NCBI GenBank assembly: GCA_963727445.1
Contig: CAVSGI010000014.1
Location: 64,001 to 128,000 of the forward strand
Reading direction: 5' to 3'
DNA length: 64,000 bases
Origin: an uncultured delta proteobacterium
Lineage (GTDB): Bacteria > Myxococcota_A > Polyangia > Polyangiales > B10-G4
Under the pieces are notes generated by a model. The model ran no database searches. It was not told where the DNA came from and saw only the letters and a list, made by a program, of their open reading frames with translations. Below, in pieces: positions 1 to 64,000 of the stretch. A program made the position numbers and the translations under genes. Each line of letters begins with the position of its first letter. Positions within the stretch are counted from its first letter, which is position 1.

Positions 1-1
1 G

Positions 2-805
2 CGCGTCACGCAGTGCATCTCCTCTCAGGTCGGCTGCGCGATGGGCTGCGTCTTCTGCGCTTCGGGCATCGCCGGACTCAAGCGTCACCTCTCCGCCGCC
101 GAGATCGTCGCGCAGGTGCTCGCCGGGCGAAAGGCGCTCGACGAGGGCGAGGCGCTTCGCAACGTGGTCTTCATGGGCATGGGCGAGCCGCTCCACAACT
201 ACGACGCCGTCGCGCGCGCCCTGGTCCTCCTCAGCCACCCGGAAGGCATCGACCTCTCCACCCGTCGCGTCACCGTCTCCACCAGCGGGCTCGTGCCGCA
301 GATCGATCGCCTGGCCGCCGAGTTCGACGGGCAGGTTCAGCTCGCGATCTCGCTACACGCCACCGACGACGCGCGCCGCAGTGAGATCATGCCGATCAAC
401 AAGAAGCACCCGCTCCCCGAGCTGATCGCGTCGCTCCGACGCTACCCGTTGCCGCGGCGGCGGCGCATCACCATCGAGTACACGCTCATCCGCGGAGTGA
501 ACGACAGCGACGAAGAGGCGGAGGCTCTCGAACGACTGCTCCGCGGCGTCCCGATGAAGGTCAACCTCATCCCGATGAATCCCGTTCCCGACAGCCCCCT
601 CGAGGCGCCGGACGTCGCCGCCGTGGAGCGCTTCGGCAGTCGGCTCAGGTCGAAGGGCGTCGCCTGCTTCGTGCGAACCCAGCGCGGCGACGCCATCGCC
701 GCGGCATGCGGTCAGCTCGCGCTCTCGGGCGAGAAACGCAAGGTCAAGACCAAGCTCCCGACCGTGCGAGCCACTGCGCCAGAGCCGCACGACGGCGAGC
801 ATTGA
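2..805 (+). CDS. rlmN: 23S rRNA (adenine(2503)-C2)-methyltransferase RlmN, 5'-truncated by window edge
   Basis: SSQVGCAMGCVFC radical-SAM CxxxCxxC motif, VFMGMGEP, STSG, ISLH, NLIPMN, RGDAIAAACGQL. Confidence 0.95.
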   Translation, partial: RVTQCISSQVGCAMGCVFCASGIAGLKRHLSAAEIVAQVLAGRKALDEGEALRNVVFMGMGEPLHNYDAVARALVLLSHPEGIDLSTRRVTVSTSGLVPQIDRLAAEFDGQVQLAISLHATDDARRSEIMPINKKHPLPELIASLRRYPLPRRRRITIEYTLIRGVNDSDEEAEALERLLRGVPMKVNLIPMNPVPDSPLEAPDVAAVERFGSRLRSKGVACFVRTQRGDAIAAACGQLALSGEKRKVKTKLPTVRATAPEPHDGEH

Positions 806-874
806 ACTTTTTCGCGTCGCGGGCGTCCAACGCCGTCCAGTGCAGCGCCGAGACGTAGTAAGGTAGCCGTCCCG

Positions 875-2792
875 ATGCGCGGGCTACAGACGCTGATCAT
901 CCTCACGATCCTCGTCACCGCCGGGCCGGTGTACGCACAGGTGGGAGTGCGGGTCGCAGAGGTCCCGGACGGCGGCGTGCGCGTCGACGGATCGCTGCGC
1001 GACTGGCGACGGCAGCGCTTCGCGACCCTCGGCAGCGGGAGCGACGCGGCCATTCGCTATGCGCTGGGCGCGGACACCCGCGGGTTCTACCTCGCCGCCG
1101 AGGTGACCGACGAACGGATGGTGCGGACCGAGCGCCCCACGGATCGCGAAGACGCCATCGTCCTCACCTTCGCCATGCCGCGCGGCGAGGGATGGTCCGG
1201 CACCGACGTGTGGATCTACGCCGGCATCCCCGGTCGCCAGGCAGGCTCCGCCGGCGTGGCCTCGGTCGGCGGACGACCCCGCGCGGCCGGGGGCGTGCAG
1301 GTGGTGGAGGGGCCGCGCCGCGGCGGCAGTGGATACGTGGTCGAGGCCTTCATCCCTTTCCGCGCGATCACCGGCGGCGCGCGCTGGCAGGACGGGCGGA
1401 TGGCCATCCGACTGGTCGACGTGGATCGCGAAGCGCGGCCCGAAGTCGAGAGCGAGCTCGCCTCAGCGCACGTCGATCCCCGAAACCTCGGGCGCCTTCC
1501 CTCCATCCACGCCGAGGGAGGCGAATCGGGCATGCTGCGCGCGTTCCTGCACGATCGCGGGCTCGAAGGAACCGAGCCCCGCTTCGATCTTCGTGGTGAC
1601 GTTCAGGGCGACGCGCGTCCCGAGCGCGTCGTGGTGGTGGACACCTACGTGCTGGCCATGGGGCCGGGATTTCGCGACGGCGATGCCTACGACATCTTCC
1701 AGCTCCCCATCACCACCGCCGCTGACGTGCGCAGCGGCCGCCTGGCGGACATCACCGGCGACGGCAAGAAGGAGTTGATGCTCACCATTCGACAGCGCGG
1801 CGGCGGTGGGTCCCGCGACCTGTGGCAATCCTTCAGCTTCGACGGCGGCCAGATCCGGCCGCAGTTCGGGATCGAGGTGCGCAAGGAGACGCAGGAGGGC
1901 TTCATCGAGGCCGAGGTCGACATACGTCGCTCCCGGCGCGGACCGGCGCTGATCGTCGCGAGCGCGGGGCGCGCACAGGGACTCTCGTCAGAGAACTTTC
2001 GCGAAGCGAGAGCCACCGAAGTGGAAGCGATCCTCCTGCCGTGGGGCCCGGTGTCCGAGCGTGTCTATCAGTGGGACGGCACGCGCTTCGCCACCCTTCG
2101 CGAGACCGACAATCCACGGGCGCACCGTGAGCCCACCGCGCAGGAGCGCCGCTCGTCGTCCAACGCGTCGACGCAGCACCGGACGGAGCCCACCGGCCCG
2201 GTTGCTCCCACCGTCGAGCAGGTGCTTTCCGCTTTCAAGCGCCAGGCGGGTCTGCCAGCGAACGCACGCCCCGACACGCACATCGAGGCCAACCTCGCTC
2301 AGGGCTCGACCCCGGAGCACCTCTTCGTCTTCGGCACGCATCTGGTGGTGCTCGGCCCGCGCTTTCGCGGCGGCAACAACTTCTTTCACTTCCAGATCCC
2401 CGCGGCCAGCGGCGAAGACGTCGTGTCGGTGCGCACCGCCGACCTGACCTCCGATGGCCGAGAGGAGATCCTCATCCGGGTGCGCCGCCCCGCGGGGGAC
2501 GTCCAACGCCAGAATCCTCCTCGTCCAGCAGTTCCGCCCCCACGAGTTCGTGCGCATCGGGATGATCGAGGTGGGTCGAACCCAGGGCGCGAGCTCGATC
2601 GTCAACGAGGTGCGCATCCGAGGCCGCGGCCGAAACGCGCGCCTCGAGATCCGCCCCGGCCGCGCCCGCGGCTGGAACGCCTCGAGCTGGCCCTTCGCCG
2701 ACGGCACCGGCGATGGCGTGGACCCGCTCCTGTTGCCCTGGCGCGACCATGCCGTGACGTATCGCTACGCAGGTGGTCGCCTCGTCAGGTGA
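875..2792 (+). CDS. Secreted protein with N-terminal CBM9/DOMON-like domain and a duplicated FG-GAP-like module; apparent +1 frameshift at ~2513
   Basis: Signal peptide (..GPVYA-Q), VDGSLRDW..FYLAAEVTD..YVVEAFIP pattern, ADITGDGKKEL / ADLTSDGREEI repeats; removing one A in GAATC (2512-2516) joins the ORF from 875 to ORF 2454..2792. Confidence 0.7.
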
Positions 2793-2872
2793 ACCCCGCC
2801 CCCCGGAAGGCGACCAGGCTGTGCTCGAAAACGCTCGACCCCGCCCTCGCCCCGAGCTCTTTGCGCGTGGCC

Positions 2873-3703
2873 TCAGACCGCGACGCCGAAGTCGCGAAGG
2901 GCCGCGTTCAGCGAGACCTTCTTGTCGGTGCTCTCGCTTCGCCGGCCGATGATGAGCGCGGCGGGGATCCCGAACTCTCCCGCCGGGAACTTCTTCAGGC
3001 GGGTGCCGGGAATGACGACGGATCGCGGAGGCACGAAGCCTGTCGTCTCCACCGGCGTTTCGCCGGTCACGTCGATGATCTTGGTCGAGGCGGTGAGGAC
3101 GACGTTCGCGCCGAGAACGGCTTCGGCGCCGACCCGCACGCCCTCCACCACGATGGCGCGGCTGCCGACGAAGGCGCCATCCTCGATGATCACGGGCGTG
3201 GCGCCCGGCGGCTCGAGCACGCCGCCGATCCCCACGCCGCCCGACAGATGCACGTGCGCGCCGATCTGCGCACAGCTGCCGACGGTGGCCCAGGTGTCCA
3301 CCATGGTCCCCTCCCCCACCCAGGCGCCGATGTTCACGTAGCCGGGCATCAGCACGACGCCGCGTGACAGGAACGCGCCGTGACGCGCGACGCCGGGAGG
3401 AACGACGCGCACGCCCGCTTCGGCGAGGTCGTGCTTGAGGGGGATCTTGTCGTGGTACTCGAAGGGGCCGACCTCGATGGTCTCCATCTGGCGGACGCCG
3501 AAGTACAGCAGCACCGCGCGCTTGGTCCACGCGTGCACCGTCCATTCGCCGTCATCGCCCTGGGTGGCCACGCGCACCTCTCCGCGATCCAAGAGCCCCA
3601 CCGTCCTCACGACAGCCTCGCGGTGCGCCTCGTCGCTGAGGAGGCTCCGGTCCTCGAACGCCGCGTCCACCTTGCGGCGCAGATCCTCGTGCTGATCACT
3701 CAT
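2873..3703 (-). CDS. dapD: 2,3,4,5-tetrahydropyridine-2,6-dicarboxylate N-succinyltransferase
   Basis: YHDKIPLK, RVVPPG, VNIGAWVGEGTMVDTWATVGSCAQIG, HLSGGVGIGGVLEP; start 3703 or 3715. Confidence 0.95.
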   Translation of the reverse strand: MSDQHEDLRRKVDAAFEDRSLLSDEAHREAVVRTVGLLDRGEVRVATQGDDGEWTVHAWTKRAVLLYFGVRQMETIEVGPFEYHDKIPLKHDLAEAGVRVVPPGVARHGAFLSRGVVLMPGYVNIGAWVGEGTMVDTWATVGSCAQIGAHVHLSGGVGIGGVLEPPGATPVIIEDGAFVGSRAIVVEGVRVGAEAVLGANVVLTASTKIIDVTGETPVETTGFVPPRSVVIPGTRLKKFPAGEFGIPAALIIGRRSESTDKKVSLNAALRDFGVAV

Positions 3704-3756
3704 GGCGGCGTCCATAGCACGACGCTGCGCCCGGTCCTACCCCGGCTCTCGCCTCT

Positions 3757-5806
3757 TCACGGACGAGCGACGAGCGTGGCTGCTTGGTGGGTCAGCAGCT
3801 CGGAGGCGAGCTCCACCACGAAGTCGTGCAGCGCCTCGGGATGATCCGGTGCGACCCGACATCCGACGATCCCCCGGCGCTCGTCGCACAGGACGAAGGG
3901 TTGCGCGTCCGACAGAGCGGTGATGGCGGCGGCGTCCTCGGGGCTCGCGGGTTCGATGGTGAGGTCGGGGGCGGGAAAGACCCGGCCGGTCGAAACAGCC
4001 AGCGGGTCGAATCAGATAGCGCTGCACCCGCGCCCAGTCGACGTGCGCGCCCGGTCCCGCGATGCGCGAGAGTGTGAAGCGCTCGCCGTCGTAGGTCCCT
4101 TCGAAACGCCCCCAGACCGGAGGCCGGCCGACGTCGCCACCGAGGGGCACCAGGATGAACGAGAGGACCACGGGGCCGGGTGCGATCGAGGCCGAGATGG
4201 ACGAGGCGAGGGATTCGAGTCGCGGATCACCTGGGATGTTGGCGGCCCCGATCAGGACGTCTCGACCGACGTCGAGGGCGAAGCGCGGCGCATCGTCGAC
4301 AGAGAAGCGCGCGATACCCCATGGCGGACGCTGCCCCTCGAGCGCGACCCAGAACGCGCCGCCCATGTCCGCGACCTCGGCCAGCGCCCCGATGGCTTCG
4401 ATGGTGGCTCCGAGATCGACGCGGATGGACGGCACCGGATGCGCGGGCGCCCGATAGCAGCGCGCGATGAGCGCGCGCCCCGCGATCCAGGCCGCCTCGG
4501 CGAAGGGATAGTCCACGCCCTCCACCACCGCCCGGGCCAACCCCTCGGCGGCATCACGGGCCTGTCGCCGCGGCACGACGCCGTCTTGCACCAGCGCCTG
4601 AGCGAGTCGCTCCACGTCGCTGCGCGCGAGCGCTTCGCGATGCAACATGCGGAAGCTGTCGGTGTCTCCCACGCCGTCGGCGATCGCACGGGCCGCGACC
4701 TCCTCGGCGCGCTCGATGTCGCCGATGTCGCGGGCGAGAAGCTCGAAGAGGTGAGCGCGGAACTCGGCCACCCCCGGATGTGCGTCGATGGCGCGGACCA
4801 GGAGGCGCTCGAGCTGCTCGCGCGCCCGCACGCCGGTCGGTCCCGGCATGTCTACCTGGGCTTGCCAGAGCTGGCGCTGCTCGCGGACCAGGGGGAGGTT
4901 CTCGATCTCAATCGAATCGGCGGGCTGTGGCCCACGAGCGCGCGCGTCTTCGGCCGCCGCGACGTCGATTCGTCGCTCGTCTTCGACAGCGAGCATCAGG
5001 TCTTCCCAGAGCACCCGCGTCGATTGAAAGAGGCGGCGTCCGTCGGTGTGCTCATCGCGAGACTCGGCGAGGACGGAGAGGGGAATGACGCCGAACGCCG
5101 GGCCGAGCTCGCCGACGCGCACGTCGTAGAGGTCCATCGGGGCGCGCATGGTGGAGATGTGCACCATCGAGACACGACGCTCGTCGGAGGAGGCCCGATA
5201 GTCGACGCGCTGAGGGGTGATCCCGCTGAGCTGCCGTGGCAGCCCCTCCTCCCCCCGCCATGCGGCGACCTCGAAGGCCGCCGGGAATCGCGAGGCGAGG
5301 GAAAGGCAGCGCGCCTCGGCGCCCACCCTTCGCGATTCCGGGAAGTCACCGCCGATGGCGACGGTGTGGTCGTCGAGGAAGCGCGCGCGATAACGTGCCG
5401 CACGTGGAAGGTCGCTCGGCTCGTCGCCCCAGCCGAGCCGCATGCCGCTCCGCGTGTCGAGGAAGCGCCGTACGGTCTGCCGATCCGCCGACGTGCGGAT
5501 GAGGGTGTAGGGATGCACGCGACCGAGCCGGTCGGTGGCGTAGGCGCTCGCGACCGCGACGAAGGGCGCGCCCCAGAGGAACGCAAAGGGCTCGCCTTTG
5601 CTGATCGGCAGATAGGTGCTGCGCTGCCGGTCGCTCAGCGCGCCCGGGCGCGCGACGGCGCAGCGGTACGCTCCGCGCGGCAGGCGCGCTGCGAGCTCGA
5701 GCGCCGCGTCGACCCGCGCTTCTTCCGGCAGCGCCCCACCCGCCCGCGCCCCGCTGCCGCCGCAAGCGGCAGCGAGGAGGACGACGGCGGCGAGCCGAGA
5801 GCGCAC
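3757..5806 (-). CDS. Hypothetical lipoprotein with helical central region; apparent frameshift at ~4011
   Basis: Lipobox LAAAC-GG; removing one base at 4009-4013 gives ..RYLIDPLAVSTGRVFPAPD..LVARP-stop at 3757. Confidence 0.65.
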
Positions 5807-5942
5807 CCATACATCCTAGCGCCCCCGGGGCTCATGAAAAGGCGCGGCCTCGCGTAGCGGAGGTCTCGCAGAGCGGCGCATGGCGCCGCGCCGCGTGACC
5901 GGAGCGAAGCGTGGCCGGGCCGGGATTGTGTTCCCGGGCGGC

Positions 5943-6365
5943 TCAGTTCCCGATTTCGTAGCCCGGAAAGAAGTAGTTCACTTCGATGCGGGCGTTTTCG
6001 AGGGAGTCCGAGCCGTGGGTGGCGTTCTCGCCGATGTTGGTGCCGAACTTCTTGCGGATGGTGCCCTCGGCGGCCTCGGCGGGGTTGGTGGCGCCCATGA
6101 GGTCGCGCCACTTCTTCACCGCGCCCTCGGCCTCGAGCGCCATCACCACCACCGGCCCGCGGGTCATGAAGTCGATGAGCTCGCCGAAGAACGGGCGCTC
6201 CTTGTGCACCGCATAGAAGCCCTCGGCCTGGGGCCGGCTCAGGCGCACCATCTTCATCGCCTTGATGGCGAGCCCGCCCTCCTCGACCATCGCGAGGATT
6301 CCGCCGATCTTGTTCTGCTCGACCGCATCGGGCTTGATGATTCCAAGCGTCCGCTCGACTGCCAT
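5943..6365 (-). CDS. ndk: Nucleoside diphosphate kinase
   Basis: [39 protein letters not shown]. Confidence 0.97.
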
Positions 6366-6424
6366 TTTCTCGTTCTCCGTTTCTTTCAATACAAGCGTTG
6401 TGGGGACGTGGTCCCCGATGGTCT

Positions 6425-7297
6425 CTAGAGCATGCTCTTGAGGGTCTCGGCCATGTGGGACGGCGTCGGGGCGACCTTGACCCCGGCTTCCTCGAGCGCT
6501 GCGATCTTGGCGGCAGCGGTTCCCTTGCCGCCGCTGATGATGGCGCCCGCGTGTCCCATCCGCTTTCCGGGCGGGGCCGTGGTGCCGGCGATGAAGCCCG
6601 CGACGGGCTTGTCGAAGTGTTTCTTGATGTACTCGGCGGCCTGCTCTTCTGCGTTGCCGCCGATCTCGCCGATCATGATGACGCCGTCGGTGTCGGGGTC
6701 GTCCTTGTAGAGCTCGAGCACGTCGATGAAGTCGGTGCCGTTGACCGGGTCCCCGCCGATGCCGACGCAGGTGCTCTGACCGATGTCGAGGGCGGTGAGC
6801 TGTCCGACCGCCTCGTAGGTCAGCGTCCCGCTGCGGCTCACGACGCCGATGCGGCCGGGCTTGTGGATGTGGCCGGGCATGATGCCGATCTTGCACTCGC
6901 CCGGAGTGATGACGCCGGGACAGTTCGGGCCGATGAGGCGCGAGCGATCCTGGGAGTCGAGGACGCGACGCACCTTGATCATGTCGGCGACGGGGATGCC
7001 CTCGGTGATGGCGATGACGAGGGCGATGCCCGCGTCGACGGCCTCGAGGATGGCGTCGGCCGCGAAGGGGGGCGGAACGAAGATCGCCGTCGCGTTGGCG
7101 CCGGTCTTCTCGACGGCTTCGGCGACGGTGTCGAAGACGGGGACCTTGTCCTCGAACTTCTGGCCGCCCTTGCCCGGGACCGCGCCGGCGACGACGTTGG
7201 TCCCGTACGCCAGCATCTGCTGCGAGTGGAACGCGCCGGCCGAGCCGGTGATGCCCTGAACGACGAGGCGCGTGTCCTTGTTGACCATGATGGACAT
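6425..7297 (-). CDS. sucD: Succinyl-CoA ligase alpha subunit
   Basis: [35 protein letters not shown]. Confidence 0.98.
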
Positions 7298-7298
7298 G

Positions 7299-8480
<1,182 letters not shown>

Positions 8481-8490
8481 CGCATGCCCC

Positions 8491-10737
<2,247 letters not shown>

Positions 10738-10894
10738 CGCTTTTCAACACTCCTGGGGGGCCACAATCGGGGGTGGGCCTTCTATCACAGAATCGCCTTC
10801 GGGGGATTGGGGGTCACTCACGGCGCCCGGGGAGACCGCCACGCAACCCTTGCTCTGCTCCGCTCAGAGCCCGCTTGGCGCACTTCGGGAGCCA

Positions 10895-10919
10895 AAGTAG
10901 CGCAACGATTGCTCTACTT
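10895..10919. promoter_or_regulatory. Imperfect palindrome between icd and the flp genes, candidate regulator binding site
   Basis: AAGTAG-C-GCAA-CGA-TTGC-T-CTACTT. Confidence 0.35.
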
Positions 10920-10998
10920 GGGGCCCGTAGGCCCCGCAGTGGGCGGATACGCACACCGGAGCACCGCGGAATACCTCGCGAATTTCCGATTAAGACGA

Positions 10999-11014
10999 TG
11001 GCCCACTGCTTGTA
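10999..11014 (+). promoter_or_regulatory. Possible sigma54-like promoter of the Tad locus (non-consensus -12)
   Basis: TGGCCCACTGCTTGTA = GG-N10-GT, ~40 bp upstream of the first flp ATG. Confidence 0.3.
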
Positions 11015-11051
11015 TATGCACCAGAGCGAGTTGCATACTCAGCGACGAGAA

Positions 11052-11243
11052 ATGGGCGAGCAACAGGACGAGAACGAAGTGCAGGAGCTCCTCGAGGACG
11101 AGAGCGGGGTGGCGTACGTCGAGTACGTCATCCTCCTCTCTTTGGTCACCGTTCTGGGGTCGGTGGCTGTCTTCTCGGTGGGCCTGCCCTTCTTCACGAC
11201 CTACCGGTTCACTCAACTTCTGGTCGCGTTGCCGTTTCCATGA
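11052..11243 (+). CDS. Flp-like pilin (63 aa, atypical hydrophobic C-terminus)
   Basis: LLEDESG|VAYVEY followed by a hydrophobic helix. Confidence 0.75.
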   Translation: MGEQQDENEVQELLEDESGVAYVEYVILLSLVTVLGSVAVFSVGLPFFTTYRFTQLLVALPFP

Positions 11244-11266
11244 GTACAGCAGGGAGAAGCAGAACA

Positions 11267-11476
11267 ATGGCGAAGAAGCTGGATATCAAGAAGCGTCGTA
11301 CGACCGAGTTGCTCGAGGATACCGAGGGTCTGACGACCGTCGAGTACATCATCATCCTCTGCCTCATCGCCGTCGTAGGCTTTGCGGTTTGGAAGAAGTT
11401 CGGCGAGACCGTGAAGACGAAGGTCAATGGTGCCAACACCACCATGGGCACGCTTCCCTCGAGCCCCACGCCGTAA
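11267..11476 (+). CDS. flp: Flp family pilin, probable major pilin
   Basis: LLEDTEG|LTTVEYIIILCLIAVV Flp motif; AGGGAG RBS upstream. Confidence 0.9.
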   Translation: MAKKLDIKKRRTTELLEDTEGLTTVEYIIILCLIAVVGFAVWKKFGETVKTKVNGANTTMGTLPSSPTP

Positions 11477-11616
11477 TACCCCACGACGCCCAAAGGGGTG
11501 TGTTCGAGCGTTCTCGGTCGGCAGATCGGCGTCGCACGTCCGTGCGACCAGGTTGAGCTGCCGACCGAGGGCGGTCCACAGGTGAGGTGTCTTCAACGAC
11601 GGGGAAGTGACTCGGG

Positions 11617-12174
11617 ATGTTGATGTATTTGTTGATCCTCCATGCCTGCGCCATCGCCGTGACGGCGGTTGCCGCGGTCTGGGATTTGCGAACCGGACGC
11701 ATTCCGAACTGGCTCACCTTGCCGCCACTGGTGATCGCGCCCGTGGCGTACTTCTTCCTGTTCGATCTGGAGGCCGCCCTCTACTCCATCCTCGGCGCCC
11801 TCATCTGCGGCCTGGTGCCCTACTTCCTCTTCCGCCTGAAGACGGGCTCCGGCAGTCGCAAGGCCATGCATGGCGGGGACGTGAAGCTCTTCGCCGCCCT
11901 CGGCGCGATGCTCGGCATCTACTCGGGGATCGAGGCGCAGTTCTACACCGTCTTCGTCGCCGCCCTCTACGTGATGGCGCGCATGGCGTGGCACGGGAAG
12001 CTGCTGCGCGTCCTGGGCAACTCGCTGGCGCTCGTCGTCAACCCGCTGCTTCCCAAGAAGCGGCGCCGCGAGATCAACCCGGACCTCCTGCACACCATCC
12101 GTCTGGGCGGCGCGATCTTCGTGGGTACCGCGATCGCCGTCGCTCTGCGTCACCCCTACCTCCTCCCCATCTGA
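11617..12174 (+). CDS. cpaA: Prepilin peptidase (A24, CpaA/TadV)
   Basis: WDLRTGRIPNWLT and GGDVKLFAALG catalytic Asp motifs; multi-TM. Confidence 0.92.
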   Translation: MLMYLLILHACAIAVTAVAAVWDLRTGRIPNWLTLPPLVIAPVAYFFLFDLEAALYSILGALICGLVPYFLFRLKTGSGSRKAMHGGDVKLFAALGAMLGIYSGIEAQFYTVFVAALYVMARMAWHGKLLRVLGNSLALVVNPLLPKKRRREINPDLLHTIRLGGAIFVGTAIAVALRHPYLLPI

Positions 12175-13097
12175 TGAAGCAAACCCGAAACGCACCTGAG
12201 GACACGACTCTCGTCGGAGACACGCGTGGCGCGGTCTACGTCGAGTTCCTTCTCGCGTTCCTGCCGGTCTTCACGATGTTCCTGGGGATGCTCCAGGCGG
12301 GCCTCATGTATGGGGCGAACCTGGTCGTCACCCACTCGGCGAGCCGGGCCGCGCGCGCGGCCGCCGTCGTCCTCGACGCACCGGAGTCGGACTTCGACGG
12401 GGACGAGCGGATGCTCGTCGACTATGGGGCGTCCTCCGGGGGCACCGACGCCATCTGCATGCTGCTGAACGTGCTGAGCGTCCCCTGCAGCTTCACCGGC
12501 GGCGAGGGCAACGCACGGCTCAACGCGATCCGCGCGGCCGCCTCCTTCCCGCTCCTGCCGATCGCGCCGAGCCTCGACCAGCAGCTCCAGGACCGCCAGG
12601 TGCTGCGCGCCGTCGGCGGTGACCCGATGATGAGCCGCACCGTCAACGGCATCCTCTACAACCGCGGCGCCGTCTCGGTGAGCTTCCCCGATCATTCGGA
12701 GCGGCGCTTCACCGTCGGCCAGAACGAAAACCTCAAGGTCCGGGTCACCTACCTGTTCCACTGCGGGATCCCGATCGCCGCGCGGTACATGTGCGACGAC
12801 CCGAAGACGCTGCCGGCGCTCGGCGGCTTCCTGTCCTATCCCACGCTTCAGGACCGCGAGCTCTTCAACCTCTTTCGGCGCAGCGGCGTGACCGCCGACG
12901 AGATCCAAGCCCACCGCGAACGCGTCCGCATCACCGAAGCCCGCCTCGATCAAGCGCGCCGAGCTTCGCCCGACCTCCTCAAGGTCCAGTCGCCGGGCAC
13001 CCTCGCCGGCCTCGCCTTCGGCGGCGGCCGCTACACCATCCTGCAGGCGCAGAGCGCCATGCGGGTCCACACCGCCAACTACGAGTACTCGGACTGA
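12174..13097 (+). CDS. TadE-like pseudopilin (307 aa)
   Basis: DTRG|AVYVEFLLAFLP, hydrophobic helix, SASRAARAAAV; TGATG overlap with cpaA. Confidence 0.85.
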   Translation: MKQTRNAPEDTTLVGDTRGAVYVEFLLAFLPVFTMFLGMLQAGLMYGANLVVTHSASRAARAAAVVLDAPESDFDGDERMLVDYGASSGGTDAICMLLNVLSVPCSFTGGEGNARLNAIRAAASFPLLPIAPSLDQQLQDRQVLRAVGGDPMMSRTVNGILYNRGAVSVSFPDHSERRFTVGQNENLKVRVTYLFHCGIPIAARYMCDDPKTLPALGGFLSYPTLQDRELFNLFRRSGVTADEIQAHRERVRITEARLDQARRASPDLLKVQSPGTLAGLAFGGGRYTILQAQSAMRVHTANYEYSD

Positions 13098-14233
13098 TGA
13101 TCAACGCGATGAAGGAGCTCTTCCTGTCGACCGGGCATCCGCCTGAAGAAGACTCGAGCCATCGGCCCGGTCTCCTCGACGACGACGGCGGCGCCATGAT
13201 GGTGATGGGCATCTTCATGGCGGTGATCCTGGTCGGCGCCATCTACTACGTGCTCGGGATCGGCCAGTCGATCATCTACCACGAGCGCATGCAGGATGCG
13301 GCGGACGCTGGCGCATTCGGCGCAGCCGTCATCCACGCCCGCGGGATGAACATCCTCGCCTTCCTGAACATCGTCAGCGCCGCGGTGATGGCGGTCCTCG
13401 TCTGTCTCAAGGTGCTCGAATACCTGCTCCTCGCCGCCTTCACCATCGCGACGGCGATCTGTGCCGCCTGCAGCTGCCCGGGTTGTTGCGGGTGCTGTCT
13501 GATCTGCCCGGTCGCCGTGGTCCTGGGCTACGGCTACGACTACGTGTCCGACGTTCGAGAGGCCGCGGAGCCACCGATCGAGACCATCCTCGACGTGAAC
13601 AAGGAGATCATGGGCGTGGTCACCATAGGCATGCCCTACGTCGCGCAGGCGAAGGTGATGGACTATGGGTCGAACACCTTCAACAAGCCCACGCGCATGG
13701 CGGGGATGACCCCGCTCTTCGGCGAGCTGGCGGCGGAGCCGGATGACTCGAATCTCTTCTGCAAGAAGGCCAGCAACGTCGGTGGCCGGATGGCCGCCAC
13801 GCTGGTCGGCCTCTGGCCCATCCGGCAGTTCGTCGGGACGGCCACCGAGTCGCTGGCGCCGCTCTTCTGCGACGACGATGAATACGCCCATCGCGTGCTC
13901 GACGATGCGGACATGGGCGACGAGAACTTCCAGTTACGCGTCTACGTCCAGGGCGACCCACCATTTTCGCTCTACGAAAAGGGTGTGGGTGTCGCCGCCT
14001 GGGGTAGGACCGACGACGCGACCAACTACGAAGCCATGCAGGAGCTGACGAAGTACTCCTACGCCCAGGCCGAGTACTACATGGACACGGAGACCAACCG
14101 TGAGGAGTGGCTCTGGCGCCTGGACTGGCGCGCTCGGCTCAGACGGTGGGAGCTGGGTGGTGATGTGGGTGAGCTGGGCAGCGTCCTCGGAAGCGTCGTC
14201 CCGCTGGGTGATCTGAACTTCTCGGTGCACTGA
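13097..14233 (+). CDS. TadG-like pilus assembly protein (Tad domain, no vWA seen)
   Basis: DDGG|AMMVMGIF, MQDAADAGAFGAA motif; TGATG coupling. Confidence 0.8.
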   Translation: MINAMKELFLSTGHPPEEDSSHRPGLLDDDGGAMMVMGIFMAVILVGAIYYVLGIGQSIIYHERMQDAADAGAFGAAVIHARGMNILAFLNIVSAAVMAVLVCLKVLEYLLLAAFTIATAICAACSCPGCCGCCLICPVAVVLGYGYDYVSDVREAAEPPIETILDVNKEIMGVVTIGMPYVAQAKVMDYGSNTFNKPTRMAGMTPLFGELAAEPDDSNLFCKKASNVGGRMAATLVGLWPIRQFVGTATESLAPLFCDDDEYAHRVLDDADMGDENFQLRVYVQGDPPFSLYEKGVGVAAWGRTDDATNYEAMQELTKYSYAQAEYYMDTETNREEWLWRLDWRARLRRWELGGDVGELGSVLGSVVPLGDLNFSVH

Positions 14234-14772
14234 TGAAGACGCGGTCCACACTCCCGGCTCGAGACCACTCCGCTCCGGCCTTCTACGGGCGCCGCCGGAG
14301 GCGGCGCTCCGGCCACGCCACCGCCGAGGCGGTGATCATGATCCCGTTCTTCATCATGGTCTGGGGCTGCGTCATCTGGGCGAGCCAGTCTTTCGAGAAC
14401 GAGATCGATCTGGCGGCCAAGACCCGCGAGCACGCGTGGCAGCACGCCATGAACAACTGCAACGGCCCGAGCGGCGCGAGCGACGGCACGCAGGTCACGA
14501 GCTACTCGGGTGGCGGAATCATGGGCGCGGTCTCCGAGGTCACGAGCTTGATCGATCAGGTCATCGGCCTGTTCTCCTTCGCCAGCGAATGGCCCGGGCT
14601 GTCCTTCGACGAGCACGAGTACGTTCGCCAGGGCGTGGTGCCCTCGCCCGAGGTGGCCGGCGGCGAGGACCGGCAGACCTACTATCACGACGTGTTGATG
14701 TGTAACGAAGAGCACGACACGCCCGACATCGAAGAGACGGCGTGGAAGGCCTTCACGGTGTTCGGATTCTGA
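14233..14772 (+). CDS. TadE/TadF-like pseudopilin
   Basis: RRSG|HATAEAVIMIPFF plus hydrophobic helix; TGATG coupling. Confidence 0.75.
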   Translation: MKTRSTLPARDHSAPAFYGRRRRRRSGHATAEAVIMIPFFIMVWGCVIWASQSFENEIDLAAKTREHAWQHAMNNCNGPSGASDGTQVTSYSGGGIMGAVSEVTSLIDQVIGLFSFASEWPGLSFDEHEYVRQGVVPSPEVAGGEDRQTYYHDVLMCNEEHDTPDIEETAWKAFTVFGF

Positions 14773-15743
14773 TGGACAAGCCCAAGTACACACGAATGGG
14801 AGTGGTCTGGCGGGTCAAGCACTACGGCCCGAAGATCCTGCGGCTCAGCTTCTTCCTGGCGCTCGTCTACGTCGGCTTGCTCGCCGTCATCGGCTACCAG
14901 GCGCGGGCGCAGGTGAGTGAGCAGATGATGAGCCTGGGCGTCGACATGCTCCGCTACGAGGGCGCGGAGTATCAGCGCGCGCCGCGGACCATGTATCTGA
15001 ACGGCCAGGCGATGAAGCTCTCGACCGGCCTGGCGCCCCAGGATCTGACCTACGTCCTCGACTACTACGAGTCGCGCTGCCGCGACCGGAGCGGGCACCT
15101 CGGCGACCAGCTCCTCGAGCTGATGGAAGGCGACCCGGAGATCGGCGAGGCGGAGGCGCGCGTCCTCGACCCCACCCTGCGCGAAGAGGACGACGACGAA
15201 GGCTTCGTCGCATGCATCGACACGCTCAGCGACGAAAAGCTCGACCCCGAAGGCGTGGCCGCGGCCTTCGAGCGTTTCCAGAACTCGCTCGACCTCGCCG
15301 AGTTCGGCGAGATGCGATACATCTACGCCCAGCGCGCGGCGGAGGGCGGCACGTTCTTCGTGGCCTTCTGGATCGAAGGCTCCTTCAAGGTCGCCGACAT
15401 GTTCCCGGCCGAAGGCGATGCGCCGGGACGCGACGTCGCTGGCGTGCCCCGTCCCCCGAATTCGCGGCGGCTCCTCAGCACCTGGGAGGAAGACCAGCCG
15501 CAGGCGATCACCACCTACGTCGGAGGCACGCACGGGCCGGACGAGCTCGAGGAGTTCTACCGCGCCGAGATGCAGAGCGGCGGGTGGCACATCCTCGAGA
15601 TGGATCAGGACGTCCTCGACCAGCTCGGAGGCGCCCCGCCGCCCGAGAACTTCCTCACGTACGAGCAAGGCGACCGGATGGTCAGCATCGCGCTCTTGAA
15701 CAGCGATCAGGGCCCGACGGCGTCGATCCTCACGCACCGCTGA
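14772..15743 (+). CDS. Hypothetical membrane-anchored periplasmic protein in Tad locus
   Basis: Single N-terminal TM segment; TGATG coupling on both sides. Confidence 0.7.
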   Translation: MDKPKYTRMGVVWRVKHYGPKILRLSFFLALVYVGLLAVIGYQARAQVSEQMMSLGVDMLRYEGAEYQRAPRTMYLNGQAMKLSTGLAPQDLTYVLDYYESRCRDRSGHLGDQLLELMEGDPEIGEAEARVLDPTLREEDDDEGFVACIDTLSDEKLDPEGVAAAFERFQNSLDLAEFGEMRYIYAQRAAEGGTFFVAFWIEGSFKVADMFPAEGDAPGRDVAGVPRPPNSRRLLSTWEEDQPQAITTYVGGTHGPDELEEFYRAEMQSGGWHILEMDQDVLDQLGGAPPPENFLTYEQGDRMVSIALLNSDQGPTASILTHR

Positions 15744-16513
15744 TGTCGACTTCACGAAAGACGACGATCCTCCTCGCGCTCGCAGGCGCAGTGCTCGCGT
15801 CGGCGGTCGTGGCCTGTGAGGATTCGGACCCGCTGCCGCGCGAAGAGGATCTTCCCAACATCCCGCGTGAGCCCGTCGATCGCCTCGGGCGCGACGACAC
15901 GACGCAAGAGGCCATGCCGGTGCGCACCAAGGTGGTCTCCGATGGCCCCTCGGACACGATCACCCTCGGCGCCTACCGCGCCGGAGGGGCTGGCGGTGGC
16001 GGGGATCGGTTGCGCGGCCGGCCGCCAGGCTTTCCCCGCGGCACCCGACAGGAGCCCGAAGACATGCACGCCGCCGCCCGTGACGCGGTGAGCCAGCAGC
16101 GGCGCGCCGGCTCCGAGGCGTGTCAGCTCGCCTACGAGGCCGCGCGCGATCTGCGTCAGGCGCGTCAATCGAAGACCCCGGGTCGCGGAAGCGGCTCGGT
16201 CGATCGCGACCAGTTCATCGAGATGTGCGAGCTCCGCCCGGACATCGAGCAGTGGTGTCTGGTGCCGAGCTACGTGCAGCAGCACTCCGACGAGTGCGAT
16301 CAGCGGGCCCACACGCGCTACGCGCGGGCCATCGAGCGTTACGAGAACCGCGCTGGCGGCGCCGCCGACGACTGGGCACCTGCCGCCGATCCCTCTTCGC
16401 CGCCAGGACCTGCCGCCGTCGACGCGCCCCAGGTCGGACCGCGAAGGGTCCCGGGGCCGGAGGACAGCGAAGGGAGCGACACGACGCCCGATTCTGCCGA
16501 GGAGGGTGAGTAG
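15743..16513 (+). CDS. Hypothetical lipoprotein
   Basis: Lipobox VVAC-ED; four Cys in C-terminal helical part; TGATG coupling. Confidence 0.7.
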   Translation: MSTSRKTTILLALAGAVLASAVVACEDSDPLPREEDLPNIPREPVDRLGRDDTTQEAMPVRTKVVSDGPSDTITLGAYRAGGAGGGGDRLRGRPPGFPRGTRQEPEDMHAAARDAVSQQRRAGSEACQLAYEAARDLRQARQSKTPGRGSGSVDRDQFIEMCELRPDIEQWCLVPSYVQQHSDECDQRAHTRYARAIERYENRAGGAADDWAPAADPSSPPGPAAVDAPQVGPRRVPGPEDSEGSDTTPDSAEEGE

Positions 16514-16560
16514 CCCGGCCACGATTGACTCTGCGCGTCGCGCCCTCGCATGATGCCTCC

Positions 16561-17553
16561 ATGAAGAGCTCCCCCATCTTCACCCTCTGCCTCGGTGCCG
16601 CGCTCGCAATGGCGGCATGCGGCGACGACGGCGGCGCCGGCGACGGCGGGGGCATGGACGCGACGGGGCCGGGCGGCGAAGGCGCCGCCTGCAGCACCTT
16701 CACCGACTGCCGCTCCGACCTCGATTGCATCATGGGCGTCTGCACCGCCCCCGCGGGCGCGATGGGGGATCGCTGCATCTACACCGAGCGCTGCATGGAC
16801 GGTCTCTACTGCTCCGTTCCCCGCACCTGCCAGCCCGAGGGCTCCGGCACGCTCTTTTCGACATGCACCGACAGCGGCGACTGCGAAAAGCCCCTCGTCT
16901 GCGCGATGGAGGGGGGCTCTCTCCGCTGCGTGATGGGCGGGACGGGCGATATCGGGCCGCCGGGCGACCCCTGCACCACCCTGGCGGATTGCCTGCCCGG
17001 TCTCTTCTGTATGGGCGGGGTCTGCACGGGTGAAGGGGGCAGCGGCGCGGACGCCGGTCTCGACGGGAGCGGCGGCGACGGTGGGCCCTCGGACGCGAGC
17101 GCGGACGTGGGCGGCCCCTGCGAAACCGTCACCGACTGTGACGACATGAACGAGTGCACCATCGACCAGTGCGTGGGCACCCGATGCCAGTACACGCTGC
17201 AGGACGGTGACGAGGACGGCTACGCCAGCACCCTCTTCGGGAGCTCCTGCCGCGACTGCAACGACATGAACGCCGACGTCAATCCGGACCACACCGAGTT
17301 CGAGACCACGCGTCACACCGACATGCTCCCGGGCACGCCCGACAGCTTCGACTGGAACTGCGACGGGATGGACGAGCTCCAGTATCCGAGCCGCGTCCCG
17401 GCGTGCGACAGCGTTGCCGGCACCTGCTCGAGCGGGGAAGGCTGGGCGGGCGCGGTCCCCGGATGCGGCATGAGCGGCACGTGGGCGAGCTGCAGCGGTC
17501 CGCCGGGCTGCACCATCAGCACCATCGAGACCCGCGTTCAGGGTTGCCGCTGA
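16561..17553 (+). CDS. Cysteine-rich lipoprotein with putative metal-binding motif
   Basis: Lipobox MAAC-GDD; repeated C-x4-C-x4/5-C-x3/4-C units; DGDEDGY..DCNDMNADVNP..DWNCDG. Confidence 0.75.
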   Translation: MKSSPIFTLCLGAALAMAACGDDGGAGDGGGMDATGPGGEGAACSTFTDCRSDLDCIMGVCTAPAGAMGDRCIYTERCMDGLYCSVPRTCQPEGSGTLFSTCTDSGDCEKPLVCAMEGGSLRCVMGGTGDIGPPGDPCTTLADCLPGLFCMGGVCTGEGGSGADAGLDGSGGDGGPSDASADVGGPCETVTDCDDMNECTIDQCVGTRCQYTLQDGDEDGYASTLFGSSCRDCNDMNADVNPDHTEFETTRHTDMLPGTPDSFDWNCDGMDELQYPSRVPACDSVAGTCSSGEGWAGAVPGCGMSGTWASCSGPPGCTISTIETRVQGCR

Positions 17554-17556
17554 CGA

Positions 17557-17967
17557 GTGATGCACCGCCTCCTCCCCCTGCCCTTCCTGTTGTTCCTCAC
17601 GACGGCCTGCTCCGGCCCGGACCCCGTCGACGAGACGCACGAGGGAACACTCAGCGACGCGGATCAGCGCCACCACTCCGACGGCTCGTTCTATGACGAG
17701 TACGAGATCGAGGCGGGCGAGGGCTATCGCATCGTGGTGACGATGGAGTCCGCCGAGCTCGATCCCTTCCTGCACGTCTTCGGGCCCGAGGACTCGCCGG
17801 ACCAGCAATGGCAGAACGACGATCGGGCGGGCGACGACCGGAGCGCGCGTATCGAAGAGACCGCGCCGGTCTCCGGCACCTACACCATCTGGGCAAACTC
17901 CCACCGAGAGGGGGAGACGGGCAGCTACCGTCTCCGCATCCAAACCGAGCGACCCGCGGGCGGGTGA
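17557..17967 (+). CDS. Lipoprotein with pre-peptidase C-terminal (PPC)-like domain
   Basis: Lipobox TTAC-SG; YDEYEIEA..DPFLHVFGP..NDD..SGTYTI..GSYRL. Confidence 0.75.
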   Translation: MMHRLLPLPFLLFLTTACSGPDPVDETHEGTLSDADQRHHSDGSFYDEYEIEAGEGYRIVVTMESAELDPFLHVFGPEDSPDQQWQNDDRAGDDRSARIEETAPVSGTYTIWANSHREGETGSYRLRIQTERPAGG

Positions 17968-18113
17968 AGAGAGGCCATGTTCGCTGATTCATTCAGTAAG
18001 TACGTCGCGACGCCGGGGGCTGGCCAGGCCCGGGAGTCGCTCATAGGCCCCAGGGACGAAGGGGCCAGTCGGCCGTGGAGGCGGGGGTGGTTTTTCGATA
18101 GGATTCCGCCGAG

Positions 18114-18905
18114 ATGAACCGTGCAGCCTTCGTTGCCGCCGCCGTGGCGGCGCTCATCGGCCTCGCGCTCCTGTGGCTGTACATGAAGCGCTTCGAGGAG
18201 GAGTCCTCGGGTGGGTCGCCCATCGCCGTGGTGATGGCCACCCAGGACATCCCACTCGGGGCGACGATCACCAACGAGATGATCGGCATTCGCAACCTTC
18301 CGTCGTCATACGTGGAAGAGCGCCACATCCGCGCCGCCGACGCGGAGCGCATCGTCGGCGTCCGCGTCAGCATGGGCGTCAAGGCCAACGAGTCGCTGCT
18401 CTGGACCGACCTGGCGACGACCGCCCAGCAGCGGCGAGACCTCTCCGGTCTGGTCCGCAACGGCATGCGCGCGATCACGGTCAAGGCCGAGATGGAGAGC
18501 GCCTTCGGTGGCCTGCTCCGGCCGGGTGACCGCGTGGACGTGCTGCTGACCACGATGAAGGAGGCCAGTCGGGAGCAGGTGACGATCCCGCTGCTGCAGA
18601 ACGTGCTGGTGCTCGCCGTCGGCGCCGATGTCGGCGCGACCCAGTCCGCGCGCCGCGACCCGCGCCAGCGCTACCGCGAGGTCTCGCTCAGCACCACCGT
18701 CGAGCAGGCGCAGATCCTCGCCTTCGCCGGAGACGCGGGGAAGATCACGCTGATCCTGCGCAACCCGGACGACATCGCGATCCTCGAGGAGCTTCCCGAG
18801 ACGACCGCGAGAGACATCATGGAGATCGAGCAACGCCGCGCGCTCATCCGGCGCGAGCCCACGCAGGGTCCGCGTCTACCCGTGAACCTCGGGGGCATGC
18901 AATGA
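18114..18905 (+). CDS. cpaB: Flp pilus assembly protein CpaB/RcpC
   Basis: N-terminal TM, SAF domain (VMATQDIPLGATI), GMRAITV, LRPGDRVDVL, LLQNVLVLAVG. Confidence 0.93.
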   Translation: MNRAAFVAAAVAALIGLALLWLYMKRFEEESSGGSPIAVVMATQDIPLGATITNEMIGIRNLPSSYVEERHIRAADAERIVGVRVSMGVKANESLLWTDLATTAQQRRDLSGLVRNGMRAITVKAEMESAFGGLLRPGDRVDVLLTTMKEASREQVTIPLLQNVLVLAVGADVGATQSARRDPRQRYREVSLSTTVEQAQILAFAGDAGKITLILRNPDDIAILEELPETTARDIMEIEQRRALIRREPTQGPRLPVNLGGMQ

Positions 18906-20077
18906 AGAGTCTTGATGCACGACCAGCCCGGTGTGCGTTCGTAGCCTTGTTCCTGCTCGGGCTCCTGTCGCCGTCGGTCGCCTCCGCGCAGCGCACCCAA
19001 AGGCGCGATCTGGAGCTGATGGTCGGCGAGCAGACGTCCATCTCGGGCGAAGGCGTCGAGAACTACTCGGAGGGCGTGCGGAACATCGTCGACGTGCGTG
19101 TCACATCGGACGGAACGCAGTTCGTGATCGTCGCTCTCGCCCCCGGCACGACGACCCTCCTGCTGATCTATCCCGATCACCAGGTGCAGTACCGAATCAC
19201 CGTTCGCAGCCCCGACGAGGGGCCCGAGGGAATTCAGGAAGCGGACAACATCCGTCTCGACTTCTACTTCATGCAGCTGGCCCAGAGTTACGGGCACAAC
19301 ATCGGCATCCACTGGCCCTCGAGCATCGGCGGGACGGCGACCTTCAACTCCACCTTCGATCTGCTCGGCCCCGCCTTCACCAACGCGACGGCGATCATCA
19401 CCAACCAGCCGCTCCCCCGCCTCGACCTTCTGCAGTCGTCGGGCTGGGCGCGCGTGATGCGGCAGGCGGCGGTGATCACCGCCAACGGGCATCCGGCCAA
19501 CTTCTCGAGCGGCGAAGAGGTGAACATTCTCGTCGCTGGGGGGCTCACCGGGCAGCTGCAGAAGGTCAAGGTCGGCTCGAACATCAACGTGACCCCTCGC
19601 TACGACCGCGAGACCGGCCGGATCGAGCTCACCGTCAGCGCCGAGGTCTCGAACCTGACGGATGGGCGCGGCACCGGCGTCCCGGGCCGCTTGATCTCGT
19701 CCGTCGACACCCAGGTGAACCTGGAGATGGGCCAGGCGGTGGTGCTCGGTGGTCTCCTCGCAGAATCACAGACCATGGACCAGGGGGGCCTGCCTGGTCT
19801 CAGCCAGATCCCGATCATCGGCGTCTTCTTCGGCACGAACAAGACCGCGCGCGAGTACTCGCAGAACGTGCTCTTCATCGTGCCGACGGTCGTCGACGTC
19901 GTGTCCCAGCAGGCACGGCAGCGCATCGCGGACGCCTTCGACGTCTACTGGGATTACACGGGTGGGCTCTACGATCTGCAGCTGGTGGACATGCCTCCGG
20001 GCGTTCCGTCCGCTGCGCATCCCGATGGTCGCTCCGACCAGGTCCAGCCCGCGCCATCGTCGGGAGGCGGCGACTGA
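18902..20077 (+). CDS. cpaC: Tad secretin CpaC/RcpA
   Basis: Signal peptide, pilus-formation N domain (PGTTTLLL), ANFSSGEEV, GQAVVLGGL, LPGLSQIPIIGVFF. Confidence 0.88.
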   Translation: MKSLDARPARCAFVALFLLGLLSPSVASAQRTQRRDLELMVGEQTSISGEGVENYSEGVRNIVDVRVTSDGTQFVIVALAPGTTTLLLIYPDHQVQYRITVRSPDEGPEGIQEADNIRLDFYFMQLAQSYGHNIGIHWPSSIGGTATFNSTFDLLGPAFTNATAIITNQPLPRLDLLQSSGWARVMRQAAVITANGHPANFSSGEEVNILVAGGLTGQLQKVKVGSNINVTPRYDRETGRIELTVSAEVSNLTDGRGTGVPGRLISSVDTQVNLEMGQAVVLGGLLAESQTMDQGGLPGLSQIPIIGVFFGTNKTAREYSQNVLFIVPTVVDVVSQQARQRIADAFDVYWDYTGGLYDLQLVDMPPGVPSAAHPDGRSDQVQPAPSSGGGD

Positions 20078-20088
20078 GGCCCACCCGT

Positions 20089-21957
20089 ATGAGCTCCAGC
20101 CACCCGCAGACCATCTATCTGGGGATCGAAACCGCCGACGGCGGAATGGAGCGGCTTCGCATCGACGAGGTCGGCCCGGTCTTCATCGGTCGTGACCAGT
20201 CGTGCCACGTGGTCCTGCCCTCGCCCGACGTGTCGCGCCGGCACGTGGCGCTCAAGGCCGAGGACGGACGGGTGCGCCTCACCGACAAGAGCGCCAACGG
20301 CACCTTCGTGGGAGAGCGCGGCAAGCGGGTCCACAACACCACGGTGATCATCGGACCCGGCGTTCCCTTCCGGGTGGGCCCCTACAACCTACAGGTGCTC
20401 CCCGACCGCGAGCATGCGCGGGCGCGCGTCAGCCACGGTCCGGTGGCGGCGCCGGAGATGCCCGAGAACAACGACTTCGCCCCCAGCCCCGACGACGCGA
20501 CCCTCGCGCCGCAGGACATGGAGCAGATGCGCCGCGACCGCGATGCCGCGGCGGCTGCGGCCGCGGAGGCTCGGCGCCAGCGCGACGAAGCACAGAAGAA
20601 GGAAGTCTCCGTCGTCGGCTCGCTGGCCTCACGCATCCCGCAGCTCGGTTCGCGCTCGCCCAAGTCGAGCGCCTACGGGTCGAGCGGCACGGCGATGGTG
20701 CCGGTGGAAGCGCGCCGCACCATCCACCGGATGCTCCTCGATCACCTCGACCTCGCGAGCCTCGATCGCAACAAGATGGACGACCGCAGCATGCGGCCGA
20801 AGGTGCGTGAAGCGTTGACGCGCATCGTCCGGGCGGCGGCATCGAGCCTGCCCGATGGGACGAGCATCGCCGCGCTCATCGAGGAGATCACCGACGAGGC
20901 GCTGGGCCTCGGCCCGCTCGAGGCGCTCCTCGCCGACGAGCTGGTGAGCGAGATCATGGTCGTTGACCCGAACACGATCTTCATCGAGCGAGGGGGCAAG
21001 ATCGAGCTCACCGATCTGCGCTTCACCGACGACGACGCGGTTCGCGCGTGCATCGAGCGCATCGTCACGCCCCTCGGGCGGCGCATCGACGAATCGACGC
21101 CGCTGGTGGACGCCCGCCTCGCCGATGGCTCGCGCGTCAACGCGGTCATCCCACCGCTGGCCCTCCGCGGCCCCTGCATCACGATCCGAAAGTTCGCGAA
21201 GGATCCGCTCACCATCGATCACCTGATCAAGTTCGGGGCGATGACCGAGCAGATGGCGCTCTTCCTGACGCGCACCGTGGTGACGCGTCAGAACGTCATC
21301 ATCAGCGGCGGCACCGGCAGCGGTAAGACGACCCTCCTCAACGTGCTCTCGGCGGCGATCCCCGCGGACGAGCGCATCGTCACCATCGAGGACGCCGCCG
21401 AGCTCCGGCTGGTGCAGCCGCACGTGGTCTCCCTCGAAGCGCGCCCGCCCAACATGGAGGGCAAGGGGGCGGTGACGATCCGCGATCTCGTGAAGAACGC
21501 CCTGCGCATGCGCCCCGACCGCATCGTCGTCGGCGAGTGTCGAGGCGGCGAGGCGCTGGACATGCTCCAGGCGATGAACACCGGTCACGAGGGCTCGATG
21601 ACCACCACGCACGCCAACAGCCCTCGCGAAGCGCTCAACCGTCTCGAGACGCTCTGCCTGATGAGCGGGATCGAGCTGCCTTCGCGCGCGATCCGCGAGC
21701 AGATCGCCAACAGCGTCGACATCATCCTGCAGCAGACGCGCTTCTCCGACGGCTCGCGCCGCATCACCGCCATCACCGAGGTGACCGGCATCAACGACGA
21801 GGGCGAGATCGAGCACGCGGACATCTTCCGCTTCGTCCGCACCGGCACCGGGAAGGACGGAAAGGTGCTCGGCGAGTTCCAGGCGACGGGATACCTGCCG
21901 ACATTCCTCGACGACTTCATCACCCACGGGCTCGTGGCGGAGGGGGACTACCTCTAG
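20089..21957 (+). CDS. cpaF: CpaF/TadA ATPase with N-terminal FHA domain
   Basis: FHA: IGR..VSRRH..SANGT; ATPase: [53 protein letters not shown]. Confidence 0.95.
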
Positions 21958-22117
21958 TGCCTGGTCCAATGACACAGAAGGGTTCTCGCTCGTTCGTCGC
22001 CCGCCTCGCCGCGTCGACAAACCTCGAATGTGCGCTGCACGTCCTTCGGTATCCCTCCTTGCGACGCGACCGACGTCCGTCGCGATCTCCCCTTCCGTAT
22101 CATCGGACCAGACACTA

Positions 22118-22990
22118 GTGCCTTACCTCAACCGCATCTCGCTCGATTTTCTCGCCTACGGCGGCATTTTGCTGACCGTCATCGGCTTCGTGGTGGGTGG
22201 GACCATCCTCGCCGTCGACGAGCACGGCTGGGTCCGTCGCAACTACGACAAGTACGTCAAGGCCATCGACGCCGAGCACAAGTTCCTCTTCATCGACAAG
22301 CCGGGGAAGAACACGGCCAAGGGACAGCTGCTATCCAGCCTCGTCTGCCTGGTGGTGGGCATCTTCATGGAGGAGCCCCTGCTCCTGGTCTTGATCCCGA
22401 TCATCGCGACCCTGCCGATGTACTCGCTCAAACGGCAGCACCAGAAGCGCCTCGAGCAGCTCGAGCTCCAGCTCGACTCCTGGCTCCTGATTCTGGCGAA
22501 CGCGCTCAAGGCGACGCCCAGCCTCGGTGAAGCCATCCGCGCCAGCGCCAAGATCATGCGCCCGCCGATCGGTCAAGAGCTCGACCTCCTGCTCAAGGAG
22601 ATCAACCTGGGCACACCGCTGGACATCGGCATCCGCAGCATGTCGGAGCGTATCGCCAGCCCCATGATCAGCGGCGCCCTCGCCACCATCCTGGTCGGGC
22701 GTCAGACGGGTGGTGACATCCCGCGCATCCTCGAAGAGTCCGCAGCCACGCTGCGCGAGATGCAGCGGCTCGAAGGCGTGGTCCGCACCAAGACGGCAGA
22801 GGGCAAGTCGCAGGCCTACGTCCTCGGAGTGATCCCCTTCGTCCTGATCGGCGCCATCCAGATCATCGATCCCAACTGGCTCAGGCCGCTGACGGAGACG
22901 ACCATTGGCTTCATCGTGATCGCCGTCGCGATGGTTCTTTGGATCGGGGCCATCTTGGCGGCGCGTAAAATCCTCGCGGTGGACGTCTAG
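22118..22990 (+). CDS. tadB: TadB inner-membrane platform protein (start uncertain, 22028-22118)
   Basis: T2SSF-like domain, QTGGDIPRIL, KTAEGKSQAYVL, C-terminal TMs. Confidence 0.88.
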   Translation: MPYLNRISLDFLAYGGILLTVIGFVVGGTILAVDEHGWVRRNYDKYVKAIDAEHKFLFIDKPGKNTAKGQLLSSLVCLVVGIFMEEPLLLVLIPIIATLPMYSLKRQHQKRLEQLELQLDSWLLILANALKATPSLGEAIRASAKIMRPPIGQELDLLLKEINLGTPLDIGIRSMSERIASPMISGALATILVGRQTGGDIPRILEESAATLREMQRLEGVVRTKTAEGKSQAYVLGVIPFVLIGAIQIIDPNWLRPLTETTIGFIVIAVAMVLWIGAILAARKILAVDV

Positions 22991-22998
22991 GAAGTCGC

Positions 22999-23907
22999 GT
23001 GTTCGGCATCAAGCTCCAGATCATCGGCTACACAGGCGCAGGGATGCTCGCCCTGGCGCTCTTCGTGGTGGTCTACACGCTGGCCAAGAGCTCGCCGACC
23101 CTGGCGCCGGCCACCGGGGCGCGCGGCCTCAAGCGTGCGCGCGCCCTCGACGAAGGTGGCTCCTTCGCGACCATCGAGCCCTTGATGCGGTTGGTCGCGA
23201 GCTGGGTGGCGCCCTTCCCCCTCCCCAAGCTGCGCAAAGACATCGATCGCCAGCTGGTCCTCGCCGGCGACTGGTTGGGCCTCACGGCCAACGAGTTCAT
23301 CGCGCTCTCGATGCTCTCGTCGGTGCTCTTCCTGGCCATCGGCCTCATCGGCGGCCAGGTCATGGAGCTCTCGCCGCTCTTCAGCTTCTTCTTTCTCGGC
23401 GTCGGCGCCATGCTCCCCTACCTTCGGATGACCGGCGAGACGCAAGACCGCTTCAAGGCGATCAATCGCGGATTGCCCACCCAGATCGACCTCGCCTCGC
23501 TCTGCATGGGCGCCGGCCTCGATTTCCCGGGCGCGCTGCGCCAGATCGTCGACAAGGCGGTCGACAAGCGCAACCCGCTCGTCGAAGAGGTCATGCGCAT
23601 CCTGCAGGAGCTCGATCTCGGGCGCACCCGAAAGCAGGCCCTCGAGAACTTCGCCGAGCGCTGCCCCACGGACGCGGTCCGCGACTTCGTGGGCGCGGTG
23701 GTCCAGGCGGAGGAAAAGGGCAATCCTCTCGCCGAGGTCCTGCGGATTCAGGCTCGCATGCTGCGCATGCGGCGGAGCATCATGGCCGAGGAGAACGCCG
23801 CTCGCGCGGCGGTGTTGATGATGGGGCCCCTGATGCTGATCTTCTGCGCCATCATCCTCATCCTCCTCGGACCTTTCATCATCAACGGGATGAATAGCGG
23901 CTTCTGA
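22999..23907 (+). CDS. tadC: TadC inner-membrane platform protein
   Basis: LPTQIDLASLCMGAGL, ELDLGRTRKQAL, QAEEKGNPLAEVLR, AEENA. Confidence 0.9.
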   Translation: MFGIKLQIIGYTGAGMLALALFVVVYTLAKSSPTLAPATGARGLKRARALDEGGSFATIEPLMRLVASWVAPFPLPKLRKDIDRQLVLAGDWLGLTANEFIALSMLSSVLFLAIGLIGGQVMELSPLFSFFFLGVGAMLPYLRMTGETQDRFKAINRGLPTQIDLASLCMGAGLDFPGALRQIVDKAVDKRNPLVEEVMRILQELDLGRTRKQALENFAERCPTDAVRDFVGAVVQAEEKGNPLAEVLRIQARMLRMRRSIMAEENAARAAVLMMGPLMLIFCAIILILLGPFIINGMNSGF

Positions 23908-24785
23908 TGGACTCCTGGCTCGTAGTCAGCCGCGCAGACGGCAGCACGGTACGTCACGCCATCGAGGGCGAGCAGGCGACCGTCGGCAAGTCGCCCACCG
24001 CCGGGATCCCGCTGGTGAACTGCGAGGAGCTGATGGACGAGCACATGCTCGTCGCGCCCCGGCCCGACGGCTGTTGGGTCTCGGTCCGCGCCGGTGCATT
24101 CCCGGCGGTGACCCTCAAGGGTCGCACCATCGAGGGGGAGATCGTCCCCTGGAACTCCGAGCTCAAGGTCGGGCAGGTCACCATCCTGGTCACCGACAAG
24201 CTGTCGGCGGAGCGGAAGGGGTCGGGGGACAAGCCGGTGAGCTCGCCGGTGATGGTGCTGATGTTCGTGCTCATCCCGCTCGTCGGCTGGTTGGTCCTCT
24301 CCGATCCGGAGGCTTCGCTGCCCACCGGCCCGGAGGGCGCGCCTCCCGAGCTCTTCGATGCCGTGACCGAGTGTCCCGACTCGGGCTCGGCAGCGCTCCA
24401 TCACGCCCAGGAGGCCGCCGAAGCCGCGAGCCACCGAGCCGAGCGCTATCCCTTCGCGGCGCAAGACGGGGTGCAGGCCGTTCAGCTCTACGCCACCGCC
24501 GAGCTCTGTTACGCAGCGGCCGGTCAGCGAGGAGACTCGGCGCGCATCCGCCGCGAAAAGGAAGCGCTGCAGCAACGCCTCGAAGAGGACTACCGCACGC
24601 ATCGCCTCCGGCTCGAGCGCGGTCTCGAGCTCGAGCGCTGGGACGAGGCGCTGATCGAGGCCAAGAACCTCAACGACCTCCTCGCGCATCGCCAGGACAC
24701 GGAGTACGGGCAGTGGATGGAGCTGCTCGAAAGGCGCCTGCAGCTCATGGTGGATCAGGCGCTCAGCCGCCAGGAAGACCAATGA
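23907..24785 (+). CDS. Single-TM protein with degenerate FHA-like N-terminal domain
   Basis: TVGK..EH beta-rich N-terminus, TM segment, helical C-terminal part; TGATG coupling with tadC. Confidence 0.6.
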   Translation: MDSWLVVSRADGSTVRHAIEGEQATVGKSPTAGIPLVNCEELMDEHMLVAPRPDGCWVSVRAGAFPAVTLKGRTIEGEIVPWNSELKVGQVTILVTDKLSAERKGSGDKPVSSPVMVLMFVLIPLVGWLVLSDPEASLPTGPEGAPPELFDAVTECPDSGSAALHHAQEAAEAASHRAERYPFAAQDGVQAVQLYATAELCYAAAGQRGDSARIRREKEALQQRLEEDYRTHRLRLERGLELERWDEALIEAKNLNDLLAHRQDTEYGQWMELLERRLQLMVDQALSRQEDQ

Positions 24786-25477
24786 ACCTTCGCCTGAGAG
24801 CACTCGTGCTCTGCGGCTTCCTCGCCGGCTGCGGAGCTCGTCAGAACCCCGAGACGGAAGAGCCCCCGCCCGTCGATCCCGTGGACGACGTCGAGGCGAC
24901 GGTGCTCTTTCGGCAGGGCGTCGAGCTCGCGCACGGCGGCGATCTGACGCGGGCCGAGCAGTACATCGGCGCCGCGATGGTCCGCGGATACCCAAGGGAC
25001 CGGGCGCTCCCGGTGTTGATGAGGGTGTGCATCGCCGCTTCGCGGCTGCGCGTGGCCATCGGCTACGCCGAGCCCTACCTCGCCGAGAACCCCCGCAACT
25101 GGTCGCTCCGTCTCGTGGTGGGCTCGCTCTACCTCAGCCTGGATGAGCCGGTGAAGGCGCGGCGCCACCTCGAGGCCGTGATCCACCAGAAGCCCGACGA
25201 GCCCGAGGCGTATTACTTGATGGGCCTGTTGATGCGAGACGAAGTGGGCGACCCCGACGCCGCGCACGACAACTTCGCGCGCTACCTCGAGCTCGCGCCG
25301 GAGGGGCAGCACCAGGAGGAGGCGTCCTACGCCCTGTCGACGCTGCGGATCGCGGTCCACCACGCTCCCGGCGCCGCCACCGGGGAGGAAGACGAGGACA
25401 CCGAAACCAACGCGCGCCCGAACGCGGACGACGACGCCGAGACCGAGAGCGAGACCGAGACCGAGGACCAGCCATGA
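24782..25477 (+). CDS. TPR lipoprotein (TadD/pilotin-like)
   Basis: Lipobox LAGC-G; TPR repeats (PEAYYLMG, YLELAPEG). Confidence 0.75.
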   Translation: MNLRLRALVLCGFLAGCGARQNPETEEPPPVDPVDDVEATVLFRQGVELAHGGDLTRAEQYIGAAMVRGYPRDRALPVLMRVCIAASRLRVAIGYAEPYLAENPRNWSLRLVVGSLYLSLDEPVKARRHLEAVIHQKPDEPEAYYLMGLLMRDEVGDPDAAHDNFARYLELAPEGQHQEEASYALSTLRIAVHHAPGAATGEEDEDTETNARPNADDDAETESETETEDQP

Positions 25478-26605
25478 CGATCCCGCGCGAAGTATTCGAG
25501 CAGACGGTGCTGTCGTTCTTCGGGCCCATCCGTCCCTTCCTCGACGACCCGACGGTCAGCGAGGTGATGATCAACGGCTACAACGAGATCTGCGATCGAA
25601 CGGAAGGGCAGACTCCACCGCACCGACGCGCGCTTTTCCAACCTGGAGGCGCTCGTCTCGGCGATACGCAACCTCGCGCAATTCGTCGGCCGTCACGTAG
25701 ACGAGCACCGCCCGATCCTCGAGGCGCGCCTGCCCGACGGATCCCGCGTCGAGGCCATCCTCCCACCGGCCTCCCCCGACGGTCCCAGCGTCGCCATCCG
25801 TCGCTTCTTTCGCGAGACCCTCACGATCGAGCGCCTGATCAACTTCGGCTCGGTCACCGGCGACGCGGCCGGCTGCCTGCAAGCCCTCGTGGCCGCGAAG
25901 AACAACGTCATCGTGGCGGGAGGCACCGGCTCTGGAAAGACCTCGCTCCTCAACGTGCTCTCGGGTTTCATCGGTGACGGAGAGCGGATCGTGGTCATCG
26001 AGGACTCGCGCGAGCTACAGCTCCAAAAGCCCCACGTGGTCATGCTCGAGGCCCGCCCCCCGGACGCGAAGGGCCGGGGCAAAGTGAGCATCCGCGATCT
26101 CTTCAAGGCGACGCTGCGCATGCGCCCCGACCGGATCGTGGTCGGTGAGATCCGAAGCGGCGAGGCGCTCGATCTCGTACAGGCCATGACGTCCGGCCAC
26201 GGCGGCGCCCTCTGCACCGTTCACGCGACCTACCCCATCGACACCATGAACCGCCTCGAGACGATGGCGATGATGAGCGACGTGGAGATCCCGCTCTACG
26301 CGCTGCGCGCGCAGGTGGGCTCTGCAGTGGACATCGTCGTGCAGACCTCCCGCCTCCAAGACGGGTCGCGCTGTATCACCCACATCACGCAGGTCGTGGG
26401 CTACGATCAGGAAAAGGGCTACCTGCTGGAAGACCTCTTCATCCGGCGCTACACCGGTCGTGATCCAGAGGGCCGCGTGCTCAGCGACTTCCGCCCCACG
26501 GGAAATCTGCCGCGCTCCCTCGAGATGATCCGCGCCATGGGAATGGAGCTGCCGCCGAGCATGTACGACGCCCACGAACGCCTGAAGGCGGGTCATCACC
26601 CGTGA
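25474..26605 (+). CDS. Second, short CpaF-family ATPase (~376 aa); apparent frameshift at ~25593
   Basis: GPIRPFLDDPTVSEVMING; after removing one base: [54 protein letters not shown]. Confidence 0.88.
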
Positions 26606-28134
26606 GCTGGGTCAAGCTCCAGCTGACCCGCGGGAGCTCCGGCGGCCAAGAGTGGCAGGTCGACGCGTCGGCCGCGGGCGCGCGCATCGAGGTGGGCACG
26701 GATCCCGAGTGCAGCTGGGTGGTGCAGGCGCCGGGTGTGGCGCCGAAGCACCTCGAGATCTATTGGGATGGAGAGGTGCTGTGGGTCGCGCGGATCCACG
26801 GAGCGGGCGAGGTTCGGGTCGACGGGTTGATGGTCGACGACTGGTACGCGACCGCCAAGGGGTCGATGATCCGTTTCGGCGAGGCCGAGATGCGCGTGGA
26901 CGCAGGCGCGGCCGCGCTCGACACCTCGGGTGTCGCCAACCGCGATCGTGAGACGGCGCGGATCGCGGGCCCCGACGCGCACGCCGAAGCCAAGACCCGC
27001 ATGGCGTCTCCCTCTGCGGCGGCGCGCGGCGAGTCGCCCTCGCTCCCCGACGGACCCACGGCCATCCTCGCGACCCCCGAGAGCAAGCACGACCCCCACA
27101 TCGCCGCCGCCGCGACACAGATCGTGAAACCGGCCGCTCCCAGACAAGGCGATGACGATGCCGCAGGCCGCATCGCCGCTTTCGAAGCACAGATGCGCGC
27201 CGGAGGCGGGCCTGGTCACGGCGACGATCCGGCTCCCCTCCCCTCCGGGCAGGCGACGCAGCTCGTCGCGCTGCCCGACGCGCCTGGTGCGCCCGCCGCC
27301 CCCACCGGACGACGTCCTCCTCCACCCCGAATCGGCGCCAACGTCTCGCGCGTGGAGCGTGAGCCGACGCCCGTCCCCCCTCAGCCCGCGCCCGTCCCAA
27401 GCGCCGAGACCCCGAGCGTGATCGTCGGCAACGTGGAGCCGTCACAGCCCAACGCGGCCGGGCCCGCGGATCAGAGCGGCCCTGCCCCGGCGGCCGACAA
27501 CCCCTTCGCGGCACCGCCGGTCGACGATCGAAAGAGTCGCAGGGAGCGCCGACGCGCCAGGGGCGAGAAGGCCACCTCGCTGCCGATCCGAACGTGGCTC
27601 TTGTTGGTGGCCACTGTCGGCGCGCTCCTCTTCGTCCTCTTCATGGACGACGAGGAAGAAGCGGTGCCCACCCCGCCCGACGCCGGCCAAGAGGCGCAGG
27701 CGGGGGACAGCGGGAGCGGGAACGGGAGCGAGAGCGGGAACGGGAACGGGAACGGGAGCGGGAACGAGAACGGGAGCGAGAACGGGAACGAGAGCGAGAG
27801 CGAGAACGGGAGCGAGAACGGGAACGGGAACGAGAACGGGAGCGAGAGCGAGAGCGAGAACGGGAGCGAGAACGAGAGCGGGAACGAGAGCGAGGGCGAG
27901 AACGAGGGCGAGGGCGAGGGCGAGGTAGAGGACGGCGCGCTCGTGCGGCGCGCGGTCGATGCGCTGGTCGCCAACCGCCAGCGGGAGGCCTATGACCTCT
28001 ACGGTCGCCTCGCCGACGAGCACCCCGACGTGCCCGCCTACGAGGCGATCCACGACATTCTCCGGCGGCGGCTCCAAGCTTCATGCACCGACGGTGTCGA
28101 TCTGCAGGGCAACCCGTGCGAGGAGGTCGAATGA
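26602..28134 (+). CDS. FHA-like domain / disordered linker / TM / low-complexity periplasmic protein
   Basis: EVGT..GVAPKH..VRVDG..IRFG N-terminus, Pro/Ala linker, TM (WLLLVATVGALLFVLF), GNGSEN repeats; GTGA overlap. Confidence 0.7.
   Translation: MSWVKLQLTRGSSGGQEWQVDASAAGARIEVGTDPECSWVVQAPGVAPKHLEIYWDGEVLWVARIHGAGEVRVDGLMVDDWYATAKGSMIRFGEAEMRVDAGAAALDTSGVANRDRETARIAGPDAHAEAKTRMASPSAAARGESPSLPDGPTAILATPESKHDPHIAAAATQIVKPAAPRQGDDDAAGRIAAFEAQMRAGGGPGHGDDPAPLPSGQATQLVALPDAPGAPAAPTGRRPPPPRIGANVSRVEREPTPVPPQPAPVPSAETPSVIVGNVEPSQPNAAGPADQSGPAPAADNPFAAPPVDDRKSRRERRRARGEKATSLPIRTWLLLVATVGALLFVLFMDDEEEAVPTPPDAGQEAQAGDSGSGNGSESGNGNGNGSGNENGSENGNESESENGSENGNGNENGSESESENGSENESGNESEGENEGEGEGEVEDGALVRRAVDALVANRQREAYDLYGRLADEHPDVPAYEAIHDILRRRLQASCTDGVDLQGNPCEEVE
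27710..27925 (+). repeat. Hexamer tandem repeat (GGGAAC/GAGAAC/GAGAGC/GGGAGC) encoding a G/N/S/E linker
   Basis: Directly visible, about 36 units. Confidence 0.95.
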
Positions 28135-28829
28135 AGCAGAAGTGGCTCGTGCTCGGAATCGCGGCGTTCGGTCTGTTGGCCTGCGCCTGCGAGGAACCGA
28201 AGCCCCTGCCCCAGTTTCGGGTGACCTTCATCGCCGAATCCGATGGGGAGCCGCTCTCCAACGTGCGGGTGGTGGCCGACGGTCAGGTGCTGGGCGAGAC
28301 CGGAGAGAACGGCGAGCTCGGCGTGGAGATCACCGGGCGCGAAGGCCAGGCCATGGCGGTCAATGCGCAATGCCCGGAAGGTCATCGCGCGCCGGAGCAA
28401 CTGCCCCTGCTCACCCTCCGCACCTTCCAGGGTCTGGGCGAGGAAGCGCGCCAGCGCGGCATCGAGATGACCATCTCCTGCCCGCCCGCGGAGCGGAGCG
28501 CAGCGGTGGTGATCCGTGCGCTCAATCAGGACGATGAGCCGGTGCCCGACCTTCCCGTGAAGGTGCGCGGTCAGGAGCTCGCCCGGACCGACGAATCGGG
28601 CGTCGCACACCTCTCCTTTTCCCTTCGCCCGAACAGCACCTTCCGCGTGCTCCTCGACACCGAGGGTCTCGACGACATCCGGCCTCAGAACCCGGGGACT
28701 ACCTTCACCGTGCCCGACTCCGACGAGTACTTCGTCATGAATCAGACCTTCCACGTTCAGCGCCGCCGGCGTCGGCGTCGCCGGGTGGTCGCCCCCATGG
28801 CTCCACCGATGCCGATGCGGATCGACTGA
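28131..28829 (+). CDS. Lipoprotein with two beta-sandwich (carboxypeptidase-regulatory-like) repeats
   Basis: Lipobox LLAC; GEPLSNVRV..GETGENG and EPVPDLPV..RTDESG repeats; Arg/Pro tail. Confidence 0.65.
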   Translation: MKQKWLVLGIAAFGLLACACEEPKPLPQFRVTFIAESDGEPLSNVRVVADGQVLGETGENGELGVEITGREGQAMAVNAQCPEGHRAPEQLPLLTLRTFQGLGEEARQRGIEMTISCPPAERSAAVVIRALNQDDEPVPDLPVKVRGQELARTDESGVAHLSFSLRPNSTFRVLLDTEGLDDIRPQNPGTTFTVPDSDEYFVMNQTFHVQRRRRRRRRVVAPMAPPMPMRID

Positions 28830-29472
28830 CGCGCGCATAGGAGCGGTCTCGATCGGCACGAATGTCGGCGAGCACCGCCTCGACGTGCTCCACGCCCACC
28901 TCGCGCACCTTGTCACGGTTGTCCGACGCCACCCGCTCGTGGAGCGGCACGCGAGTGATCAGCTCGGGGAGCTCTCCCCGCGCGAGCATGGCCGGATCGA
29001 CGTACCCCGTGCCGGCCTGCTCACGGCCGCGCAGCCGCCGAAGCGTCTCGAGGCGGACGAGTTGAATCGTGGGATCGGGGCTGCGCCGAATGAAGGGCAC
29101 CAGTCGGGCGGGATCACCGAGGTCGGCCGCAGCGTCCGGATGAAACGCGGCCATCGCCAGCGGCACCTCGCCGGTCGGCCAGCGCGCGTCGTCGGCGTTT
29201 CCGAGCTCCCGCACCAGACGTCCCCACTCTTCGCGCGTGACCTCGAGGCGCGGATGGATCAGAAGTCCGATGTCCACGTCGGGGTCTTCGGCCATCCGCC
29301 GCACTGCCGCGAGCTCCTCGTCCAGGTCGAAGACCGGCGCCGGCATGACCAGGGGCTTCACCCGCCCCTCCTCTCGCGCGTGCGCGGCCCAGGGGCAGAA
29401 GCCGAATCCCTCGACCACTTCGAGCTGATATCGACGATAGATGCGCAGCGCCTCGGTGGTCAGCGGATCCAC
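28735..29472 (-). CDS. DUF1415-like protein
   Basis: GFCPWA, AFHP, RRSPDPTIQLVR motifs. Confidence 0.65.
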   Translation of the reverse strand: MDPLTTEALRIYRRYQLEVVEGFGFCPWAAHAREEGRVKPLVMPAPVFDLDEELAAVRRMAEDPDVDIGLLIHPRLEVTREEWGRLVRELGNADDARWPTGEVPLAMAAFHPDAAADLGDPARLVPFIRRSPDPTIQLVRLETLRRLRGREQAGTGYVDPAMLARGELPELITRVPLHERVASDNRDKVREVGVEHVEAVLADIRADRDRSYARVSRSASASVEPWGRPPGDADAGGAERGRSDS

Positions 29473-29507
29473 CGCGAGAGCCTACCATTCGGAGCGCTCC
29501 GAAGCTC

Positions 29508-30389
29508 TCAGCCCCGCGGGTGATAGCGCTCGTGCATGCGGCTCAGATGATCGCCGGTCACGTGGGTGTAGACCTGGGTGGTCGCGATGTCCGCATGGCC
29601 GAGCATGGTCTGCACTGCACGCAGGTCCGCCCCTCCGAGGAGCAGGTGGGTGGCGAACGAGTGCCGGAGCTTGTGCGGGCTGATCGACTTGGTGATTCCG
29701 GCGGCGGCGGCGTAGCGCTTCACCAGCTTCCAGAAGCCCTGACGGCTCATCCGTCGCCCCCGGCCCGTGACGAATACGGCGCTCTCGCTCGGCTTGGCCC
29801 ATCCGCCGCGCACCTCGGCGAGATAGCCGCGCGTCTTGTCCACCGCGACCTCGCCCAGGGGAACGATGCGGCGCTTCTGTCCCTTGCCGAAGGCGGCGAC
29901 GAAGCCCGCCTCGAGGTTGAGATCGCCGAGCTCGAGATTCACGAGCTCCGAAACGCGGAGGCCGGCGGCATACATGACCGCGAGCATGGCGGCGTCGCGC
30001 GCGCCGCGCCGTGTGGACTCGTCCGGCGCGTCGAGCAGCCGCACGACCTCGGCTCGTGAGAGCACCGCCGGCAGGCGGCGCGACAGCTTCGGCCCTTCCA
30101 CCAGGTCCGTCGGATCGCGCTTCAGCTCTTTCTCCGACAGGCAGTACTTGAAGAACCCCCGAAGCGACGAGAGGTAACGCGCCTGCGAGCGCGCCGAGAG
30201 GCCCGCCTTCGAGAGCGAAACCAGAAATGCCGCGATCGTCCCGGCGTCGGCGTCTTCGAGCGCCACCCCCGTCTTCTCGAGGAGCGCCGCAAAGCGCGCC
30301 AGATCGCGCGCGTAGGCTTCGACAGTCTTCGGCGCGAGCCCCCGCTCGACCTTGAGGTGCCCGAGGTAGAGGTCGACGAGGAGGTCCAC
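29508..30389 (-). CDS. xerD: Site-specific tyrosine recombinase XerD
   Basis: VERGLAPKTVEAYARDL, YAAGLRVSEL, GKGQKRR, SPHKLRHSFATHLL, LGHADIATTQVYT. Confidence 0.93.
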   Translation of the reverse strand: MDLLVDLYLGHLKVERGLAPKTVEAYARDLARFAALLEKTGVALEDADAGTIAAFLVSLSKAGLSARSQARYLSSLRGFFKYCLSEKELKRDPTDLVEGPKLSRRLPAVLSRAEVVRLLDAPDESTRRGARDAAMLAVMYAAGLRVSELVNLELGDLNLEAGFVAAFGKGQKRRIVPLGEVAVDKTRGYLAEVRGGWAKPSESAVFVTGRGRRMSRQGFWKLVKRYAAAAGITKSISPHKLRHSFATHLLLGGADLRAVQTMLGHADIATTQVYTHVTGDHLSRMHERYHPRG

Positions 30390-30436
30390 CGGGTAGAGGT
30401 AGCACGCGCTTGGGCCGATCCCGGAAAAAGCGCCGC

Positions 30437-33170
30437 TCAGAAGAACTGGTCGAAGGAGATGTAGAGCCCGAAGGGCAGCCGCTCGCTGTTGCGCCGACCG
30501 TCGCTGCCGATCCCGTTCGGGTCGCGGAAGGGCACGCCCACGTCGATGGACATGACCCCGGGTTGAACGCCGGCGTATGTGTAGTGCAGGCGAAGCCCGA
30601 GGCCGACCTCTGCCGCGAAACGCAGGGCACCGCTGGGCAAACCGGTGTCGTCGATCACCGAGTCGATGGTCATGCCGCCGCCCGCCCAGACCGCGGTCTG
30701 GATCTCGCGAAGCCACGCCACGTGCGCGATGTTCCAGCGCAGATCGCGGATGGGCGTATAGCGAAACTCGCTCACCGCGTAGAGCTTGCCCCGCCCCACG
30801 AGCTCGCGCGTCTCGTAGGCACGCAGCAGAAAGCGCCCCCCCAGCTGCTGGAGCTCACCCGGCAGGGCGTCGCCGAAGGTCCAGCCGCCGCCGGCGACGA
30901 TGAGGAGCATCGCGAGCTGTCCCAGGGTGAAGGTGTGGCTGCCGCGCAGGTTCAGGCTGCCGGTGACGCCGAAGGTCGAGTTGTCGCGGAAGACTCCGCC
31001 CACCCGTCCGTTGAGCGAGAGCGACGAGCCCTCGCGGGGATCGACGAAGTACGCGCGCGTGTCGAAGCCAGCGCTCGCGATCAGCGAAACGCGCCAGCCG
31101 CCGACGCCTGCTTCGACGAAGTCCTCGCGCACTCGGTCGAAGTTGAAGCCCGCGGTGATCGAACCGATGCGCGCGTTGTTCGTGCGCTTGGGCCCGAGCC
31201 CGCGAAAGTAGCGTGCGGTGCCGCCGGTCGTGCTCGAGAGATGAGAGAGCGTGAAGAGGAACGCCTCCTCGAGGTCCCACTTGCGCCGCACGGCGAAGCT
31301 CAAGAAGCCGAAGACGTGCCCCTCCGAGAGCGCGAGGTTCAAGCCGAAGCCCGTGAGCAGCGGCGGCCGGAAGGGCTTGCTGGTGGCGTCGTCTCCGCGC
31401 ACGTTGCCAGGAGCGATCTGTGGCGATTGGGTCAGACGGCCGCGGGGATCGACCCAGACGTCGTCGATGGGCGCTGGCATGTGCGCCTCCACCACCCCGC
31501 GGTGCCCCGGAGCATCCCAGACGACGATCTCTTCGTTTCCCTCGTCGTCTTCGATCAGCACTTCGACTGGCTCTCGCCGATCGGCGCCATCGCGAAAGAC
31601 CTCGACGCGGTTGATGTATCCGCCGCCCGGCGCCGGCTCGGAGCTGAGCTCGCCATAGCGATAGTTCACCAGCAGGTTCGGCGTGTCGAGCCAGGTCGGC
31701 AGCCGCTCGGCCGCAGCGGGGCTCACCTCTTCGAGGATCGCCCGCACCGAGCGCCGCGCCTCGAGGATCTGCCGCGTGAAGGATTCGAACTCCTCGTCGG
31801 TGAGCGCGTCACGCGCGCTCTCGAGGATGCGGCGCCCGCGCGCGATCGCACGCCGCGACCATCCCGGGTCGTCCCGAAAGGGATCGGGCTCGTCGATGGA
31901 GCCGAAGAAGGTCTCGACGTACTGCACCTGCGCGGCATAGAGAAGCGCGTCGACCGAAGGGTGGAAGGCGGCGAAGCCCACCAGCTCTTGTGGGGTCATC
32001 GCCGCGCCGTTGCGCCGCGCGTCATCGACGTCGATCAGGAAGACCGCACGGAGATCGTCCACCCAGCTCCGGTCGATCGGCGCCTCGGTGTCGGCAGAGA
32101 GCGGTGCCACGAGCTGGCGAAAGACGCCCCGGCGAAATGCGCGCTGGTGAAACTCGAGCGACACGTCGAGGGGAAAGATCTCGTAGATGTTGTCGGAGCA
32201 GAGGATCACCCCGGGAGCGGTGGCCACGAGCTCCACCCGCGAAGGCACCATGGCCACCACCAGATCGCGCTGGCGGTAACGCACCTCGGCCTTTTCGAGG
32301 GTCGCCTGGACGTCTTCGAGGGCGTCGCCCATGTGCTGGCCGACGTCGATGCGGAGGAGGTCGTCGAGCCCCTCGAGGCCGGTGACCTCCGGTCCGGGCT
32401 CCTGGTACAGGGGTGACGGCGAATAGATGGTGAGCCTGAGCCCGGCCCGCTCCACGACCTGGCGGTAGAGTGTGGGGGCTGCCACCACCGGCACGAAGGG
32501 AACGTTCTTCTGGAGATAGCTGCCCGGCGCGACCCGCTCGCCGCCCACCAGCAGATCCAGCGGCGCCGTGGTGTCGATGCGAACGCGGTGGGGGACGTCG
32601 AAGCGAAAGGCGTCGCCGTCGACGACCAGCGGATACCAGGGTGCGGTCATGGTGAGGCGATCGCCCACCGTTCCCATCCGCCCGAAGCGGTCCGGCAAGC
32701 GGTTCACGAAGCGCATTCGAACCTGGACCGGACGCCTCGGACCCGCCCTCACCGGCACGATCGAGATCGGCCCCCATGAAGTCGCGGCCGCGTGCGCTGC
32801 CCGGTGGGCTTCGCTCGATTCGCGTCTCGGTCGCCTGCCCATCGACGCGGACGTCGGACACTTCGATCCCTCCCTCGCTGACCTCGCCGGGATAGATCCA
32901 CCGCCCGTTCATCTCGCTCATCGTGGTCGGGGGTACGGCATTGCGATCCGGATACAGCCAGAAGTGGATCTCCTCCTCGCCCTCCCCGACCCATACCTCG
33001 GTGTGCATCGCACCCACGACCACCCCGTCTTCCACGTGGATACGCGCGTTCACCGCGTAGGAAATCGGCTCGTTCGCGTACGAAACACCCACCTTCCCAA
33101 ACGTCACGACAATCGCGATCAGGAGTGTACGGATGACGCAGTGCGTTCGTTGCTGGGCTTTGGACCCCAT
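30437..33170 (-). CDS. ~910 aa exported protein: M1-aminopeptidase-like N-terminal region fused to Omp85/BamA-like beta-barrel; apparent frameshift at ~32763
   Basis: Signal peptide; FWLYP, RLPDRFG, WYP, VDP patterns; C-terminal LGG..LRAY, VGLGLR, IDVGVP, terminal YISFDQFF. Confidence 0.6.
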
Positions 33171-33205
33171 GCTACCTTTTCGATAGCTCCGGACCGTTCC
33201 CCAAC

Positions 33206-33421
33206 ATGCCGTTCAACATCGACCCGAGCGCGGTGCTGGCGGTGGTGATCATCGGGGGCGGCGCGGTATTGATCGTTCGAATGGTCGCCGATTTCGCGCG
33301 ACGGCGCGTCCAAAAAAGGACGCGCGAGATTTTGACATCCACCCGAACGAAGAGCCGACCGGCCAGAGCACAGAGCGGCGCGAAGAGCGACGCGAAGACG
33401 ACGGCCGAGAGTGTGGAATGA
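33206..33421 (+). CDS. Small single-TM hypothetical protein
   Basis: Hydrophobic helix followed by basic tail; fills the gap before the next gene. Confidence 0.45.
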   Translation: MPFNIDPSAVLAVVIIGGGAVLIVRMVADFARRRVQKRTREILTSTRTKSRPARAQSGAKSDAKTTAESVE

Positions 33422-33482
33422 GCCCACCTCCCCAATGGTCGTATGAGACACAGAGCGAGAAGGGAACCGGGACAACGAGAAC

Positions 33483-34283
33483 ATGGGACGTCTACTGGGA
33501 TACATGGCGAATCGGACCGACCGCCTGCGCGACGCGCTTCATCAGGAGCGTGACGTCATCCGGCTGCCTCCGTCCGACGCCCCCGCTGGCTGGGGTCTCG
33601 GGTTCTATCAAGGCGGTGAGGTGCTCCACAAAAAGCGCCCGCTCCTCGAGGGCAGCCTCGACTGGGCGACCGCCGCCGGCGACGTGCGCTCCGACTGCGT
33701 GGTCATTCACCAGCGGCACGCGACGGTAGGTGACTTCCGGGTCGAGAACACCCACCCCTTCCGGATGCGCTCCTGGCTCTTCGCGCATGCCGGCACCATC
33801 GACCGCTTCGACGCCATCCGGCCGCGTCTGCTCGAGACCATGCCGGACTTCATCCGGCGCAACGTCCGGGGTCAGACCGACAGCGAGCACTTCTTCCACG
33901 TGGTGCTCTCCTTCCTCCACGACGCGGGGCAGCTCGGGCGCTCCGACGCCAACGACAAGGCCGTCCTGAGCGCGCTGCGCTCCACGGTCCGCCTCGTCGA
34001 CCGCCTCTCCAAAGAGGTGGGCGCCCAGCCCGCGACGCTCAACAGCATCCTGACCAACGGCCGCTCGATGTTCGCGATCCGCCGGGGCCACCCGCTCAAG
34101 TACGTCGAGCGCTCGGGCATCCACGATCCCGCAGAAGACGACGAGCAGCGCAGCAAGGGGAACGTGCGCTACGTGCTCCTGGTGAGCGACGGGCCGGAAG
34201 TCCCCTCACCCTACGTCGAGGTCCCCGAGGATTCGGTCGCCCTCGTCGATCGAGACCTGTCGGTCACCGTCTACGCGCTCTGA
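33483..34283 (+). CDS. Class II glutamine amidotransferase-like protein (YafJ/EgtC family) lacking catalytic Cys
   Basis: GWGLGFY, HQRHATVG, NTHPF, GQTDSE; N-terminus MGRLLG and HAG in place of HNG. Confidence 0.85.
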   Translation: MGRLLGYMANRTDRLRDALHQERDVIRLPPSDAPAGWGLGFYQGGEVLHKKRPLLEGSLDWATAAGDVRSDCVVIHQRHATVGDFRVENTHPFRMRSWLFAHAGTIDRFDAIRPRLLETMPDFIRRNVRGQTDSEHFFHVVLSFLHDAGQLGRSDANDKAVLSALRSTVRLVDRLSKEVGAQPATLNSILTNGRSMFAIRRGHPLKYVERSGIHDPAEDDEQRSKGNVRYVLLVSDGPEVPSPYVEVPEDSVALVDRDLSVTVYAL

Positions 34284-34287
34284 TTCC

Positions 34288-34914
34288 GTGCACCGCCCCC
34301 GGAGCTCGACGGCGGCCTGGGTCGCCTCTGTCGCCCTCTCTGTCGTGGGCGCGCTCGCATGTGGTGGGGCGGACGTCAGCGCGTCCGACGAGACGGCGGC
34401 GGGACCCGCGACTCAGAGCGACCCGCCACCCTATACCCCTCCGCCCGGGAGCGAGGCGCGCACCGGTGAGGTCTCCGCTCTGGCCACGGCGGGCGGATAC
34501 GACCAGGCGCGCGCCGTCGCCATCGAGCTCGTCACCGCGGTGCGCGACAGCGACGAGGAGACCCTCACTCGCCTGGTGACCGATCCGGTGGGGCGCGTCC
34601 TGCCGCGGCTCACCGCGCCGAACCGCGCGCGCGACACCGTGCTGCGTCAGATCCTGCACTCCCCCCGGCGAGCGGGCCTCGGACCGGACGTGGAGCTCGA
34701 CGCCTTGATCGATCCGACGCAGATGACGGTGACGCCGCTTTCCCGCCTGCCCAATGCGCCGGCGATCCCGGCCGGCCTGCTCGGCAGCGACCTGATGGTC
34801 CGCTTCCCGCTGGCCGCGACCGGGCGGCAGCAACTGCGCTTCGTGCTGAGCTGGGCGGTGGAGGGCGCGATCATCGTGCGACCGGGCAGCGAGCCGCGCG
34901 TCGTGGCCCTCTGA
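34288..34914 (+). CDS. Hypothetical lipoprotein
   Basis: Lipobox ALAC-GG; co-directional and tightly spaced. Confidence 0.6.
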   Translation: MHRPRSSTAAWVASVALSVVGALACGGADVSASDETAAGPATQSDPPPYTPPPGSEARTGEVSALATAGGYDQARAVAIELVTAVRDSDEETLTRLVTDPVGRVLPRLTAPNRARDTVLRQILHSPRRAGLGPDVELDALIDPTQMTVTPLSRLPNAPAIPAGLLGSDLMVRFPLAATGRQQLRFVLSWAVEGAIIVRPGSEPRVVAL

Positions 34915-34926
34915 TATCTTCGGCGC

Positions 34927-35256
34927 ATGATCGCCAGCGAAGACACATTCGTCGTGCTCTGTACGGCCCCGGACACCGAGGTCGCCGCGCGCCTGGCCAA
35001 AGGCCTGGTCGAGGCGAAGCTCGCCGCCTGCGTGAACGTCATCGGCGGCCTCCGCTCCTTCTACGTCTGGAAGGGCGAGCTGTCGGAGGACGGCGAAGTG
35101 CAGCTCCTGATCAAGACGCGCGCGAGCCTGCTCGAATCTCTGGAGGCGCACCTGAACGAGCACCACCCGTACGAGGTGCCCGAGATCCTCGCCCTCCCCG
35201 TCGCCCACGGCGGCGAGCCCTACCTCGCCTGGCTCCGCGACCAGACGTCGTCCTGA
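34927..35256 (+). CDS. cutA: Divalent-cation tolerance protein CutA
   Basis: KLAACVN, YVWKG, LIKT, HPYEVPEI, YLAWL. Confidence 0.95.
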   Translation: MIASEDTFVVLCTAPDTEVAARLAKGLVEAKLAACVNVIGGLRSFYVWKGELSEDGEVQLLIKTRASLLESLEAHLNEHHPYEVPEILALPVAHGGEPYLAWLRDQTSS

Positions 35257-35606
35257 CACGGGCGGCGGGCCTCAGTTGCGTCAGCCGCCGAGCGCCCCCG
35301 CAGGGACCGACTGAGAGGTACTGAGGTACCTCGCAGGGAGGGACCGAGGAGGTAAGCCGGCGGATGGCGTGACGTGCCCACCACACGGGCGGCGGGCCTC
35401 AGTTGCGTCAGCCGCCGAGCGCCCCCGCAGGGAGGCACCGAGGAGGTAAGCCGGCGGATGGCGTGAGGTGCCCACCACACGGCGGCGGGCCTCAGTTGCG
35501 TCAGCCGCCGAGCGCCCCCGCAGGGACCGACTGAGAGGTACTGAGGTACCTCGCAGGGAGGGACCGAGGAGGTAAGCCGGCGGATGGCGTGACTGAGGCC
35601 CGCCGC
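35256..35606. repeat. Three tandem copies (127, 94, 130 bp) of a palindromic REP/MITE-like element
   Basis: Units start at 35256, 35383, 35477; 15-bp inverted repeat GCGGCGGGCCTCAGT (35482-35496) / ACTGAGGCCCGCCGC (35592-35606); inner hairpin GAGGTAC-TGAG-GTACCTC. Confidence 0.9.
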
Positions 35607-36529
35607 TACGCTTTGCCGACGACGCGGACGTTACTCCGCACCTCGAACACGCCGCGCTGCTTCGCCGCGGCCAGCAGCCGCAGCGCTTCGCGGTAGCCGC
35701 GGGTGAGCAGCTTGCGGGCGTGGCGCCGGCTGGTGAAGGGGAACGCCCCGAGGTCGGCGGCGACGTTGAGCACCGTGACGTGGGGATGCAGGCGCTGGAT
35801 CAGGTCGATGCCGCGCTTCTCCTTTTCGCTCAAGATGATGTTGAGCGCCTGTCGGGCGACGGCGGGACCGCCCGCGTGTACGAGCGAGCGATCCTTGTGA
35901 CGCGTGACGTGGGGGCGATAGACGTTGGAGACGACGACCACGTCGGCGCCGGCCGACAGCGCGAGGTCGATGCTCAGCGTGCGCACCACCTCCCCGTCGA
36001 CGTAATAGCGATTGCCGATGCGGTAAGGACGGAAGAGGACCGGAACGCACGAAGAGGCCGCGATGGCTTGACTGATCGGGACCTCTTCTTCGTAGCCGCG
36101 TCCGAAGACGGCGCGCCCCTGTCCGTCCACGTCGCAGGCGGTCACGAGGAGCGTCCGGTCCAGGCGGCGGAAGTCGTTGATGGGCAGACGCTCCGCGAGG
36201 AACCGCTCGAAGCGATCGATCGACAGAAAGCCGCTCGTGAGGTACCCGGGGCTCGAGAGCTGCTCGAGGCTCGGCGCGCCCAGAAAGAAGCGGCCCTTGA
36301 GCGCGCGTGCGTCGCGACGGAGCCAGAACGGGCGCAGCCAATCCACCATCTGGTCGGGCGTGAAGCCCTGCGAAAAGAAGGCGCCGGCGATGGCGCCCGC
36401 GGAGGCCCCGACGTAGACGTCGGGCGCGAGGCCCAGCTCCTCCATCGCCTTCATGACGCCGAGGTGTGCAATCCCTTTCGTGGCCCCTCCGGACCCGACG
36501 AATGCGATGCGCGGCTTGTCAGTCCCCAT
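35606..36529 (-). CDS. Patatin-like phospholipase
   Basis: SGGATKG oxyanion loop, GASAG nucleophile elbow, ASSCVP, VDGE. Confidence 0.9.
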   Translation of the reverse strand: MGTDKPRIAFVGSGGATKGIAHLGVMKAMEELGLAPDVYVGASAGAIAGAFFSQGFTPDQMVDWLRPFWLRRDARALKGRFFLGAPSLEQLSSPGYLTSGFLSIDRFERFLAERLPINDFRRLDRTLLVTACDVDGQGRAVFGRGYEEEVPISQAIAASSCVPVLFRPYRIGNRYYVDGEVVRTLSIDLALSAGADVVVVSNVYRPHVTRHKDRSLVHAGGPAVARQALNIILSEKEKRGIDLIQRLHPHVTVLNVAADLGAFPFTSRRHARKLLTRGYREALRLLAAAKQRGVFEVRSNVRVVGKA

Positions 36530-36597
36530 GCGGTGAGCACATCGTAGCAGGGCCGCGGCCTCGCCGCCGAAAATCGAACCAGGAATGTCTCCGGGCG

Positions 36598-37482
36598 CTA
36601 CTCCTCGGAGCGTCCACCGCGGATGACACGCAGGTTCAGCTCGCCCAGATGGCGTCGCGCCGGCGGTGTGAGCGCCGAGCGCGGCCAACGCCGGGTGAGG
36701 GTACGGAGTGCGTTGCGGGCCTCGTCGATGCGCTCGAGCTCCTCCGCGCACTGACTCAGAAGCCACATCGCGTCGGGCTGGAGCTCGCGGTCGATGTTCT
36801 GCTCCACCACCGCCTGCGCGAGCACGATGGCCTCGCTCTGACGCCCGAGGCGCCTCAGCGCGCGCGCCAGCTGATACTTCACGCTCGGGATGTGGGCGCC
36901 CGAATCCTCGAGGTCGATCGCTTCCTGGAACTTCTCGGCGGCCTCGGCGTACCGCCCGGTGCGCATCAGATCGAGGCCCTGCTGGTACGCCTGCACGCTG
37001 AGGTCGAGCCGGAACTCTTCGACCGTGTCCCGGAAGAACGCGGCCTCGGCGCGGGTCACGGGCGCCTGCCGGATGGTGTCGTATCCATCGACCACCTCGC
37101 GCCGCTTCTGCTGACGGATGAGATCGTAGTAAGCCGCGGCCTCGGACTCCGCCCTCCCCTGCGCCTCGACCCGATCGGTCTGCTCCTCGAGCTCCTCGGT
37201 GAGCTGGCGGGCGCGCTCGCGAAGGTCCGCCTGCTCCGCCTCGATCTCGCGGATCCGCGCGTCCGAAGCGAGCTTGAGACCGACGAAGGAGATGGTCGCG
37301 AACAGGACATAGGCCACCGCGCTGTTCCAGTTGAAGCGGCGCTCGTAGCCGGCCTGGCGCTTGGCGATGTGCTTGATGTCCGCCGAGAGGGAGTTGACCA
37401 GGTTGTTGGTCTTGATGGTCAGGCCGCGAGATTCGATGATCTCCTTCTTGATCTCGCGGATTTCCTCGTCGGCCTCGCGCAT
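36598..37482 (-). CDS. Membrane-anchored coiled-coil/TPR protein
   Basis: Coiled coil, TM (AVAYVLFATISFVGL), coiled coil, C-terminal TPRs ending RRWPRS. Confidence 0.75.
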   Translation of the reverse strand: MREADEEIREIKKEIIESRGLTIKTNNLVNSLSADIKHIAKRQAGYERRFNWNSAVAYVLFATISFVGLKLASDARIREIEAEQADLRERARQLTEELEEQTDRVEAQGRAESEAAAYYDLIRQQKRREVVDGYDTIRQAPVTRAEAAFFRDTVEEFRLDLSVQAYQQGLDLMRTGRYAEAAEKFQEAIDLEDSGAHIPSVKYQLARALRRLGRQSEAIVLAQAVVEQNIDRELQPDAMWLLSQCAEELERIDEARNALRTLTRRWPRSALTPPARRHLGELNLRVIRGGRSEE

Positions 37483-37553
37483 GGAAGCAGGCGGATTAGC
37501 CGACAACCTCGGGCTTTTCAAGGCGACGTGGGCTATATACAGTCCCCGCCAAA

Positions 37554-38114
37554 ATGTACGAGACCTCCGACATCCGCAAAGGCCTGAAGATCCTCATCGA
37601 TGGCCAGCCCTACAACATCGTCGAGTTCCAATTCGTCAAGCCCGGCAAGGGCCAGGCGTTCACGCGAACGAAGCTGAAGAACCTGATCAACGGGTCGGTC
37701 ATCGAGCGCACCTTCAAGAGCGGTGAGAAGCTCGACAAGGCGGACGTCGAGTTCAAGGAGATGCAGTACCTCTATCCCGAAGGCGACATGTTCGTCTTCA
37801 TGGACACCAAGAACTACGACCAGACGTCGCTCACCTCGGAGCTCGTGGGCGACGACAAGTACTACCTCCTCGACGGAACCGTGGTGGAGGTGCAGTTCTT
37901 CGACGGCCGCGCCATCGGCGTGTCCCTGCCCACCTTCGTCGAGCTCGTCGTGGCCGAGACCGAGCCGGGCCACAAGGGCGACACCACCAGCAACGTCCAG
38001 AAGCCGGCGACGATGGAGACCGGCCTTCAGACGTCGGTGCCCCTCTTCGTCGAAGCCGGCGAGAAGCTCAAGATCGACACGCGGACCGGCGCCTACGTCG
38101 AACGCGTCAAGTAG
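37554..38114 (+). CDS. efp: Elongation factor P
   Basis: VKPGKGQAF (Lys at modification site), GDT, METG, DTRTGAYVER. Confidence 0.98.
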   Translation: MYETSDIRKGLKILIDGQPYNIVEFQFVKPGKGQAFTRTKLKNLINGSVIERTFKSGEKLDKADVEFKEMQYLYPEGDMFVFMDTKNYDQTSLTSELVGDDKYYLLDGTVVEVQFFDGRAIGVSLPTFVELVVAETEPGHKGDTTSNVQKPATMETGLQTSVPLFVEAGEKLKIDTRTGAYVERVK

Positions 38115-38121
38115 GACGGCC

Positions 38122-39336
38122 TTGGAGCGCGCGCGCCCCGCCGCGATCGTGCGCCGCCTTCCGCCGGGATCGCGCGTCACCCTCGCGGGCCGACTCGTGC
38201 GTCGTGATGGCGCGCGCGCCGTCCTCGCGGACGAGACCGGCAAGGTGACGCTCGCCTCCGCGCCGGAGGGCTGGCCCGAGCTCGGCACCCTCCTCGAGGT
38301 GGAAGGCCTCTGGGACGGCGAGCTGCTCTCTGTCGAAACGCTGGCCGCGGGCGAGTCTCCGCGCGCGAGCTTCCCGCGCCCCGACGGCGACTACGCCTGG
38401 CTCACGGCCGACGGTGGTCGGCGCGCCAACAACCTGCGCACGCGCGCCGCCGTCCTGGGCGCCATCCGCGCCTTCTTCGACGCACGCGGTTTCGTGGAGG
38501 TGCAGACGCCGCTCCTCGTGCGCAGCCCCGGCACCGAGCCGCACCTCGAAGCCTTCCGCGTCGAGACCGGGGGCGACCCACGCTTTCTGATCACCAGCCC
38601 CGAGCTCCACATGAAGCGCCTGCTCGGAGGCGGGCTCTCACGCATCTACCAGCTCTGCCGCGTCTTTCGGCGCGACGAGGCGGGACACCTCCACGAGCCG
38701 GAGTTTTCGATGCTCGAGTGGTATCGCGCCTTCGCCGGCTCAGAGGAGGTGATGCGCGACACCGAGAGTCTGGTGGCCGCGGTCGCCGGGGAGATCTCCG
38801 GGACGGCGACCCTCGCAGTGAACGGACAGGCGGTGGACGTGGCGGAGCCCTGGGAACGGATCCGCGTCGACGACGCGCTCCGCCAGCACACCGGCCTCGT
38901 CTCGAGCGAGGTTCTGCCCGACGAGGAGCGCTTCTTCCGGGCCTGGGTGGACGGCGTCGAGCCGAAGCTCGGGCGAGAGCGGGCCACCTTCGTCACGCAC
39001 TGGCCCGCGTCGATGGCCTCGCTCGCGCGCCTCTTGCCGGAAGCGCCCGGCTTCGCGGATCGCTTCGAGGCGTACGTGGGCGGGGTCGAGCTCTGCAACG
39101 GCTTCGGCGAGCTGGTCGACGCGGCCGAGCAGCGGCGCCGGATGGAGGCCGAGGCGGAGACCCGCCGCGCGCAGGGGATGGCGGAGTATCCCATCGACGA
39201 ACGTTTCCTCGGCGCCCTCGAGGAAGGCCTGCCGCGCAGCGGGGGCAACGCCCTCGGCGTCGACCGGCTGGTCATGATGATCTGCGGCGAGACCAGCGTC
39301 GGCGAGGTGACCGCGTTTCCTCGGGAGCGACTCTGA
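38122..39336 (+). CDS. epmA: EF-P lysine aminoacylase EpmA/GenX with N-terminal extension (start uncertain)
   Basis: FVEVQTP, LITSPELHMKRLL, FRRDE..HEPEFSMLEWY, ELCNGFGEL, ALGVDRL; directly after efp. Confidence 0.92.
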   Translation: MERARPAAIVRRLPPGSRVTLAGRLVRRDGARAVLADETGKVTLASAPEGWPELGTLLEVEGLWDGELLSVETLAAGESPRASFPRPDGDYAWLTADGGRRANNLRTRAAVLGAIRAFFDARGFVEVQTPLLVRSPGTEPHLEAFRVETGGDPRFLITSPELHMKRLLGGGLSRIYQLCRVFRRDEAGHLHEPEFSMLEWYRAFAGSEEVMRDTESLVAAVAGEISGTATLAVNGQAVDVAEPWERIRVDDALRQHTGLVSSEVLPDEERFFRAWVDGVEPKLGRERATFVTHWPASMASLARLLPEAPGFADRFEAYVGGVELCNGFGELVDAAEQRRRMEAEAETRRAQGMAEYPIDERFLGALEEGLPRSGGNALGVDRLVMMICGETSVGEVTAFPRERL

Positions 39337-39387
39337 TGGACTTCGCCGAGCTCTGGGTCAGCAGCGGGGGCGCCTCGTGGTGAACCC

Positions 39388-40404
39388 TCAGGGCGCCGGC
39401 GGCGCGCCGAGCGCTTCGGGCGAAGCCTCGCGATAGGCGGCCGGCGGCTCGGGGATCCCCTCCCCCACGCGGTAGTTGTGCTCCCGCGCCTGGTCCTGAC
39501 GCTGGACGGCCAAGAACCGCTTGCGGTGCGCTTCCACCTCGAAGAGCGCCTGGCGGTAGCGCGGCTGTGGGTCGAGCTCCCGGGCCTCGAGCGCGGCCGC
39601 GCGGGCCGAGGCGAAGTGACGCGCCGGGTGGTCGAGAGTCGAGCAATCGTAGAGGCGCGCCATCGAAAGGTCGTAGAGCACCCGCGCGTGGTCCTCCGGG
39701 AGCAGGCGGTCCAGCGCGCCCCTGTCCTTCAGCGCTTCGAGCGCCCGGCGGCCCCCCGCCCAGTCGCCGTCGTCAATCGCGTCGAGCGCACGCTCCACCT
39801 CGGGGTCGTCGACCTCGAGGAGCTCCACGCTCACGACCTCCACGCGCTGGTCGAGCTTCTGCGAGAGCCTCTGCGAGAGGGTCTCGACCGCTCGATTCTC
39901 CATCACGTCGTAGTCGCGCCCCTCGTCCGACACCTCGGACCTCGCCTCCTGGAGGACGGTCGCGCTCGGCCCGTCGTAGACGGTCAACGTCGCCCGAGCG
40001 ACGAGCGTCGGCACGTCGTATTGATAGGAGCGCCGCGTGCGATAGCACCCGACCGAGCCACAGATGGTCTGCGGACGGCTGGTCCAGCGGCTCTCGACCC
40101 CGCGCACGAACGCGAGGCGCGGCAGCACCACCACCGTCGCCGGGGGGATCCGATGGGCGAAGCGCAGGGGCTCGAGGTCGCGAAGCTCGACGAGCTCGAC
40201 GTCGGCCTCGCCGTCGAGGTGCTGGGCGAGCGCCGTCGCGAGCGAGCGCTCCTGAGGCGTAGTCGAGAGCACCAGCCAGATGCGGGGAAATGCGCGCACC
40301 GGGATCTCGGCCGGGTGCACGACCTCGCCGCGGACCCGCATCACACCGGTGCACCCGGCGAGGCAGACCAACAGAGCCAGAGATGTGGCGAGAGCGCCCC
40401 GCAC
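39388..40404 (-). CDS. Hypothetical lipoprotein with C-terminal TPR-like helices
   Basis: Lipobox LAGC-T. Confidence 0.65.
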   Translation of the reverse strand: MRGALATSLALLVCLAGCTGVMRVRGEVVHPAEIPVRAFPRIWLVLSTTPQERSLATALAQHLDGEADVELVELRDLEPLRFAHRIPPATVVVLPRLAFVRGVESRWTSRPQTICGSVGCYRTRRSYQYDVPTLVARATLTVYDGPSATVLQEARSEVSDEGRDYDVMENRAVETLSQRLSQKLDQRVEVVSVELLEVDDPEVERALDAIDDGDWAGGRRALEALKDRGALDRLLPEDHARVLYDLSMARLYDCSTLDHPARHFASARAAALEARELDPQPRYRQALFEVEAHRKRFLAVQRQDQAREHNYRVGEGIPEPPAAYREASPEALGAPPAP

Positions 40405-40514
40405 CGAAGAGAGAATGCGACCGTCTCGGGGCGAGCGCTAGAGAAGCCAACCGCATACGCTCGCGGCGCCCCGGGCGGGCACATCCCCGACCTCCGCGCG
40501 GGGATCTCGGAGCG

Positions 40515-41294
40515 CTACACGCGAGACTTCGCGCGCTCCCAGAGCGCGTCCAGCGCCTCGTGGCTCATCTCGTCGAGAGCGAGCCCCTCGTCGCGCGCGA
40601 TGGACTCCGCCTCGGAGAAGCGCCGGGAAAAGCGGTCGAGCGTCCCGCGGAGGGCGGCCTCCGGATCGAGGCCGCGCTTGCGCGCCAGGCTGCTCAGCGC
40701 GAAGAGGACGTCGCCGAGCTCCTCCTCCGCACGCGGCAGGTCTTCGGCGTCGAGGGCCTCGTCGAGCTCGGCGAGCTCCTCGTCGACCTTGTGACGCGCG
40801 CCCGCCACGTCCGGCCAGTCGTAGCCGACGGCGGCGGCCTTCTCGCCGACCCGCACCGCGCGCAGGAGCGCGGGCAATGCGACCGGCACGCCGTCGAGGG
40901 CGCCCCGCCCGGCCTTCTCCTGCTTCTTGAGGCGCTCCCAGTTGCCGAGGGCCGAGGCCGCGTCGTCGGCTTTCTCGTCGCCGAAGACGTGAGGATGCCT
41001 GCGCACGAGCTTTTCGCAGATGCCGTCGACCACGTCGTTCGGACCGAACCAGCCGGCCGCACGGGCGAGCTCGGCTTGAAAGACGATCTGCAGGAGCAGG
41101 TCGCCCAGCTCTTCCCGCAGGAGCGAGGGCTCGCCGCAATCGATGGCGTCGACGACCTCGAACGCTTCTTCGATGACGTAGGGGCGGAGGGTCTCGAGAG
41201 TCTGCTCCCGGTCCCAGGGACAGCCGTCGGGGGCTAGCAGGGACTGCATCACCTCCACGAGTCGGGGCAGGTTCTGTCCGCGCTGCTCATCCAT
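40515..41294 (-). CDS. mazG: Nucleoside triphosphate pyrophosphohydrolase MazG
   Basis: GCPWDREQT, EEAFEV, EELGDLL, KLVRRHPHVF, second EELGDVLF. Confidence 0.95.
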   Translation of the reverse strand: MDEQRGQNLPRLVEVMQSLLAPDGCPWDREQTLETLRPYVIEEAFEVVDAIDCGEPSLLREELGDLLLQIVFQAELARAAGWFGPNDVVDGICEKLVRRHPHVFGDEKADDAASALGNWERLKKQEKAGRGALDGVPVALPALLRAVRVGEKAAAVGYDWPDVAGARHKVDEELAELDEALDAEDLPRAEEELGDVLFALSSLARKRGLDPEAALRGTLDRFSRRFSEAESIARDEGLALDEMSHEALDALWERAKSRV

Positions 41295-41395
41295 GGCGCT
41301 CGGTTTAGTGCCTGGCCCGATCTTTGTCGAATGTGGGCGTCCTTCGCCCTGTGATATACATCGCGCCCTGCTGTTTCGGGAGGGAAGGGAAAAAC

Positions 41396-42632
41396 ATGAG
41401 GGGAATCATCAAGGCGTTGGGGACGCTCTCTGCGCTCCTGCTCGTCAGTTGCGCGGGTGGTCTGGGTCAAGGCCGCGGCGGCGGCGGTGGTCAGGCCGGC
41501 GGTGGGGGAAGCGCCAGCATCGGCGCGCAGTGTCAGGGCGGCTTCGGCGCCACGGCAGCTGCGAAGAAGTTCTCGGGCTTCATCAGCGCGGCGGTGGCGT
41601 TTTCGAGCGCGGCCAACGACATCGCGATGACGATGCAGAACACGTGCACCGACATGGGACGCACGCTCGGCATTCCGGACGCGGAGATGCAGCCGATGGG
41701 CGACACGCCCCCGGTGAAGGCTGCATGTGATGCGGTCGCGGCGAAGGTCCGCTCCGAGATGCAGGCGTTCCGCGCGGCGAACGTCACGGTGTCGGTTCAG
41801 CACACGCCGCCGCACTGCGAGGTCAGCGTCGACGCCTACGCGAACTGCATGGCGGAGTGCGACGTCAACTACGACCCGGGTGAGGCGAACATCCAGTGCG
41901 AGGGCGGCGAGAATCCGCGGCACCTGCACCGCCGAGTGCACCGGCACCTGCGCGGTGGAGGTCGAAGCGCACTGCGCGGGAAGCTGCGAGGGCACCTGCT
42001 CCGGCGGCTGCCGTGGCACCTGTCAGGGCGCCTGCGACGGCGAGTGCTCGGCCACGGACAGCGAAGGCAACTGCAACGGCTCGTGCAGCGGCACCTGCCA
42101 CGGCACCTGCTCCGCGAACTGCCAGGGCTCGTGCGAAGGCGAGTGCGTCGCGCAGGCCAACGGCCAGTGCTCCGGCGAGTGCCGCGGCGGCTGCTCGGTC
42201 GAGTGGCAGGAGCCACAGTGCACCGGCACCGTGCGCGCGCCCAGCGCGAGCGCCGACTGTCAGGCCGACTGTGACGCCCGCATCGACGCCCGTGCCGAGT
42301 GCACCTCCGGCTCCACCGAGGTGGCGATCGACGGCAACCTCGGCGACCTCGAGGAGCGTGCGGCGCGCATGACACAGGCGCTCGGCGCGGGTATGCCCGC
42401 GATCTTGAGCATGGGAGCCAAGGTACGACGTCTGACGGAGTCGGGCCGGGTGCTCGTCCAGCGCGCGCGCGACGTGCCGAACGCCATCGGCGATCTCGGT
42501 GTGACCGCGGTGGCCTGCGCGACGGAGTCGGCAGCCGTGGTGGCTCAGTCCTTCGCGAGCGTCAGCGTGAGCGTGGACGTCTCGGTGTCGGTCTCGGCCT
42601 CCGCTTCGGCCTCGGCCTCCGCCGGCAAGTAA
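41396..42632 (+). CDS. Cysteine-rich lipoprotein with tandem CxGx repeats; apparent frameshift at ~41912
   Basis: Lipobox LVSC-A; removing one A in GAATC gives CEGGEIRGTCTAECTGTC..; SVSVS/ASASA tail. Confidence 0.8.
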
Positions 42633-42647
42633 CCCGAGCAAACGCTC

Positions 42648-43721
42648 GTGGCTCGTGGGGAGCAGGGGGCGCGGGAGCGCGGCGCTGGGCTAGCCATCGC
42701 CGCCGCCTTCGGCGTCCTCTGCCTCCTCGTCCTCTTCGGCGTGCTGGCCGTGACGCGCGCCTGCGAGCCCGGCGGCACTCCGCCACCGCCGTACATGACG
42801 ACGGCGCCCGAGCCCTTCAGCGGCGCCTTCGCTGCGGCCGCGCGCATCGGCACCCCGGCCTGCCGGCAGCTCGGCCCCGGGCTGACTCCGTCGAGCTACC
42901 GCAGCGATCTGGGCCACGAGCTCGAGGAGCGCGGCTACGTGGCGGAAGGCGAATGGAGCCCACCGACGGCGATGCCCGCCGAGGTGCAAGCGAGCGGATG
43001 TGGCTACGTGGCGGCCGTCGCCGACGGTGGCTTCATCGCCAGCGCCCTCGAAGACGCGACGCGGCAAGAGGTTCAGTGCGGCGGCGAACGGGCGCTCTTT
43101 TCGACGTGCGGCCAGCAGCCGATGTCGATCCAGGGTCAGGGCGACCTTCTGAGTCGCGTGTACCTCGCACCGGGTATGACCGCGGCGGACGTCGCCGCCA
43201 GTGACTTCGATCTCCCGGTGCTCCTCGCTCACGCGGAGGCCGAGGTGACGCTGGGCGAGCTCGGCTTCTCGCCGTCCGAGGAGCTGGTCGTCGAGGATCT
43301 CGGCGTCGTGGTCGCGAGCTACTACCACACCACCCGCCCGCCGGCCGTTCCCGACGAAGGATGCGTGCTCTGGGTGGGTGTCGCCTCGGGCCTCGGCAAC
43401 GCCACCGCGACGTGGAGCGGTGAACCGGGGGCCGGCTTCATGCCAGCGACGACGAGCTCCGACCAAGCGAGGCGAACCGCCAGCTTCGCGGCCTTCGCTT
43501 GCGGGGCGGACGCCGGCGCCTTGCGCGCCACGTCGGAGGTGTCGCTCCTCGCACCGGAAGCGGGGCCCGCCCGCATCGTCTACCGCGCCTACGCCCCACC
43601 GGCGCATCCCGGCCCGGGCGTCACGCCCGCTTCCACCACGATTGCCCGCGCGCGCAAAGTCGACGCCGGACGCGCCACGCTCCCGGATACGGTGCCCTTC
43701 GTCCGGCCCGAGGTGGACTGA
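42648..43721 (+). CDS. Hypothetical membrane-anchored protein
   Basis: N-terminal TM; long ORF between co-directional genes. Confidence 0.6.
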   Translation: MARGEQGARERGAGLAIAAAFGVLCLLVLFGVLAVTRACEPGGTPPPPYMTTAPEPFSGAFAAAARIGTPACRQLGPGLTPSSYRSDLGHELEERGYVAEGEWSPPTAMPAEVQASGCGYVAAVADGGFIASALEDATRQEVQCGGERALFSTCGQQPMSIQGQGDLLSRVYLAPGMTAADVAASDFDLPVLLAHAEAEVTLGELGFSPSEELVVEDLGVVVASYYHTTRPPAVPDEGCVLWVGVASGLGNATATWSGEPGAGFMPATTSSDQARRTASFAAFACGADAGALRATSEVSLLAPEAGPARIVYRAYAPPAHPGPGVTPASTTIARARKVDAGRATLPDTVPFVRPEVD

Positions 43722-43767
43722 GGGGCGGTTGACGACGGCGGGGGTGGCCGGCATCGTGCGAAGCCCC

Positions 43768-44376
43768 ATGCGCTACAAGAAGAGCGAGATCAGCGCCTCT
43801 CAGATCGTCTCGGCGGCGATCCGCATTCTCGCCAAGCAGGGGTATGCACGCACCAGCTTGATGGACATCGCCCGTGAAGCGGGGATGAGCAAGGGCGCGG
43901 TCCACTACCACTTCCCCACGAAGGACGCGTTGATCCAGGAGGTGCTGGAGCGCGCCTGCGACGTGGTCGCCCAGCGGACCCTCGCCGCCTGGCAGGCGGG
44001 CGCGAGCCCCTTCGAGTCGATCCGCTCGTCGCTGCTCGAGCTGTGGAAGGTGCGCGCGGAGCGGACGGACGAGGCGTTGGTGATCGCCGACCTCCTCGCC
44101 CAGAGCCAGTACGACGACGTGCTCCGGCCCAAGCTCGCCGCCTATTACCGCTACGCCGCTTCACAGGTGCACGAGGCGATCACCCCCACCCTCCTCGCCG
44201 CCGGCCTCTCCCCGAAGGTTCCGCCCGAAGTCCTGCCGCGGATCCTCCTCGGGCTCCTCGACGGGCTGGTGATGCAGATCTTCGTCGACCCTGACGCCTT
44301 GAGCCCCGACGACGTGGTGGACGCCCTGGTCACCGTCGCGCAGTCCATGTTCCAGCTCGCCCCCGCGAAGAACTGA
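43768..44376 (+). CDS. TetR/AcrR family transcriptional regulator
   Basis: GYARTSLMDIAREAGMSKGAVHYHFPTKDAL HTH. Confidence 0.93.
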   Translation: MRYKKSEISASQIVSAAIRILAKQGYARTSLMDIAREAGMSKGAVHYHFPTKDALIQEVLERACDVVAQRTLAAWQAGASPFESIRSSLLELWKVRAERTDEALVIADLLAQSQYDDVLRPKLAAYYRYAASQVHEAITPTLLAAGLSPKVPPEVLPRILLGLLDGLVMQIFVDPDALSPDDVVDALVTVAQSMFQLAPAKN

Positions 44377-44378
44377 CG

Positions 44379-45384
44379 ATGTCCAGCGCCTTCGACTCGA
44401 TCATCGCCCAGCCCGTCGCCGTTCGCGTGCTCACGCGTGCCGTGCAGAGCGGCCGCATCGCCAACAGCTACCTCTTCGAAGGGCCGAGCGGGGTGGGCAA
44501 GTCGATGGCCGCCCTGGCCCTGGCGCAGGCGGTCTTGTGCCCGAAGGCCAAGGGGCGGGGGTGCGGCGAGTGCGACGTCTGCCGCCGAGCGCGGGAGGGG
44601 AGCCACCCCGACGTCCGCACCTTCGGCCCCCGCGACGAGGGCAACCGCAACATCCAGGTCGAGTTCCTCCGCAACGAGATCCTCCCGGTCGCTCAGTTCG
44701 CCCCCTTCGAGGCGGAGGCCGCGTTTCTGATCTTCCCCGAAGCGGACGTCTCCTTTCCGGAGGTCCATCCGGAGTCGGCGAACGCCCTGCTCAAGACCCT
44801 CGAAGAGCCCCGCCCCGGGGTCCACTTCCTCCTGCTCTCGGAGCGGCCGGATCGCCTCCTGCCCACGATCCGCAGCCGCTGCCAGAACGTGCGCTTCTCG
44901 CGCCTGCCAGCCACGGTTCTCGAGCGGATCCTCTCGGAACACGGGGTCCCCGAGGCCGATCGGGGGCCTGCGGCGGCCCTGGCGGACGGGCGCGCCGACC
45001 GGGCGCTGGCCATGGCCGAGAGCGGCACCAGCCAGGAGGTGCTCGAGCGCGCCCTGGCCATCGACGCCTCCGTGGCCAGCCGCAAGCCCGGGTCGCTGGT
45101 CTCGATCGCCGAGGAGCTGGCGCGGAGCGACGATTCTCGAGCTGACGCTGGAGACCCTGTCGACTTTCTACCGGGACGTGGCGGCCGCGGGCCTCCGCGC
45201 TCCCGACCAGGCGCTCGCCTTCCGGCATCGGGCCGACGCGATCCGCGAGCGGGCGCGGGTGGTCAGCCCGGCCCAGGCGGCCGCGCGGGTGGAGCTCATC
45301 CGCGGCGCGATGGACACTTTCGAGCGAAACGCCAATCGCCAGAGTGCTTTGGACGCGCTCCTCTTCGGCCTCGGGCAGGCGTGA
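44379..45384 (+). CDS. holB: DNA polymerase III delta-prime subunit; apparent frameshift at ~45134
   Basis: YLFEGPSGVGK, C..CGECDVC Zn module, HPD, ANALLKTLEEP, LLPTIRSRC; continues DDLELTLETLSTFYRD. Confidence 0.9.
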
Positions 45385-45525
45385 AAAAATCGTACTCGGG
45401 CGAAGAACCTCAGCGTGTTGCGGGATTGTGGACCCTTCGGGAAGGCCCTCGTTAGTGAGTTGACGCCGGGCGGGGGATGCGTGACATGCTGTCCTCGGTT
45501 TCAGGTGATTTCCCGCCGTTTTTGG

Positions 45526-45542
45526 TCGGAATGATCGTTGCT
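45526..45542 (+). promoter_or_regulatory. Possible sigma54 promoter
   Basis: TCGGAATGATCGTTGCT = GG-N10-GC with TTGC, ~57 bp before the ATG at 45599. Confidence 0.35.
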
Positions 45543-45598
45543 GAGGAGACAGACGCGCACCAGGTGGTTGGGAGGTGCGGATCTCCAGGGAGGAACGA

Positions 45599-46147
45599 AT
45601 GGCTCGCATCGCAATCGCGCTCACCGCTCTGGCCGTGCTCGGCGCATGCACGGCGGACACGGGCAACTCTTCGACGTCCAGCGCTCTCGCGCTCGCCGAC
45701 AAGGCAGCCGTGGAGTCGCAGGTCTATTACATCGACAGGGGCATCAGTGATGCTCCACTCAGAGCTGACCAGCTCGACGACTCGGGATGCGCCGTCCCGG
45801 TTCGCATCACCTTCGACGCGGACTTCGCGGTCGCGCACTACGCGCCCGACGGTGAGCCGCTCCTCGACGAGGATCACATCGTCGCGATGTGGCAGATCGC
45901 CGAACACGTGACACCCGCCGACGGCGAGCTCGACGAGGGTGGCGCCGACCTGCCGGTCGCCGTCCCGGAGCCGAACTACCCGACGCCGGCGCTCGACGGC
46001 CGGCTCGATTTGAACCCGGTCTCCGACATCGCCCGCCGGCTGATGAAGACGGGCATCAACGCGCCCTACGCGCGCATCGATTGGCTCCGCCAGTACTTCG
46101 AGGACATGCTCCGGCTCCCGCCGGGCGCACACCCCGGCTGCAGCTGA
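45599..46147 (+). CDS. Hypothetical acidic lipoprotein
   Basis: GGAGG RBS, lipobox LGAC-T, own terminator. Confidence 0.7.
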   Translation: MARIAIALTALAVLGACTADTGNSSTSSALALADKAAVESQVYYIDRGISDAPLRADQLDDSGCAVPVRITFDADFAVAHYAPDGEPLLDEDHIVAMWQIAEHVTPADGELDEGGADLPVAVPEPNYPTPALDGRLDLNPVSDIARRLMKTGINAPYARIDWLRQYFEDMLRLPPGAHPGCS

Positions 46148-46169
46148 GCACCACCCCCATCACATGATG

Positions 46170-46206
46170 AAGGCCCGCGTTCTATTAGACGCGGGCCTTT
46201 TCGTTT
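46170..46206 (+). terminator. Rho-independent terminator
   Basis: AAGGCCCGCGT..ACGCGGGCCTT 11-bp stem followed by a T-rich tract. Confidence 0.85.
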
Positions 46207-46221
46207 AAGCTACGCGAGTCG

Positions 46222-47172
46222 ATGAATCGACCCCTCCTCCTCTCCGCCGCTGCCGCCCTCTGGCTGACGGCGGCCCCCGTCGCGCATGCACACGACCACA
46301 GCATCGGCGTGGGCTATCGCTACGGGCACCTGAATACCGGCAGCGATCAGGTCTACGACTTCCACTCGGCCACCGTGCAGTACGCCATGTCCATCGGCGG
46401 CTGGCTGCGCTTCTTCAGCGTCCTCGAGGTCATGATCCCGGCAGTGGGCGTGCAGAACGGGACGAGCTACGACCTGAACAGCACCTACCGCAGCAAGTTC
46501 GGCGCGGACGTCTCCTTCGGCGGAGCGCTCCACTTCCAGCCGCTCGAACGTCTCTTCGTCCTGACCGGCATCGGCCCCCACATGAACGCGATGACCCTCT
46601 CGCACGAGGAGCTGGTCACCTTCAACAGCCTCACCCTCGGCATCACCTCCTTCTCGACGGCGCGCTACGCCATCAACGACTGGCTCGAGACCGGCGCCAA
46701 CCTGACGGTCTCGGTGGACTTCGCCGATCCCCTTCACACCGTCGCCCCGCTCGACTGGGGCGTGCACTTCGCGGTCACGGCGATCGTGGGTGTGCGGCTG
46801 GGTGAAGGGGACGCGCCGGATCTGTCGGAGGACTTGAGAGGGGGGCCGCGGCGAGGGGGGCGGCGGCGGTCGGAGGCGGAGACAGAGACGGAGACGGACG
46901 AGACGGGGACTGAACCGAGCGAGTTGAATGAGGGGAACGGCGCCACCACCGACCGGCCGATGACCGGCGACGGCGCGGGCGCGGGAACGGGAACGGGCGC
47001 GGGAACGGGCGCGGGAACGGGAACGGTTCCTGCGGACCAGGTGGACGAACCCCACGGGGGTGAAGGGCCACGGCCGGATATCCAACGAGAGGGGCCTGCG
47101 CCGACTGCGTCCCCGCCGAACACGACAGCGGGAGCGGGAACGGGCGCGGGCGCGGGCGAGGACGCACCGTGA
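46222..47172 (+). CDS. Probable small outer-membrane beta-barrel with disordered C-terminal tail
   Basis: Signal peptide (AHA), alternating amphipathic strands up to VGVRL, then low-complexity E/T/G/A tail. Confidence 0.6.
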   Translation: MNRPLLLSAAAALWLTAAPVAHAHDHSIGVGYRYGHLNTGSDQVYDFHSATVQYAMSIGGWLRFFSVLEVMIPAVGVQNGTSYDLNSTYRSKFGADVSFGGALHFQPLERLFVLTGIGPHMNAMTLSHEELVTFNSLTLGITSFSTARYAINDWLETGANLTVSVDFADPLHTVAPLDWGVHFAVTAIVGVRLGEGDAPDLSEDLRGGPRRGGRRRSEAETETETDETGTEPSELNEGNGATTDRPMTGDGAGAGTGTGAGTGAGTGTVPADQVDEPHGGEGPRPDIQREGPAPTASPPNTTAGAGTGAGAGEDAP

Positions 47173-48125
47173 GACGCCTTCTCTTCCTCCTCTTGCTCCC
47201 CCTCCTCCTCGCTTGCGAGCCCGTCTACGGCGACCTCGCGACGCCCATCGATCGGAGCATGCCTTTTCGGGCGGCGGCCGAGACCTTCATGGCGGGAGAC
47301 GCGGAGATGACCGCGATGGTGATCTTCGGTGATCAGGACGCGGACAACATCGGCGACATCGCCTATGGCGAGGTGCTCGCGAACGGTGAGACGCGCCTCT
47401 ACACCGGGACCTACGTCGCGCCCGAAGAGGACATGGTGGAGGCGACCTTCGACGTGCTCTTCTTCATCCCCTACGAATACGACGTGGGGGCCACCGAGCG
47501 CGTGGGCGCGCAGACCATGGTCCTCGACGAGCCCATCGTCTACACGGCCACGCTGATGGCGGGCGCGGACGAAGCGATGGTCGACACCGGCAGCGGCGCC
47601 CGCACCTTCGCTCGCCTCGGAACGCTGCTCCCGAACATCGACCTGTCCACGATGGACGGGCAGTGGACCCTGTCACGCCTCTACAACTACGCCTACGTGA
47701 TCTCGCTCAGCCGCGTCATCGGCTGGGGCAGCGCCGGGCTCACCATGTACATCGGGCGCGCGGGCGTCTTCGACGGCCTGCAGCGCGGACGACAGGAGGT
47801 GCAGCTCCGCGACCTCCTCTCGCCCAAGTCCTCTTTCACGTACTTCGACTACACGGACCTGACCGGCTTCCGCTACGACGGCACCTACGAGAGCCACACC
47901 GACATCTCGGCGACCGGGATGCTGCTCGGCTCGGTCGAGTTCAGCATGGCGGGCGAGAACGACGGAACGCCGATCTTCTCCGGACGCATCGAGTACGACA
48001 ACCTCATCGTGAACGACGGCATCCCCAACGAGGGCTTCTACCGCTTCGTCATGGACGACGGACAGACCTGGGACATCGCAGCCGCCGATTTCCACCACGT
48101 GGATCTGAGCGGCTTGTTTCCGTGA
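47169..48125 (+). CDS. Hypothetical beta-rich lipoprotein
   Basis: Lipobox LLAC-E; GTGA overlap with upstream gene. Confidence 0.7.
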   Translation: MRRLLFLLLLPLLLACEPVYGDLATPIDRSMPFRAAAETFMAGDAEMTAMVIFGDQDADNIGDIAYGEVLANGETRLYTGTYVAPEEDMVEATFDVLFFIPYEYDVGATERVGAQTMVLDEPIVYTATLMAGADEAMVDTGSGARTFARLGTLLPNIDLSTMDGQWTLSRLYNYAYVISLSRVIGWGSAGLTMYIGRAGVFDGLQRGRQEVQLRDLLSPKSSFTYFDYTDLTGFRYDGTYESHTDISATGMLLGSVEFSMAGENDGTPIFSGRIEYDNLIVNDGIPNEGFYRFVMDDGQTWDIAAADFHHVDLSGLFP

Positions 48126-48134
48126 TGGGCCGCC

Positions 48135-50128
48135 TCAGCTGACGCGGCTGCCGACAGGGATGTCCTCGTCCACCGTGAGCACGCCGAGGGTGGAGTCGTC
48201 GGAAGCGGCGAGGACCATCCCCTGGCTCTCCATGCCCATGATCTTGCGCGGCGCGAGGTTGCACACCACGACGACCTTCTTCCCCACCAGCGCTTCGGCG
48301 TCGTAGTGCTCGAGAGATCCCGGCGAGGATCTGCCGGGGCGCGTCCTCACCGAGGTCGACCGAGAGCTTGAGGAGCTTCTTGCTCTTTTCGATCCTGTCG
48401 GCGCTGAGCACCTTGCCGAGGCGCATCTCCACTTTGGCGAAGTCGTCGTAGACGATGGTCCCGGTGTCGCTCGCGTTCTTCTTCGGAGCGGCCTGCTTCT
48501 TCGCCGGCTTCTGGTCCTCGTGGCCGGCTGACGCCTCCGCCGCGCCGAGGCGCTCGAGCATCTCGGCCTGGGCCGCATCGTCGAGGCGCGGAAAGAGCGC
48601 CGCCCCCGGGGCGGTCTTGGTACCGGCGGCGAGCCCGCCCCATTCCGCGGGCCACACGTCTTCACCTTCGGTCACCTTCACCGGCCCGAGACCCAGCTGC
48701 CCCATCAGCGCATCGCATTTTTCGGGCATGTAGGGCCAGAGCATCACGCCCAGCCAGCGGAGCGACTCGAGGACGGCGTAGGCGACGACCGCGAGGCGCG
48801 CGTCGTCCCCCTCCTTGGCGAGCTTCCAGGGCGCCGTCTGATCGACGTACTTGTTCGCCGCCGCCACCAGCTCCCAGGCCGCGTCGAGGGCGCGGTGCGG
48901 CGCCACGTCGTCGAGGTGCGCCGCGGCCGAGGCGGCCGCTTGCTTCGCCGTCGCGATCAGCTCCCGGTCGAGGTCCGTCATCGCCGCCGCGTCCACCGCG
49001 GGCACCTCGCCGCCCAGGTTCTTCTTCACGATCGAAGAGACGATGCGGTTCAGGAGATTGCCGAGCCCGTTGCCGAGCTCCCCGTTGTAGCGAGCGAGAA
49101 GATTCTTGTGGCTGAAGTCGCCGTCCTGACCGAAGGCGACCTCGCGCATCAGGTAGTAGCGCACGACGTCGGCGCCGAGCTCTTTCACCAGCGGCCCCGG
49201 CGGGATGAAGTTACCGAGGCGCTTGCTCATCTTCTGACCGTCGACGGTGAGCCAGCCGTGAGCCCAGATCTGCGAGGGCGGCTCGATCCCCGCGCTCATC
49301 AGGAAGGCGGGCCAGTAGACGGCGTGAAAGCGCAGGATGTCCTTGCCGACGATGTGCACCACGTCCGCCGAGGGCGGCCAGAACCGATCGAAGAGGGGCG
49401 ACTCACCCGGTGCCGCCGGCCCGCCGAGGGCGCTGATGTAGTTGGTGAGCGCGTCGAGCCAGACGTACATCACGTGGGCGTCGTCCCCGGGAACGGGCAC
49501 GCCCCACTGGAAGGTGGTGCGCGAGATGCTGAGGTCGCGCAGGCCTGATTTGACGAAGCTCTTCACCTCGTTGAAGCGGCTCTCGGGCTGCACGAAGCGC
49601 GGGGTTGTTCTCGAGGTGCGTCAGGAGTCGGTCGCCGTAGGCGCTGAGCCGGAAGAAGTAGCTCTTCTCCTTGACGCGCTGGACCTTGCTCCGCGTGACC
49701 TCGTCCAGCTCGGCGAGCTCGGTCTCGGTGATGAAGGCCTCGTCGGCGACCGAGTACCAGCCCTCGTACTCGCCCAGGTAGATGTCGCCCTTGTCGACGA
49801 GGATCTGCCAGAGCTTCTGCACGCGCGACTCGTGTCGCTCCTCGGTGGTGCGGATGTAGTCGTCGAAGGTGCAGGAGAGCTCCTCGAAGGCCTGCTTGAA
49901 GGGCGGCGACATCTCGTCGACGAAGGCCTGGGGCTTCTTGCCCAGCTCGTCGGCCTTCTGCTCGATCTTCTGGCCGTGCTCGTCGGTGCCGGTCAGGAAG
50001 CGGACCGGACGGCCGCGCAGGCGCTGGTATCGCGCGAGGACGTCGGCGGCGACCGTCGAATACGCGTGACCGATGTGCGGCCGGTCGTTGACGTAGTAGA
50101 TGGGGGTCGTGACGTAGAAGGGCTTCAT
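48135..50128 (-). CDS. metG: Methionyl-tRNA synthetase with C-terminal tRNA-binding domain; two apparent frameshifts (~49600, ~48313)
   Basis: [53 protein letters not shown]. Confidence 0.95.
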
Positions 50129-50211
50129 GAGGAGGGGGCGAGGATAGTGCCTCAGCCCGGTGGTGTCAGGGCGGCTTTACTCGCGCCCTCCCCTGCGCTA
50201 CCTCGCAGCCG

Positions 50212-51273
50212 ATGCTGGCGACGCTCATCCCCATGCAGCGGCCCACCTTCGAGGCGGCGATCCGCGATGCGGGCTCGCGCAAGCGGGAGGCGCGGCTGGC
50301 GGCGGCGGACCGCCTCGGGAGCCCACCGACTGGGCTCGAGGCCGAGGCCGCCGAGGCGCTGGCCATCCTCGCCGACGACCCCGACCCGGCCATCCGCCGG
50401 ACGGCGCTCCTCGCGCTCGGTGGGCTCGAGGACGCGGGACGGGCGCACCTCGCGCTGGTGCTGCTGCGCTTCGACGACGGCGACCCCGCCGTTCGACAGG
50501 CGGCGGTGATCGCGGCGGGAAGTCTCGGCGGCGACGAGGCCGCCGGAGCGATTCGCGACGCGCTCGAGAGCCCGCATCCGGACATGCGCTTTCAGGCGGT
50601 GATGAGCGTCGTCGAGCTGGATCTCGAAGACACCGCTCACCTCGTTCGGGCACGCCTCTCGGACGACGATGCCGAGGTCCGGGCGCATGCCGCCGAAGCG
50701 CTCGGCAAGAAGGGCGACGAGGAGGCGAGCGAGGCGCTGGCGAAGGCGCTCGACGACGAGGCGCCGCTCGTGCGCTACGAAGCCGCGCTGGCCCTGGCCT
50801 CCCTGGGCGACGACCGCGGAGCGGCGGTGCTCCGCGAAGCGCTCCACGTGCCCGAGACCGCGATCGCGGCCGCGATGGCGCTCGGGGACGTGAGGGCCGA
50901 GTCGGCGCGCGAGGACCTCGCCGCCATCGCCAAGCGCAAGCTGCTCTCGCCGCTGATGCGCGCCGCGGTGGGAGGTGCGCTCTGTCGCCTCGATGACGCG
51001 CGCGGCGTGGCAGCCCTGCGCGCAGCGATGCACGCCCTGCGCGCGGACGGCCGGGGTCTCGCGGTGCAGCTCGCGGGCGAGCTCGCGCTCTTCGAGCTCG
51101 CCAAAGACCTCGCGACCCTCGCGCGACGCCCGCGCGGCACCGATCCCGTCACCCTGGCCGAGGCGCTGGGGCGCCTCGCCCACGAGAGCGACGTGGCCCG
51201 ATCCGCGCTCGAGGAGATGGCACAGAGCGGCGACGAGGAGAGCGCCGCGGCGGCGCGGGAGGCGCTCTCGTGA
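50212..51273 (+). CDS. HEAT-repeat protein
   Basis: Repeated L.D....VR..A..ALG units. Confidence 0.85.
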   Translation: MLATLIPMQRPTFEAAIRDAGSRKREARLAAADRLGSPPTGLEAEAAEALAILADDPDPAIRRTALLALGGLEDAGRAHLALVLLRFDDGDPAVRQAAVIAAGSLGGDEAAGAIRDALESPHPDMRFQAVMSVVELDLEDTAHLVRARLSDDDAEVRAHAAEALGKKGDEEASEALAKALDDEAPLVRYEAALALASLGDDRGAAVLREALHVPETAIAAAMALGDVRAESAREDLAAIAKRKLLSPLMRAAVGGALCRLDDARGVAALRAAMHALRADGRGLAVQLAGELALFELAKDLATLARRPRGTDPVTLAEALGRLAHESDVARSALEEMAQSGDEESAAAAREALS

Positions 51274-52061
51274 CGGTCGAGCTCATCGATACCCACTGCC
51301 ACCTCGACTTCGATCGCTACGACGAGGACCGCGAGGCGGTCTTCGAGCGGGCCGCGGCAGAGGGCGTGACGCGGATGATGACCATCGGCTGCGCGCAGTC
51401 GGTACAGGACGCGGACGCCGCCCTCCGGATGGCCCAGGCGCGACCCGACCGCCTCCGCGCGAGCGTCGGCATCCATCCGCACGACGCCGCCAATGCCGAC
51501 CAGGCCCTGCTCGACGCCATCGAGCGTCTCTCGGCCGACCCGCTCGTGCTCGCCATCGGCGAGATGGGTCTCGACTTCTTCTACGACAACTCGCCGCGGG
51601 ATGCGCAACGCGAGGCTTTCCGCGCGCAGATCGCCATCGCGCGGCGCGCGAAGAAGCCCATCGTCATCCACACGCGCAACGCCCCCGCCGAGACCCTCGA
51701 CATCCTGCGCGAGGAGAACGCGAAGGACGTCGGCGGCATCATCCACTGCTTCAGCGAGGATGCGCCCTTCGCGCGCGCCGCCCTGGACCTCGGCTTCGTC
51801 TCCTCCTTCAGTGGCCTGGTCACTTTCAACAAGAAGGTCGACGGCATTCGCGAGGCCGCGAAGGCGCAGCCCGCCGACGCGATCCTGGTCGAGACGGACG
51901 CGCCCTTCCTCGCCCCGCACCCGAAGCGCGGCAAGCGCAACGAGCCTTCCTACGTCGCGCACACGGCGCGCTTCCTCGCGGAGCTTCGCGGGGTGAGCTT
52001 CGAAGAGATTGCCCGCGTCACCACCGACAACGCCGAGCGCGTGCTCGGCTGGAAGCGCTGA
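51270..52061 (+). CDS. tatD: TatD family deoxyribonuclease
   Basis: DTHCHLD, GIHPH, IGEMGLD, IHTR, IHCF, ETDAPFL. Confidence 0.95.
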   Translation: MTVELIDTHCHLDFDRYDEDREAVFERAAAEGVTRMMTIGCAQSVQDADAALRMAQARPDRLRASVGIHPHDAANADQALLDAIERLSADPLVLAIGEMGLDFFYDNSPRDAQREAFRAQIAIARRAKKPIVIHTRNAPAETLDILREENAKDVGGIIHCFSEDAPFARAALDLGFVSSFSGLVTFNKKVDGIREAAKAQPADAILVETDAPFLAPHPKRGKRNEPSYVAHTARFLAELRGVSFEEIARVTTDNAERVLGWKR

Positions 52062-52069
52062 CGCTGGGC

Positions 52070-52588
52070 CTACAGAAGCGCGAGGAGGCCCCCGGCGAGC
52101 GCCCCGAGCCAAACGACGGCGATGTGGAGCGCGAGCTCGTAGTCGAAGGGGCGCTTCGGCGCGGGGGGCGGCGTCGATATGTAGAAATACGCCGGGATAC
52201 CGGGCACCGAAGGATAGGCGTCGCTGTTGCGGGCGTAGCCCGCGAGCTTCGGAGGACAGGACTTGGCGACGAGATCGAAGTCGACGAGGGAGATGCCGTC
52301 GTCGTCGTAGTCCTCGTCCTCGACCGCGGGAGCTGGCGGGGCGAGCCTCGCCTTGTCGAGCTTCGCGGACTTCCTGCCAGGCTCGGCCTTTCGCCAGAGC
52401 GCCGCGGCGGGGATCGGAGGCGGAGCGGACGTCCGTCGCTTCGGCGGCGCGTCCGAGAGCTCTCGCAGCTCCTCGGTGAAGTCCGGAAGGTCGTCCGCGG
52501 TCGGGACGCGGCGAATGCCGCTCTCGTCGGGGTCGGACGCGTATGGAACAGGCGCGGAGGGCCGCTTCACTTCTTTCAAAGCACTCAT
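52070..52588 (-). CDS. Hypothetical disordered protein with C-terminal TM anchor
   Basis: Pro/acidic-rich, ends in a hydrophobic helix; sigma54-like site upstream. Confidence 0.55.
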   Translation of the reverse strand: MSALKEVKRPSAPVPYASDPDESGIRRVPTADDLPDFTEELRELSDAPPKRRTSAPPPIPAAALWRKAEPGRKSAKLDKARLAPPAPAVEDEDYDDDGISLVDFDLVAKSCPPKLAGYARNSDAYPSVPGIPAYFYISTPPPAPKRPFDYELALHIAVVWLGALAGGLLALL

Positions 52589-52623
52589 GGTTCGAATCCC
52601 CTGCTCTCTCTACAGCACACTCC

Positions 52624-52640
52624 AGCACGCCGTGTGCCAG
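52624..52640 (-). promoter_or_regulatory. Sigma54 -24/-12 promoter
   Basis: Minus strand CTGGCACACGGCGTGCT = TGGCAC, GG-N10-GC. Confidence 0.6.
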
Positions 52641-52781
52641 GGGTTGATACGTCGGGGTGACAGAATTTTTCCCAGATCACTTAATTCAGGTGGCCGATCC
52701 GCCTTCCACTTCGGGTGGGGACAGCCGGCAAGGCGAGTAGCCACGTGGCGCGGATCGGGCGCCGTTCGGGGGTCCCGGACC

Positions 52782-52798
52782 TTGGCGTGACGATTGCT
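52782..52798 (+). promoter_or_regulatory. Sigma54 -24/-12 promoter
   Basis: TTGGCGTGACGATTGCT = GG-N10-GC with TTGC. Confidence 0.6.
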
Positions 52799-52846
52799 CA
52801 GGGCCGCACTGCCCCGACGGGGCGCTTTCCTTCCGGAGCGACCATC

Positions 52847-53116
52847 ATGTCATCGCAGGACCCCAACGACATTCGCGTAGGCACTTTCGCCCTCTTCCAC
52901 CCCGACGCGATCAAGCGGATGCTGGATATCGGCATCGATCTGACCCTCGAGCACGACCGCTCGCTCTTCGATGCCTGTGCGATGCGGAACGTCGACCCGC
53001 GCTACTTCCTGATGGATGCCCTCGACGACGATCGCGAAGGGGCCCCGGGTCTCGACTGGGACGTGGTGCGGCCAGCGAAGGGTCGCTGGGAGCCCGCCGC
53101 CTTCCTCACCGTTTGA
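52847..53116 (+). CDS. Small stand-alone ScdA_N/DUF542-like protein
   Basis: HPDAIKRMLDIGID...RSLFDACAMRNVDP resembles the RIC/YtfE N-domain pattern; GGAG RBS. Confidence 0.5.
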   Translation: MSSQDPNDIRVGTFALFHPDAIKRMLDIGIDLTLEHDRSLFDACAMRNVDPRYFLMDALDDDREGAPGLDWDVVRPAKGRWEPAAFLTV

Positions 53117-53711
53117 GCGGTCGCTCGAGCTCGTAGAGCACCACCTCGGAGTCCGCAGGTAGGAACACGCCACCACCCATGTTGACGAAGCGAGGCGCGA
53201 GGGCCTGCCGGTACCAATCGGCGGGCCTGAGGTGCACCTCGCCGTCGGTGCGCTCCTGGTCGCAGTTCTCCTCCCAATCCTCGCGGGTCAGCGCCTGGAG
53301 GTAGAGCAGGCCCCGGGTCAGACGGCTGAGATTCCCGATCGCCTTCTTCGCGTCGCGGGCACCGAGGTATTGCAGGACGCCCTGGCAGATGACGAGATTG
53401 GCGGGTCGTCCCGACCAGTCCACCACCGACCCGCGCCGCCAACCCAGCTCCCGGCAGAGGTGGGCGCTGAGCTCGACGCCCTGGTAGCGGAGCCCCTGAA
53501 AGTGGCTCTGCAAAGGCGCCTTCCAGGGCCCCAGACCGCAGCCGAGGTCGAGGGCGGTCCGAACGGGGATCTCCAGGTATTTCGCGTAGCTCGCCACGAA
53601 GCCGACCAGCCGCTCCATCTCCTCGGCCTCCGCCACCCGGCTGTCGGGATCCCGGTAGAAGCGGTCGTAATAGGCCTGGTCGAAGCGGGTTTTCGGAGCA
53701 CCCATGGCCAC
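53106..53711 (-). CDS. Class I SAM-dependent methyltransferase
   Basis: ALDLGCGLG, GVELS, CQGVLQY. Confidence 0.88.
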   Translation of the reverse strand: MAMGAPKTRFDQAYYDRFYRDPDSRVAEAEEMERLVGFVASYAKYLEIPVRTALDLGCGLGPWKAPLQSHFQGLRYQGVELSAHLCRELGWRRGSVVDWSGRPANLVICQGVLQYLGARDAKKAIGNLSRLTRGLLYLQALTREDWEENCDQERTDGEVHLRPADWYRQALAPRFVNMGGGVFLPADSEVVLYELERPLKR

Positions 53712-53779
53712 CCAAGATAGCCCAATCTCAGGCTGCCCCGAGGCCCCCGGAAATTGGCCGGGGCGCGGAGAATTGCTGC

Positions 53780-53807
53780 TTGACTTGGGGCCGACCCAAC
53801 GTAGGCT
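53780..53807 (+). promoter_or_regulatory. Sigma70-like promoter for rplC
   Basis: TTGACT-N16-TAGGCT, ~30 bp before the ATG. Confidence 0.55.
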
Positions 53808-53836
53808 TCGCTCCCTTTTCGCAGTAGGCGTTAATC

Positions 53837-54511
53837 ATGAATGAAAACCTCGGCCTCATCGGCAAGAAGCTCGGCTGTACGCAGATTTTCAACGACGACG
53901 GCAGCGTCACCAGCGTGACGGTGATCGAAGCGGGGCCGTGCGTCGTGCTCGGCAAGCGCACCGCAGACAAGCACGGGTACACCGCGCTGCAGCTCGGCTT
54001 CGGCGAGAAGCGCAAGAAGCTCGTGAGCAAGCCCGAAGCCGGCTTCTTCGACAAGCTGGGCCTCGACAAGGCGCCGCGGGTCGTTCGTGAGTTCCGCGTG
54101 CCGAGCGACATCGCCGACAAGTACGAGGTCGGTTCGACCATCAGCGTCGCGGACATCTTCACCGAGGGCGAGAAGGTCGACATCACCGGCACCAGCAAGG
54201 GACGCGGCTTCGCCGGCGTCATCAAGCGCCACAACTTCCACGGCGCGGGCTCGCTCGGTCACGGCACGCACGAGGCGAAGCGTCACGGTGGATCCATCGG
54301 TCAGAACATGACCCCCGGCCGCACATTCCCTGGCATGAAGATGGCCGGCCGTTACGGCGGCAAGCGCGCCACCATCATGAGCGTGAAGATCGCCAAGGTG
54401 ATGGCTGACGAAGGCCTGGTCCTCGTGGCGGGCGGCGTGCCCGGCCCGAAGAACGGTGTGGTCACCGTTCGCAACGCGGCCAAGGGCAAGCGCGCCGCGG
54501 TCGAGGCCTGA
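53837..54511 (+). CDS. rplC: 50S ribosomal protein L3
   Basis: [62 protein letters not shown]. Confidence 0.97.
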
Positions 54512-54518
54512 GGCCGAG

Positions 54519-55112
54519 GTGGCCAAGCGGCGCCGGCCGCAGGATCGTTTCGGCAAGCAAGCACGCCGCGACGGTTATCCGGCGCGCTCCGTCTACAAGC
54601 TCGAGGAGATCGACAAGAAGGTCCGTCTCTTGTCGAAGGGTCAGCGCGTGCTCGACCTCGGCGCTTACCCCGGCTCGTGGACGATGTACGCCGCCGAGCG
54701 CGTCGGTCCGAAAGGCCGCGTGCTGGGCTTCGACCTGACGAAGTTCGAGGGAGTGCTTCCGCCGCAGGCGGAGATCCGCCAGGGCGACGCCTTCGCCATC
54801 AGCCTCGACGAGCTGGACGAGGAGCCCTTCGACCTGGTGATCAGCGACATGGCCCCCAAGACCAGCGGCCAGAAGAGCGCCGACCAGTACCGGAGCTTCG
54901 AGCTCGCCATGCGCGCCCTCGAGCTCGCCGAGAAGGTCCTCAAGCCCGGTGGCGGCTTCGTCGCCAAGATCTTCCAGGGCGGCGACTTCCCGGAAGCGAA
55001 GAAGCGCGTCAAGGACGCCTTCGACCAGGTGAAGATCGTCAAACCCCAGGCCGTCCGCTCGGAGAGCTACGAGGTGTTCCTGGTGGGGCTCGGGCGCAAG
55101 ACAGCCGGGTAA
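54519..55112 (+). CDS. rlmE: 23S rRNA Um2552 methyltransferase RlmE/FtsJ
   Basis: GYPARSVYKLEEID, DLGAYPGSW, SDMAP, AKIFQG, KP..RSESYE (K-D-K-E tetrad). Confidence 0.95.
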   Translation: MAKRRRPQDRFGKQARRDGYPARSVYKLEEIDKKVRLLSKGQRVLDLGAYPGSWTMYAAERVGPKGRVLGFDLTKFEGVLPPQAEIRQGDAFAISLDELDEEPFDLVISDMAPKTSGQKSADQYRSFELAMRALELAEKVLKPGGGFVAKIFQGGDFPEAKKRVKDAFDQVKIVKPQAVRSESYEVFLVGLGRKTAG

Positions 55113-56142
55113 CTACTGCGCCCGGCGCGCGGCCTCGATCCGCTCTCTGGCGCGCGCGGCCATCGGGCCGCCCGGCTCGAGGGCGAGGTAGCGGCGGTAG
55201 TGGCGGATGGCTTCGGCGAATTCTCCGTCGCCGGCGAGCATGTTGCCGAGGAGATAGTGGGCGGTGGCGTAGCGGGGCTCGCGCTCGATGATCTCGCGCA
55301 GGGTGCTCTTCGCGGCGTCGCGGTCGCCGGCGGCGCGCTGCGCGAGGGCGAGCTCGCTGGAGAGCGCGGCGGTGGGGCCGCCGTTCGCCTCGATCGCCAT
55401 GGTGAGCGCGCGGACCGCCGCCTCGGCCTCCCCGACACGCCTCAGGCCGTTGCCCGCCGCCGAGAGCGCAGCGGCGTTGCCGCGCGCGAGGGGAAGTCCG
55501 CGCCGCAGCTCGATAGCCGCGTTGTGCGCGTCGCCCGCCTTGATCAGCGCCAGTCCGAAGTTGATGCGGGTCATCGGATCGCGCGGCGCCTCTCGCACCG
55601 CATCTCGGTAGACCTCGATCGCCTCGCGCAAGCGGTCCGCCTCCTCGAGGGCGAGCGCCAGGTTCACGTAGGCGGAGGCGAAGTCCCGCCGCGCTTCGAT
55701 CGCACGACGCAGCTGCTCGATGGCCTCGTCGGTTCGGCCCTCACTCCTGAGCAGGAGGCCGAGGTTGTTGAGCGCCTCCGGGAAGCGCGGGTCGATCGCG
55801 AGCGCGCGACGATAGCTCTCCTCGGCCGGGCGCGGATGATCCTGAAGCTCGTGTGCGAGGCCGAGGTCGAGCAGCGCCCGAACGTCCTCGGGGGACTCTT
55901 CGAGCGCTCCCTCGAGCACCGCCTGTGCTTCGGCCGCCTTTCCTTCGGCGAGCAGCTGCTCGGCTTCCTGTACCGCCGGGGTGGCCTCGGGAGCGCTCTG
56001 CGCCGCCTCGTGCGCCGCCGCCTCGTCCGGGAACGTCACGTCCTCGCCACCGCTCGATTCGATCGCCCTCGGCCTCTTCGGCCCCTGGCGGGCATGCCGC
56101 CAGCAGCGCCGCCAGGACGAGCGCCGAGATCCCCCGCCTCAT
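55113..56142 (-). CDS. TPR lipoprotein; apparent frameshift at ~56058
   Basis: MRRGISALVLAALLAAC lipobox joins TPR ORF 55113..56039 when one base of GATTC (56056-56060) is removed. Confidence 0.8.
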
Positions 56143-56147
56143 GCCGT

Positions 56148-58829
56148 TCACTCCTCTTCGAACCTCTGATGGAACGCGTCGATGGCGTCCTCGACCAAGC
56201 GCCTGAGGCCCTCGAGCCGCGCCGGCTCGCGGATCTTCTCGCCGCCTTCCTGGACGTAGAAGACGTCGGTCGCCCGCGCTCCCTCGGTGCCGATCTTGGA
56301 AAAGGCGATCGAGAGCCCCGCCTCGTGAATCGTCTCCGCGATCTCGTGCAAGAGGCCGATCCGATCGCGCGTGAAGACGTCCACCACCGTGAAGCGCGGC
56401 GAGATGGCGTTGTCGACGATCACCTCGGTGGGAACCTCCGGCACCTTGCGCTCCGCCCACCACGGCGTGCGCCGAATCTGTCCCATCAGCTCCGAGGTGC
56501 TCACCGCGCCCCCGATCACCTGCCGCAGATCCGCCGCGACCGCCGCGGCCACCGCGTCATCGACCCGATGACCGCGTTCACCGTGCCGCCGCACGTAGAA
56601 GATGTCGAAGGCCTCGGCGCCACCACCCTCGTGGAGGCGAGTGTAGATCTCGGCGGAGACGATGCTCAGCCGATGGCTCGCGAGGACCGCGGTGACCGCC
56701 GCCAGGAGCCCTTCCTGGTCGTCCGCCATCACCAACAGCTCCGCCAGGTCCTCGCTCGGCCCCGGCCCGGTGACCACGTGCACGGACTTGTCGCCACGCT
56801 GGCGCGCCGCCCGGGCGTGAGCGGCGATGGAGGCAGGGGCGGAGCCGAGGATGTAACGGTCCGGCATCTCGGCGAGGAACTGGGTGAGCGCGAGCGCCAC
56901 CCCGTCCTTGTAATCGCGCAGCACCTCGGCGCGGATGTCCGCCGCGCGCGCCGAGCCTTGCGCTTCGCCGTCCAGCGCCGCGGCGACCGCCAGATAGAGG
57001 TCCTCGAGCATCCGCGCCTTCCAGGAGGTCATCGCGGTGGGGTTGGTGGTGGAGACGTCGGCGATGGTCAGCAGATAGAGATCGCGGAGACGCTCCACGC
57101 TGCGCACCGTCTTGGCCACCTCGGCGATGGTCTCCGGATCGCTGGTGTCGCGACGCGTCGCCCACTTGTAGAGGCTCAGGTGCTCACGGACGAGCCACTC
57201 GACGTGGTCGACATCGACGCTCGACAGCCCCAGGCGCTCGGCGATGGGGCGAGCCATCTCGGCGCCCTTCTGGGAGTGATCGTTTCCGCGCGCCTTGCCG
57301 ATGTCGTGCAGGAGAAGCCCCAGGAAGAGCGGCTCCTTTCGCGGCGCCTCGCCGGCGAGCCGCGTCGCGCGCGGCAGTTCCTTGCGGAGGTCGCCACGCA
57401 CCAGCGCATGCAGCCGATCCACCGCGCGCACCGAGTGAACGTCCACGGTGTAGACGTGATAGACGTCGTGCTGCACGCGTCCCATGAGCGGCTCGAACTC
57501 CGGGATCATCGCGGTCATCAGCCCCACCTCGTGAAGCTCCGAGAAGATGCTTCGACGCATGCCGGCGATGGGGTCGATGGTGCGCGTGAGCAAGCGGCGG
57601 AAGAGCGCCTGTGCTTCCTCCGACGCGCGAAGCGCCTCGCACCACTCCGGGTGGGCGGTCGCGTTGGCGATGGCGTCTCGCGCAAACGGATAGGGCGGGA
57701 GGTGGAGCTCGCTGACGCGCTCGTAGAGCCGCAGCGCGAGAGCGGGATCGTCGACGAGCGCCGAGCTGTCGCTGAGCGTGATGTGGTCGTCGAAGCGCTG
57801 CGTGCCGTCGCCGAGATCCACGGGCGTCTTGGGACGCGACTTCTTGTAGGGGCGCGCCCGCGCGATCACCCGCTCCGCCGTCTGCGCGACCAGCCGCGCG
57901 TGGCGGTAGTACGCCTGCATGAACTGTTCGACGCCGAGGGTCACGCCGTCGACGAAGCCCAGCTGCTCGGCGACGTCCTCCTGGTCGGCGAAGGTGAGCC
58001 GGTCCTGGCGCCGTCCGGCGCGGAGATGGAGGAGGTTTCGCACCTTCCACAGGAACTCGCGCGCGGCCTCGAAGCCCTCCGCCTCACGGGCGAGGAGCGC
58101 GCCCGTACGCACGTAGTTTTCCGCTCCGCGCGTATTCCAGCGCGCGCCCATGGCCCACTCCGCGACGTCCATGTCGCGCAGGCCGCCCCGGCCCAGCTTC
58201 ACCTCGGGCTCGAGGAGATAGAGCGAGTCGCCGAAGCGCTCGTGGCGGCGCGTGGTGTCCTCGGCGAGCATGTCGAGGAACTGGGCGAGGCGCGGCTCGA
58301 AGATGCGGCGTCGCGCACCCTTGTGGAGCTCTTGGACGATGGCTTGATCGCCCGCGACGCGGCGCAGATCGAGCAGCGTGGTGGCCGTGCGGATGTCCTC
58401 GCGCGCGAGGGTGAGAGTGTCCTCGACGCTCCGCACCGCGTGACCGATCTGCACGCCCAGATCCCAGAGAGGATAGAGCAGCCCCTCCGCGATGGAGCGC
58501 ACGCGCTCGTCGCCGTCGTCGTCGCAGAGGAAGAGGACGTCGATGTCGCTCTCGACCCCCACCACACCGCGGCCGTAGCCGCCGACGGCGACCAGCGCGA
58601 AGCGGCCGTCCTCACCAGCGCTCGCCGCCTCGCATGCGCAGCAGAGCGCGGACAGGAGCCCGTCGAGGCTCTTGGCGTTCTTGCGGGCCACTTCGACCCC
58701 GCCGTCCCCTCGCCGCACGGCGTCCTCGATGCGCGCCCGATACTGGGAGAGATAGTCCCCACAGGTGCTCTCGAGGGCCGGAGCGAGGCGCGCGAGCTCG
58801 ATGGGAGACGACGGGGCGGGCTCCGGCAT
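56148..58829 (-). CDS. glnD: [Protein-PII] uridylyltransferase/uridylyl-removing enzyme
   Basis: AVGGYGR..SDIDVL, EPEVKLGRGGLRD, YHVYTVDVH, LLHDIGK, two ACT domains (DIFYV, DVFYV). Confidence 0.96.
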   Translation of the reverse strand: MPEPAPSSPIELARLAPALESTCGDYLSQYRARIEDAVRRGDGGVEVARKNAKSLDGLLSALCCACEAASAGEDGRFALVAVGGYGRGVVGVESDIDVLFLCDDDGDERVRSIAEGLLYPLWDLGVQIGHAVRSVEDTLTLAREDIRTATTLLDLRRVAGDQAIVQELHKGARRRIFEPRLAQFLDMLAEDTTRRHERFGDSLYLLEPEVKLGRGGLRDMDVAEWAMGARWNTRGAENYVRTGALLAREAEGFEAAREFLWKVRNLLHLRAGRRQDRLTFADQEDVAEQLGFVDGVTLGVEQFMQAYYRHARLVAQTAERVIARARPYKKSRPKTPVDLGDGTQRFDDHITLSDSSALVDDPALALRLYERVSELHLPPYPFARDAIANATAHPEWCEALRASEEAQALFRRLLTRTIDPIAGMRRSIFSELHEVGLMTAMIPEFEPLMGRVQHDVYHVYTVDVHSVRAVDRLHALVRGDLRKELPRATRLAGEAPRKEPLFLGLLLHDIGKARGNDHSQKGAEMARPIAERLGLSSVDVDHVEWLVREHLSLYKWATRRDTSDPETIAEVAKTVRSVERLRDLYLLTIADVSTTNPTAMTSWKARMLEDLYLAVAAALDGEAQGSARAADIRAEVLRDYKDGVALALTQFLAEMPDRYILGSAPASIAAHARAARQRGDKSVHVVTGPGPSEDLAELLVMADDQEGLLAAVTAVLASHRLSIVSAEIYTRLHEGGGAEAFDIFYVRRHGERGHRVDDAVAAAVAADLRQVIGGAVSTSELMGQIRRTPWWAERKVPEVPTEVIVDNAISPRFTVVDVFTRDRIGLLHEIAETIHEAGLSIAFSKIGTEGARATDVFYVQEGGEKIREPARLEGLRRLVEDAIDAFHQRFEEE

Positions 58830-58925
58830 GACGGCGGAGTATGGGTCGGGGTCGGAGGGGCCGCAAGGTGCGGGAAGGCTCCGTAAGGTCGAAGAAAATC
58901 GGCGCGAGCCGGGGTCCGTGACGCC

Positions 58926-60669
58926 TCAGGGCGCCCCGGGTGGCGGCCCCTCTCCGTGAGCGTAGCGAGCGATCCCTTCGGCGATGCCCTCGCTCAGCGC
59001 CTGACGATAGGCCTCGGTCGCGAGGGCGTGGTTCTCCTCCTCCTGATTGAGGAAGGAAGCCTCGACCAGAACCGCGGGCATGCGGGCGCCGACAAGCACG
59101 TAGAACATCGCGCTCTTCACCCCGCGGTCGGGGAGCTCGGGCAGGATGGTGCGCCCCCCGATCAAGGTGCCGCGCTGCACCAGGGCGGCGAGGGTTCGCG
59201 ACTCGGCGCTCTGCCCGGCGCGATGGAGATCCGCGAGGGTGTGGGCGAGCTCGCTCACCTGGCCGGAGGTGGTGTTGTTCTCGCGCGCGGCGAGGCGGAG
59301 CGCCTGCCGGTCGTTGGTGGTGTCGAGGACGAAGGTGGCGACGCCCCCGCGTTCCACGTCGTCGTCGGCAGCGTTGAGGTGAATCGACACGAAGAGGTCC
59401 GCCTGCACCGCGTTGGCGAAGGCGACGCGCTCTTCGAGGGATACGATCTCGTCGCGCTCACGGGTGAGGAGCACCCGCGCTCCGGGAAGCCGGCGACGGA
59501 GCGCAGCCAGAACGCGTCGCGACATGTCGAGGGTCAGGATCGACTCCTTGAGGCCGCCGTGACGCGCGCCGAACTCGTCCCCACCATGACCGGGATCGAG
59601 GACGATGACGCTGGCCCGGCGCGGCCCACCCTCGATCATCGCTGGCCCGCTCGTTCGGTCGAAGTCGACCACCACGCGATACGGATCGGGCAGCACGAAG
59701 AGGCGGTGCCGGGGCGTCCCGTCGAGATCGAAGACCACTCGAGTCACGCCCGGCTCGAAGGGTGAGGCGCGGACGCGGGTCACGCCGCCGCCTTCCACCG
59801 TCAGCGCCCGGGGCACGTCCGAGCCCATCTGGGTGTCCGCGAAATCGAGGAAGAGCCGATGGGGGAGCGGCCCTTCGGCGTCGAGCTCACCGCGCCGGAA
59901 GACCGCGACTCCGTCGAAGCGCAGCACCGCACGCACCACGTCGGAGCCCGCCTCGCCGTCCGCCGCGCCGCCGTAGACCGCGATGTTGCTGAGCGTCGCC
60001 GTGCCCTCGCCATGCGCCTCGGCCCAGCGATCGACCTGCGCCTCGGGCGAGTCCGGGCTCGCTTCGGGACGCGCGACCAGAATCGACGCTCGGATCGTCG
60101 GCGTCGGGATCGGCGTCGATGGCGGCGAGACGCGCCGGCGATGGACGATGGTGGTCCAGGGTGGCGGTGATGCGGCGCGCCTCGGCGACGCAGTCAGCGT
60201 GCGAGTCGGCGTCGAAACGGCGCGCCGTCCGGTAGGCGACCACGAACGCTTCGGTGGGCTCGTCGCGGTCGCGCGCATCGAGACGCGCGAGCTCGAGCGC
60301 GGCGGTGCACGCGCCCTCGAGCGCCTTGCGGCGCGAGGCCTCTCGCAAGTGCTCCCTCGCGTGATCGAGGTGGGCCTCCTCGTGCTCGGGATCCCTCAAC
60401 GCCAACACGCGCGCGAGCTCCGCGGCCGACCGCGACTCGGCCACCCCATCCACGGTCCCCTCGTCCTCGGCGGCCTGGGCGGCCAGCGCCCGGTAACGCG
60501 CCTCGAGGTCGTCGAGGCTCATGGTCATCGACTCCTCGGGAGTCGGCACCTGGACGCTCGCCAGGCCCGGATCCGGCCCTTCGGGCTCGGTGCCGGCGTC
60601 CTCTTCACCGCCGCAGGCGGTCAGCAGGATCGCCAGGACGCACGACGCGCAAAAGCTGGTAGGATGCAC
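58926..60669 (-). CDS. N-acetylmuramoyl-L-alanine amidase lipoprotein (helical N-term, AMIN, Amidase_3); apparent frameshift at ~60082
   Basis: Lipobox LTAC-GG; RLFLDF / TRVVFDL / RVVVDF AMIN motifs; LDPGHGG, E, SIHLNA, PAVLVE. Confidence 0.88.
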
Positions 60670-60692
60670 AACTCTTCTCGGAGGGAGGGGAT

Positions 60693-61151
60693 GTGAGCGA
60701 AAACCCCATCTACCAGGACCGCCAGACGGGCAAGGTCTATCGCGACGCTCAGGAGATGGTCAACGACTACATCCGACGCTTCGGCGAGGCCGTCGGTGTG
60801 GGCATGGAGCCGTTGGACGAGGACGGATACACCGACGTCCGCCGGGGCTCCGCGACCGTCGGGATCAACGTGCTCACCGAGCACGGGATCCTTCTCTTTC
60901 TGTCGCGCATCATGGACGTGCCCGCCGAGGACAAAGAGTCCTTCTACCGCCGGCTCCTCGAGCTGAACTTCCTGGTCACCAGCGACGGCGCATTCGCCAT
61001 CGACAAGGACCGCAACGCCGTCTACCTGCGGGGCCTCCGGCGTTTGTCCGGGCTCGACTACGAGGAGTTCGAGGATCTTCTCCACACCATCGCCACCGTC
61101 GCGGACGAGTGGGACGATCGCCTCGCCGAGCTCTTTCCAGCCAAGGGTTAG
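60693..61151 (+). CDS. CesT/YbjN-like (type III secretion chaperone fold) protein
   Basis: Small and acidic; FYRRLLELNF..GAFAID; C-terminal amphipathic helix ADEW; GGAGG RBS. Confidence 0.7.
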   Translation: MSENPIYQDRQTGKVYRDAQEMVNDYIRRFGEAVGVGMEPLDEDGYTDVRRGSATVGINVLTEHGILLFLSRIMDVPAEDKESFYRRLLELNFLVTSDGAFAIDKDRNAVYLRGLRRLSGLDYEEFEDLLHTIATVADEWDDRLAELFPAKG

Positions 61152-61262
61152 GCAGGCGTCGCTGTCCCACATCCCACTGCACGCACCGCCCGTGTGGGAC
61201 CCCCCGTCGAGCCAGGCTGGCCCGTGGGCGGGCCCAGTGATACCTTTTGCAAGAGCTCCTAG

Positions 61263-62312
61263 ATGACCGCCAGCGCCCAATCGAAGCGCGCCGACGAGGC
61301 CAACGAGGAAAACGACACCTCCACCGATGGTGAGGGGGAGTGGGGCGAGGGGCGTCTGTCCATCGACGACGCCGACCGCTTCGCCGCCCAGTTCCGCCCG
61401 AGCTGGGAGTCCATGGACGACGCAGGTGGGGGCTGGGGAGCCGGACCGGCCGAGACCCCGGCCGCGGCGGACGCGCCAGCCGCCGAGGCGCCGGCCGCTG
61501 CCGCTGCCCCCGAGCCGGCGTCGCCAGCGCCGGAGCCCCCGAAAGCCGAAAAGAAGCCCGTGGGGGAAGAGCCCTCCATCGTCGTCGCGGACGAGCTGAC
61601 CGCCGCCGCGACGGCGGCCGCCGCCCCCGTCCCGCCGAAGCCCAAGCCCAAGCCGAAGCCCAAGGTGACCAACCCGTCGGCCTTCGACGCGGTGCCCGAC
61701 CCGGTGCAAATCCCGTCGGGGGGAAATCGCAACATGCTCTTCGCCGCCGGCGGCGCGGTCGTGCTGCTCGTCGTGGTGATCGGCGCGGTGATGGCGAGCG
61801 GAGGCGATCCCGAGCCGCCGGCCACGGCGGCCGCCGCTCCGGAGACGAGCGCCGCGGAAGAGGCCGCGCAAGCGTCGGCCGAGCCTGCCGCGAGCGCCAG
61901 CGCCGCGGCCGCGACGAGCGCGCCCGCAGAAGAAGCAGAGGCGCCGAGCGAGATCGCGATCGCGATTCGCACCGAGCCCGCGGACGCCCAGCTCACCCTC
62001 GACGGTCGCCGGGTCGAAAATCCCTACCAGGCATCGGCCTTGCCGAGCGGCACGCACATCGTGCTGGCGACGGCGGAGGGCTTCGAGGGTCGGCGCGAGG
62101 AAGTGCGCTTCGACGGCGACGTCGAGCTCACGCTCAGCCTCGAAGCCCTTTCGCCCGAGCCTGAGCCGGCCCCTGTCGCCGCGGCGACCCCGCGCCCATC
62201 GCCCATGCGCGCTCCGCGGATGACCGTGCGGAGACGACCGCCGATGCGCCGCGCCGCGGCCATGTCCAGCGGCCGAATGACCGCCGGTTTCTCCACCGCC
62301 AATCCCTACTAG
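61263..62312 (+). CDS. Single-TM Pro/Ala-rich protein with PEGA-like domain
   Basis: TM segment; [23 protein letters not shown]; ends NPY. Confidence 0.7.
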
Positions 62313-62332
62313 GCTGCGGTACCGTTCGCGCC

Positions 62333-62751
62333 ATGAGGTATCTCCACACCATGGTGCGGGTGAAGGACGTCGATGCATCCCTTCACTTCTATTGCGATCT
62401 CCTCGGCCTCGAAGAGGTCCGAAGGCGCGACAGCGAAAGAGGTCGCTTCACGCTGATCTTCCTCGCGGCGCCGGGCGATCACGAGGCGCAGATCGAGCTC
62501 ACCTACAACTGGGATCCCGAGGACTACGGAAGCGGGCGCAACTTCGGCCACATCGCCTACGCGGTCGACGACATCTACGCGCTCTGCGAGCGCCTCGCGA
62601 AGGGTGGCGTGACCATCAACCGCCCGCCGCGCGACGGCCACATGGCCTTCGTGCGATCCCCGACGGGATCAGCATCGAGCTGCTGCAGCGAGGCGAGGCC
62701 CTGGCCCCGAAGGAGCCCTGGGCGAGCATGGAAAACACGGGGACCTGGTGA
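62333..62751 (+). CDS. gloA: Lactoylglutathione lyase (glyoxalase I); apparent one-base deletion at ~62660
   Basis: [37 protein letters not shown]. Confidence 0.9.
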
Positions 62752-63335
62752 ACGATCGCGCACGGCGTCTGGTGGTGGTGCACCGCTGGAGCGGTCGGCC
62801 CGACGTCGCGTTCTATCCGTGGCTCAGGCGCCGGCTCACCCGCATGCGTCCAGCGCTCTTCGACGAGGTGCGCGTGCCGGTCATGCCCAACCCCGACAAG
62901 CCCACCATCGACGAATGGGTGAAGGCCGTCGGCGACGTCGTCGGGCGACCGACCCAGGCGCTGGCTCGCACCGTGCTCGTTGGGCATAGCGTCGGCGCCC
63001 AGGCGGTGCTGCGCTGGCTCGCGACGCTGCCGCCGGGCGCGCAGGTGCAGGGCGTCCTGCTGGTGGCCGGGTGGTTCACGGTCGACGAGCCGTGGGAGGA
63101 CATTCGCCCGTGGTGCGAGACGCCTCTCGACCTGCCTCGCATTCGTCGCGCCGCGCCGCGCATCCACACGCTGCTCTCGGACGACGATCCCTTCACCGCC
63201 GATCACGCCGCGGCGGCCGCCCTCTTCCGGGAGCGGCTGGGCGCGGAGGTGACGGTGGTGCCCGGCGCGGCGCACTTCAACCGCGAGGAGGAGCCCGCGG
63301 TGCTCGAAGCGCTCTCGGAGATGCTCGGCCGATGA
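62748..63335 (+). CDS. RBBP9/YdeN family alpha/beta hydrolase
   Basis: MPNPDKP..W, VGHSVG, LLVAG, SDDDPF, AHFN catalytic triad. Confidence 0.88.
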
Positions 63336-63523
63336 GCTCTCGCGGCGCCGGGGCCCTCCTCGTGGTCCTCGTCGCGCTCGCGATCCTCTCTTGCTTCTCC
63401 TGGGCCTGCGGCGCCGCGTTCAGCCCGGGCCACGGCGATTCGATGTACGACTTCGCCGCGGACGACGAGGACGCAGGCGTGGACGCGGGACGCCAGCCCC
63501 TCGCGCTCGACGGCGGCTCCTGA
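63332..63523 (+). CDS. Small exported/membrane hypothetical protein (63 aa)
   Basis: ATGA overlap, hydrophobic N-terminus, DAG motifs. Confidence 0.45.
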   Translation: MSSRGAGALLVVLVALAILSCFSWACGAAFSPGHGDSMYDFAADDEDAGVDAGRQPLALDGGS

Positions 63524-63568
63524 GGCTCGTCGACGCAATCGGGGGTAGTCCGGTGCGTGTTGGCGACT

Positions 63569-63826
63569 GCGGGAGCGGGGGCGGGAGCGGGAACGGGAAC
63601 GGGAACGGGAACGGGAACGGGAACGGGAACGGGAATGGGAATGGGAGCGGGAACGGGAATGGGAGCGGGAGCGGGAATGGGAGCGGGAACGGGAACGGGA
63701 ATGGGTGCGGGAATGGGAGCGGGAACGGGAATGGGAGCGGGAACGGGAATGGGTGCGGGAATGGGAATGGGTGCGGGAATGGGAATGGGTGCGGGAATGG
63801 GAATGGGTGCGGGAATGGGTGCGGGG
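63569..63826 (+). repeat. Intergenic G-rich hexamer array (GGGAAC/GGGAAT/GGGAGC/GGGTGC)n
   Basis: About 43 in-register units visible. Confidence 0.95.
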
Positions 63827-63845
63827 TGAGTCCTTTTGAGCGTGT

Positions 63846-63906
63846 TTCTTGGTCATCGCTGAGACCCCTTCTTGGTTGGGAAAGGGGTCTCAGCGATGAC
63901 CAAGAA
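63846..63906. repeat. Perfect 25-bp inverted repeat with 11-nt loop
   Basis: TTCTTGGTCATCGCTGAGACCCCTT (63846-63870) / AAGGGGTCTCAGCGATGACCAAGAA (63882-63906). Confidence 0.92.
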
Positions 63907-64000
63907 CACTCTAATCAGATGATTCATCACAGACTTCGAGTCTGGCAGCGGGCGCATGCGCTCGTAGGGCTCGTGTACGCGAACTTGCCGAAGGATGCGG

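Follow-up and report, generated by a model that had tools for sequence, protein, structure and literature searches.

The locus at positions 11052 to 28829 of the window (the whole 64,000-nucleotide stretch that was analysed, from an uncultured member of the Polyangiales) holds 20 genes, all on the plus strand, that form a complete Tad pilus set; 11 of their 19 junctions overlap (six TGATG, four ATGA and one GTGA), in line with an earlier sequence-only reading of about 20 co-directional, mostly overlapping genes. The parts of a Tad (type IVc) pilus are present as Flp pilin, prepilin peptidase, RcpC, secretin, TadA/CpaF, TadB and TadC. Pfam families matched along the locus are Flp_Fap (flp2, below cut-off), Peptidase_A24, TadE, Tad (weak), SAF with RcpC, secretin, FHA with T2SSE, two T2SSF, TPR, a second T2SSE, and FHA in the gene at 26602; together with profile comparison they uphold the proposed list of two flp genes, cpaA, three pseudopilins, cpaB, cpaC, FHA-cpaF, tadB, tadC and a TPR lipoprotein.

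The first gene, flp1 (11052..11243), encodes a short pilin-like protein of 63 aa, probably a minor Flp, which is found beside flp2 in relatives too; its sequence and position alone mark it as pilin-like, with no pilin Pfam match. The likely major Flp pilin is the 69 aa product of flp2 (11267..11476; Flp_Fap E 6e-5), followed by the cpaA/tadV prepilin peptidase (11617..12174; Peptidase_A24) and a triad of pseudopilins. These are a TadE-like, Tip-like first gene (12174..13097; TadE; 68% profile match over 262 columns to Myxococcaceae triad gene 1), a large TadG-like pseudopilin in a KilN-like position (13097..14233; weak Tad; 91.7%, N-terminal 72 columns only) and a third pseudopilin (14233..14772; 90.9% over 89 columns); the three correspond one-to-one and in the same order to one Myxococcaceae kil-cluster-II triad, at 68–92%, mostly N-terminal. 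Next lies protein U (14772..15743), a membrane-anchored exported protein of 323 aa that is conserved across the order (model pLDDT 85); its C-terminal domain resembles PA1624 in a middling match (Z 10.7, rmsd 2.5, 97 aligned), with no Foldseek match at E<=0.001 and only unnamed clusters in the Atlas. Three accessory lipoproteins follow: a lineage-restricted one (15743..16513), which accompanies its downstream neighbour in 3 of the 20 loci fetched, a Cys-rich one (16561..17553) with paralogous repeats elsewhere in the genome, and a PPC-domain one (17560..17967; PPC below cut-off) found in 2 of the 20.

The central part of the locus comprises cpaB/rcpC (18114..18905; SAF and RcpC, TIGR03177 over cut-off), the cpaC/rcpA secretin of 391 aa (18902..20077; secretin profile) and CpaF1 (20089..21957; FHA and T2SSE), a KilF-type main motor built of FHA, linker, three-helix bundle and ATPase, whose FHA consensus retains G-R, S-R-x-H and N-G-T. 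Between cpaF1 and tadB sits a 164 bp MITE-like repeat (21954..22117, no strand assigned) with inverted ends and 37 blastn matches in the genome, which is missing at this junction of a same-genus genome. The platform genes tadB (22118..22990) and tadC (22999..23907), both T2SSF, lead to X16 (23907..24785), which has an FHA-like domain, a membrane span and a helical outer domain; it has no Pfam match, and in profile comparison its FHA part gives 95.5% to Kil-cluster FHA proteins and, over nearly its whole length, the protein gives 97% to the product of the gene that follows tadC in a related family (f32). A TPR lipoprotein (24782..25477; TPR families), which may act as a pilotin, precedes the short ATPase CpaF2 (25474..26605) discussed below. 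X19 (26602..28134; FHA E 1e-4) combines a degenerate FHA, a Thr-motif linker, a membrane span, a low-complexity stalk and a helical tip; its orthologues are variable, several being without the FHA part, and it holds 30 Thr motifs against 7.9 +/- 2.9 in shuffles, for a pattern picked after viewing the sequences. The two FHA-like membrane proteins expected from the sequence are thus found, the one at 26602 by Pfam and the one at 23907 by profile comparison only. The last gene encodes an Ig-like lipoprotein (28131..28829; weak Big_1/MG4) that travels with cpaF2, staying beside it where cpaF2 has left the core, and that falls in unnamed Myxococcota clusters of the Atlas with weak Ig-like leads.

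As the sequence-only reading had it, no TadZ/ParA (TadZ/CpaE) or CpaD family matches among the 20 locus proteins. CpaD also had no match throughout the genome (85.6% complete) in a search that detected the Caulobacter control; in the corresponding TadZ_N search no control gave a match, so that search carries no information. In a synteny survey the order tadC, FHA-like gene, second ATPase recurred in 19 of 19 order-level genomes fetched, and the arrangement is therefore not chance.

Relation to Kil-like systems and the question of predation

The core was placed with a tree of four proteins (CpaB, CpaF, TadB, TadC) that includes no alphaproteobacterial Tad. There it shares a clade of 22 rows (SH-aLRT 100) with family f32; compared by eye, the CpaF of f32 agrees with the Bradymonadales rows in Seef's alignment. 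This clade is nested in a larger one of 45 rows (99) that takes in Kil and Bdellovibrio and also contains non-predators; FHA-CpaF systems of Pseudomonadota and Lentisphaerota lie within the same broad clade. A 10-row clade of ordinary Myxococcota/Acidobacteriota Tads is separate, leaving the core apart from the sampled ordinary Tad clades, and Kil as its direct sister is not rejected (p-AU 0.67), the node being open in the four-protein tree. It is nearly certain that the locus encodes a Tad pilus of the Kil-like group, and the proposal of a related but differently built system agrees with a core of Bradymonadales type in a clade with Kil and Bdellovibrio. KilD, a cytoplasmic protein with FHA and TPR parts, has no two-FHA counterpart in the locus, X16 and X19 matching it over FHA only, and the order kilA-kilC-kilF-kilD was found in no locus among fetched members of the phylum sample, the Myxococcaceae loci having been reached via a named locus.

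The single-locus form had been read as a difference from Kil, but a one-locus core is already published for Bradymonas (DN745_00680-00700; PMC8460266), and the portion of the Herrou 2025 tables consulted has consecutive KilB-C-F-G-H matches in Sandaracinus, Minicystis and Chondromyces. Tad (kil) homologues are reported in four Polyangiales genera, with Polyangium reported to be without the system. The Kil-homologue locus itself is already on record; the second ATPase is the part for which no description was found. FHA had likewise been read as setting the system toward Kil: an FHA-CpaF is indeed present, but CpaF with a fused FHA is a class already known, chiefly from betaproteobacteria, and is therefore no predation marker. 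FHA-CpaF also occurs in non-predators, an observation counted against the predation reading.

A predation role for the pilus is somewhat probable. The nearest characterised relatives belong to predators, a Tip-like triad is present, and the system is reported absent from Sorangium, a cellulose degrader; all three argue against a general adhesion or surface-sensing Tad pilus with no killing role, which is rather unlikely. Adhesion is favoured by the presence of the Pseudomonadota and Lentisphaerota systems in the broad clade, by the lack of a KilD-type gene in the locus and by the Tip and KilP profiles of Herrou, which miss the Polyangiales (Tip, KilP and KilA have no match in 7 Polyangiales rows of the tables as consulted). 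It is also favoured by the T3SS type of this genome, whose non-flagellar SctV could belong to either of the two Myxococcaceae types. Kil has a needleless T3SS* as partner; here sctR/S/T/U/V/J-like genes are scattered.

The second ATPase, CpaF2

A second cpaF had been proposed from the sequence, and a second T2SSE gene is present, encoding a short ATPase without the three-helix bundle; its open frame, however, is split in the assembly near 25594 by one extra base into pieces of 40 and 336 codons. The extra base is probably an assembly error: frameshifts affect 8 of the 84 conserved genes that were checked in this genome, and cpaF2 is intact in 18 of 19 fetched relatives. With the frame broken in the window and the copy in one other genome (L012) also split, cpaF2 could be a true pseudogene, which would make the machine one-motor in this organism, but the general frameshift rate, the splitting of metG (same window) and sctU, and 88% identity to an intact same-genus copy make this very improbable. 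Two DNA read runs holding a small share of this genome resolved the break in neither case.

Among 40 relatives sampled from the order, both ATPases are present in 31 and neither in 9, with 19 of the 31 checked by fetching; this genome and all 19 fetched ones have two CpaF genes, for which service of both as motors is a candidate role. Of 31 Myxococcaceae, 25 have an orphan CpaF2, among them M. xanthus DK1622 (ABF88515.1, UniProt Q1DE98, for which a locus tag was searched and not found), and with this unlinked orthologue the claim that a two-motor design marks the locus out fails. Kil has been described as a single-ATPase system, and the literature searched gave no account of an additional Tad ATPase, or of one without the bundle, in these bacteria; paywalled texts, figures and supplements could mention one. 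MXAN_1327, tried as the M. xanthus cpaF2, is a gltD homologue.

The CpaF2 clade, with ABF88515.1 inside, has support of 100/100 (56 rows, LG+G4; no VirB11 in the trees), and its internal grouping broadly parallels that of CpaF1; judged from sequence, CpaF2 is an old CpaF paralogue. A VirB11/TrbB identity was rejected (319 bits to CpaF against 135 to VirB11; Foldseek E 4e-44 against 4e-27), and the third short CpaF of this genome (L141) falls outside the clade. The three-helix bundle, which together with NTD and CAD is described as the minimum CpaF architecture (Yen 2025), is detected by profile in 63 of 63 ordinary CpaF and 0 of 54 CpaF2, and the CpaF2 model has only a short helical stretch ahead of the NTD. 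The Walker A Lys, Walker B Glu and R347 finger are kept in 55 of 55 CpaF2. The extension contacts named by Yen 2025 are mostly gone (R206 in 2 and E331 in 4 of 55, against 63 of 63 ordinary CpaF for each). The C face of CpaF has been assigned to retraction (Whitfield 2026). R, G and R of the beta13-14 turn are found in 55 of 55 CpaF2, and R387, loss of which blocks retraction in Caulobacter, is retained in 10 of 55 (0 of 11 in Myxococcaceae) against 8 of 8 KilF, so KilF looks able to retract alone. Conservation of the C-terminal motif is lower in Polyangiales CpaF2 (0.48) than in CpaF1 (0.75). The Myxococcaceae copies extend at the C-terminus into a low-complexity tail about 200 aa long, with 9 Thr motifs in 10 tails against 1.4 in shuffles; a C-terminal fusion blocks retraction in Caulobacter.

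Possible roles of CpaF2 and comparison with known systems

In the mechanism we propose, a complete Kil-like Tad pilus likely touches and holds prey cells. The Thr motifs of X19 and of linkers like it may be phosphorylated by Ser/Thr kinases and would then serve as docking sites for the FHA of CpaF1, a docking that would take the place of TadZ in building the machine at the contact point. The N-terminal face of CpaF1 would then engage TadB/TadC for Flp extension, and CpaF2, like PilT without the N1 domain, may engage through its C-terminal face and add retraction force; Kil pili are known to retract. An auxiliary retraction-side motor is the tentative best guess for CpaF2, at less than even odds. 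Observations in its favour are the intact catalytic residues, the lost extension face, the kept beta13-14 turn and the PilT-like loss of the N-terminal part. Observations counted against it are the frequent loss of R387, the weaker C-terminal motif, the Myxococcaceae tail, the position of cpaF2 away from the core in f32 and Myxococcaceae, and the dispensability of the Bdellovibrio rcpA2-tadA2 module, reported in a preprint that merely mentions tadA3 (10.64898/2026.07.08.737194).

The partial degeneration of both platform faces would also suit a regulator or placement factor that is no motor, in which CpaF2, inserted into CpaF1 hexamers or bound by X19, would switch the machine or set its location under the control of Thr phosphorylation, taking the role of the missing TadZ. 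Translational coupling of cpaF2 to X19, the Thr-motif tails and a Ser/Thr kinase 2–3 genes from cpaF2 in three of five listed Myxococcaceae loci point the same way; the fully kept catalytic and arginine-finger residues would fit an active hexamer better than a scaffold, and the regulator is a doubtful alternative. The gene neighbourhood bears on a further possibility, that cpaF2, X19 and the Ig lipoprotein are a separate module merely co-transcribed with the pilus genes in Polyangiales, with a task such as handing over effectors or connecting to the T3SS-like gate or the gliding machinery. The three genes stay together after leaving the core in f32 (L101, L103, L104, L160), other genes come after cpaF2 in families f33, f44 and f59, and cpaF2 is an orphan in Myxococcaceae; CpaF2 is nevertheless CpaF by sequence and fold, as the bit scores and Foldseek values above indicate, it comes with no separate set of platform genes, and the subclades of CpaF2 broadly follow those of CpaF1, leaving this explanation unlikely.

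If the retraction-side motor is correct, predatory Tad systems may have reinvented the type IVa two-motor design, with an ancient CpaF duplicate losing its extension face and becoming a dedicated retraction ATPase, and M. xanthus Kil would have an overlooked second motor gene (ABF88515.1), revealed by the in-operon position in Polyangiales; we offer this broader proposal as speculative. Tad pili are the standard example of pili with one motor, and how a single ATPase drives both extension and retraction is actively debated; a CpaF paralogue without the extension face and with its catalytic residues kept offers a natural way to test the face-inversion model. The operon also directs attention to one specific, unlinked M. 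xanthus gene in a strain where Kil pili have already been imaged, and it provides an inventory of parts for contact behaviour in Polyangiales, an abundant soil order.

Among known systems, the Bradymonas sediminis cluster (DN745_00680-00700; Seef et al. 2021, PMC8460266) shares the contiguous cpaB-cpaC-cpaF-tadB-tadC of the window, whereas its type has the peptidase and tip genes unlinked. The f32 loci that match this type also have the FHA and TPR genes next and possess cpaF2; unlike in the window, cpaF2, X19 and the Ig lipoprotein lie 6–9 kb off on the other strand, or elsewhere. We know of no killing test of the Bradymonas Kil-like cluster. M. xanthus Kil (MXAN_3102-3108, 4648-4661; PMC8460266, PMC12075869) shares the FHA-fused ATPase, the pseudopilin triad and FHA accessory genes after tadC, with no TadZ among the listed kil genes, but it has two clusters, KilD and a BON-bearing secretin, where the window has a single locus that includes cpaF2 and protein U and whose tip domains differ. 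The Caulobacter crescentus CpaF (PDB 8RJF, 9E24; PMC12019362; preprint 10.64898/2026.02.24.707734) has the ATPase fold and catalytic residues of CpaF2 and is a single bifunctional motor with the three-helix bundle, in contrast to CpaF2, which lacks the bundle and mostly R206 and E331. PilT/PilU of type IVa pili offer an analogy as a second ATPase without the variable N1 domain, but belong to another family (17–18% identity), and the PilT AIRNLIRE motif is absent from CpaF2, CpaF having the beta13-14 turn at that position. Bdellovibrio bacteriovorus, with tadA2 and tadA3, is a predator with more than one TadA (preprint 10.64898/2026.07.08.737194), and the CpaF2 clade includes an ATPase from Bdellovibrio sp. 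HCB288 (L177) that is encoded by an orphan gene.

Locus layout and the frameshift in cpaF2

The locus holds 20 genes on one strand (11052-28829) that overlap at 11 of the 19 junctions, which bears out the sequence-only reading of about 20 co-directional and frequently overlapping Tad genes. The order is two flp genes, cpaA, three pseudopilin genes, the gene of the exported protein U, three accessory lipoprotein genes, cpaB, cpaC, the FHA-fused cpaF1, tadB and tadC, followed by X16 (a membrane protein), a TPR lipoprotein, cpaF2, X19 (also a membrane protein) and an Ig lipoprotein. As the same reading held, neither TadZ nor CpaD is encoded among these 20 genes, and CpaD had no match anywhere in the source genome, which spans 9.47 Mb in 27 contigs at 85.6% completeness. 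No genomic-island signature is seen at the locus, its GC resembling the remainder; the flanks (window 6425-10737 and 29508-30716, both minus strand) carry the TCA-cycle genes icd, mdh, sucC and sucD as an operon and a gene for a XerD-like recombinase, with names assigned from translations. Between cpaF1 and tadB lies a 164-bp MITE-like element (window 21954-22117) with inverted ends of about 22 bp and bounded by CTAG; it has 37 blastn matches in the source genome, many near full length, and may affect the coupling of tadB.

The second ATPase gene, cpaF2 (25474-26605), contains a single extra base near 25594 that is very probably an assembly error. The cpaF2 of a same-genus genome is unbroken at 88% identity to the window copy, and frameshifts occur in 8 of 84 conserved genes tested across the source genome, cpaF2 counted among them. 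In the same window metG (48049-50128, minus strand) is divided between two frames, a sign of assembly indels. The residue counts and trees use intact relatives, plus the window CpaF2 read with X at the break.

A second CpaF without the three-helix bundle

CpaF2 proteins form a separate clade (support 100/100, and 100 in another tree) to which M. xanthus DK1622 ABF88515.1 belongs, and which also takes in a Bdellovibrio orphan. Of the 31 Myxococcaceae searched, 25 have an orphan CpaF2, which is complete in 24 and fragmented in one; 11 loci were placed by tree. Alignment of CpaF2 to Caulobacter CpaF begins only at residue 148. The N-terminal three-helix bundle, part of the minimum CpaF architecture in the portion of Yen 2025 (PMC12019362) consulted, is absent in 54/54 CpaF2 and present in 63/63 ordinary CpaF, the profile having been built from those 63; the predicted CpaF2 model likewise lacks it. 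Catalytic residues are complete in 55/55, the predicted extension contacts are gone (R206 retained in 2, E331 in 4 and D208 in 30 of 55) and the beta13-14 turn is retained, these counts leaving out six more divergent clade members and, as the sequences are related, not representing independent events. No description of a bundle-less second CpaF was found in the literature searched.

A third, orphan, short CpaF outside this clade (locus L141:9913-10971, contig C2 of the source genome, and L144) keeps the extension pore-loop glutamate and, by its sequence, looks like an independent bundle loss. On contig C11, a possible pseudo-ATPase (L142:8777-10696) beside an Hsp70-like DUF3731 gene combines an FHA with a degenerate CpaF-like ATPase that has no lysine in its Walker A.

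Among 40 order-level relatives, 31 gave a strong CpaF1 match, all with a second, shorter match, and 9 had neither ATPase, though some absences may reflect genome incompleteness. In 20 loci fetched from 19 of the 31 genomes, picked as the best matches on long contigs, tadC-X16-ATPase2 recurs in 19/19 genomes, the Ig lipoprotein comes next in 17/20 loci, the accessory lipoproteins are rare (2-3 of 20) and cpaF2 is split in one genome of 19 (L012). The two-ATPase locus is found too in families f25, f27, f33, f44, f52 and f59; in family f32 the cpaF2-X19-Ig block is separated from the core. A 1.8-Mb genome (G123, 96% complete) retains the entire locus (L139), and two genomes of 2.7-2.9 Mb have two copies each with both ATPases (L014/L146 in G028; L016/L145 in G008), a pattern that may point to attachment being vital where genomes are reduced. 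In L083, from an uncultured bacterium, the first ATPase clusters with a Lentisphaerota one, and the second, inside its locus, is sister to the Myxococcaceae orphan CpaF2.

Possible roles of CpaF2

A model in a preprint seen in part (Whitfield 2026) assigns extension to the N face of CpaF and retraction to its C face. Read through this model, CpaF2 fits a PilT-like, retraction-side helper, because its N face is spoiled and its C-face turn is kept. Several points count against this: R387 is retained in 10/55 CpaF2 versus 8/8 KilF, the C-terminal motif is weaker, the Myxococcaceae proteins have a long C-terminal tail, cpaF2 is sometimes distant from the core, and an additional Bdellovibrio tadA module is dispensable according to the part consulted of another preprint (10.64898/2026.07.08.737194). 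That CpaF2 is instead a regulator is nearly as likely as a retraction-side helper. The FHA of CpaF1 retains the motif that binds phospho-Thr, and that of X19 is degenerate. As acidic Thr motifs (a pattern chosen after the fact) are abundant in X19 linkers and Myxococcaceae CpaF2 tails, and the source genome has 135 kinase-type motifs, it is plausible that phosphorylation would control assembly of the pilus machine. With an orthologue available in M. xanthus and residues compared for each face, the retraction-side proposal is open to direct test.

Relation to Kil and published loci

A phylogeny including Kil had been proposed as a check. In a tree of CpaB, CpaF, TadB and TadC from 62 systems (quick search, LG+G4), with Kil rows recognised by the gene order cpaA-cpaC-FHA-cpaF-FHA, the window core falls with family f32 in a 22-row clade (100). 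This is nested in a 45-row clade (99) that holds Myxococcaceae Kil, Bdellovibrio and FHA-type systems of Pseudomonadota and Lentisphaerota, separate from ordinary Myxococcota Tads. Compared by eye, f32 resembles the Bradymonadales rows in the part of Seef's alignment consulted; Myxococcaceae Kil as direct sister of the window system was neither rejected nor demonstrated. The three pseudopilins correspond, in the same order, to one Myxococcaceae triad, and X16 is FHA-like by profile comparison. T3SS export-gate genes of the source genome are non-flagellar and scattered singly (C10:91584-93656, C10:3529-4612, C21:543013-543681, C21:203595-204528 and C14:201684-202208), with an SctV that could be of either Myxococcaceae type. 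Core placement, the unproven sister status, the pseudopilin and X16 matches and the gate genes are the grounds on which the system, judged from sequence, is named Kil-like, of Bradymonas type, and not Kil proper.

The single-locus, FHA-rich build named in the sequence-only reading is not new, because it has precedents in the published material consulted. In the sections seen of Seef 2021 (PMC8460266), KilF is FHA-fused, Kil is a single-ATPase system, and Bradymonas has cpaB-C-F-tadB-C in consecutive genes. Supplementary Data 1 of Herrou 2025 (PMC12075869) has consecutive KilB-C-F-G-H matches for Sandaracinus, Minicystis and Chondromyces, with Tip, KilP and KilA in none of the 7 Polyangiales rows consulted. 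In excerpts of Wang 2023 (PMC10196010), four genera of Polyangiales are reported to have Tad (kil) homologues and Sorangium and Polyangium to lack them, and FHA-CpaF is class III, chiefly betaproteobacterial, in the portion seen of Yen 2025. Of the suggestion of a system related to Kil but differently built, the relationship stands through the shared 45-row clade, whereas the single-locus core had already been published; the locus is a real, order-wide Kil-like Tad locus, on record as such before.
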